NCBI GenBank assembly: GCA_023213395.1 | Contig: CM041465.1 | Coordinates: 138,391,741 to 138,455,740 of the forward strand | Direction of reading: 5' to 3' | DNA: 64,000 nucleotides | Origin: Cycas panzhihuaensis | Lineage: Eukaryota; Plantae; Cycadophyta | In this document: piece by piece, positions 1-64,000 of the stretch | Layout of the letters: each line of letters opens with the position of its first letter | Position numbering within the stretch: the stretch's first letter is position 1 | The notes under the pieces: generated by a model | Seen by the model: only the letters and a program-made list of their open reading frames with translations | Database searches by the model: none | What the model was told of the DNA's origin: nothing | Program-made: the position numbers and the translations under genes

Positions 1-140
1 TAGTAGCTTTAAATTAATTCGAGGCCACCTAATATTGAGAATTTATTTTTTGAAAATGTGGGAATGGGGTGCTATTATAGGTAAATAGACCTCTATTTCT
101 CACTTGTTCCTCAATAAAACACCAGACAAAGCATGTAATG

Positions 141-550
141 GCTTTGATACCATGAAATAATTATTTTAGGATCTAAATACTATGTGCATCCATTAAAATA
201 TAATGTGAACTATTGAAATAATAAGAAAATCAAGCTAAAATGAGTATAATAGATACATATAAATAGTCACAGATGAATTTGTCATCACGTGATAATCTAA
301 TCCGGTAGAGCTTCTGCATTACAAAAGAATCAATGTATAAATGAAGTGAGTGGTGCTTAATTTATAAGCATACTAGTAAAGTTTACAACATAATTGGCTG
401 ACATATCAACACAAGCGACAAACCTAATACATTCACAAATTATAGTTGAATTGCAAATAAGGGTCACTTATAGTATACAACTATACACATACATATATAA
501 ATTAAATGGTAATGAAGCTAACATTATAAGTTTTAATATTGACTGTGACC
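141..550 (-). mobile_element. tRNA-iMet primer-binding site and adjacent 5' LTR of a minus-strand LTR retrotransposon running off the left edge
   Basis: 141-152 reverse-complements to TGGTATCAAAGC (canonical TGGTATCAGAGC) and is immediately followed by TG at 153. The far end of the LTR is only estimated. Confidence 0.45.
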
Positions 551-579
551 ATTATGATCAATCTTTTTTTATTAATGGC

Positions 580-1629
580 TTGGGTTTTCTTCACCTTCAT
601 CCTTATAAATAAAAATCTATTGGTAAGAATAGAAAACCATAAACTCAACCTTATTATTATGACCCTTACAAGGTACTCCAACAGATCAAAGATATTGCTT
701 ATGCCTTGGAGCTTCCTCCCAACACTAGAAACCATAATGTCCTCCATGTTTCATATCTAAAAAAATATTTAGGTAAAAAGATGGTTCTCCAAACTATCCT
801 CATGATACTCGATGAAGAATAGCTCCTCACAGTCCCACTAGATCATGTTCTAAATTATCGACAATGTTGCCTCTGGAACTAGACTATTTCTAAGTATTTT
901 GTGCAAAGGGTTGACTGCAAACCTAAAAAGGTAATATGGGAATTAGAAGAGTTTATAAAGCACCATCTATACTATCTCAACTTTAAGGACTCAACATCTT
1001 AAGGAGAGGGACCCATTACATAACCCTCTACCATTAGCAAAACCAAACCACTAGTATGTGGTTGAATATCTAAAGATTAATGCTAGTTTTTAATTTGTGT
1101 GTGCAAGTCATTATGTGCATTAATAGAATTAGAGGTCATTTTCTCCTCTAATAAGAATTCAGTAAAAGAGGCCTTAGTTTCCTATTTAAGGCATAATATA
1201 AATGTAAAGGGTATTAAATCTTATATCTCGCATGAGGACATACCACTATACAAACTTTTGGTGTCTTATTGTGGTATATTTTCTATAACCTTTGGTGTTT
1301 ATTAATCAATAAAGAGAGATCATTTACTACCCTATTATGTCCTTTGAGCTCTTGTGTGAGGAATTGGAGAGATCATTGGGATAAGTTTGTCCCATCCTTT
1401 GTGTAGATTCCCTCTTGGTTATCCACTACTTAACTAATGTTTATCAAAACCTTAGCCTTTAGCTTTCTATATTTACCAATTCAGTGAGGTCCCCCTTAGT
1501 TCAAGTTGCTCATGTCCAAATTAGCCACATCTCTAGATCCTGAAATGTTGAGGTTAACAATCTTGTTTATTATATCCTAACCCAATACCTTTAGGTGGTG
1601 TTCATTAATAACTATTAGCATCTTATAAC
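580..1629 (+). mobile_element. Degenerate chromovirus (Ty3/gypsy) 3' end: integrase C-terminus, chromodomain, PPT and probable LTR
   Basis: Frameshifted translation gives LHLHPYK...YYYDPYKVLQQIKDIAYALELPPNTRNHNVLHVSYLKK, then KYFVQ...VIWE (chromodomain-like). Purine tract AAGGAGAGGG at ~1001-1010. Putative LTR ends in ACA at 1629. Confidence 0.7.
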
Positions 1630-3539
1630 ACTTTGATCACTAAGCTTCAGTTGCCAAGGAGGTACATATTTCCTTAAATCTAGGCCTTCTTGGTCCTCAG
1701 GTATCGTTTCCTCCTTACTTTTATTCTATTTAATATGTTTTTTTGGTATGAACATGTCATGTGATATGAACACCTATTTTAGGGCACCAATGATTAGAAT
1801 CTATTATGCAAAATCCAAAGGTTTGTCCACTTTGTACTATTAGCCACCCCTCATTTTTTATGATTTCTTTTTTTTTTTGTGACTTTGTCATGGCTTTATC
1901 TACTTGTTTCTGCCTATGAATTATTGTTTGTGTAGTTTGTCAATGTTTATTCTATCACCCCGTCATTTTAACACTGACCACATTATAATTTTTTATAGGA
2001 TTCCACCAAATTAACATTGACTCTGCCAAAATTATGATGATATGCAACATTCTACCACAAATTATAGCTTATGCAATTTTGATGATATGTTACCTAATTT
2101 TGGTAGTATCATTTGTTACACTTCCAAAATAGAAAAAAATTTGATTTTTACATTATTTTCTATTTTGTTTTGGCTTTTTTACTAAACCAAATACAACAAA
2201 GGGATATTATGGGCATAATACAAGTGGTTTCTTGTAAAAATTTAGCATGAAACTTTTGGATCTTTTGTTACTCCTTTAGTTATCCTCTTGCTTTGATCTC
2301 TTTCTTATAAGGTTGTATTATTGTATGTATTTGTTTTACAGATATTGGATACTTATTATGATGCTTGTGGATAGGTTGTGATGATTCTCTCTTGTTTGTG
2401 AAGCAAGACAACTAGTTGGAAGTGCATTTGATCAAAGTCCTCTAGTGCCCAATTACTTGGATATTTTTCTTTTTCATTTTGGCTTATTAAAATCATATTT
2501 TTCAACATTCTTATTCTCTAGTTTTTAGTAGAAATTAGTTGCTCTAAGTTATTATTATCAACCTCCTTCATTTGATTTTGAAGGTAAATTAGTGTGGGTT
2601 TTATTTCCTTCTTGTTTAAGAAACAAGATTTGTCATTAATTTGCTTCCTCCACATTGCTTATTTAAGTGAAAATTATTGTAACTAATCTTGCATATATTT
2701 TACTTGTAGTTTTCTTCATTATTTGAGTTCATTTATTTCATTAGCTTAGAGTTTGTTGATTGTTGCTTGTTGGCATTTATGAAAGGGACTTTCCCTTGAT
2801 TATGGTATTGTTGAGACCATTTTCCCTGTACTTACTCTCAACTAACTTGATCGCTTACCCTTTACCTCACCTCCCCCCTCTTGAATAATAGCACTATAAG
2901 TAGATTATTTAGCCTTCCAAGCATGATTCTTATATGTATGCAACTATCATATATATGTATAATTAGCATGTGAAATTTTTCTTCATATTTTAAATTTCTT
3001 TTAGGGTTTACATTTTATATTTGATGCTTTAAAGTTTTTGAGTCATGTTCTCTTTTTGATATTTACATTATGGTTTTTTATAATAAAGAGTATTCATCTA
3101 ATATCCTATTTATATAACCTTGTCTTGGGTTGTTGTTATGTTTATAGTTTTTCTTGCTTTTTTAAAGCACGTTTTTCTTAGAGTTGAAATAAATTACCCA
3201 TAAAAGCAAAAAGTAGAAAAGTTAAAAATCACTGAATTAAAAATTTAGTAAAGCTAAAAAGTATAAAACACAAAGACTAGAAAGGGTCCTAAAAGGCAAT
3301 CCCCTTCTTTATTTACCCTTTACTCTTATACTTCCATTTTGAATTATTTACTAAATCTTGTTGTTTCCTTTATCATTTAAGTACATAAATGTGTTTGTAA
3401 AAAGAAAATTTAAGTGCACTTAAAGCTTAAATCCTCTAATTACTTATTTCTTTTGTGGAGTTGCTTGTTTGATCTTGATTACTTCCTTTATGCAACTTAC
3501 CTAACATGTTTAGTTAAGGGTAGATTTGTATTTGAATGA

Positions 3540-4720
3540 TGTTGTGGCATGTTGTCAACCACTCTATAGTGGAAATAACATACACAAAGACTATTGTACC
3601 TATATACGTAGAATTAGTTATCGAAAGAGAGTTGACCCACTATTGGTATATTATACGAGAGGGGTTGAGCAGATATAAAAAGATAGAGTCTTTCTCTCTA
3701 GCTAGAATAATAAATAAACCTGTAAAGATTTATCAAGGTTTTAAGTAAAGCCCTTAACTAGGATTTTCTATTATTGGCTAAACACATAGAGTGATAAGTC
3801 AGTGTGTGAAATGAGGTGTGATTAAGCACTAATATCTAAGCCTCAGATACAACCAGCTCAGCTCAACATACTAAAGAGGGTAAGAAAAGTAGTAGAGATC
3901 TTATAGGTTTTCTTCTTCCAATTCCTCCCCACTTCTTTATTCCCTTTCTCTATTTATCTTATCCTTTATAACTTTACTTGAGTCACAACTATTATTCACA
4001 TAAGCCTCATTACCGCCTACCCTTGTTCTATCACATCATTCTTCGAGTCTAATATTGAATCAACTATGCATTGAATCATACCTTGAATTAGTTGTTTGTA
4101 CCTATAATTACATATTATTTGATACCTTCCCCTCTTTACATCCCCTCTTCTCACAAGAAGGCCAGTTCGCCTAAGGCCTCCCTAATCTCATACAAATACC
4201 ATATGTCTATTATAGTAGTGAATATCACTAGCAAGGAGAAATTACTTAATTCTTTATTGAAAATTTATTTTGTAAGTGGATTGAAACCTAAACTACAAAA
4301 TATATTAAAACGATAGCCTAACAAATTATTTGAAAAAGGAAAAGTATTAGCCATCATATTTAAGAAAGAGTTAGACATAAAATATTTGGGTATACAAGAT
4401 AATATACTAAAGATGTTACATAAAAAAATCAAAGAGTTAAGGATGGAAGAAACATACATAGTAATGATGAAAGAAGATTCACCAAGGTAAAAGCTAAAAG
4501 AGGAAATTTTAAGGTTGAAACTACAAGCCAAGAAAAAACTAGCCTATGGAGAATAAACCAATCAATAATAGAAGAACTAGGACAAGCATAGAGCTAGAAT
4601 GGTGTTATATTTGTAAGGAGAAGACACATAACATAAAGGAGTGATGTTTATACCTTAAAAACAAGATTGCAAAAGAGTCAAAATCGTCACATTTGTGACA
4701 CAACTATGTATACTACAAAG
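3540..4720 (+). mobile_element. Probable LTR followed by a gypsy gag remnant
   Basis: TGTTG...CTCACA segment (3540-4154) with a TATA-like GATATAAAAAG. Downstream LLKIYFVSGLKPKLQNIL and CYICK..H (zinc-knuckle-like) fragments. Confidence 0.4.
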
Positions 4721-5086
4721 GGATACTTCTACAATCCTAAATATGTGAAGAGAGAGAAAAAATGGTGTTTAACACTAGAGAAAGGAATCCTTAAGGTAGA
4801 GGTCAAGGGAGAGGTAGTGATTTCCAACCTATGTACAAGATAAAATCTACTATAAAGAAAATAATAAGGTTAAAGAAGAAAAGTCCAATAGGAAGATGCT
4901 CATTATGTTTGGACTTTGGACATTAAAAGTTAGAATGTCCCTATAAAATGTCTAAAGATAATAATACACATATATCTAAAATCAACCACTTAAACTAAAA
5001 TCAGACCATCTAAATCTTTGAGACTATTTCATTAAATCTTATGAATATTCTTTGAGACTATTTCATTAAATTTTAGAGCTTATTAT

Positions 5087-5442
5087 TGTAGGATGCACAC
5101 ACTCAATAATCAAAAACTGAAAATAATCAACATAAACCAATGTATAGATCTATTGATATATTTCATTGAATAGCAAATATGTACATATATAATAATGTAA
5201 AACCATTACGAGAGAGCCTTTTAGGAATATGAAGAGTTGATCATGCAAGGTGACACATGGCACCTTGTATCAATAACATTACAATGAGGTGAGAGCAAAA
5301 GAGACCCGACACATATAGACTCACAACCTCAAGTTATTACTAACCCTAACTATGATACTAACACCCTTATAATACACTAACATAGTAACATCACTTTAAA
5401 CATTAAACATATGACCTTTAAATTAAACACTATATTCCAATG
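5087..5442 (-). repeat. 3' LTR of the outer non-autonomous element
   Basis: Colinear with 31872-32237 (TGTAGGATGCAC...TATATTCCAA). Confidence 0.9.
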
Positions 5443-6169
5443 TCTCCCTATAATATTTAATTTATTACAATAAAAAATTATACCAAATACAACTTTTGTT
5501 CTCTTAACACTTCAACATCAAACTGCTTCATTAAAAGATATTACTAATATCTATATAAAGATATAACCATCCACTAGATCACATGGGTAAATATCCTATG
5601 TGTCCATTGGCCATCTAGGTAATGTCTTCACATACACAGTTTATCAACACTAAACAGATCTTCATCTGAGTTACATTTCAACCCCTGTAATAGTCTAATT
5701 CATGGACACATATCTCAGGAGTAGGCCGAACTACCTAACCAAATAAATATTGGAAATCCTGATATCCAAGAATAAGAAGTATTACTTGGTTAGCAATGTC
5801 TAGTAACTTCTGTCAATTTTGCCTTTTATCATGTAAGATTCTCAACATCAATATTTGACAAGCATCATCATCAACGACTTTTTGGCTAAAACAAATCATA
5901 ATTTTATCAAAAACTCCTTTGACTAGAACATATCAATGATTTTGAGCTATAAAGATCACATATAACAACAATCAATTGTTTACTACATAAGTTTACATTC
6001 ACAACTATAAAACATGGAGGTTTAAATCCTTTAGTTTTTAGTCAAGTGTTAATAAATAGGGTTATATTTTGTGAATCGCCCCCCCTTTTCTTATCATAAT
6101 TGGGTGTAAAAAAATGACATTCATGTGAAATATTACCTACATTTAAGCTAAGAGTCTTTTAATCATATT

Positions 6170-6520
6170 TTTTGGTCATACTTCAGTTGCAAATTTATGA
6201 ATTAATTACACTTGAGGTTATAATTGAGTTATATGTGATGTTACAATTACAACCTAGTCACACTTGAGATTACAATTGTGACTTGGTCATACTTATGGTT
6301 ATAATAGTGACCCGGTTGTAGTTGAAGTTGCGATTGTAACCTAGCCACACTTGTGATTGCAATTACAACCTAATCATACTTCCAGCTACAATAATGGATT
6401 GGTTGTATTTTTTACTAGGATTATGATTTGATCATACCTTGAACTATAAATATAACCTGGTTATATCTCTGATTACAATCATGCCCTGATTATGCTTGCC
6501 ACTACACTTGCAACTTCATT
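6170..6520. repeat. Degenerate ~29-bp tandem repeat (~12 units)
   Basis: Consecutive 29-mers such as ACAATTACAACCTAGTCACACTTGAGATT, ACAATTGTGACTTGGTCATACTTATGGTT and GCGATTGTAACCTAGCCACACTTGTGATT. Confidence 0.75.
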
Positions 6521-6802
6521 GCATCTACCAATCTTAGAAAGTATAGTGCCACTAAGATAATTTTTCCTCAAACTTCAACAAACTACTTAAAAAACAAATG
6601 TTCTTGACATTCTTCTGATCGAGATGCATCTTAGCCACCAATTAAAGTGAAAACAAGGGTGTAGGAACCAATTATAAATGAGTTAATCCTAAACTTTATA
6701 TATTTTAAAATCATTGTAGTCTTCACAATTGTAGTTTATCCAAACATTTTACAAGTATCTTTTGTACTATTATCACCACAAAGTCATCTGATTGAAACCT
6801 AT

Positions 6803-7245
6803 GTGTTCTAGAGATGCCAAATTAGCACATGCCAGGATAATACAAGAAAAGGTGAACTTATTAAGTATAATACTAATTCATTGCATCTAATAAAAAAATG
6901 CCAATACATCCTCAAGTGAAGGAAGTGGCATTCATGATAACTTCCACACGAACAACGCAAAAAAAAAAAAGCGTCGTTACAAATGGAAGTAAGGAGGTCA
7001 AATTACTTATGCCTCCAAACTCAATATCTATATATCACGTCTAACATAAGCTAAGATAATTGCAGTACATAAAATTATATTTCACTCTTAGGATTTTAAT
7101 GAAGATACACATATCTTTGTCCCTATAAATCTATCAAACATGTCTATTGTAATGGTAGCAACAACTGCAACACCTCTATTGGCTAGTTTAACTATCTAAT
7201 TTCTAAATTTTAGAATTCATGCCTATGGATTTGGCCTCGAAGACT
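6803..7245 (-). pseudogene. Captured PLS-class pentatricopeptide-repeat (PPR) gene fragment
   Basis: 6913-6803 translates EDVLAFFY*MQ*ISIILNKFTFSCIILACANLASLEH. Upstream are VVATITIDMF...NIILCTAIILAYVRR and GQIH, all typical PLS-PPR motif pieces. Stops are at CAG/CGA-type sites. Confidence 0.8.
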
Positions 7246-7748
7246 ATCAAGTATTAGGTTGCTCTATAGTGAAGATTTGGTTGAGTTGTCTTTATTCTTA
7301 GGTATTGTTGGAAATGATTGATGATTGTTTCTTCTTCTCTAGTCAATAGGGATTCATTATAAGAAGATAAAAGATTAAAAAATGAAAAAAGTTTAGTTGA
7401 AGTAAAAGAAGTGATGGCATATATTACTCCTACAAAGTTACTAAATGGGGTCAGTCACATGATAATACACCAAAAAGTAGAGAAAGTAATTATAGGTGAA
7501 GCATTAACACAATTATCTTTCATAGCAGTTATGTCATCTATCACAATTAGATTCCAAATGATTCATGATAAGATGCTTTGCATATTGAGGCTGAGGAGAG
7601 ATAAAGGTGAAGCAATAGAGATTTGCAGACATAAATGAGGGTTAAGGAGGTACAAAAAAATAGAGAAGTTTCATGAAGAGGCCAAACATCTAGAACCTAG
7701 GGGCATAATTATCAGATCAAGCATCCTTAAAAAGAAAAAACTTTAACA

Positions 7749-8413
7749 TGTTATATAAACTAGATCCCAATAACCAAAAACTGCCACCAAGATCTAAACT
7801 ATTTTGCAACTAGTTATATGAATCAAAACTAAAATTTAACATGCAACTTCTTAAACCAAAAATAATATAATAAATGAATTAGAAAGACAAGCATCACATA
7901 TACACTTGATATAATATACTAAAACCCTAGCAGTGTGCTAGGAAAACATCCACATAGGAAAGGTATTGATCTTTATTATCAAAGAATAGAGAAATATATA
8001 TAATCTGCACTTGAATGCTCATAGCAATAATAACTAGCTGCCTCTACTCAATACAATACATCTAATACATCGAACACCATCAACATAATAAAAAAACACC
8101 CTAAATCAAGTTATATGAGAGAGTCATACAATGCACAAATCTCGACCATTAAATTTAGGATATTTTGAACGAATTACCCCAATTCTCTTTACAATTTAGT
8201 ATACTTTTCAGTACTAGCTTTTTGGGTCAGGGGCTACCGCTCCTGAACACCCTCTTTATGGGGGAGGGTGGGGTTTTGGATCCCCCCGCACCCCCTGGAT
8301 AAGGGAAGCTCCTACCCTCCTTAGATTCCCCCCGTAGAAGTTTTGGGGAAAAACTGTGCTACCAACCTATCGAAATTTTAGCCTCCAAAACATTATTGTC
8401 ACATTATCTAACA
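7749..8413 (-). repeat. Copia 3' LTR
   Basis: Starts TGTTATATAAACTAGATCCC, ends ATCTAACA, and matches 29456-30115. Confidence 0.9.
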
Positions 8414-8469
8414 ATCTCCATCTTAACAACAATTTACCTAATACATTTCTTAGACTATTCATCACCTTT

Positions 8470-9434
8470 TCTACAAGCCAAGAGAAGTCAAATACCATTT
8501 AAACTTCTCCAATATTGCTTGTTTTTTTAACATGTTAGCACAATTCTATTTTGTGTTAACCTTCTCAAGTGCCACTCCACCTACTTTCACAACCTATATA
8601 ACAAAATAGTACTTAAAAGCAATATGCTTTGTCCTACTATGATAAGCTAAATTCTTTGCTAAATAAATAGTACTTTAACTGTCACAAAATATCTTTACCA
8701 TTTTCTACTTCCTTCCAAGCTCAACCAATAGACACTACAACTAGATTGCTTCTTTACAAGCATGTGCTATAATAACATATTTTACTTTTGTAGTCGATAA
8801 TATAATTATACTGTACAATTTTAACATCCAACTAACTAGACCACTTGCAAGAGTAAATAAATAACCCAAAGTAGACCTTCTCTTATCTGAATCTCCTATA
8901 AAGTCTAAATTAACATATCTATAAACCTGATTACTTGTACCTTCAAAGGTGATGCAATAGTCACTTGTGCCCCTCAAATACCAAAGTATCCATTTTAGTG
9001 TTGCCTAATGTTCCTTTCCTAGATTTTCCATAAACCTACTAACTATACCAATTGCATGTGAAATGTCAAGTCTTGTATATACCATGGTATGCATCAAAAT
9101 TCCTATTGCATTGGCATAAGGTACACAAGACATATAAGCTTTTTCTTCTTCATTACTAGGACTCACCAGTTTCACATTTGCCATACTGGGAAGCCAATGG
9201 GATACTCACCAGTTTCACATTTATCATACAAAATCTGGTTAGCACATTCTCCATATATTTCTATTGTGAAAACCATAGCTTACCATTTTTTCTATCTCTA
9301 TGTATCTCCATACCTAAGATTTATTTTGCAACTCCTAGATCCTTCATATCAAAAGTCCTAGACAATTGAGCATTTAACTTGTTAATTTCTACTATGCTCT
9401 TGCTTGCAACTAGTATGTTATTAACATATAATAT
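8470..9434 (-). pseudogene. Copia RT C-terminus and RNase H (degenerate)
   Basis: LYVNNIL (decayed YVDD), DFIGDSDKRRSTLGYLFTLASGLVSW, LSTTKVKY and FCDS*S motifs. Confidence 0.9.
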
Positions 9435-12221
9435 TGTTTCCCGGCTACTGAGAATGGATACAAATAGGTCGACCTAGGTAGGCTTAGGTATACTTCTCCC
9501 TTTTCACTTGTATTATTTCTTTGGAGAGGTTGACAGAAGTGTTGCCTCGTTGTATGACTGCTTGCTTCATTTGTATGATCACTTTGCATTTGTTCCCTGT
9601 TCATGCTGCTTGTTATATTGTGAGCCTGTGACGACCCAGCAGGACCTGCGTTTCTGCAAGGTAGGCATCCTCATGGCACTTTATGACTCTCCGCGCTATC
9701 TCCACACCGCCTCGAGTTTTTGTTAGACTGTATGACCCGTTTATGCCTCGACATTAAGCTCCTAACACCTCATTTCTTGGACCTTTTGCCTGTTGATGTT
9801 TGCTTGCCTCTGTCCACATGCATTTTGGACTGTCTCAACCACCTATACAGGAGGGCCAACCCCTCCCAGGCCTGCCACATCACCTCCCAAAGCTCCTAGA
9901 ACCCAGAATTCTGCCATTCTGGCTTTCTAGTCCCGCACTGCTGTAAACTTAGCAGTACCGCGAAGTTTACCGCAGTACTGCAAAGTTTGCCATGGTGCGA
10001 CTATTGTCAGTTGTTTTTTAGAAAATTGCTATGGAAATTCTTGCGTTTCCCGCAGAATCGCCACATGGCCTCACGTCCACCTCAGCCCTATTCATGCCCT
10101 ATTCGCCCACTTAGAGCCAGGATGGGTATAAGTATCCAAACCCTCATTATTTTGAGGTCTTCTTAAATCATTTTTTTTGCTCTCTTAAACAACAGTTCCT
10201 ACTACAACTTCTACTCTCCTTCTCTTCCTTCTATAGGTGTACTTGCAAGCCTGTGTTTCCTGCAACCTCAGGCCAGGATCCACCTACAACTACTTGCTTC
10301 CACGATGGGAAGCCTCTCTCCAGGTTTTATCAAGCAATTTTAGTGTTGATTCTTCTCCAACTCACCCAGCAAGTGTCCCTTTCGGTTGTCCATTGGAATC
10401 TCTCCTAAATACCCTTGTAGGGGTCCTCTTCTCCGCTGATAGCAGCCCCAGATCTACCGGATATCCGCCCAGCAGGTCTTCCAAACCCTTTTCTTCTAGA
10501 TTTATGGTAAGTTACCTCCATATTGGACCTACTTCTTGTCTTGTTTGCCTGTTTCCTTCAGGTTTCACCATAGCAAGATTTGTTTCTATTATATTTGGCT
10601 TGTTGCTTTCCGGCTCTACCTTTCTCTTCGCTAGTTTTCTTCGAGGGAGCAGCGAGAGAAGAGTCACAAGGTTGGGTGAAGAGAGCAAGATGGGGCAGCC
10701 GACTTTTCAGTCCTTCTCTCCAAGGGTAATCCCTTTCCACCTTCTCTTCTCTTGCTCTATGCTCTTCTTGGGATAATTAGGAGTGATTAAGCCCTAGGCC
10801 TGCGTTGGATTATCAGCATATACAGCCTCTCGCTATGCTGATTCCAGGCCTGCTCGCCTCTTATTTGGACCCCTATAGTGTCCCTCAGGTTATTGGGTAT
10901 CCCTTAATATCATTGGCAAGGGTTGTGCACTGGATTGCTGCCCATAGCAACTCTGTGTCTTGCATATTTCCCCAACGCTTCGTTACCCTTTTCTCTGCAT
11001 CTCTTGGTTGTCCTTAGTTGTCTTTACCATTACCTTGTTGTGCTTGAGAGTTATGTGGAGAACCCATTAGAGGGTTAGCCATCATGAGGCTTCCCTTACT
11101 CCATTTTTGCTTGATGTTTATCCTTGCTTGAGAGAGGGTTTTAGAGCTTATTGTACCAACTATTTTTCCTAACACTCTAACATAAGTATCACATATATAC
11201 TTGCATATACATAGTTTATCTTTTGCAGCCCCTTCTCGGAAGGGATAAGTCCATGCATGTGTAGGTTGTCGTGGTGCTCTTGTAAAGGTATAAAGCGTTC
11301 GGATCTGGGTAAGGTCTACCATTTTGTTCTTTACTTTGGCTTCTTTCCTTTTTGCTTTATTTTCATAAAGGGGAAGGTAAGGGAGCCCCCACCATTCACG
11401 TCAAGACTTGGTTACACATCCGTGGATTGACGCATGGACGTACGTTACACGTGGGTGAGGTCCCCCATCGACCACTACATCTTCCAAGTACATACATCCT
11501 TCCTCTAACTCTCGTTTTCCCTTTCTTACTTTTGTTTAGGATATATGTGTTAGTTAAATAAGTCACACATAAAAGTAAAAGGAGAAACAGTATCTTTTAT
11601 TTATGCTTGTATATTTGTACATCGTATACTCAACCCTCATAGGAAAAGAACCTATAGCAAACTCACCCTTCCCTTTTCCTTTTCTTGCAAAGCCTAGCTT
11701 ACCCTTTCGGTTCATTCCACTTTGGATTGTTTGCTTGCATATGTGACACCTATTCCCGTTTCCTTTCCTGTTTCCTTTTCGAATCGTTAGGGGAAACTTT
11801 AGTTTAGTTATCCCATTCTCTTTTCTCTCTCCTCCTCTTGGCCTTATTTGCTTGGTCAAATAACCAAGAGGAACCCGGCCACATCATAGGCTATCGCCTA
11901 CCTTATCCCTGCTCGTTTCCCTCCATCATAGGGAAATCTTTGAGGACTCCTCTCTTCCCCTTCCGACCATCCAAGGGTGGGAGGATCTTCCTCTTGAGTT
12001 TATTCGGGCTACCTTTCTTGTTTTCCCTCTTTCTCTCTTCGATAGAAGACCACCCCAAGGTAATTGGGTATCATCCGCAGGTCCCAAACTCTTGCTTCGG
12101 TGCATGGGGTGCCCTGCGTGATACTTACTTTGCTTGTAGGTTTTCACCCGCACCCTCGATATCACCATCGACCATCATCATTCCTACCAAGCTTAGTGAT
12201 TATCCCATAAATGCATATCCA
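9435..12221 (+). repeat. Tat 5' LTR
   Basis: Colinear with 23674-26460. TATA-like TATAAG at 10127. Confidence 0.95.
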
Positions 12222-12477
12222 CTGGTGACTATACTGGGGACTTGTCAGTAAGGGAGCTAGTTCCTATCTCTTTCTATTGATACTATTACCTTTTAGTGGT
12301 CTCCTCCACTTCATCTCCTTTGTTGGACAAACCCCAACACGCATGCCTTGCATCCCTTTCCTTCTTCTAAAGTGTTGGTAAGTGTTGTATGCGACGCTTT
12401 TTACGCCGCCTACGTGGTTTGTCTTCTTTCAATATCCTAGGTATTGTCTTCTTTCATCGTCGAATTATGATTCGAAA

Positions 12478-15400
12478 ATGGAAGGGTACCCTTCCAATTG
12501 GGCCTATCATGCTTTTGCTTCGGGAGCTCATGAGTTCCCCGCATCCATTCTAGGATCCACTCAAGATGGTGACGATCCTATTTACTACCTGGGTGACCAA
12601 CGTCACCCACTAGACACCCATCCTTCTACTCATGCGGTAGAAGGCTCATCTCCTTTTGAGATCCACCACCTAGTTGGTGATTCTTATGAGGAGCGCCCTA
12701 AGGGGTCTACTTCATTTGAGGTCCCATCTACCTCTTATTATCATGTGGATACTCCTCCTGCTGATGTGGTTGAAGCACTTAGTGAGTGCTTTCGAGCTGT
12801 TCGTCTTCAATCGCGTTCTAGATGGTTTGAAGATGTTTTACGTGGTGGAGCGCCTTCTTCATCCACTCCTGTCCCACCTCCTTCATCCGCATCCACACCT
12901 CCCACAACGAGTAACCTTTTTATGCCTACACATTCGTCACGCTCCATCCCTACACCTACTTTGGGGACGCATGTTGCACCTTCTATCCCTCATCATGGTC
13001 CTAGTTCTTCGGAACCCTCTCGTGGTATGTCTTTCTCCTAGCTTGGGGTTAGCATACCTTTCCCAAGTCAAAATAGCATGCCACCTCCTAACGTGGCGTA
13101 TACATTTCTTAGTAGGCCTAAAGGCCCTACTAATGTTACTATCACTAGTCATGCATGTGGGACCCGCTCCCACGTATCCTCCAAACCAATCCAATGGTTC
13201 TTCTCTTTACATATCCCCAGGTTATACTTCTCAACCTTGGGGGCAGGGTAAAGGGAATTATATTCTAGCTTACGGGGTAGACCCGCTACATACATATGGG
13301 GTTGCACCACCCACGAGTGGCCGATATGGACAAAACCCAATTCCACACCCTTCCTTTCCTCCATCCTGCATAGCTCCTTATGCTGCACCTTTGCAAGGAA
13401 TCCCAACTTCCCTCCAAGACACTTACCCTCAAGCCCCTTTCCAGCATGGGACGCTCCCTCAAGGAGGGATGGGTTTACCACCCCCATCCATTCCTTATTC
13501 ATTACCTCCTACATTGCTTGTCGATCCTACGGTCCAGGCAAGGTCACGTCCCTTTATGGATTATAGATCGACACCATTATCTGTTGAGGCATTAAGAACC
13601 AACCTACCACCTCATCCTCCCGAAGTTCCTAAGTTTGACAGAACTTCATCACAAGACCCAACAGAGCACGTCCGTAGTTTCTCTATGGCATGTATTGATT
13701 GCTAGGCCTATAATCACATCCTAATGAAATTATTTCCATGATCCTTACAAGGCGATGCCCTTAAGTGGTTTTATCACCTACCAGCTCATTCCATTTTCTC
13801 GTTCCAGCAACTTGTGGACGAGTTCATCAATTATTTTGATGTTACTCGTCTATTCGAAAGTGGAATGAAATCCCTTCTTTCGCTCAAATAAGGGCACGAT
13901 GAGATGAATTGTGACTTTATGCGGCGATTTCATGACCTTCTTCATTCCACTAAGGCTACTTTACCTGAGGAATTGAAGAGGGATCTCTTCATTAATGCAC
14001 TTCTCCCTGAAGTCCATGTAGAAGTCCTTAAGATGGGGGCGACTACATGCGACTCTGCTATCGCAAAGTGCTTAGCACTTGAGGCTATTGAGATCCAGGC
14101 TGGACTCAAGAAGCCTCTCAAGCCCTCACAACGTCATGAGGTACCACCTCAAACTAAAGAGACCAAACCACAATAATCCACTAAGTCCTCTTCCCATCCG
14201 ACTGAGAAGACCTTAGATCTGCTCACCTCTGCCATATATTCATTCGAATGTACGATGAAGGAACTTAAACTGCAAGCTCCTTCATCACCTACTTCCAACA
14301 AACAAATCCAGAAAGCTAATCAAGCTTCCTTCCCTAAGAACGGTAACGCCCAATCCTCTCAAGCGAGGAAGATAGATTCCTCACTTGAAAAGAAGTGGTG
14401 TTCCATTCATGGGGAGTGTTTTCATGACGAGTCACGTTGTAGGGCCTAGCATCCCAGGGATTCCCCTTAATGTGACTCATCCCCTAAATAGGCCTCAAGG
14501 CCAACCTTGACCAACTGGTCCATAAGGATCCATTCCCTGAACATGGGGAACATGATTGTAATGCTCAACCCAAAAATAACTAGAACCGGGGAAGATCCCT
14601 GAATTCTCGTCCTTCCCACGATAAAGGAAAGGGCACTCGGGATTCATCTTCTTCTTCACGTTCCCCTCACTCACGTACTCCTTCACCTTCGCAGTCCCGG
14701 AACAAGGGAAATAAGGTAATCCAGATGCTTGAGGCTGCTCCTTTATATGCCTTTACTCAGTCTTAAGCCACTAAAGAGGCAGTTGGTGCCTCTTCTTCTG
14801 CTCCACACTCTGATCCTCTTCTGGAAACCTCCCTTTCGGAAGTCCCATTATGTCCTAAGGCCATTCCTATATGTCCTGGTCATTACGATTTTCGAAGGGT
14901 GCTTATCCAACCTACTGTGAAGGGTAAGCCTTTCTTTATCGTTGATGAGCTCCATACTATCGCTGTGGGAATGTCCTTGATGGATGTTTTGAGGAATTGT
15001 CCCAAATAACGGACTCTCCTTTTGGAAGCTTTAGGATCGAATGGTGTGCCCATCCACACTTTGGGTGTTACTCAAAGCCATGAGCTTGTCATTTCCTTTG
15101 ACCCTAAAGACCTTCCCCCTGCATGTGAAAGGGAATGCCAATGGAACTTCCCATTTACCATCACCATTGACACACTTGACTATACTCTGTGAATGACCGT
15201 TGTCGACAACAGTTATTCCGTGAATGCCATGCCCTTGCGTGTTATGCAAGAGCTTGGCATTTCTACTTTGGAACCTGTTCCATGGCGATGCTAAAGCTAT
15301 GATGGTAATGAAAAGACTCCATTGGGATCTATTTCGATCCCACTTACTCTCAAGGGTAAGACTGTCCTCACTGACATTGTAGTCCTTGACGTTGACGTCA

Positions 15401-18400
15401 ACTACAATCTTCTCTTGGGTCGACCATGGCTTGATCAGATGGGAGCTATGTGTTCGACCCGCTGGAGGCAACTCAAGTTTGTCCATGATGGACGGATGAG
15501 GGTTGTTTCCTGCGAACGCCTACCTATTAAGCAAACTCGTCTGATTAACCAAGCGAGCCAAGGCCCTTCTACTCACACCTCAGCTTGCTCCATCGGCATA
15601 CCTGATCCATCCCACATTGAAGAAGATCACGCACCTTCTTCCTCTAGTCTTATGCGCTTTGCTCCTATCAGTGTTGGGAGTTATGGGTACCTTACCTCGT
15701 TTAGCGACGATGAGTCCCATGATGAGGATGAGGGCTTTCCTCACCCCATTTCTTTCCTCCATACTAGTAGGATGCACCCTTCTTGTTCTAGGTCCTAACC
15801 TAGAACCCCTCTCGTTGGTGAGACTAGTCACCCCTTTGTATCATATATCGTTGCACGCTTTGACCCACCAGTCGCTGGTTCTTCTTCTTCATCACCCCCT
15901 GCAAGTAATGGTTTCAAGGAACTGCCTTTTGCTCCTTCCGAGGAGCCCCTTCCTAGCTCTCTCCTAGAGTCTTCTGAGGAGGTTAGATAGCCTGATGACC
16001 ACCACGGTCCCGTTGTTCCCACTTCCTCCAACACTTCATCTATTCAGAGTAAGGTCATCCATGGGGTGGATTACTTCGAAGATGATGAAGCCTTGCTTGA
16101 GCACCTAGTGGGCTCCGTGCCCAACTTTTCTTCTGATCACCATAGGCTTGGCCACTAGAAGATTCTGGCGATTGGGTCCACACTCACTGACCTAGTTCCA
16201 TCCCCTATTCCACCTCTTCCTATTGACCTTGCCCCTCTCCATTTCGAGGAGAGGAATGCCATGTGCATGGGGGTGACCCAGGACATAGTCTTAGCCCCTG
16301 GCAAGGTCATTAAGGTAGGGGCAGAATGCTCTCCTAATGAAGTAAGGGAATATTCCCTTTTGTTCCTGGAGTTCCGGGATGTCTTTGCATAGGATTATTT
16401 TGACATGAATGGAATCGATCCCTCCATTATCACCCATAATCTCACTACCATTCTTGGTGCTTGACCCGTGCACTAGAAGCAGCATCTTCTCCACCCTAAA
16501 CTCTCAGCCACTGTCAAGATAGAGGTTGAGAAGCTTTTGGATGCTAGACTTATTACTTCTATCGACTACCCTAAATGGGTATCCAACATTATTCCCATTG
16601 CTAAAAAGAACGTGACCATCCGGATATGTATTGATTTCCGTGATATTAACAATGCATGCCCTAAAGATAACTTTCCACTCCCCTTCATCAATCAAATCAT
16701 TGATCGAACTACTAGATTTGAAGTTATGTCCTTGATGGACGGCTTCTCCAGTTATAATCAAATTCAGATATCTCCTAAAGACTGCCATAAGATAGCCTTC
16801 ACTACCCCGTGGGGTACCTTTGCCTACAAGGCAATGCCCTTTGGCCTTAAAAATATAGGCGTTCCTTACCAAAGAGCAATGCACTTTATTTTCCATGACC
16901 TCATTGACAACACATTAGAGGTCTTTATGGATGATGTGATGGGCCTGTCATGTGTCAAGGCCCATCATCCCTCCGACTTGCGGGCTATCTTCACGTAATG
17001 CCGTAAGTACCATGTAAGCCTAAACCTGCTCAAATGTGTGTTTGCCGTTACTTCTGTCAAACTCCTTGGATTTCTTATGTCAAAACAAGGAATTCAGATT
17101 GACCCCGACAAGGTCAAGGCAATCCTTGATATGTCGCCTCCTATAACCTAATGACAGATCAAGTTGTTTCTAGGTAGGCTCAGTTTCCTCAGGCACTTCC
17201 TGGCAGACTTCGCTGTAAGCGCCAAACACCTAACAAACCTATTGAAGAAGGGAGCTCTATTTGTTTGGTCTGATAAGGCCCAACAGGCCTTCGAAGGACT
17301 TAAGGAAGCCCTTGCTTCTGCTCCTACGTTGGCATCCCCTTGTTTCGATAGGCCCTTCATTCTCTATACCTCAGTGATTGATGAGTCCCTATGCACTATG
17401 TTGGCTTAGGAGGACGACTCAAGAGTTGAGAGAGTCATTTACTTTATCAGTCGCACCCTTATGGCTGCCGAACTCAACTACTCTCTGGCCGAGAAGGAGT
17501 GTCTCTCCTAAGTCCACACGACCAAGAAGTTTAGACATTACTTGCTTGGTAACACCACCAAGGTGATCGTCTAGTCTGATCCCTTGCAATATCTACTTAC
17601 TCGTTCAGACCTAACGGGTAGGGCTAGCCGTTGGGCTGTCCTACTTTAGGAGTTCGATCTTTGTATCATCAAAAGGAAATTGAAGAAAGGGATGGTAGTG
17701 GCTGAGCAGCTCGCAGATGCCCCTATCCCTAACTCGCTTGATACCCTTGTTGACGATTCCCTTCCTAATGAGTCTATCTTGACTATTCAGGACGTCTCTC
17801 TCCATTTACTCATTGACAATGAGTGGTATGGTGACATTGTGCGATATCTCACACAACAGTAGTACCACCCTGAAGCTAGTAGTAAGGTTAGATCTCGTAT
17901 CTGGACTTCTGCTAGGCAATACTTCCTCATGGACGAAGTATTGTACAAGAGGTCTTTCGATTGGATCCTCCTCCGCTGCGTCGTCACCAACGAAGTAGAC
18001 CAAATACTCTGTGAATGTCACCATGGTATTTGCGGGGGCCAATCTATAGCCCAAAGCATCCTCCGCATGGGTTGCTATTGGCCGTCCCTCTTCAAGGACA
18101 CCCATGCTTTTGCCTTGAGGTGCCAGTGATGCCAGGAACACGCTAACATCTCCCATGTGCCTTCTGAGGCCCTTCACCCTATCATATCTCTGTGGCCTTT
18201 CACTCAATGAGGTCTAGACCTCATCGGGGCTATCTCCCCACCTTCCTCGTCGCAACACAAGTTTATATTGACTACTATGGAATACTTTACTAAATGGGCG
18301 AAGGCCATCCCTCTAGTTACTACCCTAGGTAAGATGATAGCTACCTTCATTTACCAGTATATCATTTACTGCTTCGGGATTCCTGATGTGCTGATTACTG

Positions 18401-19056
18401 ACAACAGAATCCCCTTTTGTAACAAGGAGATGGATGAGCTTTGTGAGAAGTTTAAAATCTCTCACAAAACTTCCTCTCCTTACTACCCCCAGGCAAATGG
18501 TCAAGTAGAGTCGTTCAACAAGACTCTCGTTAACATTTTAAAGAAAATTGTCACTCAGTCTCAAAGAGACTGGCACCTTCAGCTCCCTTTTGCTTTGTGG
18601 GCTTACCGTACCTATGTTCGTTCTGCCACAGGAATGACCACGTTCTCCCTAGTTTACAGTACCGAGGCGGTACTCTTGTTGGAAGTGGAGATTCCCTCCT
18701 TGCGAGTTTCTCCTTAGTGTCTCGTCGATGAGGAGTCGATTCGTCAAGCTCGCCTCCTGGACCTCGAAGCTTTGGATGAGAGACGTTTAGCTGCCTACCA
18801 AGCTAACCTCGCATCCAAAGCTCGCTCACAAAGGACCTACGATAAACACCTTTGTTCTCGTCCTTTGCTTCCCATGGACCATGTCCTCAAATTGAAGTAT
18901 CTTCATGATCGCTTGGCCAAATTCAGGCCCAAATGGGTTGGCCCCTTTGTCGTCATCGAGAACCTCAGTAACTGCGCCTATAGGATCACCACCTTGGAGG
19001 CTCTAGAGTTTGAAAAAGCCGTAAACGAGAAATTCCTTAAGAAATTCTACTCGTGA
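12478..19056 (+). pseudogene. Tat gag-pol (GAG, PR, RT, RH, INT), interrupted by stops and frameshifts
   Basis: GAG: PEVPKFD...DPTEHV and WCSIH-x4-H-x4-C knuckle. PR: VVDNSYSVNAMP and YNLLLGRPWL. RT: ICIDFRDINNACPKD, DGFSSYNQI, FMDD. Degenerate RH: FILYTSVID. INT: ECHHGICGG, YFTKW, ITDN, SSPYYPQANGQVE, KFRPKWVGPF. Confidence 0.95.
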
Positions 19057-19689
19057 CCTCGTCGTCACCTTATTCATGCTCTGAAATAAGCCTAAACTAC
19101 CATCTTAAGTTCGTTTCCATTCCTCCTAGCCACGGGTGGAATGATGACTTAGGATGGCCTCTTCTATTTCCTTCTGGTTCCTCCTGCAAAACCCTCATTC
19201 CCATTTTCCTTGGGACCTTGTCCTCCTATTTGGGCATCCCCTAGTTAGGATGATGCTCTAAAGTATTGTCACTCCCCTCTTGCTCGATATTTCCTTTGCA
19301 TATCCCACTATGCTCCCATGTGGACATGCGTGTTGCCCTATTTCCTAACCCCACATATGTTTATCACAACTACTCATGGTGGTCATGTGTGCTCCTATTA
19401 GGTATATGGCCCTACATGAAAGGAAATATGCACAACCTAAACAAATATCATAACATAAAACTCATATAGTAATCAGCTCAAAATGCAACCACGCATATCC
19501 TCGTGCATCCGTACACCCTTACACACACATAAACATGTAAACAAAATATACACATCATCATATATCAAAATGGGATACCAGTCACCCCGTCTATATACAT
19601 CAAAAATCATGTGTCATGTCATACATATAGTGTGATACATCATCTATGGGAAGTTAGTGTCCTTGTAGGGGGGGTACAATCATGTGGCT

Positions 19690-21642
19690 ATATATGGTGG
19701 CCCCCTGGAGGTTCGTGCTTTCCCTTGTCAAAATCATATGTACTATCCTACTGCTGCCCCGCCCCTAAGGCATCATCTCCTGGTCGATGTGATCTCTCTC
19801 CTAGGGACCACATCCCTCCGAGACTCCTCCTCAGTCTCTACGAGCTCCCTGCCTCGCTCCCCTCATCTCGTGGCCTCCTCGGGGTCACCGCTAGCGTATG
19901 AGTCTGTGTCCTGCTCCGCGCCAACCTCGATGCCATATCCTCTATCAGTTAATTGTATTGGGCATGGATACGATCCTGCTCCATCTCTATGAGGTGGAGC
20001 CTCTCCTCCATCCCCCAGAGTTGCTCCTCCATCACTGCTAGCTGGATATGGCTCCCCATATCCCCTCTGGCTCCTCCCTAAGCCTCCAATACCTGCACCC
20101 GACTCTGTAGACCGTCCCTCTCAGATCGGATGGTGTCCATATCAGCCTACTAATGTCTCGCACGTGCCTTGTGCTCTTGGGACTCTATTATCTATATATC
20201 CCTCACCCGTATCAATGGGGTGAATGCTACCGTGTGACCACCTATCGATCTAGGCTCATCTCCTTCCTGGATGGGAGGTTGTCCCTCTACGTAGGCCTAA
20301 GGGAAAATCTCTCGGACTACTGCCTCTACCAGCCTCTGGATGTCCACTATGCCTACAACCCAACATGCCACGTATAAATCCATGTCCATATAAATATCAA
20401 ACCAAAATCAAACTATGTATGTATCTAGCAATCAAACAACGATAAGAAATGATCATGTCTCACCTGGTGTGGTTGTCAGCTCCTCGACTTAGGCTACTGC
20501 CTCTCCCTTTGGTGCTCCGCCAGCTGCTGGTACCTCCTCCTCTAGTACCTCTTATGCCATGGCCTCAGCTCCTAGAGCATCCCTCCTCTCTACGGCTAGT
20601 GCTTCTACTACCTCTCCAAATCTCCTGACGATCCGTAGCCTATGGGCTCGTGTCACTGGGCCTCTACCCTCGTCTGCAGCTCCTGATGGGCTTGGCTCTC
20701 CACCTGCAGCCCCGGACGGACCTGCCTCTCCTACAACTCATGATGGGCCAGCCCCATCACCTCCATCACTGCCCCCATCATCTCTTAGGGGCACTCCTGC
20801 TCCTCCTACCTCGTCATCACTATCCCACCTCACTGCCCTATACAGATCTGCTATGTAATCTGTCATGGTGAGGAGGTCTAATGATGTGGCCTCCACTGAG
20901 CGACGGACATGAGCCTGGTCCTCGGTCCCTCTGAGCCTAGTCTACCACCTATATACCATCGGGGCCCACTCTGCAATAGGGCATAGTCCCCTCGTCGGTG
21001 CCACTGCTCTAAAGTAGTCGAAGAACCAACACTGCAATAACGTGCTATACGAGAGTCCTCCTTTGCCCGCTATCCTAATAGCGTCTAGCTGTGCGATGAG
21101 ATTTGTCGCTATCAGAGTGGACCAGTCCATCCCCTCTCTCGCCTCGCATCAGCGTACCGTGTCCATCCATCCTCCTAGTTTGTCCCTATAATTCTGTTTC
21201 TGGGAGATCCGAAATAGAATGCATAGTGTGATCAACTTCCTCACTCGAGGAACCCCTGACATAACCATGGTCTAGAGAGGAATCTCTTGCCTCTCCCATC
21301 TGTCCAAACCTATAAAGTATGTGGACGCCTCCATGTGTGCTGCCTCATTCTTTGGCAAGACTCTAGTGCCACGGCCTCGGCCGGTACTCCCAATATCCTC
21401 CTGATATCTCCTGACGTTACTAATACATCTCCCACCTGGGGTAGGTGGAAGACATGCCTCCTCCTGTCTCAGTGCGATATAATATCTATCAACAACCACT
21501 AGTCTGACATATACAGAGGCGTCCTCATGACCTTCAGCAGGCCACACCTCCGTAGGATCTCCTGGTCCTTCCTAGTCATCATCTCAATGAAGCTCAGCAT
21601 TGCCATCCCAATGTTTTCGCGGTTCTCTACCACTATCACAAT
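19690..21642 (-). pseudogene. Antisense plant mobile domain (PMD, aminotransferase-like) gene inside the Tat element, with a coiled-coil-like tail
   Basis: WLLIDIISH*DRRRHVFHLPQVGDVLVTSGDIRRILGVP (PMD N-motif) and DWSTLIATNLIAQL...GGLSYSTLLQCWFFDYF (PMD C-motif). A GT-AG intron at 20463-20353 joins ELTTTPG/IVDIQRLVE in frame. The 3' end is approximate. Confidence 0.8.
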
Positions 21643-21784
21643 CTGCAAAACACCACCAAACTAGTCAGCACTTGGCCCACACTTGCTCTCTATCCTCTAG
21701 ACTATCTCTCAGCCTTGCCTGATCGAGATTTGGGGCTCCTCGGGCCCCCATCTCCTTTTTTCTGCAGTTCTGCCTTCACACCAT

Positions 21785-21814
21785 GCCAAACTCCGCGGTA
21801 CCGCGGAGTTTGGC
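21785..21814. promoter_or_regulatory. Perfect 30-bp palindrome (candidate cis-element)
   Basis: GCCAAACTCCGCGGTACCGCGGAGTTTGGC is its own reverse complement. A related copy lies in the LTR at 9943-9970. The palindrome is certain; a regulatory role is inferred. Confidence 0.55.
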
Positions 21815-22305
21815 TCAAGTCCATGGCATCGGGCCCCGCAAAGAAAGATCACAAGACCGCGATCTTTGCCGCGGTGCAAATGGCACCCCCCCAAAAGGGG
21901 GGGGTTTCTTGCCCAAAAAATCCAAAAATTCTTCTAGTGGGCCACAGTCAGGCCCACTAGGACTATGGCTGCCTAATGCCCCAGTCCTGCCTCTTTTTGG
22001 GTCTAATTTAAACTCCGGGAGGCCTTTTCTTGCCCATACGGGGCTTAAAGATCTACATAAAAATCATAAAAAATAGTAAACTTTGACATGAGAGATGGGT
22101 TGGGTTTTTTATGATCCACTCACTAGATCTGGCCCAGCGCTCGCCATCTCGTCTCTATGATCCCAATGTCTGTCCTCTAGCCCTGATCCAACGATCCAAT
22201 CTCTTTCTGCGTGCCTCTGAAGTCGGATAGCGCTTCGCTGCGTAAGGGAATGGCTCTGGATTTGTTCGAGAGCCCGTGAAAATGAATCTTATTTTCATCA
22301 ATTTT

Positions 22306-22316
22306 CCTTATATAGG
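22306..22316 (-). promoter_or_regulatory. Candidate TATA box for the antisense PMD transcript
   Basis: Minus strand reads CCTATATAAGG, upstream of a GTGAGT donor (22123) and a TTTTGCAG acceptor (21643). Confidence 0.4.
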
Positions 22317-22857
22317 CGAGGACCCCGACAGGCACTGTCTCCATTTTCGCTCTCATGACAGCCCTTTGGATCGTCTCTTACCCCTAATCATCTTTTCCTT
22401 CTGGCCCTGTCTCCCATTGTGCTCCCATAGCCTTCATCTCGCTTTTCCTTGTGAGTGCATTTATGGCACCCTACCAATGCATTTTTTCACAGGGTCCCTT
22501 TTGTCTCGTTTGCGTGTCACTCCCGTGTATGCCCGAGTTTATACTTGTTTAGCTTATTTTGCCATCCTAGACTCATTTTTGCAGCTCATTCCTACCCCTA
22601 GGGTCTCCAAAGGGAATGCTCCCTCTATTCAGAGCCATTCTTTGCTTCCCAAAGCAACCTTTGGCACCCCAATGTGCCCTTTTGCCGCCCACTTCTAGCC
22701 AGTGGTTGAATCGCCTACTCTTGTCCTTGGGTAGCCTCATTGCTAGGTCCTCCTACCCTTCACAGCCATTTATTACTTGCCATACGAGTCTCTTTGTGAT
22801 TCGACTCTTATATTATTGCACATTTTCCTCTACCGAGACTTTTTTCTGTCATCATCT

Positions 22858-23235
22858 ATGTCTCTCTTCATCTTTACCAACGGTGGAAGCCGCAGTAATC
22901 CCGGACCTTCTGTCGTCGCATGGATTCTTCGCAGCTCTTCCAGACATGACTTCCTGCATTCTAGAATCTTTCTCCCTGAGGCCACCAATAACGAAGCCGA
23001 GTACATGGCCGTTATCAAGGCCCTAACTGATGCGCTCCATTTCCATCGCGAATCGGTTGTTCTTCTTTACAACTCCTAGGTTGTGGTGTCCCATCTCACC
23101 TAGGTTTACCAGGTGTGATACCCTTACTTGAAAGCCCTCGCTTTGACCACCAAGTCTCTTTTAGCTTGTTTCCAGTATGTCGACATCTGACACATTCCTT
23201 GGGCCCTCAATATTGAGGTAGATAGTCTTGTTCAC
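22858..23235 (+). pseudogene. Additional archaeal-type RNase H (aRH) domain downstream of integrase
   Basis: FIFTNGGSRSNPGPS...EATNNEAEYMAVIKALTDAL...YNS*VVV...HIPWALNIEVDSL, matching RNase HI DGGSRGNPG / TNNxAEY / DSxLVV / HIPRxxNxxAD. Confidence 0.88.
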
Positions 23236-23673
23236 CTCATAGATAGTCTTGTTCACCTCATCCTTGAGCACCGCCTTCCTCTTCTTGCTGACCGTCCCTG
23301 AGACTTGCCCGGTTGCTCTGTCACCCAAGTCCCAGGCCATCGTGCACATCACCTTGCAATCCATTCGCACCTCCAAAAGCTAGCTGCTAATGAGGTTAAA
23401 CTATGGCGACTACCAGGTTTGCTCATTCACCCTTTTTACCTGACTTTATCATGCACATCTCTTTGCACTTTTGTGATGGAGGCAGTCCCTATGTTGTCTT
23501 CACCTCTATCCTCGTATCCACACGTTCCGCCACGACACTCGTCGGTACCCTTGACTTCTGTTATGATTATGATTTATATATGTACATACACATGTGCTAC
23601 TAACAGTTGTGTTGCCAGCATTCGCCATCGCACCATGCTCCTGAGCGGTGAGGCTCTGCTGCCAAGGGGGCAG

Positions 23674-26460
23674 TGTTTCCCAGCTACTCGGAATGGATAA
23701 GGATAGGTCAACCTAGTTAGGCTCAAGTATACTTCTCCCTTTTCACTTGTACTATTTCTTTGGAAAGGTTGACAAAAGTGTTGCCTCGTTGCATGACTGC
23801 TTGCTTCATTTATATGATCACTTTACATTTGTTGCCTGTTCATGCTGCTTGTCATATTGTGAGCCTATGACGACCCAGTGGGACCTACCTTTCCGCAAGG
23901 TAGGCATTCCCATGGCACTTTACGACTCTCCGCGATGTCTCCACACCGCCTTGAGTTTCTATTAGACTGTATGTCCCATTCATCCCTCGACCTTGAGCTC
24001 CTAGCACCTCATTTCTGGGACCTTTTGCCTGTTGATGTTTGCTTGCCTCTGTCCACGTGCATTTTGGACTATCTCAGCCACTTAGACAGGAGGGCCAGCC
24101 CCTCCCAGGCCTGCCACATCACCTCCCAAAGCTCCTGGAACCTAAAATTGCCATTTGGCTTTTACGGTCCCACACCATCAGTAAACTTAGTGAGTGCTGA
24201 AGTTTCTTGGCGGTACCATGAGGTTTGCCATGGTGCGACTATTATCAGTTATTTTTTAAAAAACTGCTATGGCAATTCTCGCATTTCTTGTGGAATCGCC
24301 ACGTGGCCTCGCATCCGCCTTAGCCCTATTCGTGCCATATTCACCTACTTAAGGTTGGGATGGGTATAAGTATCCAAACCCTCATCATTTTGAGGGCTTC
24401 TTAGATCATTTTTTTCACTCTCTTACATAATAGTTCCTGCTGCAACTTCTGCTCTCCTTCTCTTCCTGTTATAGGTGTACTTGTAGGCCTATGTTTCCTG
24501 TAACCTCAGGCTAGGATCTACCTGCAACTACTTACTTCCATGGTAGGAAGCCTCTCTCTAAGTTTTATCAAGCAATTTTGGTGTTGATTCTTCTCCAACT
24601 CACCCAGCAAGTGTCACTTTGGACAGTCCATTGGAATCTCTCCTGCAAACCCTTGCACGGGTCCTCTTCTCCACTGATAGCAAGCCCAAATCTGCCATAT
24701 ATCTGCCCAGTAGATCTTCCGAACTATTTTCTTCTGGATTTATGGTAAGTTACCTCCATATTGGACCTACTTCTTGTCTTGTTTGCCTGTTTCCTTCAGG
24801 TTTCACCATAGCAAGATTTGTTTCCATTATATTTGGCTCGTTGCTTTCTGGCTCTACCTTTCTCTCCACTAGTTTTCTTCGAGGGAGTAGCGAGAGAATA
24901 GTCACAAGGTTGAGTGAAGAGAGCAAGGCGAGGCAGCCCCCCTTTTCAGTCCTTCTCTCCAAGGGTAATCCCTTCCCACCTTCTCTTCTCTTGCTCCATG
25001 CTCTTCTTGGGATTATTAGGAGTGATTGAGCCTTAGGCCTGCGCTGGATTATCAGCATATGCAGCCTCTTGCTGCGTTGATTCTAGGACTGCTCGCCTTT
25101 TGTTTGGACCCCCGTAGTGTCCCTCGGGTTGTTGGGTATCCCTTGATATCATTGGCAAGGGTTGTGCACCGGATTGCTGCCCATAGCAACTCTATGTCTT
25201 GCATATTTCCCCAATGCTTCGTTACCCTTTTCTTTGCATCTCTTGGTTGTCCTTAGTTGTCTTTACCATTACCTTGCTGTGCTTGAGAGTTGTGTGGAAA
25301 ACCCAGCAGAGGGTTAGCCATCCTGAGGCTTCCCTTACTCCATTTTTGCTTGATGTTTATCCTTGCTTGAGAGAGGGTTTTAGAGCTTGTTGCAGTAACT
25401 ATTTTTCCTAACACTCTAACATAAGTATCACATATATACTTGCATATACATAGTTTATCTTTTGTAGCCCCTTCTCAGAAGGGATAAGTCCATGCATGTG
25501 CAGGTTGTCGTGGTGCTCTTGCGAAGGTATAAAGCGTTCGGATCTGGGTAAGGTCTACCATTTTGTTCTTTGCTTTGGCTTCTTTCCTTTTTGCTTTCTT
25601 TTCATAAAGGGGAAGGTAAGGGAGCCCCCACCATTCACGTCAAGACTTGGTTACGCATCCATGGATTGACGCAAGGACGTACGTTGCACGTGGGTGAGGT
25701 CCCCCATCGGCCGCTACATCTTCCGGGTATGTACATCCTTCCTCTAACTCTCGTTTTTCCTTTCTTACTTTTGTTTAGGATCTATGTGTTAGTTAAATAG
25801 GTCACACATAAAAGTAAAAGGGAAAACAGTATATTTTATTTACATTTGTATATTTGTACATTGTATACTCAACCCTCATAGCAAAAGGACCTATAGGAAA
25901 CTCACCCTTCCCTTTTCCTTTTCTTGCAAAGCCTAGCTTGCCCTTTTGGTTCATTCCACTTGGGATTGTTTACTTGTATATGTGACACCTATTCCCATTT
26001 CCTTTCCTGTTTTCTTTTCAAATCGTTAAGGGAAACTTTGGTTTAGTTGTCCCATTCTCTTTTCTCTCTCATCCTCTTGGCCTTATTTGCTTGGTTAAAT
26101 AACCAAGAGGAACCTGGCCACATCGTAAGCTATCGCCTACCTTGTTCCCGCTCGTTTCCCTCCATCATAAGGAAACCTTTGAGGACTCTTTTCTTCCCCT
26201 TCCGGCCACCCAAGGGTGGGAGGATCTTCCTCTCGAGTTTATCTGGGCTACCTTTCTTGTTTTCCCTCTTTCTCTCTTCGATAAAGGACCACCCCAAGGT
26301 AATTGGGTATCATCCGCAGGTCCCAAACTCTTGCTCTGGTGCATGAGGCACCCTGCGTGATACTTACTTTGCTTGTAGGTTTTCACCCGCACCCTCAATA
26401 TCACCATCGACCATCATCATTCCTACCAAGCTTAGCGATTATCCCGTAGACGCGCATCCA
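23674..26460 (+). repeat. Tat 3' LTR
   Basis: Starts TGTTTCCCAGCTACT after the PPT and ends CATCCA. Same length as the 5' LTR. Confidence 0.95.
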
Positions 26461-29383
26461 AATACCAAGATAATAAATAATCCATTGTCTAAGAATTTAA
26501 AGTAAACACAATGATCATACTCACTTCTTTTAAAATTTTAGCTCTCCATGAAGGTATTAAACTTCCTATACCATTGCTTGGTACAATGATTTCCTGAGCC
26601 TATAAATAACTCTTTTCTTGTCATCCTATACAAACCCTTATGGTTGATCCATATAGATCTCTTTATCTAAATCTCCATATAGAAATGTTATTTTTACATC
26701 TAACTACTCAAACTCTAAATCAAGAGAAGCTATCAATGCTAACAAAACCCAAATTGAAACAAGTTTGATAACTGGTGAAAAGATCTCATGAAAGTCAATA
26801 CTTACTTTCGATATAAAACCTTTAGCTACCAGTCTTACTCTATATTTATCAATCTTTCTATCAACATCTATTTTCTTCTTAAAAACCCACCTGCAACCAA
26901 CAATCTTCTAACCATGTGGAAGTTCTACCAAGTCCCATGAATTATTTTCTTCAAAGCATCTAATTCTTCCTGCATAACCCTCTTCCACTTCTCACTATGG
27001 ATATCATCTACTACTTCCTCATTAAATGTAGGCTCACCATTATTAGAAACCAAAGTAATAGAAATAGAAGGGTGTACCTATCAGGTGGATGACTTATTTA
27101 TATAGACCTTCTAACAGTTGGTGGAGGAGTGTCCATATACTCCTATAAATCTGTTGTAGATTCATCTTGAAAAAAGTCTTCTTACTCTTCTATTTTTAAA
27201 AATGGCTAGGTCTCAAGCTTGACCTGTTGATGTTCAAATTTCTACTCCTATTTCACTTCAACTTCTACACTATCTAATTTTATAAAGGGAGATTCATCAA
27301 ACATAACATCTCTATTAATAATCATTTTGTAGGTAGTGGGATCCCATAACCTATATCCCTTCACACTATCTCTATCACCATAACTAACAAAGATATATCT
27401 CTTAGATTTTGGGTCTAACTTTTATTAGTCAAGGCATAAGCATCATAACCAAAAACTTTCAAATTTGAATAGTCACATACATGTCCAGTCTATACCTCTT
27501 TAGGAATCTTATAGTCTATTACAAGTGATAGGGACCTATTTACCAAATAATAAGTTATCTAGATATCTTCTGCCCATAAGCCCTGCTCCACTCCTACATT
27601 ACTTAGCATGCTTCTTGCTCTTTCCAAGAGTGTCATATTCATGTACTCAGTTATGTCATTCTATTGTGGAGTATAACTAGTGGTCTTATACCTTTCAATC
27701 CTAGCTTTTCTGCAATAGTTCTCAAACTCCAAGGAGTTGAACTCACCTCCATTATCAGTTCTTAAATATTTGATTGACCTGTCAATGCTCTTCTTAACTA
27801 GAGCCTTACACTGCTTAAACACACTAAATACTTTAGATTTCTTTTTTAAAAAATAGACCCATACTTTTATAGAGCAATCATCTATAAATGTGATAAAGTA
27901 CAATGATCCTCTATAAGATATTAAAGGGGCTAGTTCCCACACATCTGAATATACATAATCCAGAACACGTTTACTAGTGTAACTCCCTACTTTAAACCTG
28001 AGTCTATACTACTTTAAAAAAATCTAATGTTTACAAAAAGTCAAATCTGAAAGCTGTAAATTATGAAGCAACTTACAGTTTATCAGCATCTTAAGTTCTC
28101 TCTCACTCATGTGCCCAAGTCTCTGATGCCATAACTGAGCTAGATCTTTTGCAGTCTTTAATGTTGTAGCTACATGGCTGCCATATATAGTTCCCACTAA
28201 AATGTAAAGGTTTCCTTTCTTTAAGGCTTTCATAACAACCAAGGCGCCCTTTGACACCTTTAAGACTCCTTCATAATCTGTGTACTTATGACCACCAGAA
28301 TCTAGTTCATACAAAGAAATTATATTCCTTTTTAGATCAAGTACATGTCTAACTTTAGTTAATATTCTTACTATACCATTGAACATTTTAATTCTGATGC
28401 TACCAATGCCCATTGTTTTGTAGGAAACTTCATTTTCCATAAGCACATCACCACCATCAAGAGGTTGGTATAATGAGAACCAACTCTTATGTAGACACAT
28501 ATGGTGTGAAACACTTGAATATAATAATCAATCATGTTGATAATGGGAAATATTATAAGCAACCAAGACATCATCATTTGTACCTTGATTTGACTCCACA
28601 CGATTAGCCTCATTGGTAGGATCTTCATTTTTCTGGAACTTCTTTCTTTTATAACAATCCTTCTTGAGATGACATGTCTTATTATAGTGCCAATATCTGA
28701 GCTTACTCTTCTTGCCTTTTGACTTTGACCTTGATGTGTTCCTAGAGCTTTGTCCTCACTCAATCATTCTGCCTCTTGATGTCATAGCTTTTGGTGTGGA
28801 GGTTTCAAGACTGAACTGCCTTCTCACTTCTTCTATCAGCAAAGCACTTATAATAGAATCATAGTCTAATTCATCTATAATGCTAAAACTAATTGAGGTG
28901 ACAATATTATCCCAAGATTCTAGTAATGAATATAACAAGGTAACAACCTGACCATCCTCAATCGTGACATCGATACTAGCCAATTGACAAATAAAAGTAT
29001 TGAAAATATTTAAATGATCAATATTTTTGTACCTTCCTTCATCTGCAATGAGTACAACTACCTCTTCAAGTAGATTTGATTCGTCACTGATTTTGTCATA
29101 TACAAGCCTTCCAACTGGATCCGTAATCCTATTGTTGTCTACTCCCCTTCGATATTAAATAAAACTTCATCCACTAAGCATAATTGTATTGTGCTAGTAG
29201 CCCTTTTGTCTAGATCATCCCATTTGTCATCATTCATCCCCGCGGGTTTTTCAATTTGCCTACAAAAGCTTTGTACAAACCTTGTTATACCAGAAGATCA
29301 TACATTTTCAACTTCCACAACTCGAAGTTATTCTTGCTATTAAATTTCTCCACCTTGAACTTTACATTTGCCAATTTTACCAT
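26461..29383 (-). pseudogene. Copia gag-PR-INT-RT(N) (degenerate)
   Basis: MVKLANVKFKVEKFNSKNNFELWKLKM start, LWHQRLGHMSE, YFITFIDDCS, LRTDNGGEF, GCRWVFK and FSPV motifs. Confidence 0.92.
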
Positions 29384-29455
29384 TTGGTATAAAAAAAGTC
29401 GACACCCAAACCTTTATAAACTCACTGTAAAAATAAAAGTGGCTCTGATACTATT

Positions 29456-30115
29456 TATTGTGTAAACTAGATCCCAATAACCAGAAACCACCACAAAGAT
29501 CTAAATTATTTTATAATTAATTACAAGAATCAAAACTGAATTTTAACATACAAGTTCTTAAACCAGAGATAATACAATAAATGAATTAGAAAGCCAAGCA
29601 TCACATATATGCCCGATATAACGTGGTAAAACCCTAGCAGTGTGCTAGGAAAACATCCATATAGGAAAGGTATCAATCTTTATTATCAAAGAATGGAGAA
29701 ATATAAATAATCTATAGCAAAATACTCATAGCAATAATAACTAGTTGTCTCTACTCAATACAGTATATCCAATACATTGAACACCATCAACATAATGAAA
29801 AAACACCTTAAATCAGGCTATATGAGAGTCATATAAGATATAAATCTTGACCATTAAATCAGAAGTATTTTAAATGAACAACCCTAATTCTCTTTACAAT
29901 TTAGTATGCTTTTCAGTGTTATCTTTTTGAGTTAAGGGCTACCACCCTTAAACCACCTCTTTACAAAGGGTTTCTGACTCCCCCCCGCCAACACCCCCTA
30001 GCCAAGGGGGACTCCTGCTCCTCTTAGATCCCCCCATAGAAGTTTGGGGAGAAAGTTGTGCTGCCAACCTATCAAAATTTTAGCCTCCAAAACATTATTA
30101 TTATATTATCTAATA
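29456..30115 (-). repeat. Copia 5' LTR
   Basis: Matches 7749-8413 and is adjacent to the PBS. Confidence 0.9.
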
Positions 30116-30917
30116 CAATAGAGGATGGAGGAGGTGACAGAGGTTTATCAAGAATACCACATAAAGAATGAGCCTTATCTGTCGATGAGAACAGAGAATG
30201 GGGTGATAACCCCAATAGGTATACAAAAAGTGAAGGTGCCCTCATCATAAGATCTCTAGATCAAACCCCATGGCCTCTTCGTATTCTTATTCCTTTGACA
30301 GAGAGCCCGGTATGCTTATGAAGGATTAATAGGCACAAAGTATGACCAAATAATTCTCTGCAAATTCCCAAGTCCATTTTATTCACTTCTGCAACAAATC
30401 CAATTGTTTAGAAATGCCTTCATTTCCATAACATGTTACTTATATTATTTCCACTCGAGCATCTAGGCGCTCCTACTAATCAAAATAGGAAGCCCTTTGC
30501 TAAAGTAAATTTTATTAACTCTCTAGAAAGGTGTTGAAAATTGTTTACCCTACTCTTGACCAAAAATCAACATTTACTATCGCTTAATTTTTTTTGCATA
30601 GAATATTATAAGTTTGGCCAACAGGGTAAACAACTTTACTGACTTAAGGTTTTGACGGAGACATGCCATGATTTAATATAATCGATGACCAACAAAGTAA
30701 AATTCTCTTCAACGCTCCAATAGATGCATGTAATCTATACTTACAAATCTCACTTATTGGGGATAATGAGAAAGAATATTACACATCAAGCATTTCCATG
30801 TAGGATTGATTTTCCCATAGCCACTCATATACATCATATATAGATGTCAATAACCTAATAGAACTCATGTTATAAGAAAGAAAAAGGGCCTACAAATATC
30901 ATTTGCAACACCCATTC

Positions 30918-31047
30918 TCACTTGCTACCTCGGGCCACCATCTCTTAGTAGTGTGAAAATTATTCTTATCTCTAAGGATGAATTTGTTGATTAAATTTAG
31001 CAATAAAATCCTCCATAAGCTTGTTTAATTCTTTATTAGGGATGGGA
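30918..31047 (-). pseudogene. Captured C-terminus of a DUF761 (cotton-fibre-expressed-like) gene
   Basis: Translates ELNKLMEDFIAKFNQQIHP*R*E*FSHY*EMVARGSK*. Reverting single substitutions gives the DUF761-type signature ELN..VEDFI.KFN.Q.RLQRQES...Y.EM..RG, ending at a stop. Confidence 0.78.
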
Positions 31048-31569
31048 AGCTTGTTAATGATTCTGAAAACATTCAAACCAGTAATGAGATCGGCATCCTT
31101 GGTGGCCTATCTTTGAGAATCATTGAAATAAGCTGGCATAGTAATAATAGTGTTCTTTATAATCTAACCCAAAAAATGCCTCTACAATCTCTTTCATCTT
31201 ACTCAAGACCATAGAGGAAATTTCTTCAAGAGAAAAATGTTTCTTCTCATCTTTATATCTAACCTCAATCATGGGCTTATCATCAAGACCAACAAAAACC
31301 TTAAAAGGCCACATCTTCATGTCCTTCTACATAGAAGGATCATTGAAACACATTCAGATCAATCTATTTACATCAAATACAGTATTCTGTGGATTCATGG
31401 ATGCCTAATTCTTAGTTATGTCTCCTATGAGGCATTTAGTATTAGTGAAAACCACATAAGAGGGAGTAGTCCTATTCCCCTAATCATTTGGAGTTATCTC
31501 CACTTGATCATACTACCATACACCAATGCAGTTGTACATCATTCCCAAATCAATTCCAACTACCTTCAT
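31048..31569 (-). pseudogene. HSP70: Captured cytosolic HSP70 N-terminal (ATPase) fragment, intronless, with stops and one frameshift
   Basis: VGIDLG...GVW*YDQVEI..ND*GNRTTPSYV.FT...NPQNTVFD...KMWPFKV...[13 protein letters not shown]...[14 protein letters not shown]...GLNVFRIIN. Confidence 0.95.
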
Positions 31570-31871
31570 ATAAATCATTTCCCATGCATAAATTAAGTTG
31601 AAAGCCTAATGAAAATCATAATACGGGGATAGAAAATAGTAATATAATCTAAGGGCAGGTCATAACACCAAAGACACCAAGCAATAGCTAACCATAGTTA
31701 ATTCCAACATCACCACATCATCATTATAGCAACAATTAGAGCCCATAGAAAGACTCTTAGATTGAATGCACACATAGTTATATTATACATATCACTCACA
31801 TCCTAGGTTTAAGCAGTGCCATCTTGAGAAGTACGAGGATGGCTACCTTTAAAACTTACTCTAATAGTACA

Positions 31872-32237
31872 TGTAAGATGCACGCACTCGATAATCAAGA
31901 ACTAAAAATTATCAACATAAACCAATGTATAGATCTATTGATATGTTTCACTGAATATTGAATGTATACATATATATAGCAATGTAAAATTGTTATAAGA
32001 GAGGCTTTTTAGAATATGAAGAGTTGATCATGAAAGGTAACACATGGCACCTTGTATGATTAATGTTATAATGATATTACAATGAGGTGAGAGTAAATGA
32101 GACCCCATACATATAGGGTCACATCCTCAAACTATTACTAATCCTAACTATGACACTAATACCTTTATAATGCACTAACATAACATCACTTTAAACATTA
32201 AACATATGACCTTTAAATTAAACATTATATTCCAACA
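31872..32237 (-). repeat. 5' LTR of the outer non-autonomous element
   Basis: TGTAAGATGCAC...ATTCCAACA followed by TSD ATTAT. Confidence 0.9.
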
Positions 32238-33843
32238 ATTATTTTTACTATTATAACATTTTTCAATGTTTTTATAGAGCCTATTTAGTGTCATGTAGTG
32301 ACCTATATAGTCCATTTGAAGAGTTATTTTCAAGCTAATTGAGAGTTGTATTTTGATGTATTTTTATGCACATTTAGGGGTTATTTTTTAGAATTGTTTT
32401 GAAGTTTTTTGGGGCTATTATTTCATAAGATTTCTAAAGTTTTTAAGGCCTATTTTATGATATATTTGGAGTATTTTATAGTAAATTTATTATAAATTCA
32501 AAGAAGGTTGTTCTTACAAATTTTGAAGTTGTTATTCATGGAGGAAAAGTAGCATATCTACTATCAAAAAAAGAGATCAATTACAAAAGAAAAAGAGACC
32601 CACTGAAATAAAAATGAGTTGTGGGACTGACCATCCCAATTGCTCAAATATGAGCTATTTTTTTGAAAAGAATAGAAAAATATTTGGCCTCTTAGTAGCC
32701 TTATTTAAATTTTTTTGCAATGTTTATCAAGTGAGAAAGTTGTCTTGTGAAAGAGTATTGTAGCTTAGGTTTCAAGTTTGTCTTCCATATCCCACTCTTA
32801 AAAAAATGAGGCAAAAGCAAAACATGCATATAAAAAATAAAGCATATTCCTTGTCACTAAAAAAGCTCCTCTCATCCCTTTGTATCTAATTCTATTCTGA
32901 TTTTATTTGGTTATTTGAAAAGTGTAGGAATCTAATGTAGGCTTATTGCAATGTTTAAAGTAGTGCCAGTACTAATGTAGGTCATGTTCATAGCCTAGTG
33001 TTAGTACCTGCACACTAGTTGTTGTATTACCAAGGAAAAGGTTTTAGGGTTTGAACAAAAATTGCCCATTGCACTGCACTGCACTACCATCTAATATCAT
33101 GGCACTTGCTCTATCAAGAACCCTCCCATCTTTGCTCAGTACTCACTTTCACCTCTTCCATAAGGAACTTTTCCACTGAGTCTCCCAAATCAACTACTAC
33201 CCTATGTTCATGGACTCTATTGCTCTTCAACCCTCTAACAACCCTCTTCAAATGGCACACTATCAACAATGTGAGATTATATAGTAGATGACTATGAAAT
33301 GGTTAATTTTTTTTTAAGATAGAATTGAAGATGAAAACCACAACCAATTTTTTGGTGAAACATGAAAGCTAAAAGCAAAACACAAATTTCACTAGTAAAG
33401 CCCTCCTTGCAAGGAGAATAAAGTAAGCCATGTCTACTAGAGATAAGAAGTCTATATCTCGAAAGGAGAGGCCCCAGATAAAAGGGACTGTAGACAAGAA
33501 GGTTTGGCTAGATAGTAATGGAGAAACCTGCATAAATAAATCACTCTCTTTTGGATGGAGTATCTACCTTCGACTTCATGATAAATCTAGTTTAGTCACC
33601 ACTCAATGTCAATTACATAATCAAAAAAAAGAGAAGCATTCAAGGGCAAAACTATCATTGAACTAATGTAGATGTAGAAGAATCACATAGAGCACCCCAA
33701 GCATACATAGTTGCATTATGCAAATGCCCCTGCATACCTTGCACACAACATCGAAATTACCAAAATCCAGACATAGTTGTAGAGACAAAGTATGAAGAAG
33801 TTGAATTGCTACACAATGAAAAAATAATAATAATAAACCCTAA

Positions 33844-34303
33844 GGTTGCAGTCCCATGTAGGAGGGCTTTTAGAAAACCCGAAGTAGTTGTGCTCCATTT
33901 TTTACAAGGCGGATAGGGGAAATTGGGTCCCGTGGGATTTTTCCATTTCCCTACACCACATTCTCCTACCATGGGATAGCATTGTAAAGGTATAAATGCA
34001 CACTACAGATGCGACAATTACATATCAAAATATTTGGCATGAAGAAGTTGGCACAAAATTTTTTTGGCAAAATAATCCCTCACCAATCAAACAATACCAA
34101 TTGTCTAGTCTATAAATTGAGTGGGTTCCACTCAATTCAACAACACAATTTTTGTGTTGCTAAAAAATGACAGAGTTGAGTCATTTTACTCCAGGAATCT
34201 CAAAGAAGATTTGCTCTTCTCCTGTAAGCGGGTTCCCACCCACTACATGGGACCAGCTGGGTTGCAAAAATCAAAGCCTAGCCCTCTACATAGAATCGTG
34301 CTC
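33844..34303. mobile_element. PIF/Harbinger (Tourist-like) MITE, short decayed copy
   Basis: TAA on both flanks. Ends GGTTGCAGTCCCATG and CATAGAATCGTGCTC. Both arms are homologous to 57071-57974. Confidence 0.8.
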
Positions 34304-34943
34304 TAAATTGTAGATAAGAGTTTTATTTTCTAAAATATTTTTGTATATAATAACATTGATATTCAAATGGCAGACATGAAATAATCTTACAAAAGGATTT
34401 TACTTTTTTACATTTGTAAAATTAGAGTTAATTATATTTTATAAGTTTTAGGGTCTGTCAGCCCCCTTATTGGTCAATCCCCAGTCATTTGTAACGCTTA
34501 TGTGATAAGTGGCTTAGTGCGAAAGAAGCCAAGCCCTTGTTTTCAACCCTCTAAAGAGTTATCTTCATTTTTTTAGTAATAATTTGAACATGCAAACTCT
34601 AATTTCAACTTTATTAGTTATGTTATATTCATAAATGAGAGCCCTTCAATTTGGTAAGTCATGTGACAAATTTTGAAGCTGATTTGATGTAAAAATTTTA
34701 GTCTAAAGTTTTTTTTAATAATTTTAAGCATATTCATTTATTTTTTCAAAGCTTCTATTATATTTGTTACACATTATTTTGATATAATATATCTCAAATA
34801 GGAGGGTAAATGTAAAAATTCATATCATAAGCTTATTTTTAAGCTCTTAAAGACCCATTTCATTAAAGTTATCATTTAGAGAGAGTCATTTAATGTTTAT
34901 TAAGTCACATCCTTATTTTTATGTCATTTTATTATAATGGTGG

Positions 34944-34950
<7 letters not shown>

Positions 34951-34998
<48 letters not shown>
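34951..34998. repeat. (TG)24 microsatellite
   Basis: Direct reading. Confidence 0.97.
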
Positions 34999-35006
<8 letters not shown>

Positions 35007-35229
35007 TTTATATGTCCATTAAGGCGATTTGAGGCCATAATGCCTTTGTATAAGGCCATAGAGTATTTATGAGGCCATTGTGTCTTTTGTTTTCAATCAT
35101 AGATACTGAAGAGCTATTTATTATCCTATATTGGCAAGAGATGGAACCCCATTTTTTATGCTACTCTTGTACATTATCATCAACTTACATATGGACCATA
35201 AGACAATACGTTCCCTAGGTGAAGTTGAC

Positions 35230-35900
35230 TTGGTACAAATTGTACCACGTATATGAAAGAACATCTTAACTAATCAGTGGTCACAACGGTAAGCTACCCA
35301 TATGATCTGATGGATGGAACTCACTTCATATAGACATCAACAATACACTATGTTTATTATAATAATTTGTTCTAACACCATTTAAAGACTTATACTTCTA
35401 TTCTGAAGTGACATTTTATTTAATATAAGTGTTTATTATAGGAGGAAATATTGAGTGTAATATATAATTACATTCACACCCCATTCATACTCTCTTATAC
35501 ATTATTTATATTTTATATTGTAGGTCAGCTTGGGTTATGTGCCACCTTGAAATATGTGACAGCACACAATCGTTGATCCTTGAGGATTCTCACATGCAGT
35601 GACTTGTATTATAAATATATATATCATCTTTCATATAATTTGAAGTTTGACAATTCTTCCACCTACATTGAGGTTACACATGTACATACTTCATATATAT
35701 TGAGCTTATTGTTCTATTCTTTCACTCACCATATTAATTCATCCTTGTTTATTGTTGGGTCTACTTTATATATTTTCATCTTATTCCAACATAGTAGTAT
35801 CAAAGTCACGTACATTCTATATTCCAACATAAAGGTATTAGAATTGACACTTTCATATTCCAACATGGTATCAAAGTCGTTGCTTTCATATTCCAATAAC
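35230..35900 (+). mobile_element. Short-LTR retroelement relic related to the outer element: 3' internal segment, PPT, ~340-bp LTR, repeated LTR-end/PBS
   Basis: 35295-35317 matches the rc of 5567-5589 at 20/23. PPT ATAGGAGGAAA at ~35438-35448. TGGTATCAAAGT PBS at 35866. Confidence 0.55.
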
Positions 35901-36099
35901 TACTCTATTAACCCAAGTCATAATGTGGATTATTAGGATTATTACAAACTAAGAAATCTAAAGGAATTATTCAAAGCATGAACAAAGTATTATCATCATT
36001 TAATGAAGACCCTAAGGTAATAATGACAATTTTAGACAAACCCTTTAATAAAGTAATTAGTAAATGCATTGCAATAGCGAACTTGTTGCCAATGCAAAC

Positions 36100-39000
36100 A
36101 TGTGAATGCTTGAATGCTTAGGGGAGCCTAAGTATGCAACCATAGCATATTCATTAAAATTGGCCAATGAGCTCTTGATTCGACCACCTGAGAAGATGAT
36201 AATACATTAAGATAAACATAGTAGCCATCATAGTGCTAATGAAATTTACAGTGTTGAAAATAGTAAAGGGGATGGCCCCGTACTCAACTTTACTAGGAAG
36301 TCCATGGCTATATGAGATTAAACACCCTCAAAATTAGAACAACCAAATATTTACCTATGTTGGAGGAAGTGAAAAACACAATAAAGGTGGTTCCAAATGA
36401 TGTTTCAAGTACAATGATCACAAGTAAGAGTACCACCTCATCCATCAATGAAATAAATGTATATCGAACAATAGAAAAGATGATGACTATAAGCAACCCT
36501 ATAAGGATAAACTAAATAGCTTTATAGAACCTCATCTTAAGTTAGACTCTGATGGTGAAAAAACCAATAACTTTATTTCAAACTAGTTAGAAAGGGCATA
36601 TGAAGTATCCTACCCCTCTTTTTATTATACTTGTTTTTAAAAAATTATAATTTTAACAATGTAATAAGTAAAAGTAATGATTATTTGAGTATTATTAGTA
36701 GTGATATTAGTAGTCTTACTTTAGATAGTATAATTAGTAGTGTAGATAATGATTATATGAATAGGGATTTAGAAATAATAATATAGCCAAAAAAAGAAAA
36801 TGAAATAAATGATTCTAAACCTACTATGAATAAACAAAATGATTATTTGATTAAAGAATTGATTATTTAAGCTAATCTATTTTCTAATCCTATTTCCAAC
36901 ATAAACCCTAACCCTACGCCAAACCCCAATTCCCCTCGAAAGGATGGAACCAATAATAATTCCTTCCTAAACCCCAACCCTCTACTTTCCCGTGAATCAA
37001 GGACAAGAGAGAGAGAGCCCTATCTCATTCTGATCCCTCGTACCTTCCCCTAGGGCCTCCAACCCTAATCCCCCCAAACCTCCCTCTATGGCCTCCATCT
37101 CTAGTGATTTCCAACCCTCCTATAGGGCTTGTAATCTTAATTCCCCTCTTTTTCCTTCTAAAGAAACCACCCCTAATACCCCCTTTATCCTTCCCTAGGG
37201 CTAATTTGAAAAGTGGTTTTAGCGTTAAGACTCCATCCTTCAAGTATAAGCTCAATACACCTGATAGTGACACAAATATAGAGTTTATTATCATTCTAGA
37301 AGTGGTCTTTATGTTTTGTGGAATGGATGATAATATAAGAAACTGCCATATCTAATGCATAGAGTATTAGGTTTGGAACTGAAGCTGTTGGGGGATTAAC
37401 ATTGTAATGACCCTTTAGGTACCAACCTAATGATGGTATGTAGCCTACCAACACACTTCAAATTAATCAAATTTGCAACACACATTTCAACTTTGTTTTG
37501 ATGACCAAGACTTAGGAAATATACCAACATTTTTAGTGGGTGACTACCTATGAAACTATCTCAGCATGTGTAAAACCTTCTTGAAATCTAAAGCATGCCT
37601 AGGAAAGATTGGGCCTATCTATTCTACTATACATTAGGTAAGACAAGTTAGAATTGATTATTAAGCAATGAGCATATTAGGGACGCTTTGGGGGATGAGT
37701 TGAAAAACTCATGTTCGAAAACTTTCGTATACAAATCTCCAAATATGACAATTAGTAAAATTTTAAATACATAAAAGGGTTAAGCATAGAAGTAGAAAAC
37801 TACAACCATAAGATATTGTCAATTATGATAATAGAGTAGAAAGAGGCAATCGAAGTGTATAGTAATGAGAAAGAAATAGTAACTCACTTTCATTTTTTTG
37901 GAAATGAATTATGAGAATCGAAGTATTGAGGAAATACCTAGTCATAAAATAAATGAGGAAAAAAAAGTGCAGTTTAAAGTTCTTGAGACTAAGAAGTTAA
38001 ATATCAAAGATAAAAATAATCTAAAAAACTCAACAATTAGAGATACCTATATAAGCATACAATTACTTAAGCCCAAACGCTCTTTAAAGAATTCAAAGAT
38101 GTATTCACACAATCTTACAAAGACTTTAAGGGCATTCCACTAGAGATAAGAGTGCACCACATCGACTTAATTGATAGAGCAAAATTAGTTAAGTAGAGAT
38201 GTTACTGCATGAATCCTAAATACAAGGAGGAGGTCAATGCTGAAATTAGCAAAATGTTATAAGTAAGTTACATTTACCAGATTAAATATAGTTATTAGCT
38301 CACCCAGCGGTGGTAATACCAACGAAAAACAGGAAGATTCAAGTATGTGCTAACTATCACTAATTAAATAAAGTAACAAAGAATTATAGCTTTCCCATCC
38401 CCTTCACAAAGGATGCTTTGGAAATAAAAGCTAGAGAAATGTATTCTTTTACATATGGTTTTAGTGGCTACAATCAAGTAAAGATTGCACTAGAAGATTA
38501 GGATAAGATGACATTCATCACTGAATGGGGCACATATAGGGTTATGCCATTTGAATTGATGAATGCCCTAGCCACTTTTCAATATACAGTTTTCAACATT
38601 TTCAAAAAAATAATTAGCAAGAAGGAAGTTGCATTCTTGGATGATTTTACTCTATATGGAATTATTAAGAATCACCTTAAGAACATTTCAGAGATGTTAC
38701 AAATAAACTATGTTTGATTCTAGAAATGTGTACTTTTATGGTGCCATTTGAAAATTTGTTATAATACATCAAGATTACTAATTGATCCTACTAAGGTATC
38801 TACGATATTAAACTTTTCCATTTCCCTCACCAAGAAACAATTGAAAGAATTTTTGGGATTAACCGAATGCTACCAAAGATTTATCAAAGGTTATGTTTAT
38901 ATCTCTAGGCCTCTGAAAGAATTGCTTAAAAAAGATAGTGAATAGGAATGAAAAGGTAAATAATATATGGTATTTGAAACTATTTGAAAAGATATACCAA

Positions 39001-40940
39001 CAGGACCTATCTTATGATTTCTTGATTATAATAAAATGTTTCACGTTCACATTAATGTTACACAGTTTATGATTGGGTGCATGTTGGTCCAACCTATTAA
39101 AATGAATATTCGTTGCGCAATTGCATTTTCTAATCAAAGGTTAACTAGAGCAAAATAGAACTATATGGTAATAAGAATAGAATGGGAGTGGTATATGCAC
39201 TACAAAAGTTTCGACATTACTTTGTGTTGAGTCCATTCATGTTTTACATAGACCATCAAACTCTTTTATATCTTATTAGCAAACTATTACACTACTAGGG
39301 ACAATCAATAAATGGCTAATATTGTTTCAGGAGTTCATGTTTAATATCTTTGTTAAACCAATGAAAGTCCATATTATATCCAATCAATTATCAAGAATCA
39401 ACAATGACAAAAGAAAAAAAAAAGGGTTTCTAATAACTTTCTAAATGTCCATTTATTCAAAAGTCAATGTTGTGGCACCAGAATGGTATGAGAACATTCT
39501 TCAATATTTGTCAACTGGAGAATTACCATAAGCATGAATAAAGGAGAGAAATGGCACTTGGTAAAGAATACAAAGCCTTACCAACTAGTTCAAAGAGAAT
39601 TATAGCAACTTGGTCCTAAGTGTATATTATAATGATGCATCATGCCAGAGAAGGTGAAACAAATCATATCCCAAACACATCAAGGTGTGGTTAATGAACA
39701 CGAGCAAAGAAGTGACATGTCATAAGATATTAAATGCTAGGCTATGGTGGCCAACATTATTCAATGATATACAAAAATGAGAGAGAAAATACAACTATTG
39801 CCAATGGATAAGGAAACCTCACGACCAAGATATCCAACCACTCAACCCAACCCCAAACTCCACTTGAGAAATGGGGAATGGATGTTGTTGGTCCCATACA
39901 TCCTACAGCTGCAAGATCTCAAGCATAATATATCGATTGCCACTGATTATTCCACCAAATAGGTAGAAACAAGGCCACTCAAGAGTGTGGGCACCCAAAG
40001 TATAATGTAATTCCTATATGGAGTGATCATCATAAGATTTGGGTGTGTGTTGGAATTAGTAAGTAATCAGGGCTCCCATTTTCTCAATGTCATCATTTAA
40101 GCACTTCTAATGACTTTCATGATCAGCCATCAAAAATCAACTCCATATTATCTATGAGTTAATAGATAGACATAAAACTTTAATAAAATTATTAAAACTA
40201 ACAACGAAAAAACTGTGATATTGGTCAATTAGATTGGAGGAAAAGGTTACCCTCAGTATTATGGGCATTTCGTATTATCTATAAAAAAATCTACAAGACA
40301 AACCCCTTTTGGTTACTTTATGCATTAGAGGCCATTGTTCCTTATGAGTTTAAGATTCTAAATCTGCACATAGCCCTGACTTGTCACTTCAAAGATGATG
40401 AATCCCTTCAAGAAAAACTTGCAATTAATCCAATTAGAAAATACAAGACAGATGGCAATTTGGATGCAAACCATTAAGAAAATTTGACAAAAAAACATGA
40501 CATGACCACCACATCTAATCATCACAATTCCAGGAAGGCGATAAAATGCTACTCTATAATGAAAAGTTTAAGACCCATCTAGAGAAACTCAAAATATATT
40601 AGTTAGCTTCGTATATGGTCTAGCAAATATTGGATAATGGTTCAATTCAACTCTAGGAGCCAAATGCATGACGACTGCCAAAGTTTGTGAATGGCAGTAA
40701 GTTAAAACCCTATCATTGTTAAGGTTACCAACATCACCAAAAGAATCAACAATTATACCATGAACATATTACTTGAGTTGAGGATAGTGGAGATTGTCCT
40801 AGTATAAAAAGTTGGATTTGTGTTGATACATAAAGAAAAATACAAAGTGAAAACAAAAAATAGAAAAAATTAACACATAACTTGAATGCAGGGACTTAAC
40901 AACACTAACAGATATTTGGGGGAGGGGAGGGGGGAATTAC
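36100..40940 (+). mobile_element. Heavily decayed non-chromovirus gypsy (Athila-like) pol: PR, RT, RH, INT, PPT
   Basis: APYSTLLGSPWL (PR); GFSGYNQVKI, FITEWGTY.VMPF, FLDD (RT); FHVHIN (RH); WWPTLFND, IATDYSTK, VSNQGSHF, VNGSKLKPY (INT). Purine tract TTGGGGGAGGGGAGGGGG at ~40916-40935. Confidence 0.85.
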
Positions 40941-42098
40941 ATAAACAACTAAGCCCTACAAAACCCTTATGCAAAACGATAATGAGTCAAATGAGAGCAA
41001 AATTTTTGATTGAGTGTTTTTCTCTTAAGTACCCCTAGTAGCATTTAGTAAAATATTTGACCAAGCATTCCACTACCATTCTAATGTTGATAAGTGTTTT
41101 TACAAACATTTTCATGACAAACTTTTAAAAATTGAGAGAGAATTATTGGAACGCTACCTACCACACTTACAATTGAGTATTTAAGGATGTCTGATGAATT
41201 TAATCTAGCCATAATCAGAATCAGTTGGAGGTAGCATGTGTTACCACTCCTTTATTGGGACAACACCGCAATGAAAAGCATTATAGAGTTGGTCTCTAGA
41301 AATATGGACAAGATAGAGATATTTATCGATCTCATTGAGCAAATCACCAAGTTACCTTGTGTCATGAGGGTGCTAATTGGAGACGAGAATGGCAGTAGAT
41401 AAGAGTTGGTTTTACATGGCCTTTGCAAATCAGATTCATGCACATACAAGGGAGGCACAAAGATTAAAGATCTCTTAGATCTAGAATTGAGATGGCTAGC
41501 CAAAATCTATGTCTTATAATTCCTCGTGAAGAAAAAAAATCACATATTACCCTACCAAGATTCACATACCGCCCTACCAAGATTCTAACAACCCTCCTAG
41601 AGGTGCAAGAGGGAATACCACTTAACTAGAGTGACTATTTGGCACAATCACTCCAAAAATAATTATAAGAATTAAGAGAGCTAAAATTGGTGTTTAAATA
41701 TCCCTCATCACTATTAAGACTTGTTTGCCCAAATACTTACAACACAGTCGTCCAAACAATAATTGAGGATGGATGGCTTCTATGTTAACAATGGATAGGT
41801 TCATTTCTCCTAGACGTACATTTAGATGAAGTTAATTACTTGTAATCATGATAATAACACAGATTATATTATGGTTTCAAGCTAATACATATTTCACTCA
41901 TCCTCATCACCCTTAAAAAATTAAAAAAACTTGGCAGCAAACAAAATAGGTGGTCAAGTCCACGATGGATATAGAATCAATTGGAGAATTAACACTGCCA
42001 CCACAGGAACTGAATGAGGGAACTGTCCAAGATGAAGGAAGCCTAGTAAACAAAATCCAACAAATGAACGAATGGCTCAATGAACTAATAATGTATAA

Positions 42099-45000
42099 TC
42101 AAGGCTAAATTGTAGACTCAAAGAATGTTACCTAATTCAAGGATTATCGAAGAGGTGACAGAAAATGAATTATATTCTATTACCTTTAAAATCTCATGCT
42201 TACATTCACGTTACACACTTTGATTTTTGTATAATAAGGTACCTCTCATTTATATTGAGGGTTTTGTAACCACCTGAAAACCTACCTAAGTGGTTGTCCT
42301 ATCGACTAAGTTAATTGACGTTATTGATTAACTCCAAATTATCTAACTAATTAATTAATTGACTAATATAGTAACTTAAATATACTTTACATATAAGTAC
42401 AATAATTTACACATTATTTTATATGGTGTCATGACATATAGATTAGTAATACTCATTATCCCTCCCTGTTCTAAAGAAAATTGACCCAAATTTCTTAGTC
42501 TTTGATGAATAAACAAAAGGTAATCCACAATGTTTGACGTAGACCATGTTGTCTTTTTATTCACCAAGGAGAGAGATGATGTTGAATGAGATCCCCTAAT
42601 ACTAAGAAGTGATGTTGATGAGTATGGAAATGAAGAATCTCGCATAACAATCTTTGACTCAACTATGGGTTTCTCATTAATAGTTGTCAATTAAAATGCC
42701 TTGAAAAGTATGTGTCCAACGGATATTGAAGAATTATCATACAAAGTAGGTTTTATGTTATTAAACCCTTCCTTAGTGTGACATACATTTTGTACGATGT
42801 TATATCCTATTACCTGTGTTGGGTGCAAACTTGCAAGAATGGCTACAAGTACATTCATCAGCAAGATATGAGAATGATTTACTTGCTCTTGGATAGATCT
42901 CTCTAACGATGTGGAATCCCCTAGCTCTAGTGGCAATGCTAGTTGAAAAAACATTTGTACCTATTGAGTGCTTGGTTCAAGCCTTGGTCTTACAAATAGG
43001 TTAATGCTTTCTCAAACAAAATAGGTGAGTTTGGTTGCTTGCGTACTTATTCTTGAAGTAACCGGAGATGATGAAGAGTGGAGTACATAATTTGTGTTGT
43101 ATTTCTGCAAGTGATATATATTAGCAAGCCCATAATACACGACCTCTCAATCATATTGATAGAGTCTACTTAAACATAATTCACAACAATCCATGAGAAT
43201 TACATCACAAGTGACTCTCTACATAAGGCATCATTGTAAATGTTACATGACACTCTGTCGATCTTTGTTTGCAAAGCTCTCTCTTTTTTAACCCATCCAA
43301 GTGGGGAAGGATTAGGATAAGGCTCTATAAAGAGATTGAGATCCCTAACAATTTTATTAGATACCAAATTTTTCATACTACCATTGTCAATAATGCATGA
43401 TATGATGCGGTCCTTAGTCTAGCAATTCTGAATAAAGAGAACTTCTCTGGTTGAAGTATTATAATCCTTTGTCGTCATGACAAACTTGAGATCTACCACC
43501 ATATAATTAGTGATAAGTATTATTGGTGGCTCCATGTAACTGCTTGATGTACTAACCTCCCCATTTAGTGTGTTGCTTTCTTCTTTGGTTAACAAGGTCT
43601 TTGCTTTAAGCTTTATATTGCTCCTACTTCCATCATTCCTTGATGGAGTGACTACTAGTCTTATGTAATGTGGAGTACTTGGATTTCCCCTTCTCTTCTA
43701 TTGAGGGATTTGTTACACCAATTTCTTTTCCCTGATTAAAAGGTTGTTTTAATAATCATTGTTGCTACAATCAAGTAAAAGATCTATAGATCTTGCTTTC
43801 CATTTTCAATGTGTACTAGAAAACTTCATCTAGGGATAAAATTTGTATGGGATCTAACTTTTCTTACATAATGAGAATAGTCCACTCAAGAGTTTGAGCA
43901 TGAAGACATGCTCAAAATCCTATGACTCTACCAATAAGACCATTTTATTAAAAATATTGTTATATTTTTGAACAATTTGTTTAATTTGTTGTCACAACAG
44001 TAACCACTTCTTTTTCCTTTTATCTTTGTTTACAATAGGATAAAATTGCTCTTGAAATATTATTTTAAAATTGTCCCAAGAACTTATTTTGCCATGGGTG
44101 TTTACATATATTTACCACCATACTAGGCTTGCTCTGCGTTGTATCTCTGCAGCAATAATTTTTTCATCATTTAGAAGGCCTTGACACTTGAAACAAACCT
44201 CTAAGCTTCAAACCCAACTATCTAAGGTTTTGGCATTAATGGTGCCATGAAACTTCAAAATGATTATTTGAGTATACAATTTAAACTACAAATGCTAAAT
44301 AGAACTATTATGTGAACCTAGATTTGTTAGCCCTGTAGGAGGAGTTGTTTGTTGTGTCTATTATACCATCACTTGTTGAAACATCATCATATATTCTACA
44401 TCGTCTAGGCTTAAACACCTACTTGTCGCTGCAATGCAATCTCCATCATTTATATAATAAAAGCCAAGGAAAACTCCTCTGATCTTCACTCAGAGTCTTC
44501 AGCCATATCCTCCTTGGAAGAAACATGTTTTCCTCTATAAGATATGTTATATTTGACAAAAACTTAATAATTAACTTCAAAGATGTGAAAATACTTTTAC
44601 AAATGTCAGTATTTTAATGGCTCAAAATTTATTATGGGTATTAAAATCTCTTAGCACAACTTCTATTTTTGGTGTACTTGATCAAGAAAGATGTGAGTTT
44701 CAGCACTAGACAATTAACTTTTTAATGCTTTAAGTCATTATACTATCACATTTGCTTTTAATAACTCTTTCCTTGTTAATAAACTTTCGCACTTGGACAC
44801 TCATTGATTAAGAAAATGGCTTTACACAAAATGTTGCCCGTGCAATTCTAAAAATAATGATGTTTCTCCAATTTTTATAGAGCTTATAATGATAGTTTAA
44901 TTAATCTATACATAACTCTTGAAACTTGGGGAATATGCTAAAAATATTTTTAAAGAATATGCCAAGAATATTCTAACTAAAATATTTTTCCCTAACCTTA

Positions 45001-46206
45001 CAATAAGTCAATTTTTTTTTTATTATCAACTTTTTGCAACATTTCCATCTCTACAATTTTGTGTTTTCTTCATATTTGAGGGTAATTTTTCGTCATAGAA
45101 ATCAAATTTACTAGGCATTTGATCTTAGTTCATTAGTTGGTTTGGCATTAGTCATGGTGTCTACATGGATGCTTGACGTGTTATTTTATCGATTAGTCTA
45201 GTCTCACCTTTGTTGTTTTGCTCGCTTCTTGACTTGTCAATATATTCATTCCAGGTGGCAATTAGGTCACCTCACCTTACAATCCATTTCAATCTTCGGT
45301 GTCTTGTTGTTTGCCAGTCTACATTACATTCACATTTATAGGCATTTGCCCCCATTAGGCATTTGCAAGTGATTTTGCTATTGTCCTTTATGGACTATTC
45401 GAGGATCCCACATCTAACACCACCTTCCTTGAGGTATTTCCCTACAACTGCAAGACTTCAATGAAGTGAATACTTTGGCCTAGAGGGCTCTCTTTTCCAT
45501 GTGGCATGAATTGTCACATTTTTCACATGATTTAAAATGGCATCTAGCCCCTTGACGATGCTTCATCTTTCTCTCGACAACAATGCTAAGTCTTTTCTAA
45601 GGGGATCACATGTTACAAATCTCAACCTCTGACTCAAGTGTTGCCTAAGAATTGATCTTTCTCATGAGCAAAGCATCCTCACATGGCTAGGGAATCACAT
45701 GATTCCTTTAATTTTTAAAGCAAGGTGAATATATAGATACTTTATATTCTTCTACCAAATTCGAAACCACCTAAGCTTCTTTAAAATTTAATTAAATCTT
45801 TACAAACACTAGGGTATCAGACTCCATATATCTTCTTTAAAATCCCCTATTTATGAGTGGGCAAACCAACAATTAGATTGCATGCACACCATCTAATATG
45901 TAATTGATAGTGAAATGCAAACTCAAAGAACATTAACTAATTCAAGGATTATCAAAGAGATGATTGAAAATGAATTCTCTTCTATTAACTCCAAAATAGG
46001 GCTTACATTCACATTGCACACACTCTAATACCTGTACAATAAAATGCCTCTTATTTATATTGAAGGCTTAGTGACCACCTAAAAACCTACTCAACTAATT
46101 CTCCGACTAATTGACATACTAATTTAAATGTATTTCACATTTATAAGTACAATAGTTTACACATTGTATTATAATGCCATGACATATAGATAAATAATAT
46201 TCAACA
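42099..46206 (-). mobile_element. Internally deleted chromovirus (CRM-like) LTR element with gag/protease relics
   Basis: Diverged direct repeats at ~42099-42459 and 45905-46206. Reverse PPT TCCCTCCC at ~42459. Gag FHGTINAKTLDSWV*SLEVCF...SLVWW...SSWDNFK..FQEQFYP at ~44040-44260. TSD not found. Confidence 0.7.
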
Positions 46207-47340
46207 ACTTTTAAGAAAATGGAAGTAACAATAATAATATATTACAAATTTACAGCAAAAATTTAGGAACAAAACATCAAAGAAAAGAATATATTGATGA
46301 AGAATAATGAAGACGTGACAAAGGAAGCACAAAAAATGAACTTGCAGATTGGTAAACTATAATAGAAGCACGAGAGAAGTGAGGGAAAGTGCCCACCAAT
46401 CACACACAATTTTTGATAGAGTAACAACTAAGATTTTGGCAACATTGTGGAAAGATGAAACTTTTTTTTTTATAACACTCCAAGGTAGATATATGTAGTG
46501 AAATTGGTTTCGAAATGCTTGAGAATAGCCAAGAACATTTCTAGGGATAATTTTTGAGACATAATCCAATGAAAATTTAATAAGAATCAATGAAATTTTA
46601 ACAAAGAATATTTGTTAAACGATTATGGGAAGCTTTTGAAACACCTAAGATGATTACAAGCCCTAAAACTAGATCTCAAAGCACAATTCTCTCAAGGGCT
46701 AAAATGTTTTTAAAACAATTATAATAATGAAAAAACAATTCTAAAACTACAGACGCTTCATAGGGAACAATTATGTGCCCAAGTTTCTAGAGACTAATCA
46801 TACAACTATGCAAACATACGAATATATTAAAAGGCAAATGTTCATGATTAATTAAGATTTTGCATATATATAAATGATATGATTGTAAAGCCATGCTCAT
46901 TTGAATTTTAGGCTATGTAAAAAAGTAATAGGTCATTTCTTCCATTAGTTTGATGCTGAGAGCCAAACAATAAAAGTGATGTGATATAAAATTATAAAAT
47001 TTTTGTATCAAATGTTGATTGATAAAATATCCAAGTCACAAAAAAAAATTTAAAATATTCAATATGGTTAATGAATGGTTGCTTATGTTATAATTGAGTA
47101 TGTTACATATGTGGTGCAAAGTTGTTATACATGTTATAACCTAAATGCAATCAACATCAAGGAGTAAAGAGGACACATCACAACTATGTTATTAAAGGGT
47201 TTCATGATACCAATGAGCCAAGTAGCACTTAACAATATTTATAAAACCAACTAATGTTCACTAGTACCATTATTTTTATAAAATCAACAAACTAGAAATG
47301 AGACAACTCAAAAGTCAACCCCTGACCATGCTACCGTCAA

Positions 47341-47414
47341 GAGTAGAATGAAATAGCTATTAAGAATAACAATAAAGCAACGAGTAGAATGAAATAGCTA
47401 TAAGAATAACAATA
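47341..47414. repeat. 41-bp-period tandem duplication
   Basis: GAGTAGAATGAAATAGCTAT(T)AAGAATAACAATA occurs twice. Confidence 0.85.
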
Positions 47415-49915
47415 GACCAACATGAGTGATTGGTTTCATAGGGGCACTCTATATCAAAATAATTGATGACAAATTTCATATGCATTATTAAGCTTCAAGT
47501 ATTTTTATATAACATTTTGGATGCCATTGAAAATCTAATTTTCAATGCAACAATGGGAGAAATTTTAATACATAAGGACTCAACAATCTATGTGGACAAA
47601 TAATTTAGGAGCAAGATCAACCACCTCCACAACAAAACTAATATCAACATAAACAAATGTAACCAAGCTATTACTAATGTAGACCGTTGCAATTTGTGGG
47701 CACCAATAGGCATAACTGTTTTTTAATACCGTCAACAACATATACCTTCAAAAAATCCAACCTTGAACCACAAAAATGGAATGGAAAAACCTGTACAAGA
47801 ACCCTAATCTAATAATGCCTTTTACATTCACGTATTGGGAGATGTAATCTGTTTAATTATTCTTATTGGTATTTGTTTGAACGTATTGGTCTACAACGTG
47901 GCCACTGCCAAAGATGCTCCTGTGTCGACCATGCATGCTCCCTCTTGAAATTGTGCCATGCATTTGTTAATTAATTTTTGTTTTATTATCTATCAGCACA
48001 ATAATATTACCCAAACTTGAGTGAACTTGGCTTGCATGTATTGTGCTCTAATGAACAAATAAAATAGTTGTTATTCACTCCCCTCTACAATCATCAATTT
48101 CTACAATCTTGCAGGTATGTGTTCATGTAGCTTGGCACATGGATTGTTTAATGAAACCAAAAATGGGTATAAATACTACCAAAACATTTCTCAAAAATCC
48201 GCTCAAACAAGCCACCATAAATACTCATGTGCCAACCCACTCTCAATAATTTGAAAAACATAAATGCAATTATAAAATATTCATTAGAGCAATTTGCCAT
48301 TAAACAATAACAAACTCTCCGAAAACTACCCCTCTGGTTACATTAATACAACAATACCAAAGGGTTTAATATAATGAAGTGGTTTTAAAACTAAAAAATG
48401 AGATACCCCTTAAAACCTAGTAAATATTAGAACCATGATATTTTCATTAGAAATAGCACATCATAAACTCCCCACGCAATTGCAAAGATGGACCAATAAA
48501 TAACACAAAGTTTTCCCAACAATTACTTAAAAATTATTTCACAGTAATTGAACAATTGAACTTCAGTATCAAATGGTGAATAATCCATGCATATCATATA
48601 CAAGCCATCCTACCACACAATTAACCATGACCATACAGCCTCAAAGCAAACATACCACGACATACTAATAACTTATGACAATTATATAATAATCAATGAT
48701 ACATTTGAAAAATGTAAGAATCATAACATTTTATATAAAAACAACTACAGCCATGGGTTTTAAAAATGCACCCATTTGTGAAAGCCGAGTATTACATTCT
48801 AAAGTAGTGTTTTCCAAGGTAAAAACCAAATATGTTTAACGTCTTGTACCATATAATTTTATCATTAATGAGATAATAGGGGCTAATAAACTGCCAGCGT
48901 GGCTTCTTATGGCATAATCATAGTGATTCTACGCCTAGCTCTTATTGGCCATATAGGATTTCGTGTATGCCAATTTTTCCATATAGATTCTGATTTTGTA
49001 TGGATGTGAATTGAATACTGTATTCCACTGCAGCATTCCCAATGGTGCGAGCTGGGTGAACTACGGTAGTTTATTGTATGTTCTTATCATCAATGAACTA
49101 CTAACAGGTTCTGAAAGTGCCTTAGTCTTTGTTATACAGTGATGCAACATGGATTATATGTTTTGTTCTTGTTCTTCGTATACACTATAGTAGGCCATGT
49201 TGTATGTCAAATGTCATCCTTGCACAAACATTCTGATCTGTATGCAGTGGTGGACCATAGCAAACGATTCAGATACCCCAACGCAGTTGAACAAATTCTT
49301 TCCTCCATTCAAGTCGCACCAGGACACCATGTAAAAGAGTGAAAATTACAAAAGGAAAGAAAGATGAAAGATTTTCAAAAATCAGACCAACCACTAATGA
49401 CAAATCTATTACAGTGAATTGTGCCCACAAGACTGGCACTAAATACACAAAACACAAGGCCTGCCCCTTTCAAGTTGGATCAAATAATCATCATTCCAAG
49501 CTCATAACCCGTGGATTTTAGGATCAACTCATAAGCATTATGAGTAATTACATATGAAGAAGCCAAATGCATTTAATCTGTAAAAATTATATTCACAGGT
49601 GCAGCCATTTTTGAAACTGTACTGTTCTTTCCTGTTTATAGACTCTACAAAAACAACCACTCACTGTGATAATTCCACTATATTACTTTTCCAGTATTTC
49701 CCTATTTCATCTGGGTATTAAACACTTGTAGGTGCTTTTAACAAAACATAGGCTGCAATCATTCTATGTGAAACCCAATAAACTAGTTGCACCTCTTTGA
49801 AAATAAATCCATTCTTGACAATGCACATACAAAATGCTGATGGAAGGCACCACGTGGATGGAACACAATCCAAATCATAGCACTCTACAAATAAAACCCA
49901 TGCCTGACATTCATG

Positions 49916-50404
49916 TTGATGAAAAGGCAACAAATACTGCAGTCACTTCAAGACAACATCAGGACCCTTACAAAAATCAAAGATCTAAAACAGAAAATTT
50001 TAGAACAGCCATATTAGGAAATGAGTCCCTCAATCAACTAATATTTCTCAACAAATAACAAAATTTTCCAGTGACCTCTTGATGAAAAGGCAACAAGTAT
50101 TGCAATCACTTCAAGACAACATCAGGACACTTAAGAAAATCAAAGATCTAAAACAGAAAATTTTAGAACAGCCATATTAGGAAATGAGTCCCTCAATCAA
50201 CTAATGTTTCTCAACAAATAACAGAATTTTCCAGTGACCTCTTGATGAAAAGGCAACAAATACTGCAGTCACTTCAAGACAACATCAGGACCCTTATGAA
50301 AATCAAAGATCTAAAACAGAAAATTTTAAAACAGCCATTTTAGGAAATAAGTCCCTCAATCAACTAATATTTCTCAACAAATAACAAAATTTTCCAGTGA
50401 CCTC
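49916..50404. repeat. Three near-identical 163-bp tandem units downstream of CPN60
   Basis: TTGATGAAAAGGCAAC starts at 49916, 50079 and 50242. Confidence 0.95.
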
Positions 50405-50685
50405 TTGACCTCTTTGATTACATTTTCACCCCACAGACAGCTATCTTGAAGCAACTGCAAGGTGCTTCAATCGACAAGCCTTTTGGCCAGCTTGGACATA
50501 TAATCAAATGCTCAACTAGGGAAGAAGCGGTGGTATAATTAGCGTTACGTTCAAAATAAATATATCAAATCTAAATAACCTGCAGTAAACTAAATCCTAC
50601 TTTCCAACCATTGCCAACTAGGCCTCGTAACTGGGAGCCACACCAAACTAGAATGGCAGCACACCCAACTCAATAAAAGCCTCTC

Positions 50686-53600
50686 TCAGTAGTCCATTCC
50701 ACCCATGCCACCCATGCCGCCCATAGCTGGGGTTTCCTTATCATCCTTAGGTATTTCTACAATCACTGCCTCTGTTGTTGTGAGAAGCGATGAGACACTG
50801 CAAAAAAAGAGAAAGCATGGATTCCAGAAATGCTCTTAGGATGTCATCATTTCCAAGAAAATAATTACAAATGATAAACATCCGGTACGCAAACAGATTG
50901 CCAAGGCCAAAGTTTTACCTTGCTGCATCAACCAATGCAGTCCGTATTACTTTCAAGGGATCAATAATCCCTGCCTTCACCATGTCCACATATTCACCTG
51001 ATCCCACAGCAGGTCAACCACATATTCACATATGTTCCATGATCAAAATATAAATTTCAGCACATGAAACTCTGCAAGAAGCTGTGCTATGCTAACATAA
51101 ACTGAATAGAGTAACTCAACTTAAAGAATCCCAAATAAAATAATTCCTCCTTGACAAGAAACACCAGGGTCACAACTCATCTTTGTATGCTAACTGGACT
51201 ACTAAATGCAACTAATTTTATTCATGTACCTTTTGCAGCATCATAGCCAAGATCAAGATTATCTTGTTCCAGTAACTTTCCGACCACTACAGCACCTTCA
51301 ACACCAGCATTTGCTGCAATTGTATAAGCAGCAGTCTGCAACAGTCACAATATCCAGAATCTAAACCATTAAGGAACTGGAAAAGTGAAAACCCTCATAG
51401 ATGTTACAATAATAAAAAATGCATCAAAATATCAGACCTTCAATGCATTTTGAATTATCTGGACCCCAATCTTCTGATCAAAATTAGCAGTTGGAAGCTT
51501 GTCAAGCTCCCTTGTAGCATAAAGAAGGGCAACACCACCACCTGCAGAAAAGAGACTCAATCGTGCACCTTGGAAACAAATTCCCTGATATAGTGAGGGA
51601 AATAAACATACCTTACCTCAATATTGTTTTGACACCAAGGAATTACAATGGCATCTCTAGACTATAGTTAAACACCATATCCAGCTCTTTACCTGGCACA
51701 ATACCCTCCTCTACTGCTGCTTTTGTGGCATTCAAGGCATCCGTAACCCTGTCTTTCTTCTCCCCTACTTCAGCTTCACTAGCTCCACCAATCTGAGAAA
51801 AGGAAGCCACAAAGAGAAACTTAGAAAGACTGTCAACTGTCCATGATACACAAATTACACGGGTATTCAAAGGCAAGCTCAAAGAAGGCAATCAACAAAA
51901 CCTTGAGAACAGCAACGCCCCCTGACAGCTTTGCCAACCTCTCCTGAAGCTTTTCTTTATCATAATCCGATGTGCTGGCTTCAATAGCAGCCCGTATCTG
52001 TCACCAGCATAGTTGATCCTTCTAATCAAGGGGTAGCATAGGGGTCGCCATCTTTGGTGAACTTTATCAAGGATGAAACATTTATAGGAAAATAAAAAGA
52101 GCCTGTAAAAGAGTTAAAGCAAAACACCATGGCAGCCTTTGGGAACACACCTGCTCGCATCTTTCTTCAATAGCCTTTTTGTCACCACCTCCATCAAGAA
52201 TGATAGTGTCATCCTTCGAAACTGTCACCTATTCCGACAATACAACAATATTATTACTCACCAAAACCCCAAAAACATAAGATACCAGTCTCAACAAGAT
52301 AAACTATAAGTTCATATAACATACCACATTCGAAAGAAAGCAAGATATGAATGCGGTAATCAATCATTGTGGAATTCACCACCAACCTTCTTTGCAGTCC
52401 CCAGCATTTCAACTTCGACCTTATCAAGCTTCATGCCAAGTTCTTCTGTAATCAGCTGCAGAAAGGTCGCAAGTACCAAATCATTTCATTGCATCTCCAT
52501 GTAATCAAATATCCAAATTTTAAAGCAGCCAACTCAAATAAAGTTGTGTTAATATCTCTAATATCCTAGTTACAACATCTAGGAGAGCAAAGGCCATGCA
52601 AAATCCCAAAATTCAAAGGAAGAGATGCGAGGAATAGCAAACTAACTTCACCCCCAGTGAGTGTAGCAAGGTCCTGCAAGTTAGCTTTCCTGTTTTCTCC
52701 AAAGCCAGGAGCTTTGATTGCACACACCTATTTTGGACAGCACAAAAGTGCAATTTAATAAGCATTGCATGAGAGAGTGAAACCAAAACAACAAAACACT
52801 AAGCTTAATAATAAAAACCCCTTAGAAATTTGATGTTATCCGAGGATGAAATGCTAAATTCAATTTCAAAAAACTCTGGACCAGGGGCAAGGAACCAAGA
52901 GAGAAAACAAAAACTTTGAAGTACCGCTTACCTTCACTCCAGCACGAAGCTTGTTCAGAATCAGAGTTGCCAGTGCTTCACTCTCTACATCCTCAGACAC
53001 GATTAAAAGAGGCCTTTGCTTCTGAAAGAATACACAATATATAACATATTTATTTTCCCTCCAGAAAAGTACCAATAATAGTTCCACAGAGAAAAGAAAA
53101 TCAACTATCAAACAGAATGGCAAAGCCATGATACCATAGTATCAACCCCGTTAGCAGTTAGGATACAGCACAAATAAATACAAACACTGGCTAATTACCT
53201 TCAATGCTAGCTCCATCACTCTAACAACCGCATTCAGACTTGATATTTTCTTTTCGTGTATCAAAATAAGAGGATCATCAAGTTCCTGTTCTCATTCAAT
53301 ACCAAATGTATTAGATGACAAAAGATAACTTGCAACCATGTGAGTAAAAAACAATCAATCCACAGCAGCCATTTGAACAATGCAGGCTATTACACTAATG
53401 CAACGAGCATATTGAGGCTTTTGCATCACAAATACAGTAAGCATGATATCTCTTAGGAGAATCAGAATACATATACATAACAGTAGTTTAAAGAGACAGA
53501 ATACAAAGGTTCCATATGATTTCGCAAAGAAAAAAAAAGAAGTTTATTGGAATGTCATGATAAAATGCAAACCATGACCAAGGTATACAACTGGGATTCA

Positions 53601-55853
53601 AATATAACAAAAGGAGAGATGGGACGGGATAATGCTGAAAGAGTTCCTCTAAGCTTTGTACTCACACATTTCTGGGTCTTCTGATTTGTGATGAAATAAG
53701 GCGATATATACCCCCTGTCTAGCTTCATTCCCTCTACGACCTCCAACTCGTTGTACAGTGTCTTCCCATCCTGCACAAACACAATTGCACAAGGATATTT
53801 AACATGAGCAGACATTCAAGAAGCCTACGAGTTATGTTTTGACTTGGCTGCCAAATATTATACCAAAATTCTTAAGAGGCAACTGGCTTACCGCAATAGT
53901 TATGACTCCTTCCTTGCCAACCTTTTCCATTGCTTTGGCAATCAATTCACCTATCTCTCTTTCACCATTTGCCGATATAGTTCCTACCTGGTTTCCAAGC
54001 AACATGCATCCTTAAGTTAGAATGTAAGGTAAAAGCAATTTCCCTCATTGGCAAACAGTTACAACTCCACACATCTAGCACAGAGATTGAAAATTGCATT
54101 TGTGCAAGGTAAAAGTTGAATCTTTGAAGACAGACATCGACAGTTTCAAACTTTCCCACAAAGGCAATACACCATTAACAATATTTTAAAAGCGACACAG
54201 CGACAAAACAGTTGAAAAGTTTCAAACATTCAATCACCAAACAGATTTCTAAATTGCAGTCTTATATCCACATGCCTGTGCAATTTCCTCAGATGTACTT
54301 ATCATCCTTGCCCTGCTTTTCAAATGTGTCACAACAGCATCAACTGCATTAGTAATACCACGCCTGAGGTCCATTGCATTCATCCCAGCTGCCACTGACT
54401 TACAGCCTTCTGTGAATATTGCCCGGGTAAGGATAGTAGCACAGGTTGTCCCTGCACACAGTGTTTCATCATAGGAATTAAGTACAGGCTAACACATTAC
54501 ACATCTCCTGGGCTAAGTTCATCATTAGACACAATATCAAAGACCAGCACATAACAGCCTAACAAAAAACAGATGACACACTGCTATGTGATCAAGGCAG
54601 TTCCCAATGGTAAAGTAACAATCCAAATGTCATGTTCCATAACATTCTAGTGAGTAATAGAAGACGTACTGCTCCATGCTTAAGGCAGTAAATATCAATC
54701 CAGGATGTCATTTTCTTAATTTCTCAAATTTACTGTGCACAAAATATTTCCTTAAAAATCAGCAGAAAGCTTGATAATTGATAGACACAAAATTACCATC
54801 TCCGGCCACATCATTTGTTGCATTGGCAACTTGCTTTACAAGACTTGCACCAACATTCTTTATTCTATCTTTGAATTCAATACTCTTTGCTACAGTAACA
54901 CCATCCTTAGTAACTTTTGGAGCACCAAAGCTTTGTTCAATGACTACATTGCGCCCCTTCAAAAATCGAAACCATGATCAGCAAAAGATCAACCAAACAA
55001 ACAATATGTAGCATGAGCATCATCCAAACATCAAGCCATAGGTGCCCAAATCCCCCAAATCATAGAATGATACAAAAAAAAATGCAACATAGAAGTGAAT
55101 TGAAGCAATATTGAAGTCCAGAAAATGACCAAATGCAGTCAATAGAACATATGAAAAGCAGCAGCACATACAAGAGAAGGGCCTAAAGCATCTCATTGTG
55201 TAAACTCATCCAGATGCAATAAACTATATTCTTAACTTGTGATGGGATCCCTTTCATTCAATACCTGGACAACACCAGGGAAGAGACAAATTGCATGCTT
55301 CAATCAGGGCATACCTTTGGTCCCATGGTCACCTGCACAGCATCTGCAAGTTGTTCCACACCCTGCAGCATTGCAGCTCGGGCTTCAACTCCGAATCTAA
55401 TCTCTTTCGCGGCATAGTTTCTGCTCCAACTGAGTCTGCTGGCACCCTAAAATGTACAAAATCCAAAATATGGTTAGTTTGCAGCCTACAATATGCATGT
55501 ATCATTAAAAGTAATCATATAAACATACCCTTGTCCAAAGCCTATCTTCCAAACTCTAGCAATCATTAGAACTTTGCTGTTCCCTAAAGAATAAATACTA
55601 TAAATACATGTCAAACAATTAATGTAATGGATGAGGTCAGGTACCTGTCTGTAAGAGCTCCGGCAACTGCACAAAACAAAAAGAAAAAAACAAAAGAAAG
55701 AATGCATAAGCAAAACAAAAAAAAAATAGAAATAAACGATCCTTACAATACTAAAAATAAAAAAATAAAAAAATAAAAAAAACAATCCTTACAATATTTG
55801 ACCGGGCTATGAAATGGTGCATAGTAGTCATAATCTTGGGAAATCCTAAATTT

Positions 55854-55908
<55 letters not shown>

Positions 55909-58900
55909 TCATGACATCGTCAAAACATCCATCCATAATCAACCACTAAATAATACCTATGTAGCCTTCTATACTGACCTTTCACAATTAACCAACCACA
56001 TTAACTTGCACTGGATAGTACCTAGGTAGCCTTCCATACTAGCCTTTCATACTGAACCAACCATATTAATCTACACTAACCAACCACATTTCAAATGTGT
56101 AAAAAAAAACAGCGAGTGAAGGATTCTATTATGTGCAAATTACAAAATCAAGTTTAACCATGAAACCTTGATTCAGTGAGTGTCATGGTGGTAATTACTT
56201 ATATATATTTATATATATCTTAAGAAAAAAGATCGAAGGCATGTTGGCAGTAGCAGGACTCAATAGTTCGAGGACACTCATCTCCAAACAGACATATTAG
56301 ACAATTGTAATGGTAAGAAAATTTTGAAAAAGAAGAAAAGGAAAATTCCGACCCCATCTCAAACCATTTGCTTCCCTCACTTGTCTGAGTTCAGTATCAG
56401 CTCAGCAGACTACATTAAACAGTTACCAAAAGCATGTAACAATTAGGAAATGCATGCGTACTGAAGAGCATATATGTAAGGAAAATATAGAAAACAGAGG
56501 TTCCATTTCCCAAAACAGAAATACTTTAAACAGAGAATGAAAAACAAAAACAATAAATTTGAAACCTTTTAAAATGGCAGAAACAACCCCGAATATACAA
56601 AGCCACTAAAATCAAGATTCAAAGTATCTGAAAAAGTTCTATAGCAACCTGCAGTAGCACAAATGGATGACAACAGAACCAAACTACCCAAAACACCCTA
56701 AGTACAGACAAAAAGCTGCCAAAAAGCCCTAGAGATGTCCACAAAATCAAAAAAGTAAAAGAAAACAAAAGCGATACGGCCTATGGTTTAGACTATATGA
56801 TGTAACTAAGCATTTTAGACTATGATGTTCTGTCCAATCTCTGCACATTCCAGATCAGTTTGAGATATTCCCAAATGAAGCAAGCAGAAGAACCCTGCAA
56901 GTTCTACATAAGGGATTGCAGCCATAATTGCAAAAACTAGGCTTATAGGCTTAATCAGTGCACATGTTACAGGAAACTGTTAGCATTTCCTGTTAGTGAA
57001 TATAGACAAAAAGCGGCAAAACTTCTGTTGCCCTTCAGAGGCCATTTTGCCTACCATTGAAAAGCTCTAAGGCTGCGGTCCCATGTGGGGGGGCTGCCAG
57101 AAGACCCAGAGTGGTTGCGCTCCGGTTTTTGCAAAGCGGAGCAAGGAAATTGGGTCCCATGATGGGATTTTCCCATTTCCCTGTGCCCCGTCCCCCGGCA
57201 AACCCTTTTTCCCACCATGGGATCACCCATATTCTGCAACTTCTCTCGATAGTCACTGCAATTCGCCCAGATCAATGCCAGCAATTCCTCCTCTATCTGG
57301 GAGATAACTTGGAGCTCCGTGTCCCAATATCTGCAATATATATCTGGGCATTGATTAAATGATTAAACATGACTAGCAATGTTTTTCTGGAGACGATTCC
57401 CCATAAAGCAATTTGGCCCATGAGTAAGTCTCAGTTTAGTATCCTCAGACCGCATAAAAACATTGCTTGGAACAGCTATACGTCTTAATTTTATATCTTC
57501 ATACTGTCTAATACATTGCTAGTCATAGTTGGAGGCAAGAAATGAGAGATTAGATGCTGGATGAAGCCCTTACAGGCAAAGAAGCAAATTTACAATTGCA
57601 AACTTGTTAGCAAAGAACTTTTTTATTTCATTCGCAGTGATTTAAGTGGGCCTCTCTGGAATATCAAGGCAGGAAAAACGATGAATGAAATCTTTGGCAC
57701 AAAGTTCGCAGATAAAATTTTTGGCAGGATACTCCCTCGCCAATCATCTGAAACCAACTGTCCACTGTAAAAATTGAGCGGTGACCACTCAATTCAGCGA
57801 CACAAAATTTGTGTCGCTGAAAGATGCCAAAGTTGAGCGATTCTGCTCAGGGAATCCTGAAGAAGATTTACTCTTCTTCGGCGAGCAGGTTCCCATCCAC
57901 TGCATAGAACCAGCGGGGCCAAAAAAAAAAGAGAGAAAACGGAGCCCAGCACCCCCCCGCATGGGACCGCGCTCTAACCATTTTGCCCTTCGAGAAAAAG
58001 ATCCCAAAAAAAAAAGAGGAAAAAGAAGTCTGCCAAAAGGACTCAAGAAGTAAATAAATAAACTAATAGAAAATTTGTTAATTCTTTTGCAGTATTTTGA
58101 AGGGGGGATTGCCCTGAATGCTGAAAATGAGTAAATAGAAGATCCTTTACCATGGAGGGACTGGATCCCTACATAAAAAAGGCATGTATTCACTGTCTGG
58201 ATGTTTCCAGTGCCTGAGGATAGTTTTAAAGATCAAATATACAACCATTTGTATACCAATAACTCGCTATGTATACCGGTGCCCTTGAAGGAAAAGATAT
58301 GTCAAATGTGCAATACGTGGGAAAGGTAGAAGATAAGAAACACATAATGACAGATTGCCCTGGATGCAGAAAAATACTCCTGTAAAACCATTACAGCAAA
58401 GATAAACTCCCTGATGGGAAAAGAAAAAACCAACGATCTCAGAAGCCTTATATGAAAATTCCTGTTTTAGGCGGGGTAGGAAGACATTAAAATAGACACT
58501 AAAACGCCAAAAGTCCGATAGACCAACTGTTCGAATGAACGTTAATGTAATCTTCACCATCACCATAGGTAGCGTATGCATGTATCGCGGATAGGCACAA
58601 CCTATACGATTGAACGTGCAGAATGGTGAATGTATACTGCACATGTACTGCAATGATATATGAACAAATCTTTTACACTATCGACATCAATAGAAATCTC
58701 AAACCCAAAATAACTGCTCTGCATTCGAACATTAGCAACAATCGAGATTTGGGGTAAACAGGAAACTCGAGCTCATTATTGAATATGGACTGTGAAACAG
58801 CATAAACCTCCTCTGTAACCCTTAAACCCTAAACCCTACTCTGACAGTCAACCAACCAAAAAGCAATAATAAATTTGCAGAAGATTACATTGCAACCGAA

Positions 58901-59014
58901 AGCTGCCCTACAAAACCAGTACTCAGACAAAACACTGCATACCATCATTGAAAAACTATAGAGAGATTTTGAGACTTACCCAACTTTGGCTAATGCAGTT
59001 GCTACTCTATACAT
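50686..59014 (-). CDS. CPN60: Mitochondrial chaperonin 60 (GroEL family), 18 coding exons, 575 aa. Exons: 59014-58980, 55666-55645, 55446-55315, 54956-54797, 54451-54276, 53987-53892, 53770-53666, 53285-53199, 53021-52932, 52727-52647, 52455-52387, 52228-52151, 51997-51902, 51792-51693, 51541-51438, 51335-51230, 50997-50919, 50797-50686
   Basis: Spliced ORF of 1728 nt with no internal stop. Presequence [46 protein letters not shown] motif, [14 protein letters not shown], and C-terminal [11 protein letters not shown]. All junctions are GT-AG except intron 5 (GC-AG). Confidence 0.97.
55856..55907. repeat. Compound (CT)n(AT)n microsatellite in CPN60 intron 1
   Basis: Direct reading. Confidence 0.95.
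57071..57974. mobile_element. PIF/Harbinger (Tourist-like) non-autonomous element in CPN60 intron 1, 904 bp
   Basis: TSD TAA (57068-57070 and 57975-57977). Imperfect TIRs GGCTGCGGTCCCATGTGGGGGGG and rc GAGCGCGGTCCCATGCGGGGGGG. Confidence 0.88.
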
Positions 59015-59109
59015 CGTTGAGATCAGATATTCAACGAGAACCAAGAAGTCCTGACGAAAGCTTAGTCCTCCTCCTCTGCGCTAAAACTCGCTTCAGCGAG
59101 CTATGAGCA

Positions 59110-59250
59110 CAAGCAATGGGCTTTCTTGAGATCCCGCAAGAATGAAGCGCGTTGAACCTTCTACAACCACAGATTTATCGCATTAAGTACCCCACATGAA
59201 TGAAATGTACTTGAAACGCAGAGGGTCTAGAAGCCTCTATTAGGGCTTTT
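59110..59250 (-). promoter_or_regulatory. CPN60 proximal promoter/5' region with partial heat-shock elements and a site-II-like motif
   Basis: GAACCTTC (59154-59161), TCTAGAAGCCTC (59226-59237) and TGGGCT (59117-59122). A telo-box AAACCCTAA lies at ~58825 in intron 1. These motifs are short and could be chance. Confidence 0.4.
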
Positions 59251-60077
59251 TGGCCTAAGAGGCCTTCACTTCTTGGACTTTGCCAAATTGTTGTTTAATT
59301 TGGCATGCGATATATTTGGAGAGGTTTAGAGATAGGGAAAAGGAAAGAAGGTGTGGAGGTTAGCCAGACATATTTGGACTCGCATGTAATTTTTGTCTTT
59401 TTTTTTTTTCTAAATGATGATATGTATCTAATTTAGTTTGCCATATGTTAATGTAATTTTATGTTTATTATGCATTCACAATATGTGAGATGTTATAATG
59501 TGGCGGGGATGGGTATAGATAAAGATTTTTGTTTGTTGCGCTTTCATGCTATGTAAGATATTATAATGTGATGAGGAGGGGTATTGATAAATTGGATATG
59601 CTCTCAAAGAAATGAATTTGGTGGAACAACCCTAGATGGAAATCTCCTTTGAAATAGTAATAAGGTAGTAATAAAAGTAAACTAAAATAACCTCCATGAT
59701 AGAAAGTGATGCAGTAGTAATAAAAAAGAGTACAAAAGGCTATTCAATAGGATACATAATGCCAAGTAAACATACTTACCTCATTCAAAAAGGGCCCTCT
59801 CCAAATCAACTTTTTATAATAGAAGGGTAGAAGAAATTTTTCCATATATCGTGTCCCCAAATGAGCATCCAATTTGGATATATGTAAGTCTTACAGCTAG
59901 TTAGAATACAATATTCGACTAATTAATTGGAATAGATGCTCTTTGTTTAACAACGACGGCTACCTTTTAGACTTTTGAGGCATAAACTTCCACATTCCTC
60001 TAAATACATTTAAGACCTAGATAATTTTTATTATGTAATGGTTCATATCAATTTTAGTCAAATCATGATTTCCCATA

Positions 60078-62691
60078 AGTCTCCCCCATTTATAATGTTT
60101 TGTCTTAAAATCATTCAATTTTAGAGAAAGAGCACATGCTTATAATAGATTTTATGTCGCATGAAGCATCCTTGAATGGTAGTTACTTGCATTGGATTAA
60201 ACACTCTCAAATGGATTTTATTTATGGTTATTTAACTCACTCTCATGAAATTGCTTTTGCTTATAATATTGATTTCCCTTCTTCCTTAACTAACAAATAT
60301 TCAATCTTTACTAAAATGCATTCTTCTAACTTCTTCTTGAGATATAAGATGTGAAATACATCATGTGACCTTGTCATCCGAAATAGATCTAATGCATGAG
60401 CAGCCTACCCAACTCTTTTATGAATTTAACAAGGACTATAATTTCTTAGAGCTATCTTCTCCTTCATTAACCCCTTAAGAGATGTATGTCTAAATGGATA
60501 CAACTTTATATAAATCTAAACTCCCATTTGAAATCACCTATATATTTGATGTTGATTTACCTCTTCATTCTATTATAAGCAACATATGTGTGTTCCTCAA
60601 GTAACTTTTATACACTATATAATTCTTATAAAGAACCCTTAATTATTAGAGCTCTAGCTTCTATCAATGCCTAACCCTTTATTATAGGAGGTTGAAACCT
60701 ATATAAAGCTCGAAATATAGTTAATTGTGTGTGTGTACACATGTGTATGCATGTTTGTGGTTAATGAAGTTATGGTAAGAGTTCTTTAGAGGAGCCCACC
60801 CATGTTAACTACTTTGCTTGTTTACCACAAAATTGTATAAATATCCTTTCAAGCACATTTCAACCATTTCTTTTTGCTCATTTATTTGAGGTCGAGTAAC
60901 ATATATTTAGGGATAAACTCATTCTAACCTATCAAAATACCTCTTACATAAAACTTAACATTATGATCACTAACTATTTAGGAAATTTATGAAGTTAATG
61001 TATCTCATTCATAAAGATCCCAATCATTTAATGAGCCTTATAATTAGTTTCTATGATGACATATGGACATTCTTTACTAGATAATCAACCATGATAAAAT
61101 TATAATTTCTTTTTTGCCCCCTTTAATTTAAGTAAACTAATGATAAGCCCTATGGATATTAGTTCCCAATTCTTGTTTGGAATAATTAGTGGTTGCAATA
61201 GGTCTGGATAAAGTATGTTCTCCTATTTGTATAATTGATGTATTTTCCATTCAACTACACAATCTTAAATATTTCCTCCATGCCTCTCCAATATAAGAAT
61301 TGCCTAATTTTTGAAAGTATGTCTTCAAGAATCTTATGTTAGTTTTAGTAAGTACTTAATGTTCCTTTTACATCATTAAATCCTTTAATTTAAATTGAGC
61401 TACAAAGTAAATTCTCACATTGCACCATAAAACCTTATTTTCCCACTGTCCCCCTTGTTATAACTTAATGATAGCCTTTATTAATTTTTAGTCTCTTATA
61501 TATCCTACTTGTATGTCCATCATCTATTCCAATATGATAACATTAGTTGAGTCTACCTTAAGGTCTTTATCTATTGAATGAAAGTAACTACAACCATACT
61601 ATACTTTCTATTTTTATTTAGAATTTTAAGATTGATGGCTCAAATTTAACTAATGTATTTATGTTGTTAAAAATAGAGGCTTGTTAAATAAAGACATATC
61701 ATAAGCTAATGGATTTATACTAAGTTGAATGTTACTCTAAAATAGATATCATATCTGTATTTTTAGGGCATTCTTCATGTTCTTCCTTACCTTATCATAT
61801 GTAGATATGAATCATTCCATTCCATTTATTCATCTTCTTATTATCATAGACAATGGGTTTACCTTTTTCTATTAACACTAGTCCTACACCTCTTTTATAT
61901 GTATAGTGTGGCAAGGATAAGAAACATTGTCATTATTCTTTTCAATTCTTAAAATTTTTCTTTTATATGTGTATCCTATTTGAAGTAATGTTTCTCAAGG
62001 AGAATTCTAAAAATGGTTGTTTTTTTAAGTATGGCCTTTCACATACATGTAATGATAACTTATTAGTCCTAAAATCCTCCAAGTTTAGTGAGATTCTTAA
62101 CCATAAGTCACCCAATTATAGCCATGATTTTTACAAGTTCAACCTAAGTCCTTTTTCTAAGATGATATGCCTTAAATGTCTAATGTCATGTTTTATAAAA
62201 CTATAGTTAGATTCCTTATTAATTGTCTCCAAATGCTTCTTCGAATCCTTGTTATGGTTTAGATTGTTGTTAAAGAACATTTATATTAATTTCCTCAAGA
62301 AATAAAACATTACCTCATTTATTATTGCTTATATTGTTATCATAGAATTTATTCATCTAAAGGACATTATGTTGAATTTAGAATCACCTTTGTGTAGCTA
62401 AAAGGCCATCTTTAATACATCTTCCCACAAATTTAATATGTAATAATATAACAATCAAATATTAATTTTTGAGAACTATTAATCTCCAAGTAACCCATTT
62501 AGTAACTCATTAATTCAAGAAATAAGATATCATTTTTTTATAGTAGACTTATTCAAAGCCTTATAATTTACACATTTGAAATGATCCATCCTTTTTCTAT
62601 AAAAGAATAATTGGTTTTGCAAATAGATTTTTACTTAAAATCTTTATGCCTAATTCTAATAATTAATGAAACAACTTCTCAATATTATTTT
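60078..62691 (-). mobile_element. Decayed chromovirus pol (RT, INT, chromodomain) and PPT
   Basis: KKDGSFQMC..YKALNKSTIK..Y (RT); LQPLIIPNKNWELIS (INT); IYIKLYPFRHTSL...HDVFHILYLKKKL; ECLIQCK*LPFKDAS (chromodomain). PPT rc AAATGGGGGAGAC at ~60079-60091. Confidence 0.8.
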
Positions 62692-64000
62692 TGTAATGGT
62701 GTGACCCATAGGGTGAAACCAACTTCCCTATAGGACTTAATTATATCTAAGATTATTCTTACTTTTATCTCAATGATATGTTCCATCAAGAGATGACTTA
62801 ATCTTGAACTCCTACAATTTCATAATATACTTATCCAATACATCTTTTATATGCTTCTCTTTTAGTTCAAATGATTATTCTTGAGTGTTTCATGGGATAC
62901 ACTGGTATCCATAAGGGCTTAATACAAATAAGCTACTTTTGGCACAATTCATGTTTGGGCTCATCACTTATTTAGAATAAGTACTAACCTAGCCCCACTT
63001 ATTCCCTAATCCCAACAGTAAGCAACCTCTTAGTAGGAGGTTGTATCATAAGCAATTACCACATGTTTGACAATGCTTACCCACTCCCTACCAATAATAG
63101 CCCTATTCATGGTCGCTACTTTGATGGTAGGTTGTTAATCCATCTAACCACCTCATCAATTTATTTTATTTGTCTCACTAATAAGTGGGCTTAATACATC
63201 TATCCTATAGTTAATGGCCACATGGTTAAACCATTTTATTCCATCAATTCCATCACATCCCATGCCTTCCATTTTACTTAGGACAATAAGATCTTAGAAA
63301 ATGGCTTGTCCTCCTCCATGCCTTGTGTGATCAACTCGACTAACACCTCAACCTACCTAATTAGCTTATGTTCCACCTAGGTATGTCACATAGTAGTGGA
63401 AGCAAGGTGGACTTCACTCCCAACTTGCATTTAGTATTGATCCCTTCCACCTATATGGAGTTGCCCTCTAATTGGAGACCTATATAGGCAAAATCCTATT
63501 TCACATCCATTTTTATATCCCACTCCACCTTATCAAGTTATATTTACTAGTGCTCTAACTTATTCATTAGCTTATTAAGTGTATTGAGCTATTGGACCCC
63601 AACCAGCTCTAGCTTATCAAATCCTACCTAGACCCACACTACATGTGTTTAAACATATTCCTAAGTGTAATATCTTATCAGGTTAAGGGTAACTCCCAGC
63701 CTATTCCACCATGCTAGACCTACTAATAGGGGTAAATCCCTTATGGTATGGTCCAAACCCAATAACCATATAGGCCTTAACCCATTCTCTCATCTATCAA
63801 TCCTTTAGCTCAACTTGGGATATGCCCTTTCTTGATTATCACATGAGTCCTCTTTCTTTAGAGGGACTTTGAACCAACCTACTACCCCACCCACCAAAGT
63901 TCCCAAATTCAAGGGTACTTCATCTTAAGACCTAAGAGACCATATCAAGGTATTTGCCATAGCATACATTAGCTATTGGCCTTATGACCATATTCTAATA
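62692..64000 (+). mobile_element. Older relative of the Tat element (gag N-terminal region), truncated by the window end
   Basis: 63790-64000 aligns by eye with 13520-13725 (PFLDY..SPLSLEGL*TNLLPHPP.VPKF..TSS*D..DHIK.FAIA). The left boundary (TG at 62692) is uncertain. Confidence 0.65.

What the first reader, a model, noticed from the sequence alone, without database searches (positions are those of the whole stretch)
5087..32237. 'Pack-LTR' element: a gag/pol-less LTR retrotransposon assembled from fragments of at least three host genes
Seen: paired ~360-bp LTRs, perfect ATTAT TSD, PBS and PPT. Removing the nested copia leaves ~4.8 kb with no recognisable retroviral domain. It contains HSP70, DUF761 and PLS-PPR pieces, all on the element's sense strand. 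Established: single-gene transduction by LTR elements is known (e.g. maize Bs1), and multi-gene capture is typical of Pack-MULEs and Helitrons. Inference: same-strand orientation of all three fragments fits serial RNA-level template switching during reverse transcription, making this family a possible exon-shuffling vehicle and a source of siRNAs matching HSP70 or PPR genes.
Basis: partly seen in the sequence, partly recalled or inferred. Interest (0 to 1): 0.88.

Follow-up and report, generated by a model that had tools for sequence, protein, structure and literature searches.

The report
Dead retrotransposon carrying four gene fragments
An old, dead plant jumping gene with no detectable copying enzymes carries decayed pieces of at least three, and probably four, unrelated host genes, at least one join of which recurs in diverged sister copies; it was likely built by the known RNA template-switching route already described for maize Bs1 and soybean mini-retrotransposons, so it is a good example rather than a new kind.

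Summary
Real, but a known kind. LTRs 5087-5442 and 31872-32237 are 87% identical with an exact ATTAT TSD. The element reads on the minus strand and holds a nested copia, which holds a gypsy. Contigs about 83% identical span the HSP70-DUF761 join in 3 of 4 public runs laid, so the chimera was copied. No gag/pol was found, but Pfam also missed the nested copia's RNase H, and the 3' block beside the PPT looks like element backbone. The novelty premise fails: Bs1 itself captured three genes, the soybean TRIM GmaRetroS15 carries three, and a gymnosperm survey found two or more captured fragments in 13.68% of carrier TEs. An RNA route is likely but unproven: no intron loss was shown, and four of four same-strand has p=1/16. 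A probable fifth frame may be antisense. siRNA action is untested and unlikely at this divergence. This scan noted analogous elements in ray genomes.

The parts
5082..5086 (.). Left TSD ATTAT
5087..5442 (-). 3' LTR of the outer element (356 bp)
   Evidence: 87.3% identical to the right LTR
5443..5456 (-). Polypurine tract, eroded here, shared by many family copies
   Evidence: loose ends of 45-62 contigs per run
5457..6040 (-). 3' block shared by many contigs; probably element backbone (PPR or decayed pol origin not shown)
   Evidence: summed depth 157-1985; one 81%-identical contig bridges LTR and block; homolog at 35214-35402 before another PPT, E 1.4e-6; no PPR hit
6175..6410 (.). Degenerate internal repeat, about 82-bp offset, 69% identity
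6806..6919 (-). PLS-PPR fragment (end of a P motif, start of an L motif)
   Evidence: moderate support
6920..7195 (-). Block shared by many contigs; 7040-7195 reads PPR-like by eye only
   Evidence: depth and bridging contigs; no PDB hit
7203..7343 (-).
   Evidence: TIGR01880 profile 6-52, E 2.5e-8; PDB 1q7l E 0.034
7363..7748 (+). Left half of an unidentified, unusually open frame that continues in frame across the copia site (possible fifth fragment; orientation unsure)
   Evidence: 5 stops in about 243 codons, P=0.0055; no homolog
7749..30115 (-). Nested Ty1/copia element, LTRs 83.6% identical, TSD TAACA/CAATA
9435..26460 (+). Ty3/gypsy element nested in the copia; 2.8-kb LTRs 90.7% identical; extra RNase H after the integrase
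30121..30466 (+). Right half of the unidentified open frame; matched without gaps by about 83%-identical contigs
30588..30595 (-). A8 run about 325 nt after the DUF761 stop; the only sense A-run of 7 or more in the interior; weak poly(A) candidate
30918..31034 (-). DUF761 C-terminal domain through its terminal stop, in frame with the HSP70 end
31050..31566 (-). Cytosolic HSP70 fragment, aa 7-178, no intron, one frameshift, 7 stops
31858..31869 (-). Degenerate Met-initiator PBS (8/12)
31872..32237 (-). 5' LTR of the outer element (366 bp)
32238..32242 (.). Right TSD ATTAT

Best explanation
This is a dead LTR retrotransposon copy, likely non-autonomous, whose interior carries decayed pieces of HSP70, DUF761, aminoacylase-1 and probably PLS-PPR genes, likely gathered by reverse-transcriptase template switching onto co-packaged host mRNAs and likely copied onward, cargo included, by another element's enzymes. 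Shown: LTR pair, TSD, minus orientation, three firm fragments and one moderate one, and diverged contigs that share the HSP70-DUF761 join and other joins. Inferred: insertion by an LTR integrase (TG..CA ends, 5-bp TSD); capture at the RNA level; stepwise build-up, with blocks near the PPT and PBS common in the family and HSP70-DUF761 and ACY1 present in a small sub-lineage; mobilisation in trans. After insertion it was hit by a copia, then a gypsy, and decayed. Nothing indicates a present function.
For: Boundaries and TSD. Cargo hits. Contigs with 34/205, 34/205 and 59/348 differing letters and 0-1 gaps span the HSP70-DUF761 join in 3 of 4 runs, two organisms, beside contigs 98-100% identical that represent this locus (table 8). 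The listed variant letters include changes back towards the donor (three DUF761 stops removed) and away from it (Ala to Val in the HSP70 TKDAG motif), so the sister looks like a decayed sibling, not the donor (variants read singly, possibly from different contigs). Six contigs in 3 runs join the HSP70 5' end to the PBS-side leader (table 5). One 81%-identical contig bridges the LTR and the 3' block; another links 7459-7627 to the ACY1 region. No fragment has its own clear TSD. The published model predicts retro sequence kept at both ends, a replaced middle and secondary rounds of copying (PMC5131818, passages).
Against: No intron loss is shown. The 11 best HSP70 matches carry the FSPEE motif, as the one hit named Hsp70-5 is expected to (motif link recalled), and a Brassica Hsp70-5 is intronless (PMC6707343, table passage); the tree left the fragment unplaced. 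DUF761 and PPR genes are often intronless (recalled). Microhomology at the joins cannot be tested without donors. No single contig spans a whole sister element, and depth is not copy number. A possible fifth frame is more open on the plus strand. An 18/20 inverted match brackets most of the cargo and beat 40 of 40 shuffles. Only about 22% of the interior is assigned to donors. The nested copia's LTRs are nominally more diverged (0.192) than the host's (0.143), though the intervals overlap and transversions are equal.
Confidence: 0.68

Rival explanations
1. The cargo was assembled at the DNA level in a Pack-type DNA transposon or Helitron that then inserted into an ordinary short LTR element.
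For: 18/20 inverted match at 6140-6159 and 31749-31768, near the edges of the low-depth block, above 40 of 40 Markov shuffles. No intron-loss proof. A possibly antisense fifth frame.
Against: No TSD flanks the inverted pair (flanks). No inverted repeat of 40 bp or more in the window. No Helitron-type hairpin plus CTRR near a cargo edge. Contigs join HSP70 to the leader while failing to match the stretch that holds one arm.
Confidence: 0.14
2. A decayed copia derivative whose 3' block is its own eroded pol end; it carries fewer real captures than it seems, and the PPR piece is a later local insertion or a chance likeness.
For: The 3' block has a homolog before another element's PPT. Pfam is blind to copia RNase H. 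At least 7 contigs join 5851-5859 directly to 6912-6914, skipping the 1,055 bp that begins with the PPR piece.
Against: No alignment of the block to the nested copia's RNase H (z at most 0.5). A contig with 24/134 differences bridges the PPR piece and the block upstream of it. This reading is largely compatible with the best explanation and changes only the 'pol-less' label and the fragment count.
Confidence: 0.12
3. The fragments landed one by one in a single resident element (retrocopy insertions or break repair), and the sister contigs come from an old segmental duplication, not from retrotransposition.
For: No contig shows a sister copy with different outer flanks and full cargo. The cargo copy number looks low. 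An A8 run follows the DUF761 piece.
Against: Sister divergence (about 17%) is as large as or larger than LTR-LTR divergence (13%), as expected for separate insertions of similar age. Several structural variants of the joins exist. No fragment has its own TSD.
Confidence: 0.06

Closest known systems
Soybean TRIM GmaRetroS15 and other gene-carrying TRIMs (Gao et al. 2016, PMC4717578; section 13 and passages read)
   Same: Two LTRs, 5-bp TSD, fragments of three host genes, more than one copy; TRIMs are non-coding (recalled).
   Different: Those are 1.2-1.4 kb and show lost introns. This is 4.8 kb, much older, carries four or possibly five donors, and intron loss is not shown.
Maize Bs1 (via PMC13317346 and PMC5131818, passages; the primary paper was not held)
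   Same: LTR element with segments of three unlinked host genes, low copy, all copies sharing the switch points.
   Different: Bs1 forms a transcribed and translated chimeric gene. This copy is full of stops, and no expression data were available.
LTR-mediated retroposition in animals (Tan et al. 2016, PMC5131818; passages read)
   Same: Partial gene pieces replace the element's interior, multi-parent chimeras occur, and further rounds of copying follow.
   Different: Their hallmark, microsimilarity at the switch points, could not be tested here.
Gene-fragment capture by gymnosperm TEs (Bao et al. 2026, PMC13477047; abstract, section 12 and passages read) and maize Sireviruses (Muyle et al., 10.1101/777037; passages read)
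   Same: About 400,000 captured fragments per gymnosperm genome; 13.68% of carrier TEs hold two or more; first and second exons are preferred, as with the HSP70 and ACY1 5' pieces here; 15% of capturing Sireviruses hold two or more.
   Different: The passages read give genome-wide counts and examples labelled with gag/pol domains; they describe no coding-less four-donor family. Supplements were not read.
LARDs, large non-autonomous LTR derivatives (recalled, not tested against a source)
   Same: No coding capacity, longer than 4 kb.
   Different: LARDs have long LTRs and a conserved structured non-coding core; here the LTRs are short and the core is a gene mosaic.

Membership tests
LTR retrotransposon | Paired direct LTRs with TG..CA ends | tested here: met
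   87.3% identical; outer ends intact; one inner end mutated
LTR retrotransposon | 4-6 bp TSD | tested here: met
   ATTAT/ATTAT, chance 0.006
LTR retrotransposon | PBS and PPT beside the LTRs | tested here: met
   PBS 8/12, P=0.013; PPT shared by 45-62 contigs per run
Non-autonomous LTR element | No gag/pol coding remnant | tested here: inconclusive
   No Pfam hit and no tblastn hit to the nested elements, but the positive control for copia RNase H failed; REXdb not on hand
Bs1-type / LTR-mediated multi-gene retrocopy | Partial sequences of two or more unrelated host genes between the LTRs | tested here: met
   HSP70, DUF761 and ACY1 firm; PPR moderate
Bs1-type / LTR-mediated multi-gene retrocopy | Other copies share the switch points | tested here: met
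   HSP70-DUF761 join spanned by about 83%-identical contigs in 3 of 4 runs; whether those copies have LTRs at both ends was not shown
Bs1-type / LTR-mediated multi-gene retrocopy | Loss of donor introns | tested here: inconclusive
   The HSP70 piece is intron-free, but its nearest type may be natively intronless; donor loci not on hand
Bs1-type / LTR-mediated multi-gene retrocopy | Microsimilarity at the switch points | not testable with these tools
   Needs donor DNA; no genome is held
TRIM | Small size (gene-carrying TRIMs 1.17-1.45 kb) | tested here: not met
   4,779 bp against PMC4717578 section 13
Pack-TIR transposon (Pack-MULE, Pack-CACTA) | Terminal inverted repeats with their own TSD around the cargo | tested here: not met
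   None of 40 bp or more; one 18/20 pair without a TSD
Helitron | 3' hairpin followed by CTRR at the cargo end | tested here: not met
   One candidate below -8 kcal/mol, at 5615 on the plus strand, not at a cargo edge; decay could hide it

The most novel reading that the evidence does not exclude
A large, previously undescribed non-autonomous LTR family of a giant plant genome whose common backbone is itself PPR-derived and whose sub-lineages have stacked up to five host fragments module by module, including an in-frame HSP70-DUF761 fusion that was once translated; the family would be a dated, multi-species record of serial gene capture.
Probability: 0.2. Interest if true: 0.62.

Novelty: new member of a known kind. 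Interest (0 to 1): 0.36.

Why it matters
It is a well-bounded example of LTR-borne multi-gene capture, probably in a gymnosperm-sized genome, where such capture has been counted in bulk but, in the passages I read, not dissected element by element. With the assembly in hand, its sister copies could show the order of captures and test template switching directly. It does not open a new class, and this copy is dead.

Tried and rejected
No whole genome is held, so the genome-wide LTR search could not be run. Two exact LTR patterns found 0 loci in metagenome contigs. No RNA holder was listed among 24 runs; this says nothing on expression. PPR origin of 5443-6300: no PPR hit in 5 PDB searches, Pfam or the representative library, whose single hit was a spurious repeat protein. 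No similarity between that block and the PPR block. Word-based homolog searches for the PPR piece (0 of 115 candidates) and the plus-strand frame (0 of 111; longer proteins only) found nothing. The protein atlas gave no answer. Copia RNase H origin of the 3' block: no significant alignment. The leader hairpin after the PBS is not unusual (z 0.75). No Rfam match in the window. No heat-shock element in the leader. The HSP70 tree did not place the fragment (61 of 145 rows used; long branch). NAD-GH Pfam hits on the plus strand lie antisense to HSP70 and were discounted. The term 'Pack-LTR' is in 0 papers, but the thing it names is in print. A five-term search for PPR capture by conifer LTR elements gave 0 papers. 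No earlier scan note lies near or resembles this sequence.
Full report
Structure. The repeats at 5087-5442 and 31872-32237 are 87.3% identical (K2P 0.143, interval 0.098-0.188) and are flanked by ATTAT on both sides. A degenerate Met-initiator PBS lies 2 nt inside the right LTR (8/12; 1.3% of random positions do as well; motif recalled). A purine tract lies inside the left LTR; 45-62 contigs in each of 4 public runs run from the LTR end into a matching tract. The element therefore reads on the minus strand. A copia sits at 7749-30115 (gag, protease-region and integrase hits; TSD TAACA/CAATA), and a gypsy sits inside it at 9435-26460 (RT, integrase and an extra RNase H). LTR distances are 0.143, 0.192 and 0.102. 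The copia's excess over its host is within the intervals and disappears on transversions (0.028 against 0.026). Without the nested elements the outer element is 4,779 bp. The host is a plant, probably with a giant, gymnosperm-like genome; this is inferred from old LTR pairs, runs with 5-6 Gb of sequence and a Cryptomeria protein among the best HSP70 matches.

Cargo, 5' to 3'. After a 285-bp leader comes cytosolic HSP70, aa 7-178 (31566-31050), 68% identical to its best relatives over the first 137 aa, with one frameshift and 7 stops. Five codons later, in the same frame, comes the DUF761 domain through its terminal stop at 30918. An A8 run about 325 nt further on is the only sense poly(A) candidate. 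Across the copia site lies a stretch whose plus frame has 5 stops in about 243 codons and stays in frame when the copia and one TSD are removed (P=0.0055 against 2,000 shuffles, best of six frames). One minus frame is nearly as open. No family or homolog was found, so it may be a fifth fragment, possibly antisense. Then comes a PLS-PPR P/L stretch, 6919-6806: 9 of 10 PDB hits are designed PPRs, PLS types first, but at 12-13 bits per domain, and Pfam and NCBIfam miss it. The assigned pieces cover about 22% of the interior.

The 3' block. 5443-6040 looks PPR-like by eye, but seven searches found no support. It is shared by many contigs, and 5486-5670 has a homolog at 35214-35402 just before the PPT-like tract and LTR-like unit of another element (z 9; E 1.4e-6). 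It is most simply the element's own 3' backbone. It could be an eroded pol end: it does not align to the nested copia's RNase H, but Pfam also fails on that RNase H. 'No gag/pol' is therefore unproven at this end.

Other copies. No genome is held, and two metagenome scans were empty. Of 24 listed runs, 11 hold part of the right arm. Four were laid on the right arm and two on the left; about half of each run was read and the tables are cut. Contigs 96-100% identical mark this locus in three organisms. Contigs about 83% identical span the HSP70-DUF761 join with at least 75 letters on each side in X1, X3 (the same organism, probably the same copy) and X5; none is listed for X2. The listed variant letters remove three DUF761 stops but also break a conserved HSP70 residue, which fits a sibling that decayed on its own (letters read singly). 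Six contigs in X1, X3 and X5 join the HSP70 5' end to the leader at 31799-31805. On the left, one contig bridges the LTR and the 3' block at 81%, one links 7459-7627 to the ACY1 region, one bridges the PPR piece and the block upstream of it, and at least 7 join 5851-5859 to 6912-6914, skipping 1,055 bp. Summed depth is in the hundreds to thousands on the LTR and the two 3' blocks and about 3-70 on HSP70, DUF761 and the middle. The tool warns that this is not copy number, and donor paralogs add to it. The pattern suggests a common backbone with rarer cargo-bearing sub-lineages. No contig spans a whole sister element.

Mechanism. The best reading is capture by template switching in the particle, followed by copying in trans, as modelled by Tan et al. 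(PMC5131818, passages). The RNA step is inferred. Four of four firm or moderate fragments are sense, p=1/16. The HSP70 piece lacks an intron, but its 11 best matches carry FSPEE, a motif I recall as typical of the Hsp70-5 type, and a Brassica Hsp70-5 has no intron (PMC6707343, passage). Junction microhomology needs the donors. A DNA-level rival has one hint: an 18/20 inverted match at 6140-6159 and 31749-31768 that beat 40 of 40 shuffles but has no TSD. The siRNA idea is untested. At about 17% divergence between siblings, a 24-mer survives intact about 1% of the time (0.83 to the 24th power), and Muyle et al. note that cross-talk fades with divergence (10.1101/777037, passages).

Comparison. 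Both papers state that it carries segments of three genes (PMC13317346; PMC5131818; passages). Soybean GmaRetroS15 is a TRIM with LTRs, a 5-bp TSD and pieces of three genes (PMC4717578 section 13). A survey reports about 400,000 captured fragments per gymnosperm genome, with two or more in 13.68% of carrier TEs (PMC13477047 abstract and section 12); its supplements, which I did not read, might list this family. The label 'Pack-LTR' returned 0 papers. Earlier scan notes describe analogous multi-fragment elements in ray genomes (unchecked).

Verdict. It is a new member of a known kind; interest 0.36.

Noticed in passing
window 35214-35880 (+): A homolog of the outer element's 3' block, followed by a PPT-like tract, an LTR-like unit and three short repeated LTR-end/PBS-like units ending in a near-canonical Met PBS; no partner LTR in the window.
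   Followed up: partly
window 51646-54977 (-): Three separated chaperonin (Cpn60/TCP-1) pieces, E 3.3e-9 to 1e-3: an intron-containing gene or pseudogene.
   Followed up: no
window 9435-26460: Gypsy element with 2.8-kb LTRs and a second RNase H at 22747-23076 after the integrase; recalled as a Tat-lineage trait.
   Followed up: partly
window 6140-6159 and 31749-31768: 18/20 inverted match between the leader and the 3' interior, above 40 of 40 shuffles, no TSD; could be chance, a long-range RNA pairing or a TIR relic.
   Followed up: partly
window 6920-7035: About 115 bp with a T12 run on the element's strand, splitting what looks by eye like one PPR P motif; it has the highest contig depth of the inner left arm.
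   Followed up: partly
window 49916-50408: Three tandem copies of a 163-bp unit, 94% identical.
   Followed up: no
window 33835-34276 and 57062-57931: Dispersed repeat pair, about 75% identical.
   Followed up: no
window 640-770 (+) and 38502-38714 (+): Remnants of further gypsy elements: an integrase C-terminal SH3 and an RT piece.
   Followed up: no

Follow-up and report, generated by a model that had tools for sequence, protein, structure and literature searches.

The 3' region of a Ty3/gypsy retrotransposon in the genome of Cycas panzhihuaensis raises the question of what a gene that is read against its host element, and that appears to carry introns of its own, is doing there. In particular, a preliminary description of this DNA had proposed a complete, intron-containing PMD transcription unit on the minus strand, inside a Tat element. 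We examined the proposal in the window, by which we mean the whole stretch of 64,000 nucleotides that was analysed (Table 1).

Layout of the host element and its antisense gene

The element is 17.0 kb long and has the TatIII/'structure 3' arrangement. It shows the Ty3/gypsy OTA/Tat gene order gag-PR-RT-RH-INT between LTRs, together with a PBS and a PPT, and has an archaeal-type RNase H (aRH) as an extra domain, an OTA/Tat trait. The primer-binding-site-like sequence presumably is of the tRNA-Arg type. The LTRs have diverged to a K2P of 0.098 over 2776 sites (206 transitions and 44 transversions), and the pentamers that flank them, AATAT and AATAC, agree at 4/5 bases as a target-site duplication. 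Profile matches in pol were obtained with RVT_1 (E 1.8e-18), RT_RNaseH (E 1.1e-23) and rve (E 1.3e-6); the protease was assigned from position and by eye, and a Pfam scan of the pol frames gave no match to RVT_3 (aRH). The native RNase H of pol lacks the usual Asp residues by eye, in a copy that is itself decayed, and pol has a stop load of 21 per 1385 codons.

Table 1 Features of the element and its antisense gene, in window coordinates
Feature	Positions	Strand	Remarks
5' LTR	9435..12221	+	2.8 kb, TG...CA; 90.3% identical to 23674-26460
Decayed palindrome copies	9942..9991	.	Two, overlapping, 20-bp period; in 5' LTR
Primer-binding-site-like sequence	12223..12241	+	TGG start, one base past 5' LTR
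gag, broken	12480..14600	+	PF03732 E 4.3e-7; stops and frame changes
pol, broken	14550..19058	+	Protease-like region, RT, native RNase H, integrase; stop near 19056
AT-rich 3' UTR of antisense gene (putative 3' end)	19430..19747	-	37% GC, 38% T over 19400-19689
Exon 3	19748..20352	-	Conserved QPPI segment, coiled-coil-like tail, basic/acidic C-terminus; 7 internal stops
Intron 2	20353..20463	-	111 nt, GT-AG; contig joint and relatives' donor
Exon 2	20464..21642	-	PMD-like domain and E/A/G-rich linker; 8 stops, 1 frameshift
Intron 1 (predicted)	21643..22123	-	481 nt, phase 0; GTGAGT donor, CTGAC at 21668, TTTTGCAG acceptor
Palindrome	21785..21814	.	Perfect, 30 bp, GC-rich; within intron 1; longest perfect palindrome of the window
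Exon 1 (putative transcript start)	22124..22285	-	ATG at 22147, in frame with exon 2
TATA box	22308..22314	-	TATATAA; TATATA core readable on plus strand too
Solo aRH ORF	22858..23240	+	RVT_3 E 1.7e-10; ATG at domain start; 4 stops
Polypurine tract	23664..23673	+	Abuts 3' LTR
3' LTR	23674..26460	+	90.3% identical to 5' LTR
Palindrome array, more decayed	near 24181-24229		In 3' LTR; 17/30 identity, alone within chance range

All the landmarks of the preliminary description are present: the TATA, the GTGAGT donor, the TTTTGCAG acceptor, the E/A/G-rich linker, the 111-bp intron, the coiled-coil-like tail and the AT-rich end. The TATATAA is the sole TATAWAW on either strand of 22100-22900. Because the ATG lies 24 nt ahead of the donor, intron 1 is predicted to be of phase 0, with the ATG joined in frame to the PMD-like exon; a branch-point-like CTGAC precedes the acceptor. 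Intron 2 has 33% GC, as against 53-54% in the adjoining exons, and contains in-frame stops. The linker contains a tandem repeat of 30 nt (20674-20731), and the exon 3 tail has a heptad pattern.

The claim that the unit is complete holds for this layout but not for its coding content, since the copy in the window is dead, with 15 internal stops and one frameshift. When compared with shuffles, the exon-2b frame has 6 stops where 14.2 are expected (p 0.0075), and exon 2a (p 0.096) and exon 3 (p 0.29), each taken singly, are not significant. The antisense gene has decayed to stops to the same degree as pol (15/52 against 13/61 at-risk codons, Fisher p 0.39), which fits a gene that was intact at insertion. 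(The pseudogenisation and the ATG at 22147 had been overlooked in the preliminary description, as had two features described below, the solo aRH ORF that faces the gene and a palindrome that intron 1 has in common with the LTRs.)

Homologous coding fragments and splicing

The proposal that a Tat-type element here harbours an accessory gene in antisense orientation is borne out by 19 homologous ORF fragments, 33-75% identical, all of which lie in the predicted frames. Their similarity ends at the exon edges and the intron sequence is diverged. Seven of the 19 are exon 3 homologues (50-63% identical), and P0003 terminates at the same point. P0005, 58-73% identical, reads openly across the window's frameshift and places it near 21,395-21,355. 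PF10536, which was to settle the PMD identity, is the sole Pfam match with E <0.01 in the antisense gene and its relatives; it scored E 0.004 and 16.8 bits on the 3' part of the window's gene and E 1e-4 and 22.1 bits on P0005 (141 aa, profile positions 38-179 of 347), in scans that covered fragments only and against a gathering cut-off of 34.9. As only fragments could be scanned and the scores fall under the cut-off, we refer to the product as PMD-like, its identity as a PMD protein being weakly supported.

The predicted structure of the PMD-like protein (AlphaFold, 4-row alignment) has a mean pLDDT of 39.6 and is too poor for use, and the protein has no PDB sequence match. A word-based protein search retained 0/5284 candidates, a locus scan of viral contigs 0/10, and a locus scan of metagenomes with the PMD alignment 0/94. 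The metagenome scan with the integrase retained 3/227 (35-39% identical), which we rejected as family members: L003 because its aRH lies inside pol, and L001 and L002 because they are short and have no aRH or PMD match.

Evidence on splicing came in part from X1, a sequencing run chosen by species label, whose RNA nature is a guess. A single X1 contig skips 119 bases at intron 2 with 8 letters between, a net loss of 111 nt. In addition, 4/4 homologous fragments that reach the intron 2 donor read G-E-T/I and then a stop within 1-3 codons, and similarity is lost at the 3' end of the intron in 3/3 relatives that enter it. (The spliced junction is spanned by 0/19 homologous protein fragments.) Splicing of intron 2 is well supported, whereas intron 1 is predicted from sequence alone, with no splice of it among the 15 of 29 X1 joints listed. 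One X1 contig, of depth 461, continues from exon 1 into intron 1. Other X1 joints, 22133-22382 and 22347-22638, belong to contigs that run across the TATA region; a pair of short divergent mRNAs would not by itself yield such contigs, although genomic RNA or DNA might. Contig depth is uneven (11-518 over 19260-24099, 0-4 over 24100-26500 and 0.4-19 over gag-pol) and can neither rank genes nor mark transcript ends.

Introns of antisense genes survive retrotransposition, since such elements copy their own sense RNA. The introns persist because the splice sites of the antisense gene are absent from the genomic RNA that is copied, which is of the other strand.

A palindrome of intron 1 that recurs in the 5' LTR

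The longest palindrome reached in 500 shuffles of intron 1 was 18, well short of the perfect one found there. Its sharing with the LTR was judged by an untuned test, a degenerate pattern having been tuned to both sites. The two 5' LTR copies are identical to the intron palindrome at 21/30 and 18/30 positions, the latter being in the chance range; 21/30 was attained in 1/200 window shuffles and 0/1000 LTR shuffles (p about 0.005), and with its flank the LTR copy is identical at 25/31. The k-mer enrichment of the motif was marginal, and the survival of the palindrome's 4 CpGs was not significant (per-copy survival 0.55). A tandem-repeat scan gave no dense tandem motif array; intron 1 holds one copy and the 5' LTR an overlapping pair. 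The palindrome contains GTAC and CGCG, which we take to be short cores of host-factor sites.

We put at roughly 45% the probability of the reading that we prefer, namely that the locus is the decayed copy of an accessory gene with three exons, carried in antisense by a Tat-type element, and that its product was a dimeric PMD-like DNA-binding protein that recognised the palindrome and helped to keep the element's promoters active. Antisense transcription would start from the internal TATA, intron 1 would be removed, and the protein, dimerising through its coiled coil, would bind the palindrome and might protect the element against host silencing on the model of VANC or MAIL1/2. A VANC-like self-regulator, proposed by analogy, is our best reading. 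According to the accessible parts of the respective reports, VANC binds motifs in the introns and terminal non-coding regions of its own element (PMC5735166), and a coiled coil is predicted to mediate its dimerisation (bioRxiv 2024.04.02.587720); MAIL2, which counteracts Polycomb, is associated with a motif that is palindromic, and the DUF1985 domain of VANC is similar to PMD-C (bioRxiv 2024.09.27.615353).

The same partly accessible sources supply likenesses and differences. Like VANC, the predicted product has a conserved domain, a repeat-bearing variable region and a coiled coil (PMC5735166, PMC5418596, bioRxiv 2024.04.02.587720), and, again like VANC, the element has a motif of its own in an intron and in terminal non-coding DNA (PMC5735166), here a palindrome, as is the MAIL2 motif (bioRxiv 2024.09.27.615353). 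Unlike the present gene, VANC belongs to VANDAL DNA transposons, and MAIN, MAIL1 and MAIL2 are host genes of the PMD-C clade (PMC5418596, bioRxiv 2024.09.27.615353); VANC motifs are short, non-palindromic and in dense tandem arrays (PMC5735166), whereas the copies here are few and palindromic. Pfam scans of the antisense gene and its relatives gave no match to the DUF1985 of VANC, and a VANC-like function here would be one of analogy.

It is possible, though in our view less likely, that the protein of a genuine, spliced accessory gene acts elsewhere, in integration targeting, nuclear import or particle structure, and that the palindrome serves a host transcription factor or, as an RNA hairpin, packaging or dimerisation. 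The RNA of intron 1 does fold strongly (z -4.2), and nuclear and regulatory roles have been proposed for antisense ORFs in general (PMC7264820, in the part accessible). Retrotransposon-encoded PMD proteins are widespread and kin to host chromatin regulators, and the literature examined, as far as its accessible text goes, gives a tested function for none of them, the PMD-A proteins included. However, the motif also lies within the LTR, at about 510 bp from its start and some 1.3 kb ahead of the TATA-like sites there, which suits a role in DNA, and host PMD proteins work at DNA motifs (bioRxiv 2024.09.27.615353, accessible part).

A solo RNase H ORF head-to-head with the antisense gene

The aRH ORF and the PMD-like gene stand head-to-head. 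The ORF is 0.7 kb away from where that gene starts and begins 3.8 kb past the pol stop. It lies inside the element, since the polypurine tract comes directly before the 3' LTR. One diverged X1 contig links the exon-1 side of the PMD-like gene to 22638-22906, where the aRH starts. The best PDB sequence matches of the aRH are the RNases H1/H 4e19, 4h8k and 3u3g (E 8e-15 to 4e-13), as against E about 5e-4 only for 155-residue RNase HI entries; in the window copy the Arg position and two acidic catalytic positions are altered. A word-based protein search with the aRH retained 0/49 candidates. (A second RNase H-like piece downstream of it was rejected at shuffle p 0.6-0.97.)

We consider it quite improbable that the aRH is not a separate gene, either because the antisense unit lies within a large sense-strand intron or because the aRH is spliced to pol or gag and ends in the polyprotein. 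The text of the 2015 description makes the aRH the C-terminus of Pol (PMC4408406), the aRH ATG has a weak context, and the plus strand before it offers donor-like sites at 22242 and 22451 and acceptor-like sites at 22482 and 22756. Against this, pol ends in a stop and the aRH has an ATG of its own at the domain start, later surveys give the aRH as a separate or solo ORF, and no pol-to-aRH joint is among the 15 of 29 X1 joints listed.

If the aRH is a gene of its own, as the preferred reading has it, then the gap of roughly 0.55 kb between the TATA and the aRH may serve as a two-way promoter (there is no TATAWAW upstream of the aRH on the plus strand), and a short mRNA with its end in the 3' LTR would encode the aRH alone, which would replace the RNase H lost by the degenerate pol domain. 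The 2023 survey does not settle how an aRH encoded apart from pol operates (PMC10508981), and the head-to-head layout suggests a possible answer. A more general proposal, which strikes us as rather unlikely, is that post-integrase Tat 3' regions form a self-contained two-way cassette, in which a leftward spliced mRNA would encode a dimeric PMD protein that has the palindrome in intron and LTRs as its operator and shields the element from silencing, and a rightward mRNA would encode a free-standing RNase H that acts in trans for the dead RNase H of pol. Were it true, such a cassette would give retrotransposons a counterpart to VANC and would explain the expression of the solo aRH. The locus provides a candidate binding site and a candidate promoter common to the two genes.

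Each of the two kinds of ORF, the antisense PMD ORF and the solo aRH ORF, is already in the literature. For Tat lineage III of gymnosperms the text of PMC4408406 describes an antisense PMD ORF, and for lineages IV and V a PMD together with a coiled coil. Like TatIII, as presented in the text of PMC4408406 and PMC6317226, the element has an aRH downstream of the integrase and an antisense PMD ORF in its 3' region, and its length falls within the 12.7-17.3 kb of TatIII, which has a 5-bp target duplication (4/5 bases here) and mostly a tRNA-Arg PBS. Unlike in the 2015 text, the aRH is a separate ORF after the pol stop; that text also has the element end, at its 3' side, in the PMD ORF and confines the coiled coil to later lineages (PMC4408406), whereas here INT and the pol stop are followed by the antisense PMD-like gene, which has a coiled-coil-like tail, and then by the solo aRH and the PPT. 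Introns of the TatIII eORF are unmentioned in the text of both papers, whose figures and some additional files may show more (PMC4408406, PMC6317226). ORF scans would overlook or fragment such a gene, for which the locus supplies a full exon model.

A post-integrase aRH as a separate ORF also characterises Tat 'structure 3', in which the native RH lacks catalytic residues (as the decayed native RH here may do too), and the solo aRH clusters are Tat H (Pinaceae) and Tat I (Cycas, Ginkgo) (PMC10508981; PMC13468544, accessible part). Unlike here, PMD or eORFs go unmentioned in the text and supplement of PMC10508981 and in the main text of PMC13468544. Splicing of the PMD gene, the head-to-head gene order and the shared motif are absent from the accessible text of the papers examined, although figures, supplements and an earlier extra-ORF study may show some of them. 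Antisense ORFs between pol and the 3' LTR are described, in the accessible text of PMC7264820 and PMC11963269, in Ogre (PMD), Retand (TRP28) and maize Grande (gene23), which are angiosperm elements and, unlike the present one, have the aRH inside pol. An internal antisense promoter of its own and a nuclear product are reported for gene23 in the 2020 review, which calls for a search for spliced antisense transcripts (PMC7264820, accessible part); the word 'intron' is absent from PMC7264820 and PMC11963269.

Least probable of all, we think, is that the PMD-like unit is a passive relic, a captured host gene or nested mobile fragment that is occasionally spliced and has no role, or that antisense RNA rather than protein matters: the window copy is dead, PMD is present in host genes and MULEs too, and antisense RNA might act via dsRNA silencing (PMC7264820, accessible part), but an antisense PMD ORF is a TatIII lineage trait in the text of PMC4408406, the stop load of the unit equals that of pol, and the reading frames are kept across the 19 diverged fragments while the intron sequence diverges.

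The host element and its antisense gene

Self-comparison of the window revealed two 2.8-kb repeats (LTRs) with 90.3% identity (K2P 0.098, with transitions predominating), each starting with TG and ending with CA; the pair is flanked by AATAT and AATAC, a primer-binding-site-like sequence follows the first repeat and a purine tract precedes the second. Between them, on the plus strand, Pfam detected gag, RT, RNase H and integrase, whose frames are all interrupted by stops (21 in the 1385 codons of pol). The element is an old Ty3/gypsy insertion of 17.0 kb, and its layout agrees with that of lineages so far described solely from gymnosperms (PMC4408406 and PMC10508981).

All of the landmarks listed for the minus strand in the preliminary description were found where it had placed them, and they yield a model of about 600 codons in three exons, in which the ATG lies 24 nt ahead of the first donor and shares its frame with exon 2. 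The window copy carries 15 internal stops and one frameshift. Note that the share of at-risk codons that are now stops (15/52) matches that of pol (13/61; p 0.39), a similarity that would follow from a gene still intact at the time of this insertion. Relative to shuffles, stops are significantly depleted in exon 2b only (p 0.0075; exon 2a 0.096, exon 3 0.29). Minus-strand frames adjoining the element resemble, by a motif, a copia-type polyprotein remnant, and the Tat element appears to be nested within one or two older elements.

Coordinates of features in the window
Feature	Position	Strand	Remarks
Tat-type element	9435-26460	+
2.8-kb repeats	9435-12221; 23674-26460
Antisense gene	19430..22320	-
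Exon 3	19748..20352	-
Intron 2	20353..20463	-	AT-rich, in contrast to intron 1
Exon 2	20464..21642	-	
Frameshift	21,395-21,355	-
Intron 1	21643..22123	-	chain of GC-rich hairpins, z -4.2
CTGAC	21668	-	branch-point-like, intron 1
Palindrome	21785-21814		perfect, 30 bp, intron 1
Palindrome match	9942		5' LTR, 21/30
ATG	22147	-
GTGAG donor	22451	+
CAG acceptor-like site	22756-22765	+	pyrimidine-rich
Archaeal-type RNase H (aRH)	22858-23240	+	RVT_3, E 1.7e-10; best PDB matches 4e19, 4h8k, 3u3g
Tandem duplication	23219-23261		exact, 21 nt, C-terminal end of aRH domain; frame then open to 3' LTR
Direct repeats	7756-8411; 29463-30113		82% identical, symmetric around Tat element
Direct repeats	5087-5440; 31872-32235		84% identical, symmetric around Tat element
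Gypsy-type pol	38080-40414	+	further decayed, 21-36% identical to Tat element's pol
Tandem array	49916-50408		163-bp unit, three copies, 95-97% identity
gag-like region	63367-64000	+	decayed; similar to the N-terminal part of gag in the Tat element (45-61% in short segments); perhaps a second Tat-type element starts here, lacking a matching LTR

Relatives and splicing

A phmmer search of the antisense gene protein against 1.84 billion representatives returned 19 matches (best E 6e-33), all short ORF fragments that fall in the predicted frames with 33-75% identity; the 10 that were looked up are all unnamed, single-member Logan clusters. Each of the four fragments extending to the 3' boundary of exon 2 reads G-E-T/I and then stops within 1-3 codons, which is the translation of a conserved intron 2 donor (4/4 relatives). 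Moreover, in three fragments that start within intron 2 similarity begins only at the acceptor, with the expected Gly there in two. None of the 19 spans a spliced junction. One fragment, P0005, reads open through the window's frameshift and is the only one of the 19 to match the plant mobile domain (PMD; PF10536), at profile positions 38-179 (E 1e-4, 22.1 bits). The 3' part of the window gene matches the same profile (E 0.004, 16.8 bits) and its 5' part does not. Because both scores fall below the cut-off of 34.9 bits, we term the gene PMD-like.

In X1, a sequencing run chosen by its species label and only tentatively taken as RNA, 413 of 139,402 contigs align to 12000-26500, and 284 of these are less than 90% alike. 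In one contig 119 bases are missing and 8 letters stand in their place (net -111), which puts a junction exactly at intron 2. The joint has a minus-strand GT-AG and therefore, if X1 is RNA, comes from a diverged copy whose antisense transcript was spliced; it may instead reflect an intron-less DNA copy. Intron 1 is predicted from its sequence; none of the joints listed (15 of 29) matches it, and one high-depth contig continues from exon 1 into it. A genuine antisense gene whose family splices out intron 2 is, in our view, very probable. The landmark observation of the preliminary description is confirmed and its interpretation partly supported.

Antisense PMD ORFs have already been published (PMC4408406). 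Multi-exonic antisense transcripts are on record for copia elements of Arabidopsis, where they are described as non-coding. The literature text available in part, figures aside, including PMC4408406, PMC6317226, PMC7264820, PMC11963269 and PMC10508981, nowhere describes an intron within a PMD extra ORF of a plant.

The solo aRH and the intervening region

aRH lies on the plus strand and therefore points away from the PMD-like gene, whose TATA is about 550 bp distant. One X1 contig matches both the PMD exon-1 side and 22638-22906, and therefore at least one diverged relative has the same PMD/aRH order. [quoted passage not shown] Solo aRH ORFs are themselves already published: PMC10508981 describes separate ORFs in Pinaceae, Cycas and Ginkgo and asks how aRH could work there, and PMC13468544 terms it post-integrase, solo and controversial. 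The order integrase, antisense PMD, solo aRH is not reported in the partly available literature text, figures aside, that includes these three papers. (In a metagenome contig, L003, positions 7300-10823 hold a Tat-type pol with aRH between RNase H and integrase, a retrovirus-like layout.)

One promoter common to both genes might fire in both directions. A TATATA core is legible on both strands, and the plus-strand donor and acceptor-like site could delimit an intron in the 5' UTR of aRH mRNA (22451-22765), mirroring the 5' intron of the antisense gene; no read support for this intron was seen, and no plus-strand TATAWAW was found ahead of aRH. X1 contigs span the TATA region, which counts against a shared promoter.

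The palindrome and possible functions

A motif search prompted by the discussion of PMDs in bioRxiv 2024.09.27.615353 identified the intron 1 palindrome, the longest in the window (maximum in 500 shuffles of the intron, 18). Elsewhere in the window it is best matched in the 5' LTR, at a level reached in 1/200 window shuffles and 0/1000 LTR shuffles. A second, overlapping copy lies 20 bp further, the 3' LTR holds a decayed counterpart, and the flanks are likewise similar between intron 1 and LTR; the weaker copies taken singly are within chance range. A shared operator is not reported in the partly available literature text, figures aside, including PMC5348765, PMC5418596, PMC9289625, PMC12786077 and PMC5735166.

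Host proteins of the PMD-C type counter Polycomb silencing and associate with DNA motifs, of which one is a palindrome, and they carry a domain similar to the one in VANC, an anti-silencing protein of transposons (bioRxiv 2024.09.27.615353). VANC binds motifs located in the introns and at the ends of its own element (PMC5735166) and has repeat-bearing variable regions and predicted coiled-coil dimerisation (bioRxiv 2024.04.02.587720). The antisense gene similarly combines a PMD-like domain, a repeat-bearing linker and a heptad tail with a palindrome that occurs both in its intron 1 and in the LTR. Because of these parallels, we favor, with a probability of roughly 0.45, a self-targeted activator or anti-silencer, whose product would dimerise and bind the element's own palindrome. 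Two VANC traits were not found, the DUF1985 domain in the gene and dense motif arrays in the element. A product that acts at another step of the element's cycle is a somewhat less probable alternative. That aRH is spliced to pol, in which no additional RNase H was found, we regard as unlikely; the aRH domain opens with an ATG, 3.8 kb past the pol stop and within the polypurine-tract boundary of the element. Least probable is a passive relic or an RNA-only role.

Follow-up and report, generated by a model that had tools for sequence, protein, structure and literature searches.

The described systems closest to the locus analysed here are the TatIII retrotransposons of REXdb, which are defined by an additional archaeal-type RNase H (aRH) located after the integrase (INT) and are represented by 39 elements of 12.7–17.3 kb with a 5-bp target site duplication (TSD) (Neumann 2019, PMC6317226, available part). 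TatIII equals lineage III of Ustyantsev 2015 (PMC4408406) and structure #3, clusters Tat H/I, of Biryukov 2023 (PMC10508981). According to the available part of the TatIII description, 18% of the REXdb elements carry a 3′ reverse eORF of at least 250 codons, and their primer binding site (PBS) is of the tRNA-Arg (64%) or His type (PMC6317226). An aRH in a separate ORF has been reported from conifers, Cycas and Ginkgo, where its working was posed as a question, and degeneration of the native RNase H (RH) in Tat elements has been published as well (PMC10508981). In the available portions of two sources the aRH of lineage III lies near prokaryotic RNase HI (PMC4408406; text on Figure S3 of PMC10508981). 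Whether the aRH is fused or separate has been called controversial in a source whose available portion makes no mention of PMD, eORF or antisense genes (PMC13468544), and another reports PMD-A clades encoded by Gypsy elements, along with PMD proteins of hosts that take part in silencing (PMC5418596).

A decayed Tat element and its place among the lineages

Within the window, the whole stretch of 64,000 nt that was analysed, lies a complete yet decayed Ty3/gypsy Tat element of 17,026 bp (9435–26460) with the following framework:

9435–12221, plus strand: 5′ LTR, 2,787 bp, TG...CA
12223–12240, plus strand: primer binding site, starting with TGG, one base past the 5′ LTR
12470–14500 (approximate bounds), plus strand: gag region, decayed
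14500 (approximate start)–19056, plus strand: pol, with protease-like, RT, degenerate native RNase H and integrase parts
about 17350–17720, plus strand: native RNase H, degenerate
23663–23673, plus strand: polypurine tract
23674–26460, plus strand: 3′ LTR, 2,787 bp

The LTR pair is 90.3% identical by self-BLAST (K2P 0.102 across 2,781 columns), and the flanks AATAT and AATAC give a 5-bp TSD with four of five positions matching and one change. The PBS may be of the tRNA-Arg type, as in Ogre-like elements. Retrotrans_gag (PF03732) matches at about 13727–14000 (E 3.9e-7), and the pol frame, searched against Pfam with stops read as X, returns RVT_1, RT_RNaseH, rve and H2C2 in the order RT, native RNase H, zinc finger, integrase core, the protease match being weak (E 0.035). 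Decay of this copy is evident from the 13 stops in 871 codons of RT-INT (41 in shuffles). The element thus has the LTRs, PBS, polypurine tract and PR-RT-RH-INT order of the Tat clade (with the weak protease match just given), together with a native RH of degenerate catalytic core and an additional archaeal-type RNase H, whose Arg site reads W in this decayed copy.

Within the clade, the aRH lies downstream of INT, as in TatIII, lineage III and structure #3, with which the element also shares the degenerate native RH. The antisense PMD ORF that TatIII has in the 3′ region would correspond to an antisense frame with a weak PMD match here. Its length falls within the 12.7–17.3 kb of TatIII, and the 5-bp TSD (4/5 matching) is likewise TatIII-like; the aRH groups nearer to prokaryotic RNase HI than to the Ogre/Retand aRH, as in TatIII, but on a long branch. 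The pol frame gives no RVT_3 or RNase_H match of the kind expected from an aRH between RH and INT, the mark of Ogre/Retand (structure #1), and no family matches in 14860–16440, the interval between PROT and RT where TatI/TatII (structure #2) have their aRH. We conclude that this is likely a decayed full-length Tat retrotransposon of the TatIII type (structure #3). The best INT matches are one protein at 77% and a Cryptomeria Pol at 58%, the rest lying at 41–53% over the full query, and from these matches and the lineage we infer a gymnosperm host.

Differences from the described systems concern the position of the aRH and its neighbour. In the text on lineage III the aRH sits at the very C-terminus of Pol (PMC4408406), whereas here it is 3.8 kb away, beyond an antisense gene; the text on structure #3 (PMC10508981) has a separate aRH ORF too and leaves a PMD gene unmentioned. 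Those Ogre/lineage V Tat elements that have an antisense PMD ORF likewise carry it in the region from pol to the 3′ LTR (431 Ogre 3′R hits for an antisense PMD ORF in the available part of PMC6317226), but in them the aRH forms part of Pol and stands between RH and INT (19/19 relatives with an aRH match). The gene23 of maize Grande (Retand) is similarly an antisense accessory gene in a long 3′ region with its own promoter (PMC7264820, available part), but it belongs to another protein family and has no aRH gene behind it. Tat structure #4 of mosses and Selaginella shares an RNase H outside Pol and a degenerate native RH (PMC10508981), but there the aRH ORF precedes gag, a 5′ position that allows direct translation of the genomic RNA.

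The earlier note on this DNA knew of no description of INT / antisense PMD / aRH as a unit. In the published texts on Tat that we compared we did not find the order stated, but the literature on TatIII already describes each of its parts, namely a separate aRH after the integrase, decay of the native RH and an antisense PMD ORF in the 3′ region. The order is probably the ordinary TatIII layout and, in this comparison of running texts, the difference from the TatIII descriptions may be only in what was written. Neither an intron in the antisense PMD gene nor a promoter of the aRH was found described in this literature. For this Tat family the layout settles the matter of fused versus separate aRH, as a whole spliced antisense gene stands between Pol and aRH; with lineage and parts already described, what is added is a clearer view of the structure and a route that can be tested.

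The surroundings of the element are themselves repetitive. A repeat pair (7756–8411 and 29463–30113, 82% alike) flanks the Tat element and contains pieces of a copia-type gag, gag-pre-integrase and integrase on the minus strand (ORFs 27661–29154, minus), and the Tat element is likely nested in an older copia element. Both elements lie in turn within an outer pair (5087–5440 and 31872–32235, 84% alike, TG-started), which points to nesting in three layers. Inside this outer pair, at about 31000–31650 on the minus strand, is what looks by eye like a decayed HSP70-like N-terminal fragment, and a Pfam NAD-GH match on the opposite strand is likely its antisense shadow. Three tandem copies of a 163-bp unit, 95–97% alike, occur at 49916–50408.

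The end of Pol and the detached RNase H

The Pol frame terminates in ...KFLKKFYS, followed by a stop at 19054–19056. Among 42 integrase relatives the tail is matched in 27, 20 of which align to the last residues, and 19 of these 20 end within one residue of the same point; the relatives informative on the Pol end are mostly structure-#1 Tats, the nearest relative (77%) being cut short. Given this shared C-terminus, the stop at 19054 is natural, and we rule out that it is a product of decay.

The native RH reads FILYTSVID at 17356 and has S at Asp sites 1 and 3 of Ty3 RT-RH. Since six intact Tat Pols also lack Asp at these sites, the loss is a lineage-level decay, in agreement with the catalytic degeneracy that the earlier note had read from this motif. 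The second RNase H and the stretch before it are arranged as follows:

22315–22857, plus strand: non-coding stretch before the aRH, with six upstream ATGs in this copy
22858–23280, plus strand: stand-alone archaeal-type RNase H (aRH) ORF, ATG at 22858, 141-codon frame, dead in this copy

The aRH matches RVT_3 (E 1.8e-9) and RNase_H (E 1.4e-6) in Pfam, and its best PDB matches are the ribonuclease H1/HI chains 4e19, 4h8k, 3u3g and 3hst (E 7e-15 to 8e-13), 155-aa chains following at E 4e-4 or worse. In this copy the four acidic sites read N/E/N/D, the Arg site is W and the frame holds 4 stops, with no significant depletion relative to shuffles (5.2, p 0.40). At its C-terminus there is a short duplication (23226–23260) in which DSLVHLI occurs twice. 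In a tree of 30 rows, 12 of them prokaryotic RNase H and 17 aRHs of structure-#1 Tats, the aRH falls on the prokaryotic side (100/100), on a long branch (1.96) and next to prokaryotic rows that were found by their likeness to the query aRH; the placement agrees with published lineage III without proving membership. A homolog search with the read-through aRH retained 0 of 38 candidates, weak evidence given the decay of the query copy, and a metagenome scan gave 80 loci that match the aRH only, none matching pol or window DNA, and which were taken as prokaryotic RNase H.

The ATG of the aRH lies 3,801 nt downstream of the integrase stop and beyond the antisense gene, where the earlier note had put it at ~3.8 kb. 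The aRH is nominally in the Pol frame, and the three plus frames of the gap contain 40, 56 and 36 stops, with a longest open run of 150 codons. Read-through from Pol to the aRH is therefore ruled out. The gap being closed in all plus frames (36–56 stops per frame), the aRH does fall outside an unspliced polyprotein and does require a separate route of expression, as had been proposed.

The antisense gene and the block across copies

Between Pol and the aRH, on the opposite strand, we find a gene with the following parts:

19380–19750, minus strand: predicted 3′ UTR of the antisense gene, U-rich with UGUA motifs; presumed-RNA signal falls here
19750–20352, minus strand: last coding exon, decayed
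20353–20463, minus strand: in-frame GT-AG intron, 111 nt, 67% AT, donor 20463, acceptor 20353
20464–21643, minus strand: main exon, PMD-like domain followed by an acidic/Gly linker
21644–22123, minus strand: candidate 5′-UTR intron, predicted from donor and acceptor motifs

The main exon has a frame break near 21360–21375, candidate ATGs at 21606–21579 and an acceptor-like site at 21643. Within the predicted 3′ UTR, a U-rich stretch with UGUA motifs at 19380–19700 suits such a role. The antisense frame contains 6 stops in 312 codons, as compared to 15.1 in shuffles (p 0.003), and because of this depletion the gene is real as a coding frame; in antisense blocks A and C the depletion is not significant. 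PF10536 (PMD) is the only family returned, at E 0.0037 (0.018 in another search) and 16.9 bits, below the cut-off of 34.9. Of the antisense PMD gene claimed in the earlier note, the coding frame thus stands while the PMD label is weak, and the span given there (21643–23673) leaves most of the gene, about 19400–21643, to the left of its start. At about 21456, in another minus-strand frame unscored by Pfam, there is, by eye, a likeness to the PMD N-terminal motif. The homolog search with the PMD stretch retained 0 of 509 candidates, again weak evidence with a decayed query, and the coiled-coil look of the last exon is not significant (p 0.22). Just upstream of the antisense coding exon, at 21690–21990, is a GC-rich cluster of strong hairpins with a fold energy of -125.8 kcal/mol over 301 nt, a figure without shuffle control; it could be a packaging, export or translation signal.

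Splicing of the antisense gene can be followed in X24, a single run that is RNA by guess and was chosen by the species label it shares with the best DNA run. A 977-nt contig of X24 is without exactly the 111-nt intron: it skips 119 letters with 8 between (net 111), these 8 letters differ from the exon end by four transitions only, and the 2-letter overhang is the shared AG. The same joint has depth 0 in six of six DNA runs, three of them whole and three in part with some joints uncounted. Together this shows splicing of the antisense gene for one related copy, in the presumed-RNA run. No joint for the predicted 5′-UTR intron (22123–21644) is among the joints listed.

The stretch, whole or in part, is present in 20 of the 24 runs listed (12 studies, 14 organism labels), and coverage was compared in seven runs under six organism labels. 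All 30 bins of the block are covered in X1, X3, X5, X17 and X19, and 29 of 30 in X20 and X24. This demonstrates that the INT / antisense / aRH block is family-wide, and its coverage in DNA runs under six organism labels rules out a one-off insertion in this copy, the outcome on which the earlier note would have given up its reading. Because no contig spans INT to aRH in the runs compared, their linkage in other copies is drawn from tiling. Depth over the PMD block is lower than over INT and aRH in the runs, and in X20 the block is thin (depth 0–13, as against 363–1061 at the INT end); either it diverges faster or it is absent from many copies. Individual DNA contigs skip the entire PMD/aRH block (19743–23383), in X3, or RT-INT (16562–18906), in X1, X3 and X5, which indicates that deletion derivatives exist.

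These comparisons bear on whether the aRH is a passenger whose expression has been lost, with host RNase H or residual native RH serving reverse transcription. The state of this copy would fit, as its aRH has lost two of four acidic residues and the Arg, contains 4 stops and has no obvious promoter. However, decay affects all of this copy (13 stops in RT-INT), so that the state of its aRH tells little about the family, and in the DNA runs depth over the aRH region matches that of pol, including in X20, where the PMD block fades. Other copies have 1-nt indels at 22495–22851, in the stretch before the aRH, and of the 12 indels listed (17 more lie beyond these) none falls inside the aRH ORF. With an aRH also present in 92% of the 39 TatIII elements of REXdb (PMC6317226, available part), we consider the passenger explanation unlikely, and the least probable of the alternatives.

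Routes to expression of the detached RNase H

The contigs of X24 carry no strand or start information and their depth cannot rank genes, so that its signal serves as a hint. Relative to X1, X24 depth has a median of 0.62e-4 (max 2.1) over 21 bins of LTR-gag-pol and of 35.8e-4 (min 8.7) over nine bins of 19410–23673, with a step at about 19700; relative to X17, it is 0–6.7e-3 in five bins below 19700 and 7.8–345e-3 in 25 bins above. About 303 of the 379 X24 records fall in the 3′ third, 209 of these 303 contigs being <90% alike to this copy. As a hint from strand-blind contigs, the signal is thus on the 3′ module and not on gag-pol, and 3′ bias alone would hardly produce so sharp a step where the antisense gene is predicted to end.

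Between the two genes of this module lies one further feature:

22307–22314, minus strand: TATA-like box, fitting TATAWAWR on the minus strand only

The earlier note had proposed a bidirectional promoter here, with a TATA that reads both ways. The box stands within CCTTATATAGG at 22306–22316, of which the minus strand alone fits TATAWAWR (TATATAAG vs TATATAGG), and TATATA occurs 6 times in 19057–23673. The bin with the box, 22260–22419, is deeper than its neighbours in four of four runs compared. A 960-nt X24 contig links a stretch ending at 22347 with 22638–22906 and so crosses the TATA; with parts of it on either side of the box, the data show no interruption such as would separate divergent transcripts. 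Its depth of 10.2 is like that of X24 pol contigs (7.8–12.2), and it may be genomic RNA or DNA. With a box that is one-directional by consensus and crossed by an X24 contig, the single shared bidirectional TATA is unsupported, and a head-to-head overlap of the two transcripts is more likely. X24 joints between 21981 and 22638 lack GT-AG ends, have unknown letters between and are read as diverged sequence. An X24 contig linking 21981 and 22211 with unknown letters between has a depth of 461, the deepest among the joints listed.

In the explanation that we favour, Pol stops after the integrase and the aRH is a separate small gene, likely transcribed apart from gag-pol; the 4.6-kb 3′ region functions as a module of two genes. 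The antisense gene would have its own minus-strand promoter near 22300 and end near 19400–19700, and since it is antisense to the genomic RNA, its intron and polyA signals would be unused there and would survive replication. An antisense promoter of its own has a precedent in Grande gene23 (PMC7264820, available part). The aRH would come from an internal sense transcript that starts in about 21900–22800 and runs to the 3′ LTR, and its protein, acting in trans, would take over from the degenerate native RNase H in reverse transcription, perhaps docking on the RT-tether. We infer the promoters, the strand over the aRH and the action in trans, and our confidence that the aRH is separately transcribed from an internal sense RNA and acts in trans is evenly balanced. 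Against a separate sense transcript are the lack of a canonical plus-strand TATA before the aRH and the six ATGs that precede it in this copy, and the low X24 signal over U3 (ratio 0.6–2.1e-4) should be at odds with a sense transcript ending in the 3′ LTR, unless the LTRs of the expressed families have diverged. A stronger version, with a split TatIII reverse transcriptase, is doubtful: an internal divergent promoter region would express two genes at levels far above gag-pol, in one direction a PMD regulator that is antisense and spliced, in the other a free-standing RNase H, which would be packaged into particles in trans and might also act on R-loops of host or element outside the particle.

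If the aRH is on its own transcript, then the RNase H for LTR reverse transcription can be provided in trans, and the element would represent a stage in the arrangement of tether plus RNase H at which retroviruses and Tat elements arrived independently of each other. If the reverse transcriptase is indeed split, an LTR retrotransposon would here have its essential RNase H under separate regulation, as a gene of its own. The coordinates given here allow a test of how a separate aRH is expressed, a question raised in the literature.

The RNA over the aRH could instead be antisense. In such a model the PMD transcript would start in the 3′ LTR or near a minus-strand TATA at 23580 and extend across the aRH, and the aRH protein would rarely be made, from genomic RNA by internal initiation or re-initiation. 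Canonical TATAs are indeed found on the minus strand at 23580 and 22314, whereas the plus strand has none from 20400 to 23570; X24 cover is unbroken over 19700–23673, without a gap at 22300, and 3′-LTR antisense promoters are known (PMC7264820, available part). However, X24 cover extends to 23640, past the start predicted from the 23580 box, the well-placed TATA and donor directly before the PMD exon favour a nearer promoter, and no efficient route would be left for an enzyme that the element seemingly needs. We therefore regard the antisense origin of this RNA as unlikely, and keep the internal sense transcript as the preferred source of the aRH.

If, on the other hand, the aRH is expressed like an env gene, it would be translated from a spliced subgenomic RNA that starts at the 5′ LTR promoter and joins a donor in the LTR/leader or late pol to an acceptor just before 22858, skipping the antisense gene. 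Donor-like sites are present at 10507, 12060 and 12378 and acceptor-like sites at 22584, 22765 and 22837, of which either of the last two would remove every upstream ATG, and precedents exist in the spliced env-like ORF of Bagy2 (PMC7264820, available part) and the gag-pol intron of Ogre (PMC4408406). We nonetheless judge this route unlikely, including the long-range splicing from pol that the earlier note had offered: among the joints listed (15 of 437; 15 of 67) none leads from LTR, leader or pol to the aRH, the X24 signal over LTR and leader is ~58-fold below that of the 3′ module (a hint, as above), and the would-be intron at 22315–22857 is covered as well as the aRH itself.

Follow-up and report, generated by a model that had tools for sequence, protein, structure and literature searches.

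Within a 64,000-nt window of the Cycas panzhihuaensis genome (the whole stretch of DNA analysed), a decayed LTR retrotransposon carries parts of two host genes, the 5′ part of an HSP70 gene and the 3′ end of a DUF761 gene, joined in one reading frame. The fusion is real: profile matches of both domains and an LTR pair bear out the original prediction, made from the letters and open reading frames, of an in-frame HSP70::DUF761 chimera in such an element. The copy in the window is dead, as it has 11 premature stops and a frameshift, which went unmentioned in that prediction. The chimera probably arose by template switching that captured two host genes in an LTR element, with a few further copies then being made and decaying unselected.

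The fusion is on the minus strand. Its ATG (31569–31567) precedes KVVGIDLG, and the frame, over a span of about 216 codons, closes at a TGA (30920–30918). HSP70 similarity runs to GLNVFRIIN, and the DUF761 part then follows in unchanged frame. Both Pfam profiles proposed for the two parts match, with one frame across the junction. PF00012 matches over profile positions 1–130 (E 7e-39) in the first frame and over 129–169 (E 2e-14) in the next. PF05553 matches at 2–36 of its 36 positions (E 3e-7) in the frame in which HSP70 ends, with a score of 30.3 bits where the curated cut-off is 22 bits, and this match is C-terminal, ending three residues ahead of the stop. Seven of the premature stops are in the HSP70 part and four in the DUF761 part, and the single frameshift, near 31171, is within the HSP70 part. 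The fusion starts 302 bp inward of the 5′ LTR of the element (the coordinates of all features are tabulated).

An ancestral fusion of some 215 amino acids had been proposed. An earlier open frame is plausible, since other copies lack the frameshift, but the ATG is not the HSP70 start. Related HSP70s have, at the aligned position, a Gly codon that lies inside the gene, and no similarity to the start region of those relatives is seen at the ATG. Lobe II and the substrate-binding domain of HSP70 fall outside the front half of the ATPase domain, and a full-length product, having half of the ATPase domain and neither of the other two, would have been unable to act as a chaperone. [Opposite the HSP70 part, a 142-codon plus-strand ORF (31168–31596) matches PF10712 ‘NAD-GH’ (E 4e-13). 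This match is probably the known antisense shadow of HSP70, and as a real plus-strand domain it was set aside. The ORF is intact while the sense frame took five stops there, for which chance suffices.]

Features of the outer LTR element, its captured gene parts and its nested insertions (positions in the window)
Feature	Position	Strand	Basis or remark
Target-site duplication ATTAT, outer element	32238–32242	.	identical to 5082–5086
5′ LTR, 366 bp, TG...CA ends	31872–32237	−	87.3% identical to 5087–5442; many contigs align
Primer-binding site, Met-tRNA type, decayed	31858–31869	−	8 of 12 consensus letters match
Leader; LTR-proximal part common to family members	31570–31857	−	depth profile, contig, joints
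Captured 5′ HSP70 part, Hsp70-5 class (assigned from sequence), Pfam positions 1–169, front half of ATPase domain	31048–31569	−	
Junction overlap, Asn-Glu-Pro codons, 7–8 nt	31048–31055	−	loose ends, codon survey, chance estimate
Captured 3′ end of DUF761 gene, 45 codons and stop	30918–31055	−	PF05553; 86–90% identity to likely parent
3′ untranslated part of DUF761 parent, at least to here	30865–30917	−	parent-like contigs align beyond stop codon
Rest of 5′-side internal sequence	30116–30864	−	no Pfam match on minus strand; A8 at 30595–30588
Nested copia, 5.3 kb without its own insert, outside the capture	7749–30115	−	gag, protease-region and integrase Pfam matches
Gypsy inside copia, 2.8-kb LTRs	9435–26460	+	RT then integrase; K2P 0.10
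3′ internal region of outer element, purine tract 5443–5449 at its end	5443–7748	−	
3′ LTR, 356 bp	5087–5442	−	
Target-site duplication ATTAT	5082–5086	.	

The 5′ LTR predicted to be adjacent to the fusion was found, paired with a 3′ LTR to which it is 87% identical and with ATTAT outside both. The K2P of the pair is 0.143 ± 0.023. Three of the four TG...CA end dinucleotides are intact and one is decayed, and the chance of the 5-bp flank match is about 0.001. A primer-binding site and a purine tract are both present and both decayed; the former fits the Met-tRNA type at 8 of 12 letters, the nested copia shows a site of the Met-tRNA type too, and the latter is backed by loose ends of family contigs. 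Without the nested copia and gypsy, the outer element is 4.78 kb. In three of four public DNA runs, 45–62 contigs exit the LTR at 32237, and because their loose-end consensus resembles the sequence from 5443 onward, that sequence is on this comparison taken to be the real 3′ internal end of the family. No Pfam retroelement domain of gag or pol was found in six frames of the internal regions, and when the proteins of the nested elements were used to look for pol remnants, 2 of 15 comparisons beat their shuffles, both with unconvincing alignments. [Remnants of integrase, chromodomain, RT and RNase H picked out by eye at 5443–7749 have no Pfam match, were unconvincing in the shuffle test and were rejected.] With its LTRs, target-site duplication, primer site and purine tract, and no detectable gag/pol, the outer element is a non-autonomous LTR retrotransposon. 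Heat-shock elements are absent from both LTRs and the leader, and Rfam has no match within the 64-kb window.

The LTR divergences of the nest are 0.14 ± 0.02 for the outer element, 0.19 ± 0.02 (K2P) for copia and 0.10 for gypsy. The copia LTRs thus seem older than the outer ones, which is the wrong order for the nesting, yet the two values are within about 1.6 standard errors. Copia flanks agree at three of five letters and gypsy flanks at four of five. Several contigs from three runs match 30116–30360 at about 83%; this segment, which has no Pfam match, may belong to the family or represent a third capture. Elsewhere in the window there is a weak inverted similarity between 5540–5640 and 35213–35350 (tblastn E 0.003), a 163-bp unit present three times in tandem at 49916–50408 (94% alike), and two old direct-repeat pairs, 75–81% alike (33835–34276 with 57062–57931, and 42089–42455 with 45894–46203), which are probably LTRs of further elements.

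Both likely parents of the fusion can still be read. The likely DUF761 parent is represented by two contigs without HSP70 (record 1 of X19, 967 nt, and record 12 of X7). They are 86–90% identical to 30880–31033, and continue past the match as GC-rich non-HSP70 sequence. Read by hand in the frame of the window, the loose end of this parent gives Asp-Gly-Asn-Glu-Pro-Ala-Met-Pro-Asp, and its Asn-Glu-Pro falls on 31055–31047, the position of Ile-Ile-Asn-Glu-Pro in HSP70. By hand count, 13 of the 22 loose-end letters as far as 31055 agree with the window, and none of the 8 past it does; of the nine mismatches, six are C>T or G>A. The protein of the DUF761 parent was also sought by word search, which gave one candidate and no match. 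On the HSP70 side, a decayed HSP70-like contig (record 14 of X7) has seven of the eight overlap letters in common and then goes on as HSP70. Against the overlap on this side, the exact junction 8-mer is present in only 20 of 75 HSP70 loci surveyed. The likely HSP70 parent, judged from a match that lies outside the junction letters, is record 3 of X19 (2486 nt), which has 7 differences in 78 and KPMIEVRYK as in the window.

The search for junction microhomology suggested in the original prediction therefore has a positive outcome, an overlap of 7–8 nt between the likely DUF761 parent and HSP70, which would occur at a random junction with a probability of 6e-4 to 2e-4. The accompanying estimate, that an in-frame join has a 1-in-3 chance, gives way to the Asn-Glu-Pro codons common to both parents. 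Both genes read these codons in one phase, so a switch there could only yield an in-frame fusion, and selection is not needed to account for the frame. The junction so resolved is gene-to-gene only, not element-to-gene.

To which HSP70 the captured part belongs bears on whether an RNA step has left a trace. The best single-domain matches carry IIPNDQG and NPQN, where the window has ITPND and NPQN. In Brassica, IIPNDQG is reported for Hsp70-5 and IIANDQG for Hsp70-2 and -4, and in the B. napus genes described there the Hsp70-5 members are intronless (4/4) and the Hsp70-4 members intron-bearing (4/4) (PMC6707343). The usual HSP70 intron site is as given in PMC10687569. Eighty HSP70 loci were fetched, 77 of them covering the intron region, and an intron of >100 bp is at the NTVFD site in 26; none of these has the Pro (0/26). 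The genomic-length Pro/Gln loci are all intronless (5/5), two of them being identical in protein and none being from the host. A tree built from 54 rows, among them 20 of the 26 intron loci (six were excluded for overlapping matches or duplication), places the window on a long branch with the Pro/Gln group (the 5/5 intronless loci), split from the 20 intron-bearing loci at 96/83. The nearest HSP70s are transcripts that group apart from the named angiosperm proteins, which, with the old nested LTR elements, led to the guess of a gymnosperm host. Of eight diagnostic columns, the window shows the near-class residue in six, a stop in one, a third residue in one and the intron-class residue in none. 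On these comparisons the HSP70 half is assigned to the Hsp70-5 (Hsp70b, AT1G16030) class.

That the HSP70 part is uninterrupted at NTVFD, as predicted, is confirmed. The absence of the intron had been read as a sign of mRNA capture, and this argument fails because the Hsp70-5 class is intronless wherever tested. An intronless parent, which the prediction itself held to remove the argument, is what the class-level evidence gives. Most likely no intron existed to lose, a class-level statement that draws on loci other than the gene of the host. The missing-intron argument is unsafe for HSP70 retrocopies generally, one plant class being without the intron. [In another plant, truncated HSP70s of this Hsp70-5 subgroup occur several times on four contigs of 12–30 kb (P0022, P0027, P0126 and P0127). 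These have odd residues in common, read through NTVFD and are without DUF761 (as scanned in P0022, P0027 and P0126); they are possibly a separate amplified family of HSP70 fragments. DUF761 is present in 0 of 11 truncated HSP70s of 196–358 aa.]

In the capture envisaged, two host mRNAs would be packaged together with element RNA in a particle, and reverse transcriptase would jump between the messages at the common Asn-Glu-Pro codons. The chimeric product would take the place of the coding region of the element, a helper element would mobilise it in trans to a few more places, and the copies would then decay without selection. Rather unlikely, though the foremost alternative, is that both pieces were copied at the DNA level, as filler in double-strand-break repair via the same microhomology, and that retrotransposition or duplication followed. 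Microhomology is a mark of DNA repair as well. With an intronless class as the source of the HSP70 half, nothing calls for an RNA step and a DNA-level route fits too; neither a lost intron nor a clear poly(A) tail is present to prove such a step. However, both pieces are sense-strand in the orientation of the element and at the place of gag, as in the cases described by Tan et al. (PMC5131818). The DUF761 piece, moreover, extends into the 3′ untranslated part, and an A8 tract would be about 40 nt from the end of the parent contig if the two are collinear, a weak point that is only suggestive of poly(A).

Further copies were sought as short contig pieces from the four public DNA runs. Contigs 82–83% alike bridge the junction without a gap in three of the four (X1 at 30921–31125, X5 at 30913–31260 and X7 at 30981–31244). 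The search for other copies suggested earlier is thus answered in part, with short contig pieces only. These three have several differences in common and may represent a single locus. Near-identical pieces (0.7–3% different), from runs of three species labels (X1, X5 and X7), are the window’s own locus. Since the junction is present in independent runs and in divergent copies, it is not an assembly artefact. None of the four divergent contigs that cross 31171 has the frameshift of the window copy, one of the four being HSP70-like and not fusion. The possibly-RNA run, X19, has no contig that bridges the junction, an absence that was given no evidential weight; an exact-match search for the junction pattern in metagenome contigs, a weak scan, had no matches either. 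A contig 89% alike, at 31061–31210 and of identical extent in X2 and X5, has several differences in common with the second copy; it ends short of the junction and is probably a third copy. On this count the chimera is present at no fewer than two loci, and probably at three. [Contigs of X1 and X2 skip about 141 bases within 30845–30987, the DUF761 end included, and would be an allele or copy with a deletion.] Contig depth, a rough guide only, is about 2–60 inside the element and hundreds to thousands on LTR parts.

These copies bear on a second alternative, an improbable one, in which the chimera began as a host gene, for instance by HSP70/DUF761 recombination, and was captured whole, the 83% copy then being the gene itself or what is left of it. 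The contigs across the junction have lengths of just 205–350 nt and none itself extends to an LTR, as would suit such a gene, and DUF761 is an often reused C-terminal module, for instance in NLR receptors (PMC9271155). The LTR context of junction-bearing copies comes from separate joints. Against a prior host gene, the start of HSP70 is found linked to the primer-site leader in other contigs (31530 to 31799 and 31567 to 31805; one 83% contig also covers leader 31570–31715). The distance between window and second copy (JC 0.19–0.21) is roughly double that between window and parents (0.10–0.16), which is expected if the second copy decayed too. No fusion protein was found either. Of the top 150 hits among 1.84 billion representative proteins, 36 were picked for extra or longer matches and scanned, and none of these carries DUF761; 0 of 5 longer hits of another search carry it.

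Capture by template switching followed by unselected decay is also the reading with which the substitutions are consistent. Compared with L001, C>T or G>A changes make up 42 of 55 differences at codon positions 1–2. Of 153 invariant residues, 38 have changed (an implied K of about 0.13), and two CpGs are left in 652 bp. The 13 listed of the 22 differences from the DUF761 parent are spread 4/4/5 across the codon positions. Decay thus looks neutral and methylation-like, a pattern that tests mainly the window copy’s own lineage, on which no purifying selection on the fusion was detected. The proposed test of selection is in this way answered chiefly for that lineage, where the pattern is neutral. 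[A 50% third-position difference from L001 was rejected as a sign of selection, L001 being a distant relative.] The distances given above suggest that the copies diverged shortly after the capture, each of them then decaying. The divergence from the parents exceeds half of the LTR divergence (0.07), and would leave room for an earlier phase. The intact frame of a functional chimeric retrogene is absent from the window copy, and no functional evidence was found, in keeping with the original caution that function is unproven.

It is very improbable that the family kept the hybrid of two stress-responsive messages because it was useful, as an LTR-driven product of about 215 residues (half of an HSP70 ATPase domain and the DUF761 helix) maintained by an active family as, for example, a selected co-chaperone or defence-partner decoy. 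In its favour, copies have the in-frame junction in common, the ATG is in frame, other copies lack the frameshift, four of seven listed sites at which window and second copy agree against the parent are third positions (too few, and mimicked by parent-side changes) and Bs1 is described as having become transcribed and translated (PMC13317346). Against it, the overlap explains the frame with no need of selection, few copies are indicated by the rough guide of contig depth, the divergence of the copies is about as deep as that of the parents with little time left, decay is neutral and the ATG is not an HSP70 start. That, in addition, one of the other copies is still intact or was taken over by the host as such a chaperone or defence decoy is equally improbable.

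The fusion is best regarded as a clean but ordinary gene capture of the Bs1 type, with no sign that the hybrid was ever useful, and it would gain in importance only should some other copy prove intact or selected. It documents how an LTR element can shuffle exons in a large plant genome, with both likely parents and their overlap still readable, and it illustrates that microhomology can force a fusion into frame, with no selection implied. The carrier is like TRIM and LARD elements in having two LTRs, a primer site, a purine tract and a target-site duplication without detectable gag/pol, but at 4.8 kb with 366-bp LTRs it suits neither size class neatly.

Literature searches returned no report of an HSP70–DUF761 fusion in titles and abstract openings. 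DUF761 proteins are described as defence-linked and often integrated into NLRs (PMC9271155). A survey of gymnosperm transposable elements puts the number of coding fragments captured in each genome at about 400,000, with two or more fragments in 13.68% of carrier elements on average; its main text mentions neither HSP nor chimeric frames (PMC13477047). In maize Bs1 (Elrouby and Bureau 2001, 2010), which has 1–5 copies in Zea, parts of unlinked host genes are reported in one frame (PMC5131818, PMC13317346). The element in the window is likewise an LTR element with several partial host genes fused in frame, few copies and common switch points. The donors differ, being HSP70 and DUF761 here and H+-ATPase, glucanase and xylanase in Bs1, and while Bs1 is transcribed and translated, the window copy is interrupted by its 11 stops and frameshift and has no lost intron to show an RNA step. 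Tan et al. (2016) report multi-gene chimeras with microsimilarity at 25 of 29 junctions, of median 6 bp (PMC5131818). The window case, unlike theirs, is from a plant, old and decayed, with only its gene-to-gene junction resolved, but as in their account host parts replace the coding region, there are two parents with a short overlap, and secondary copies follow.
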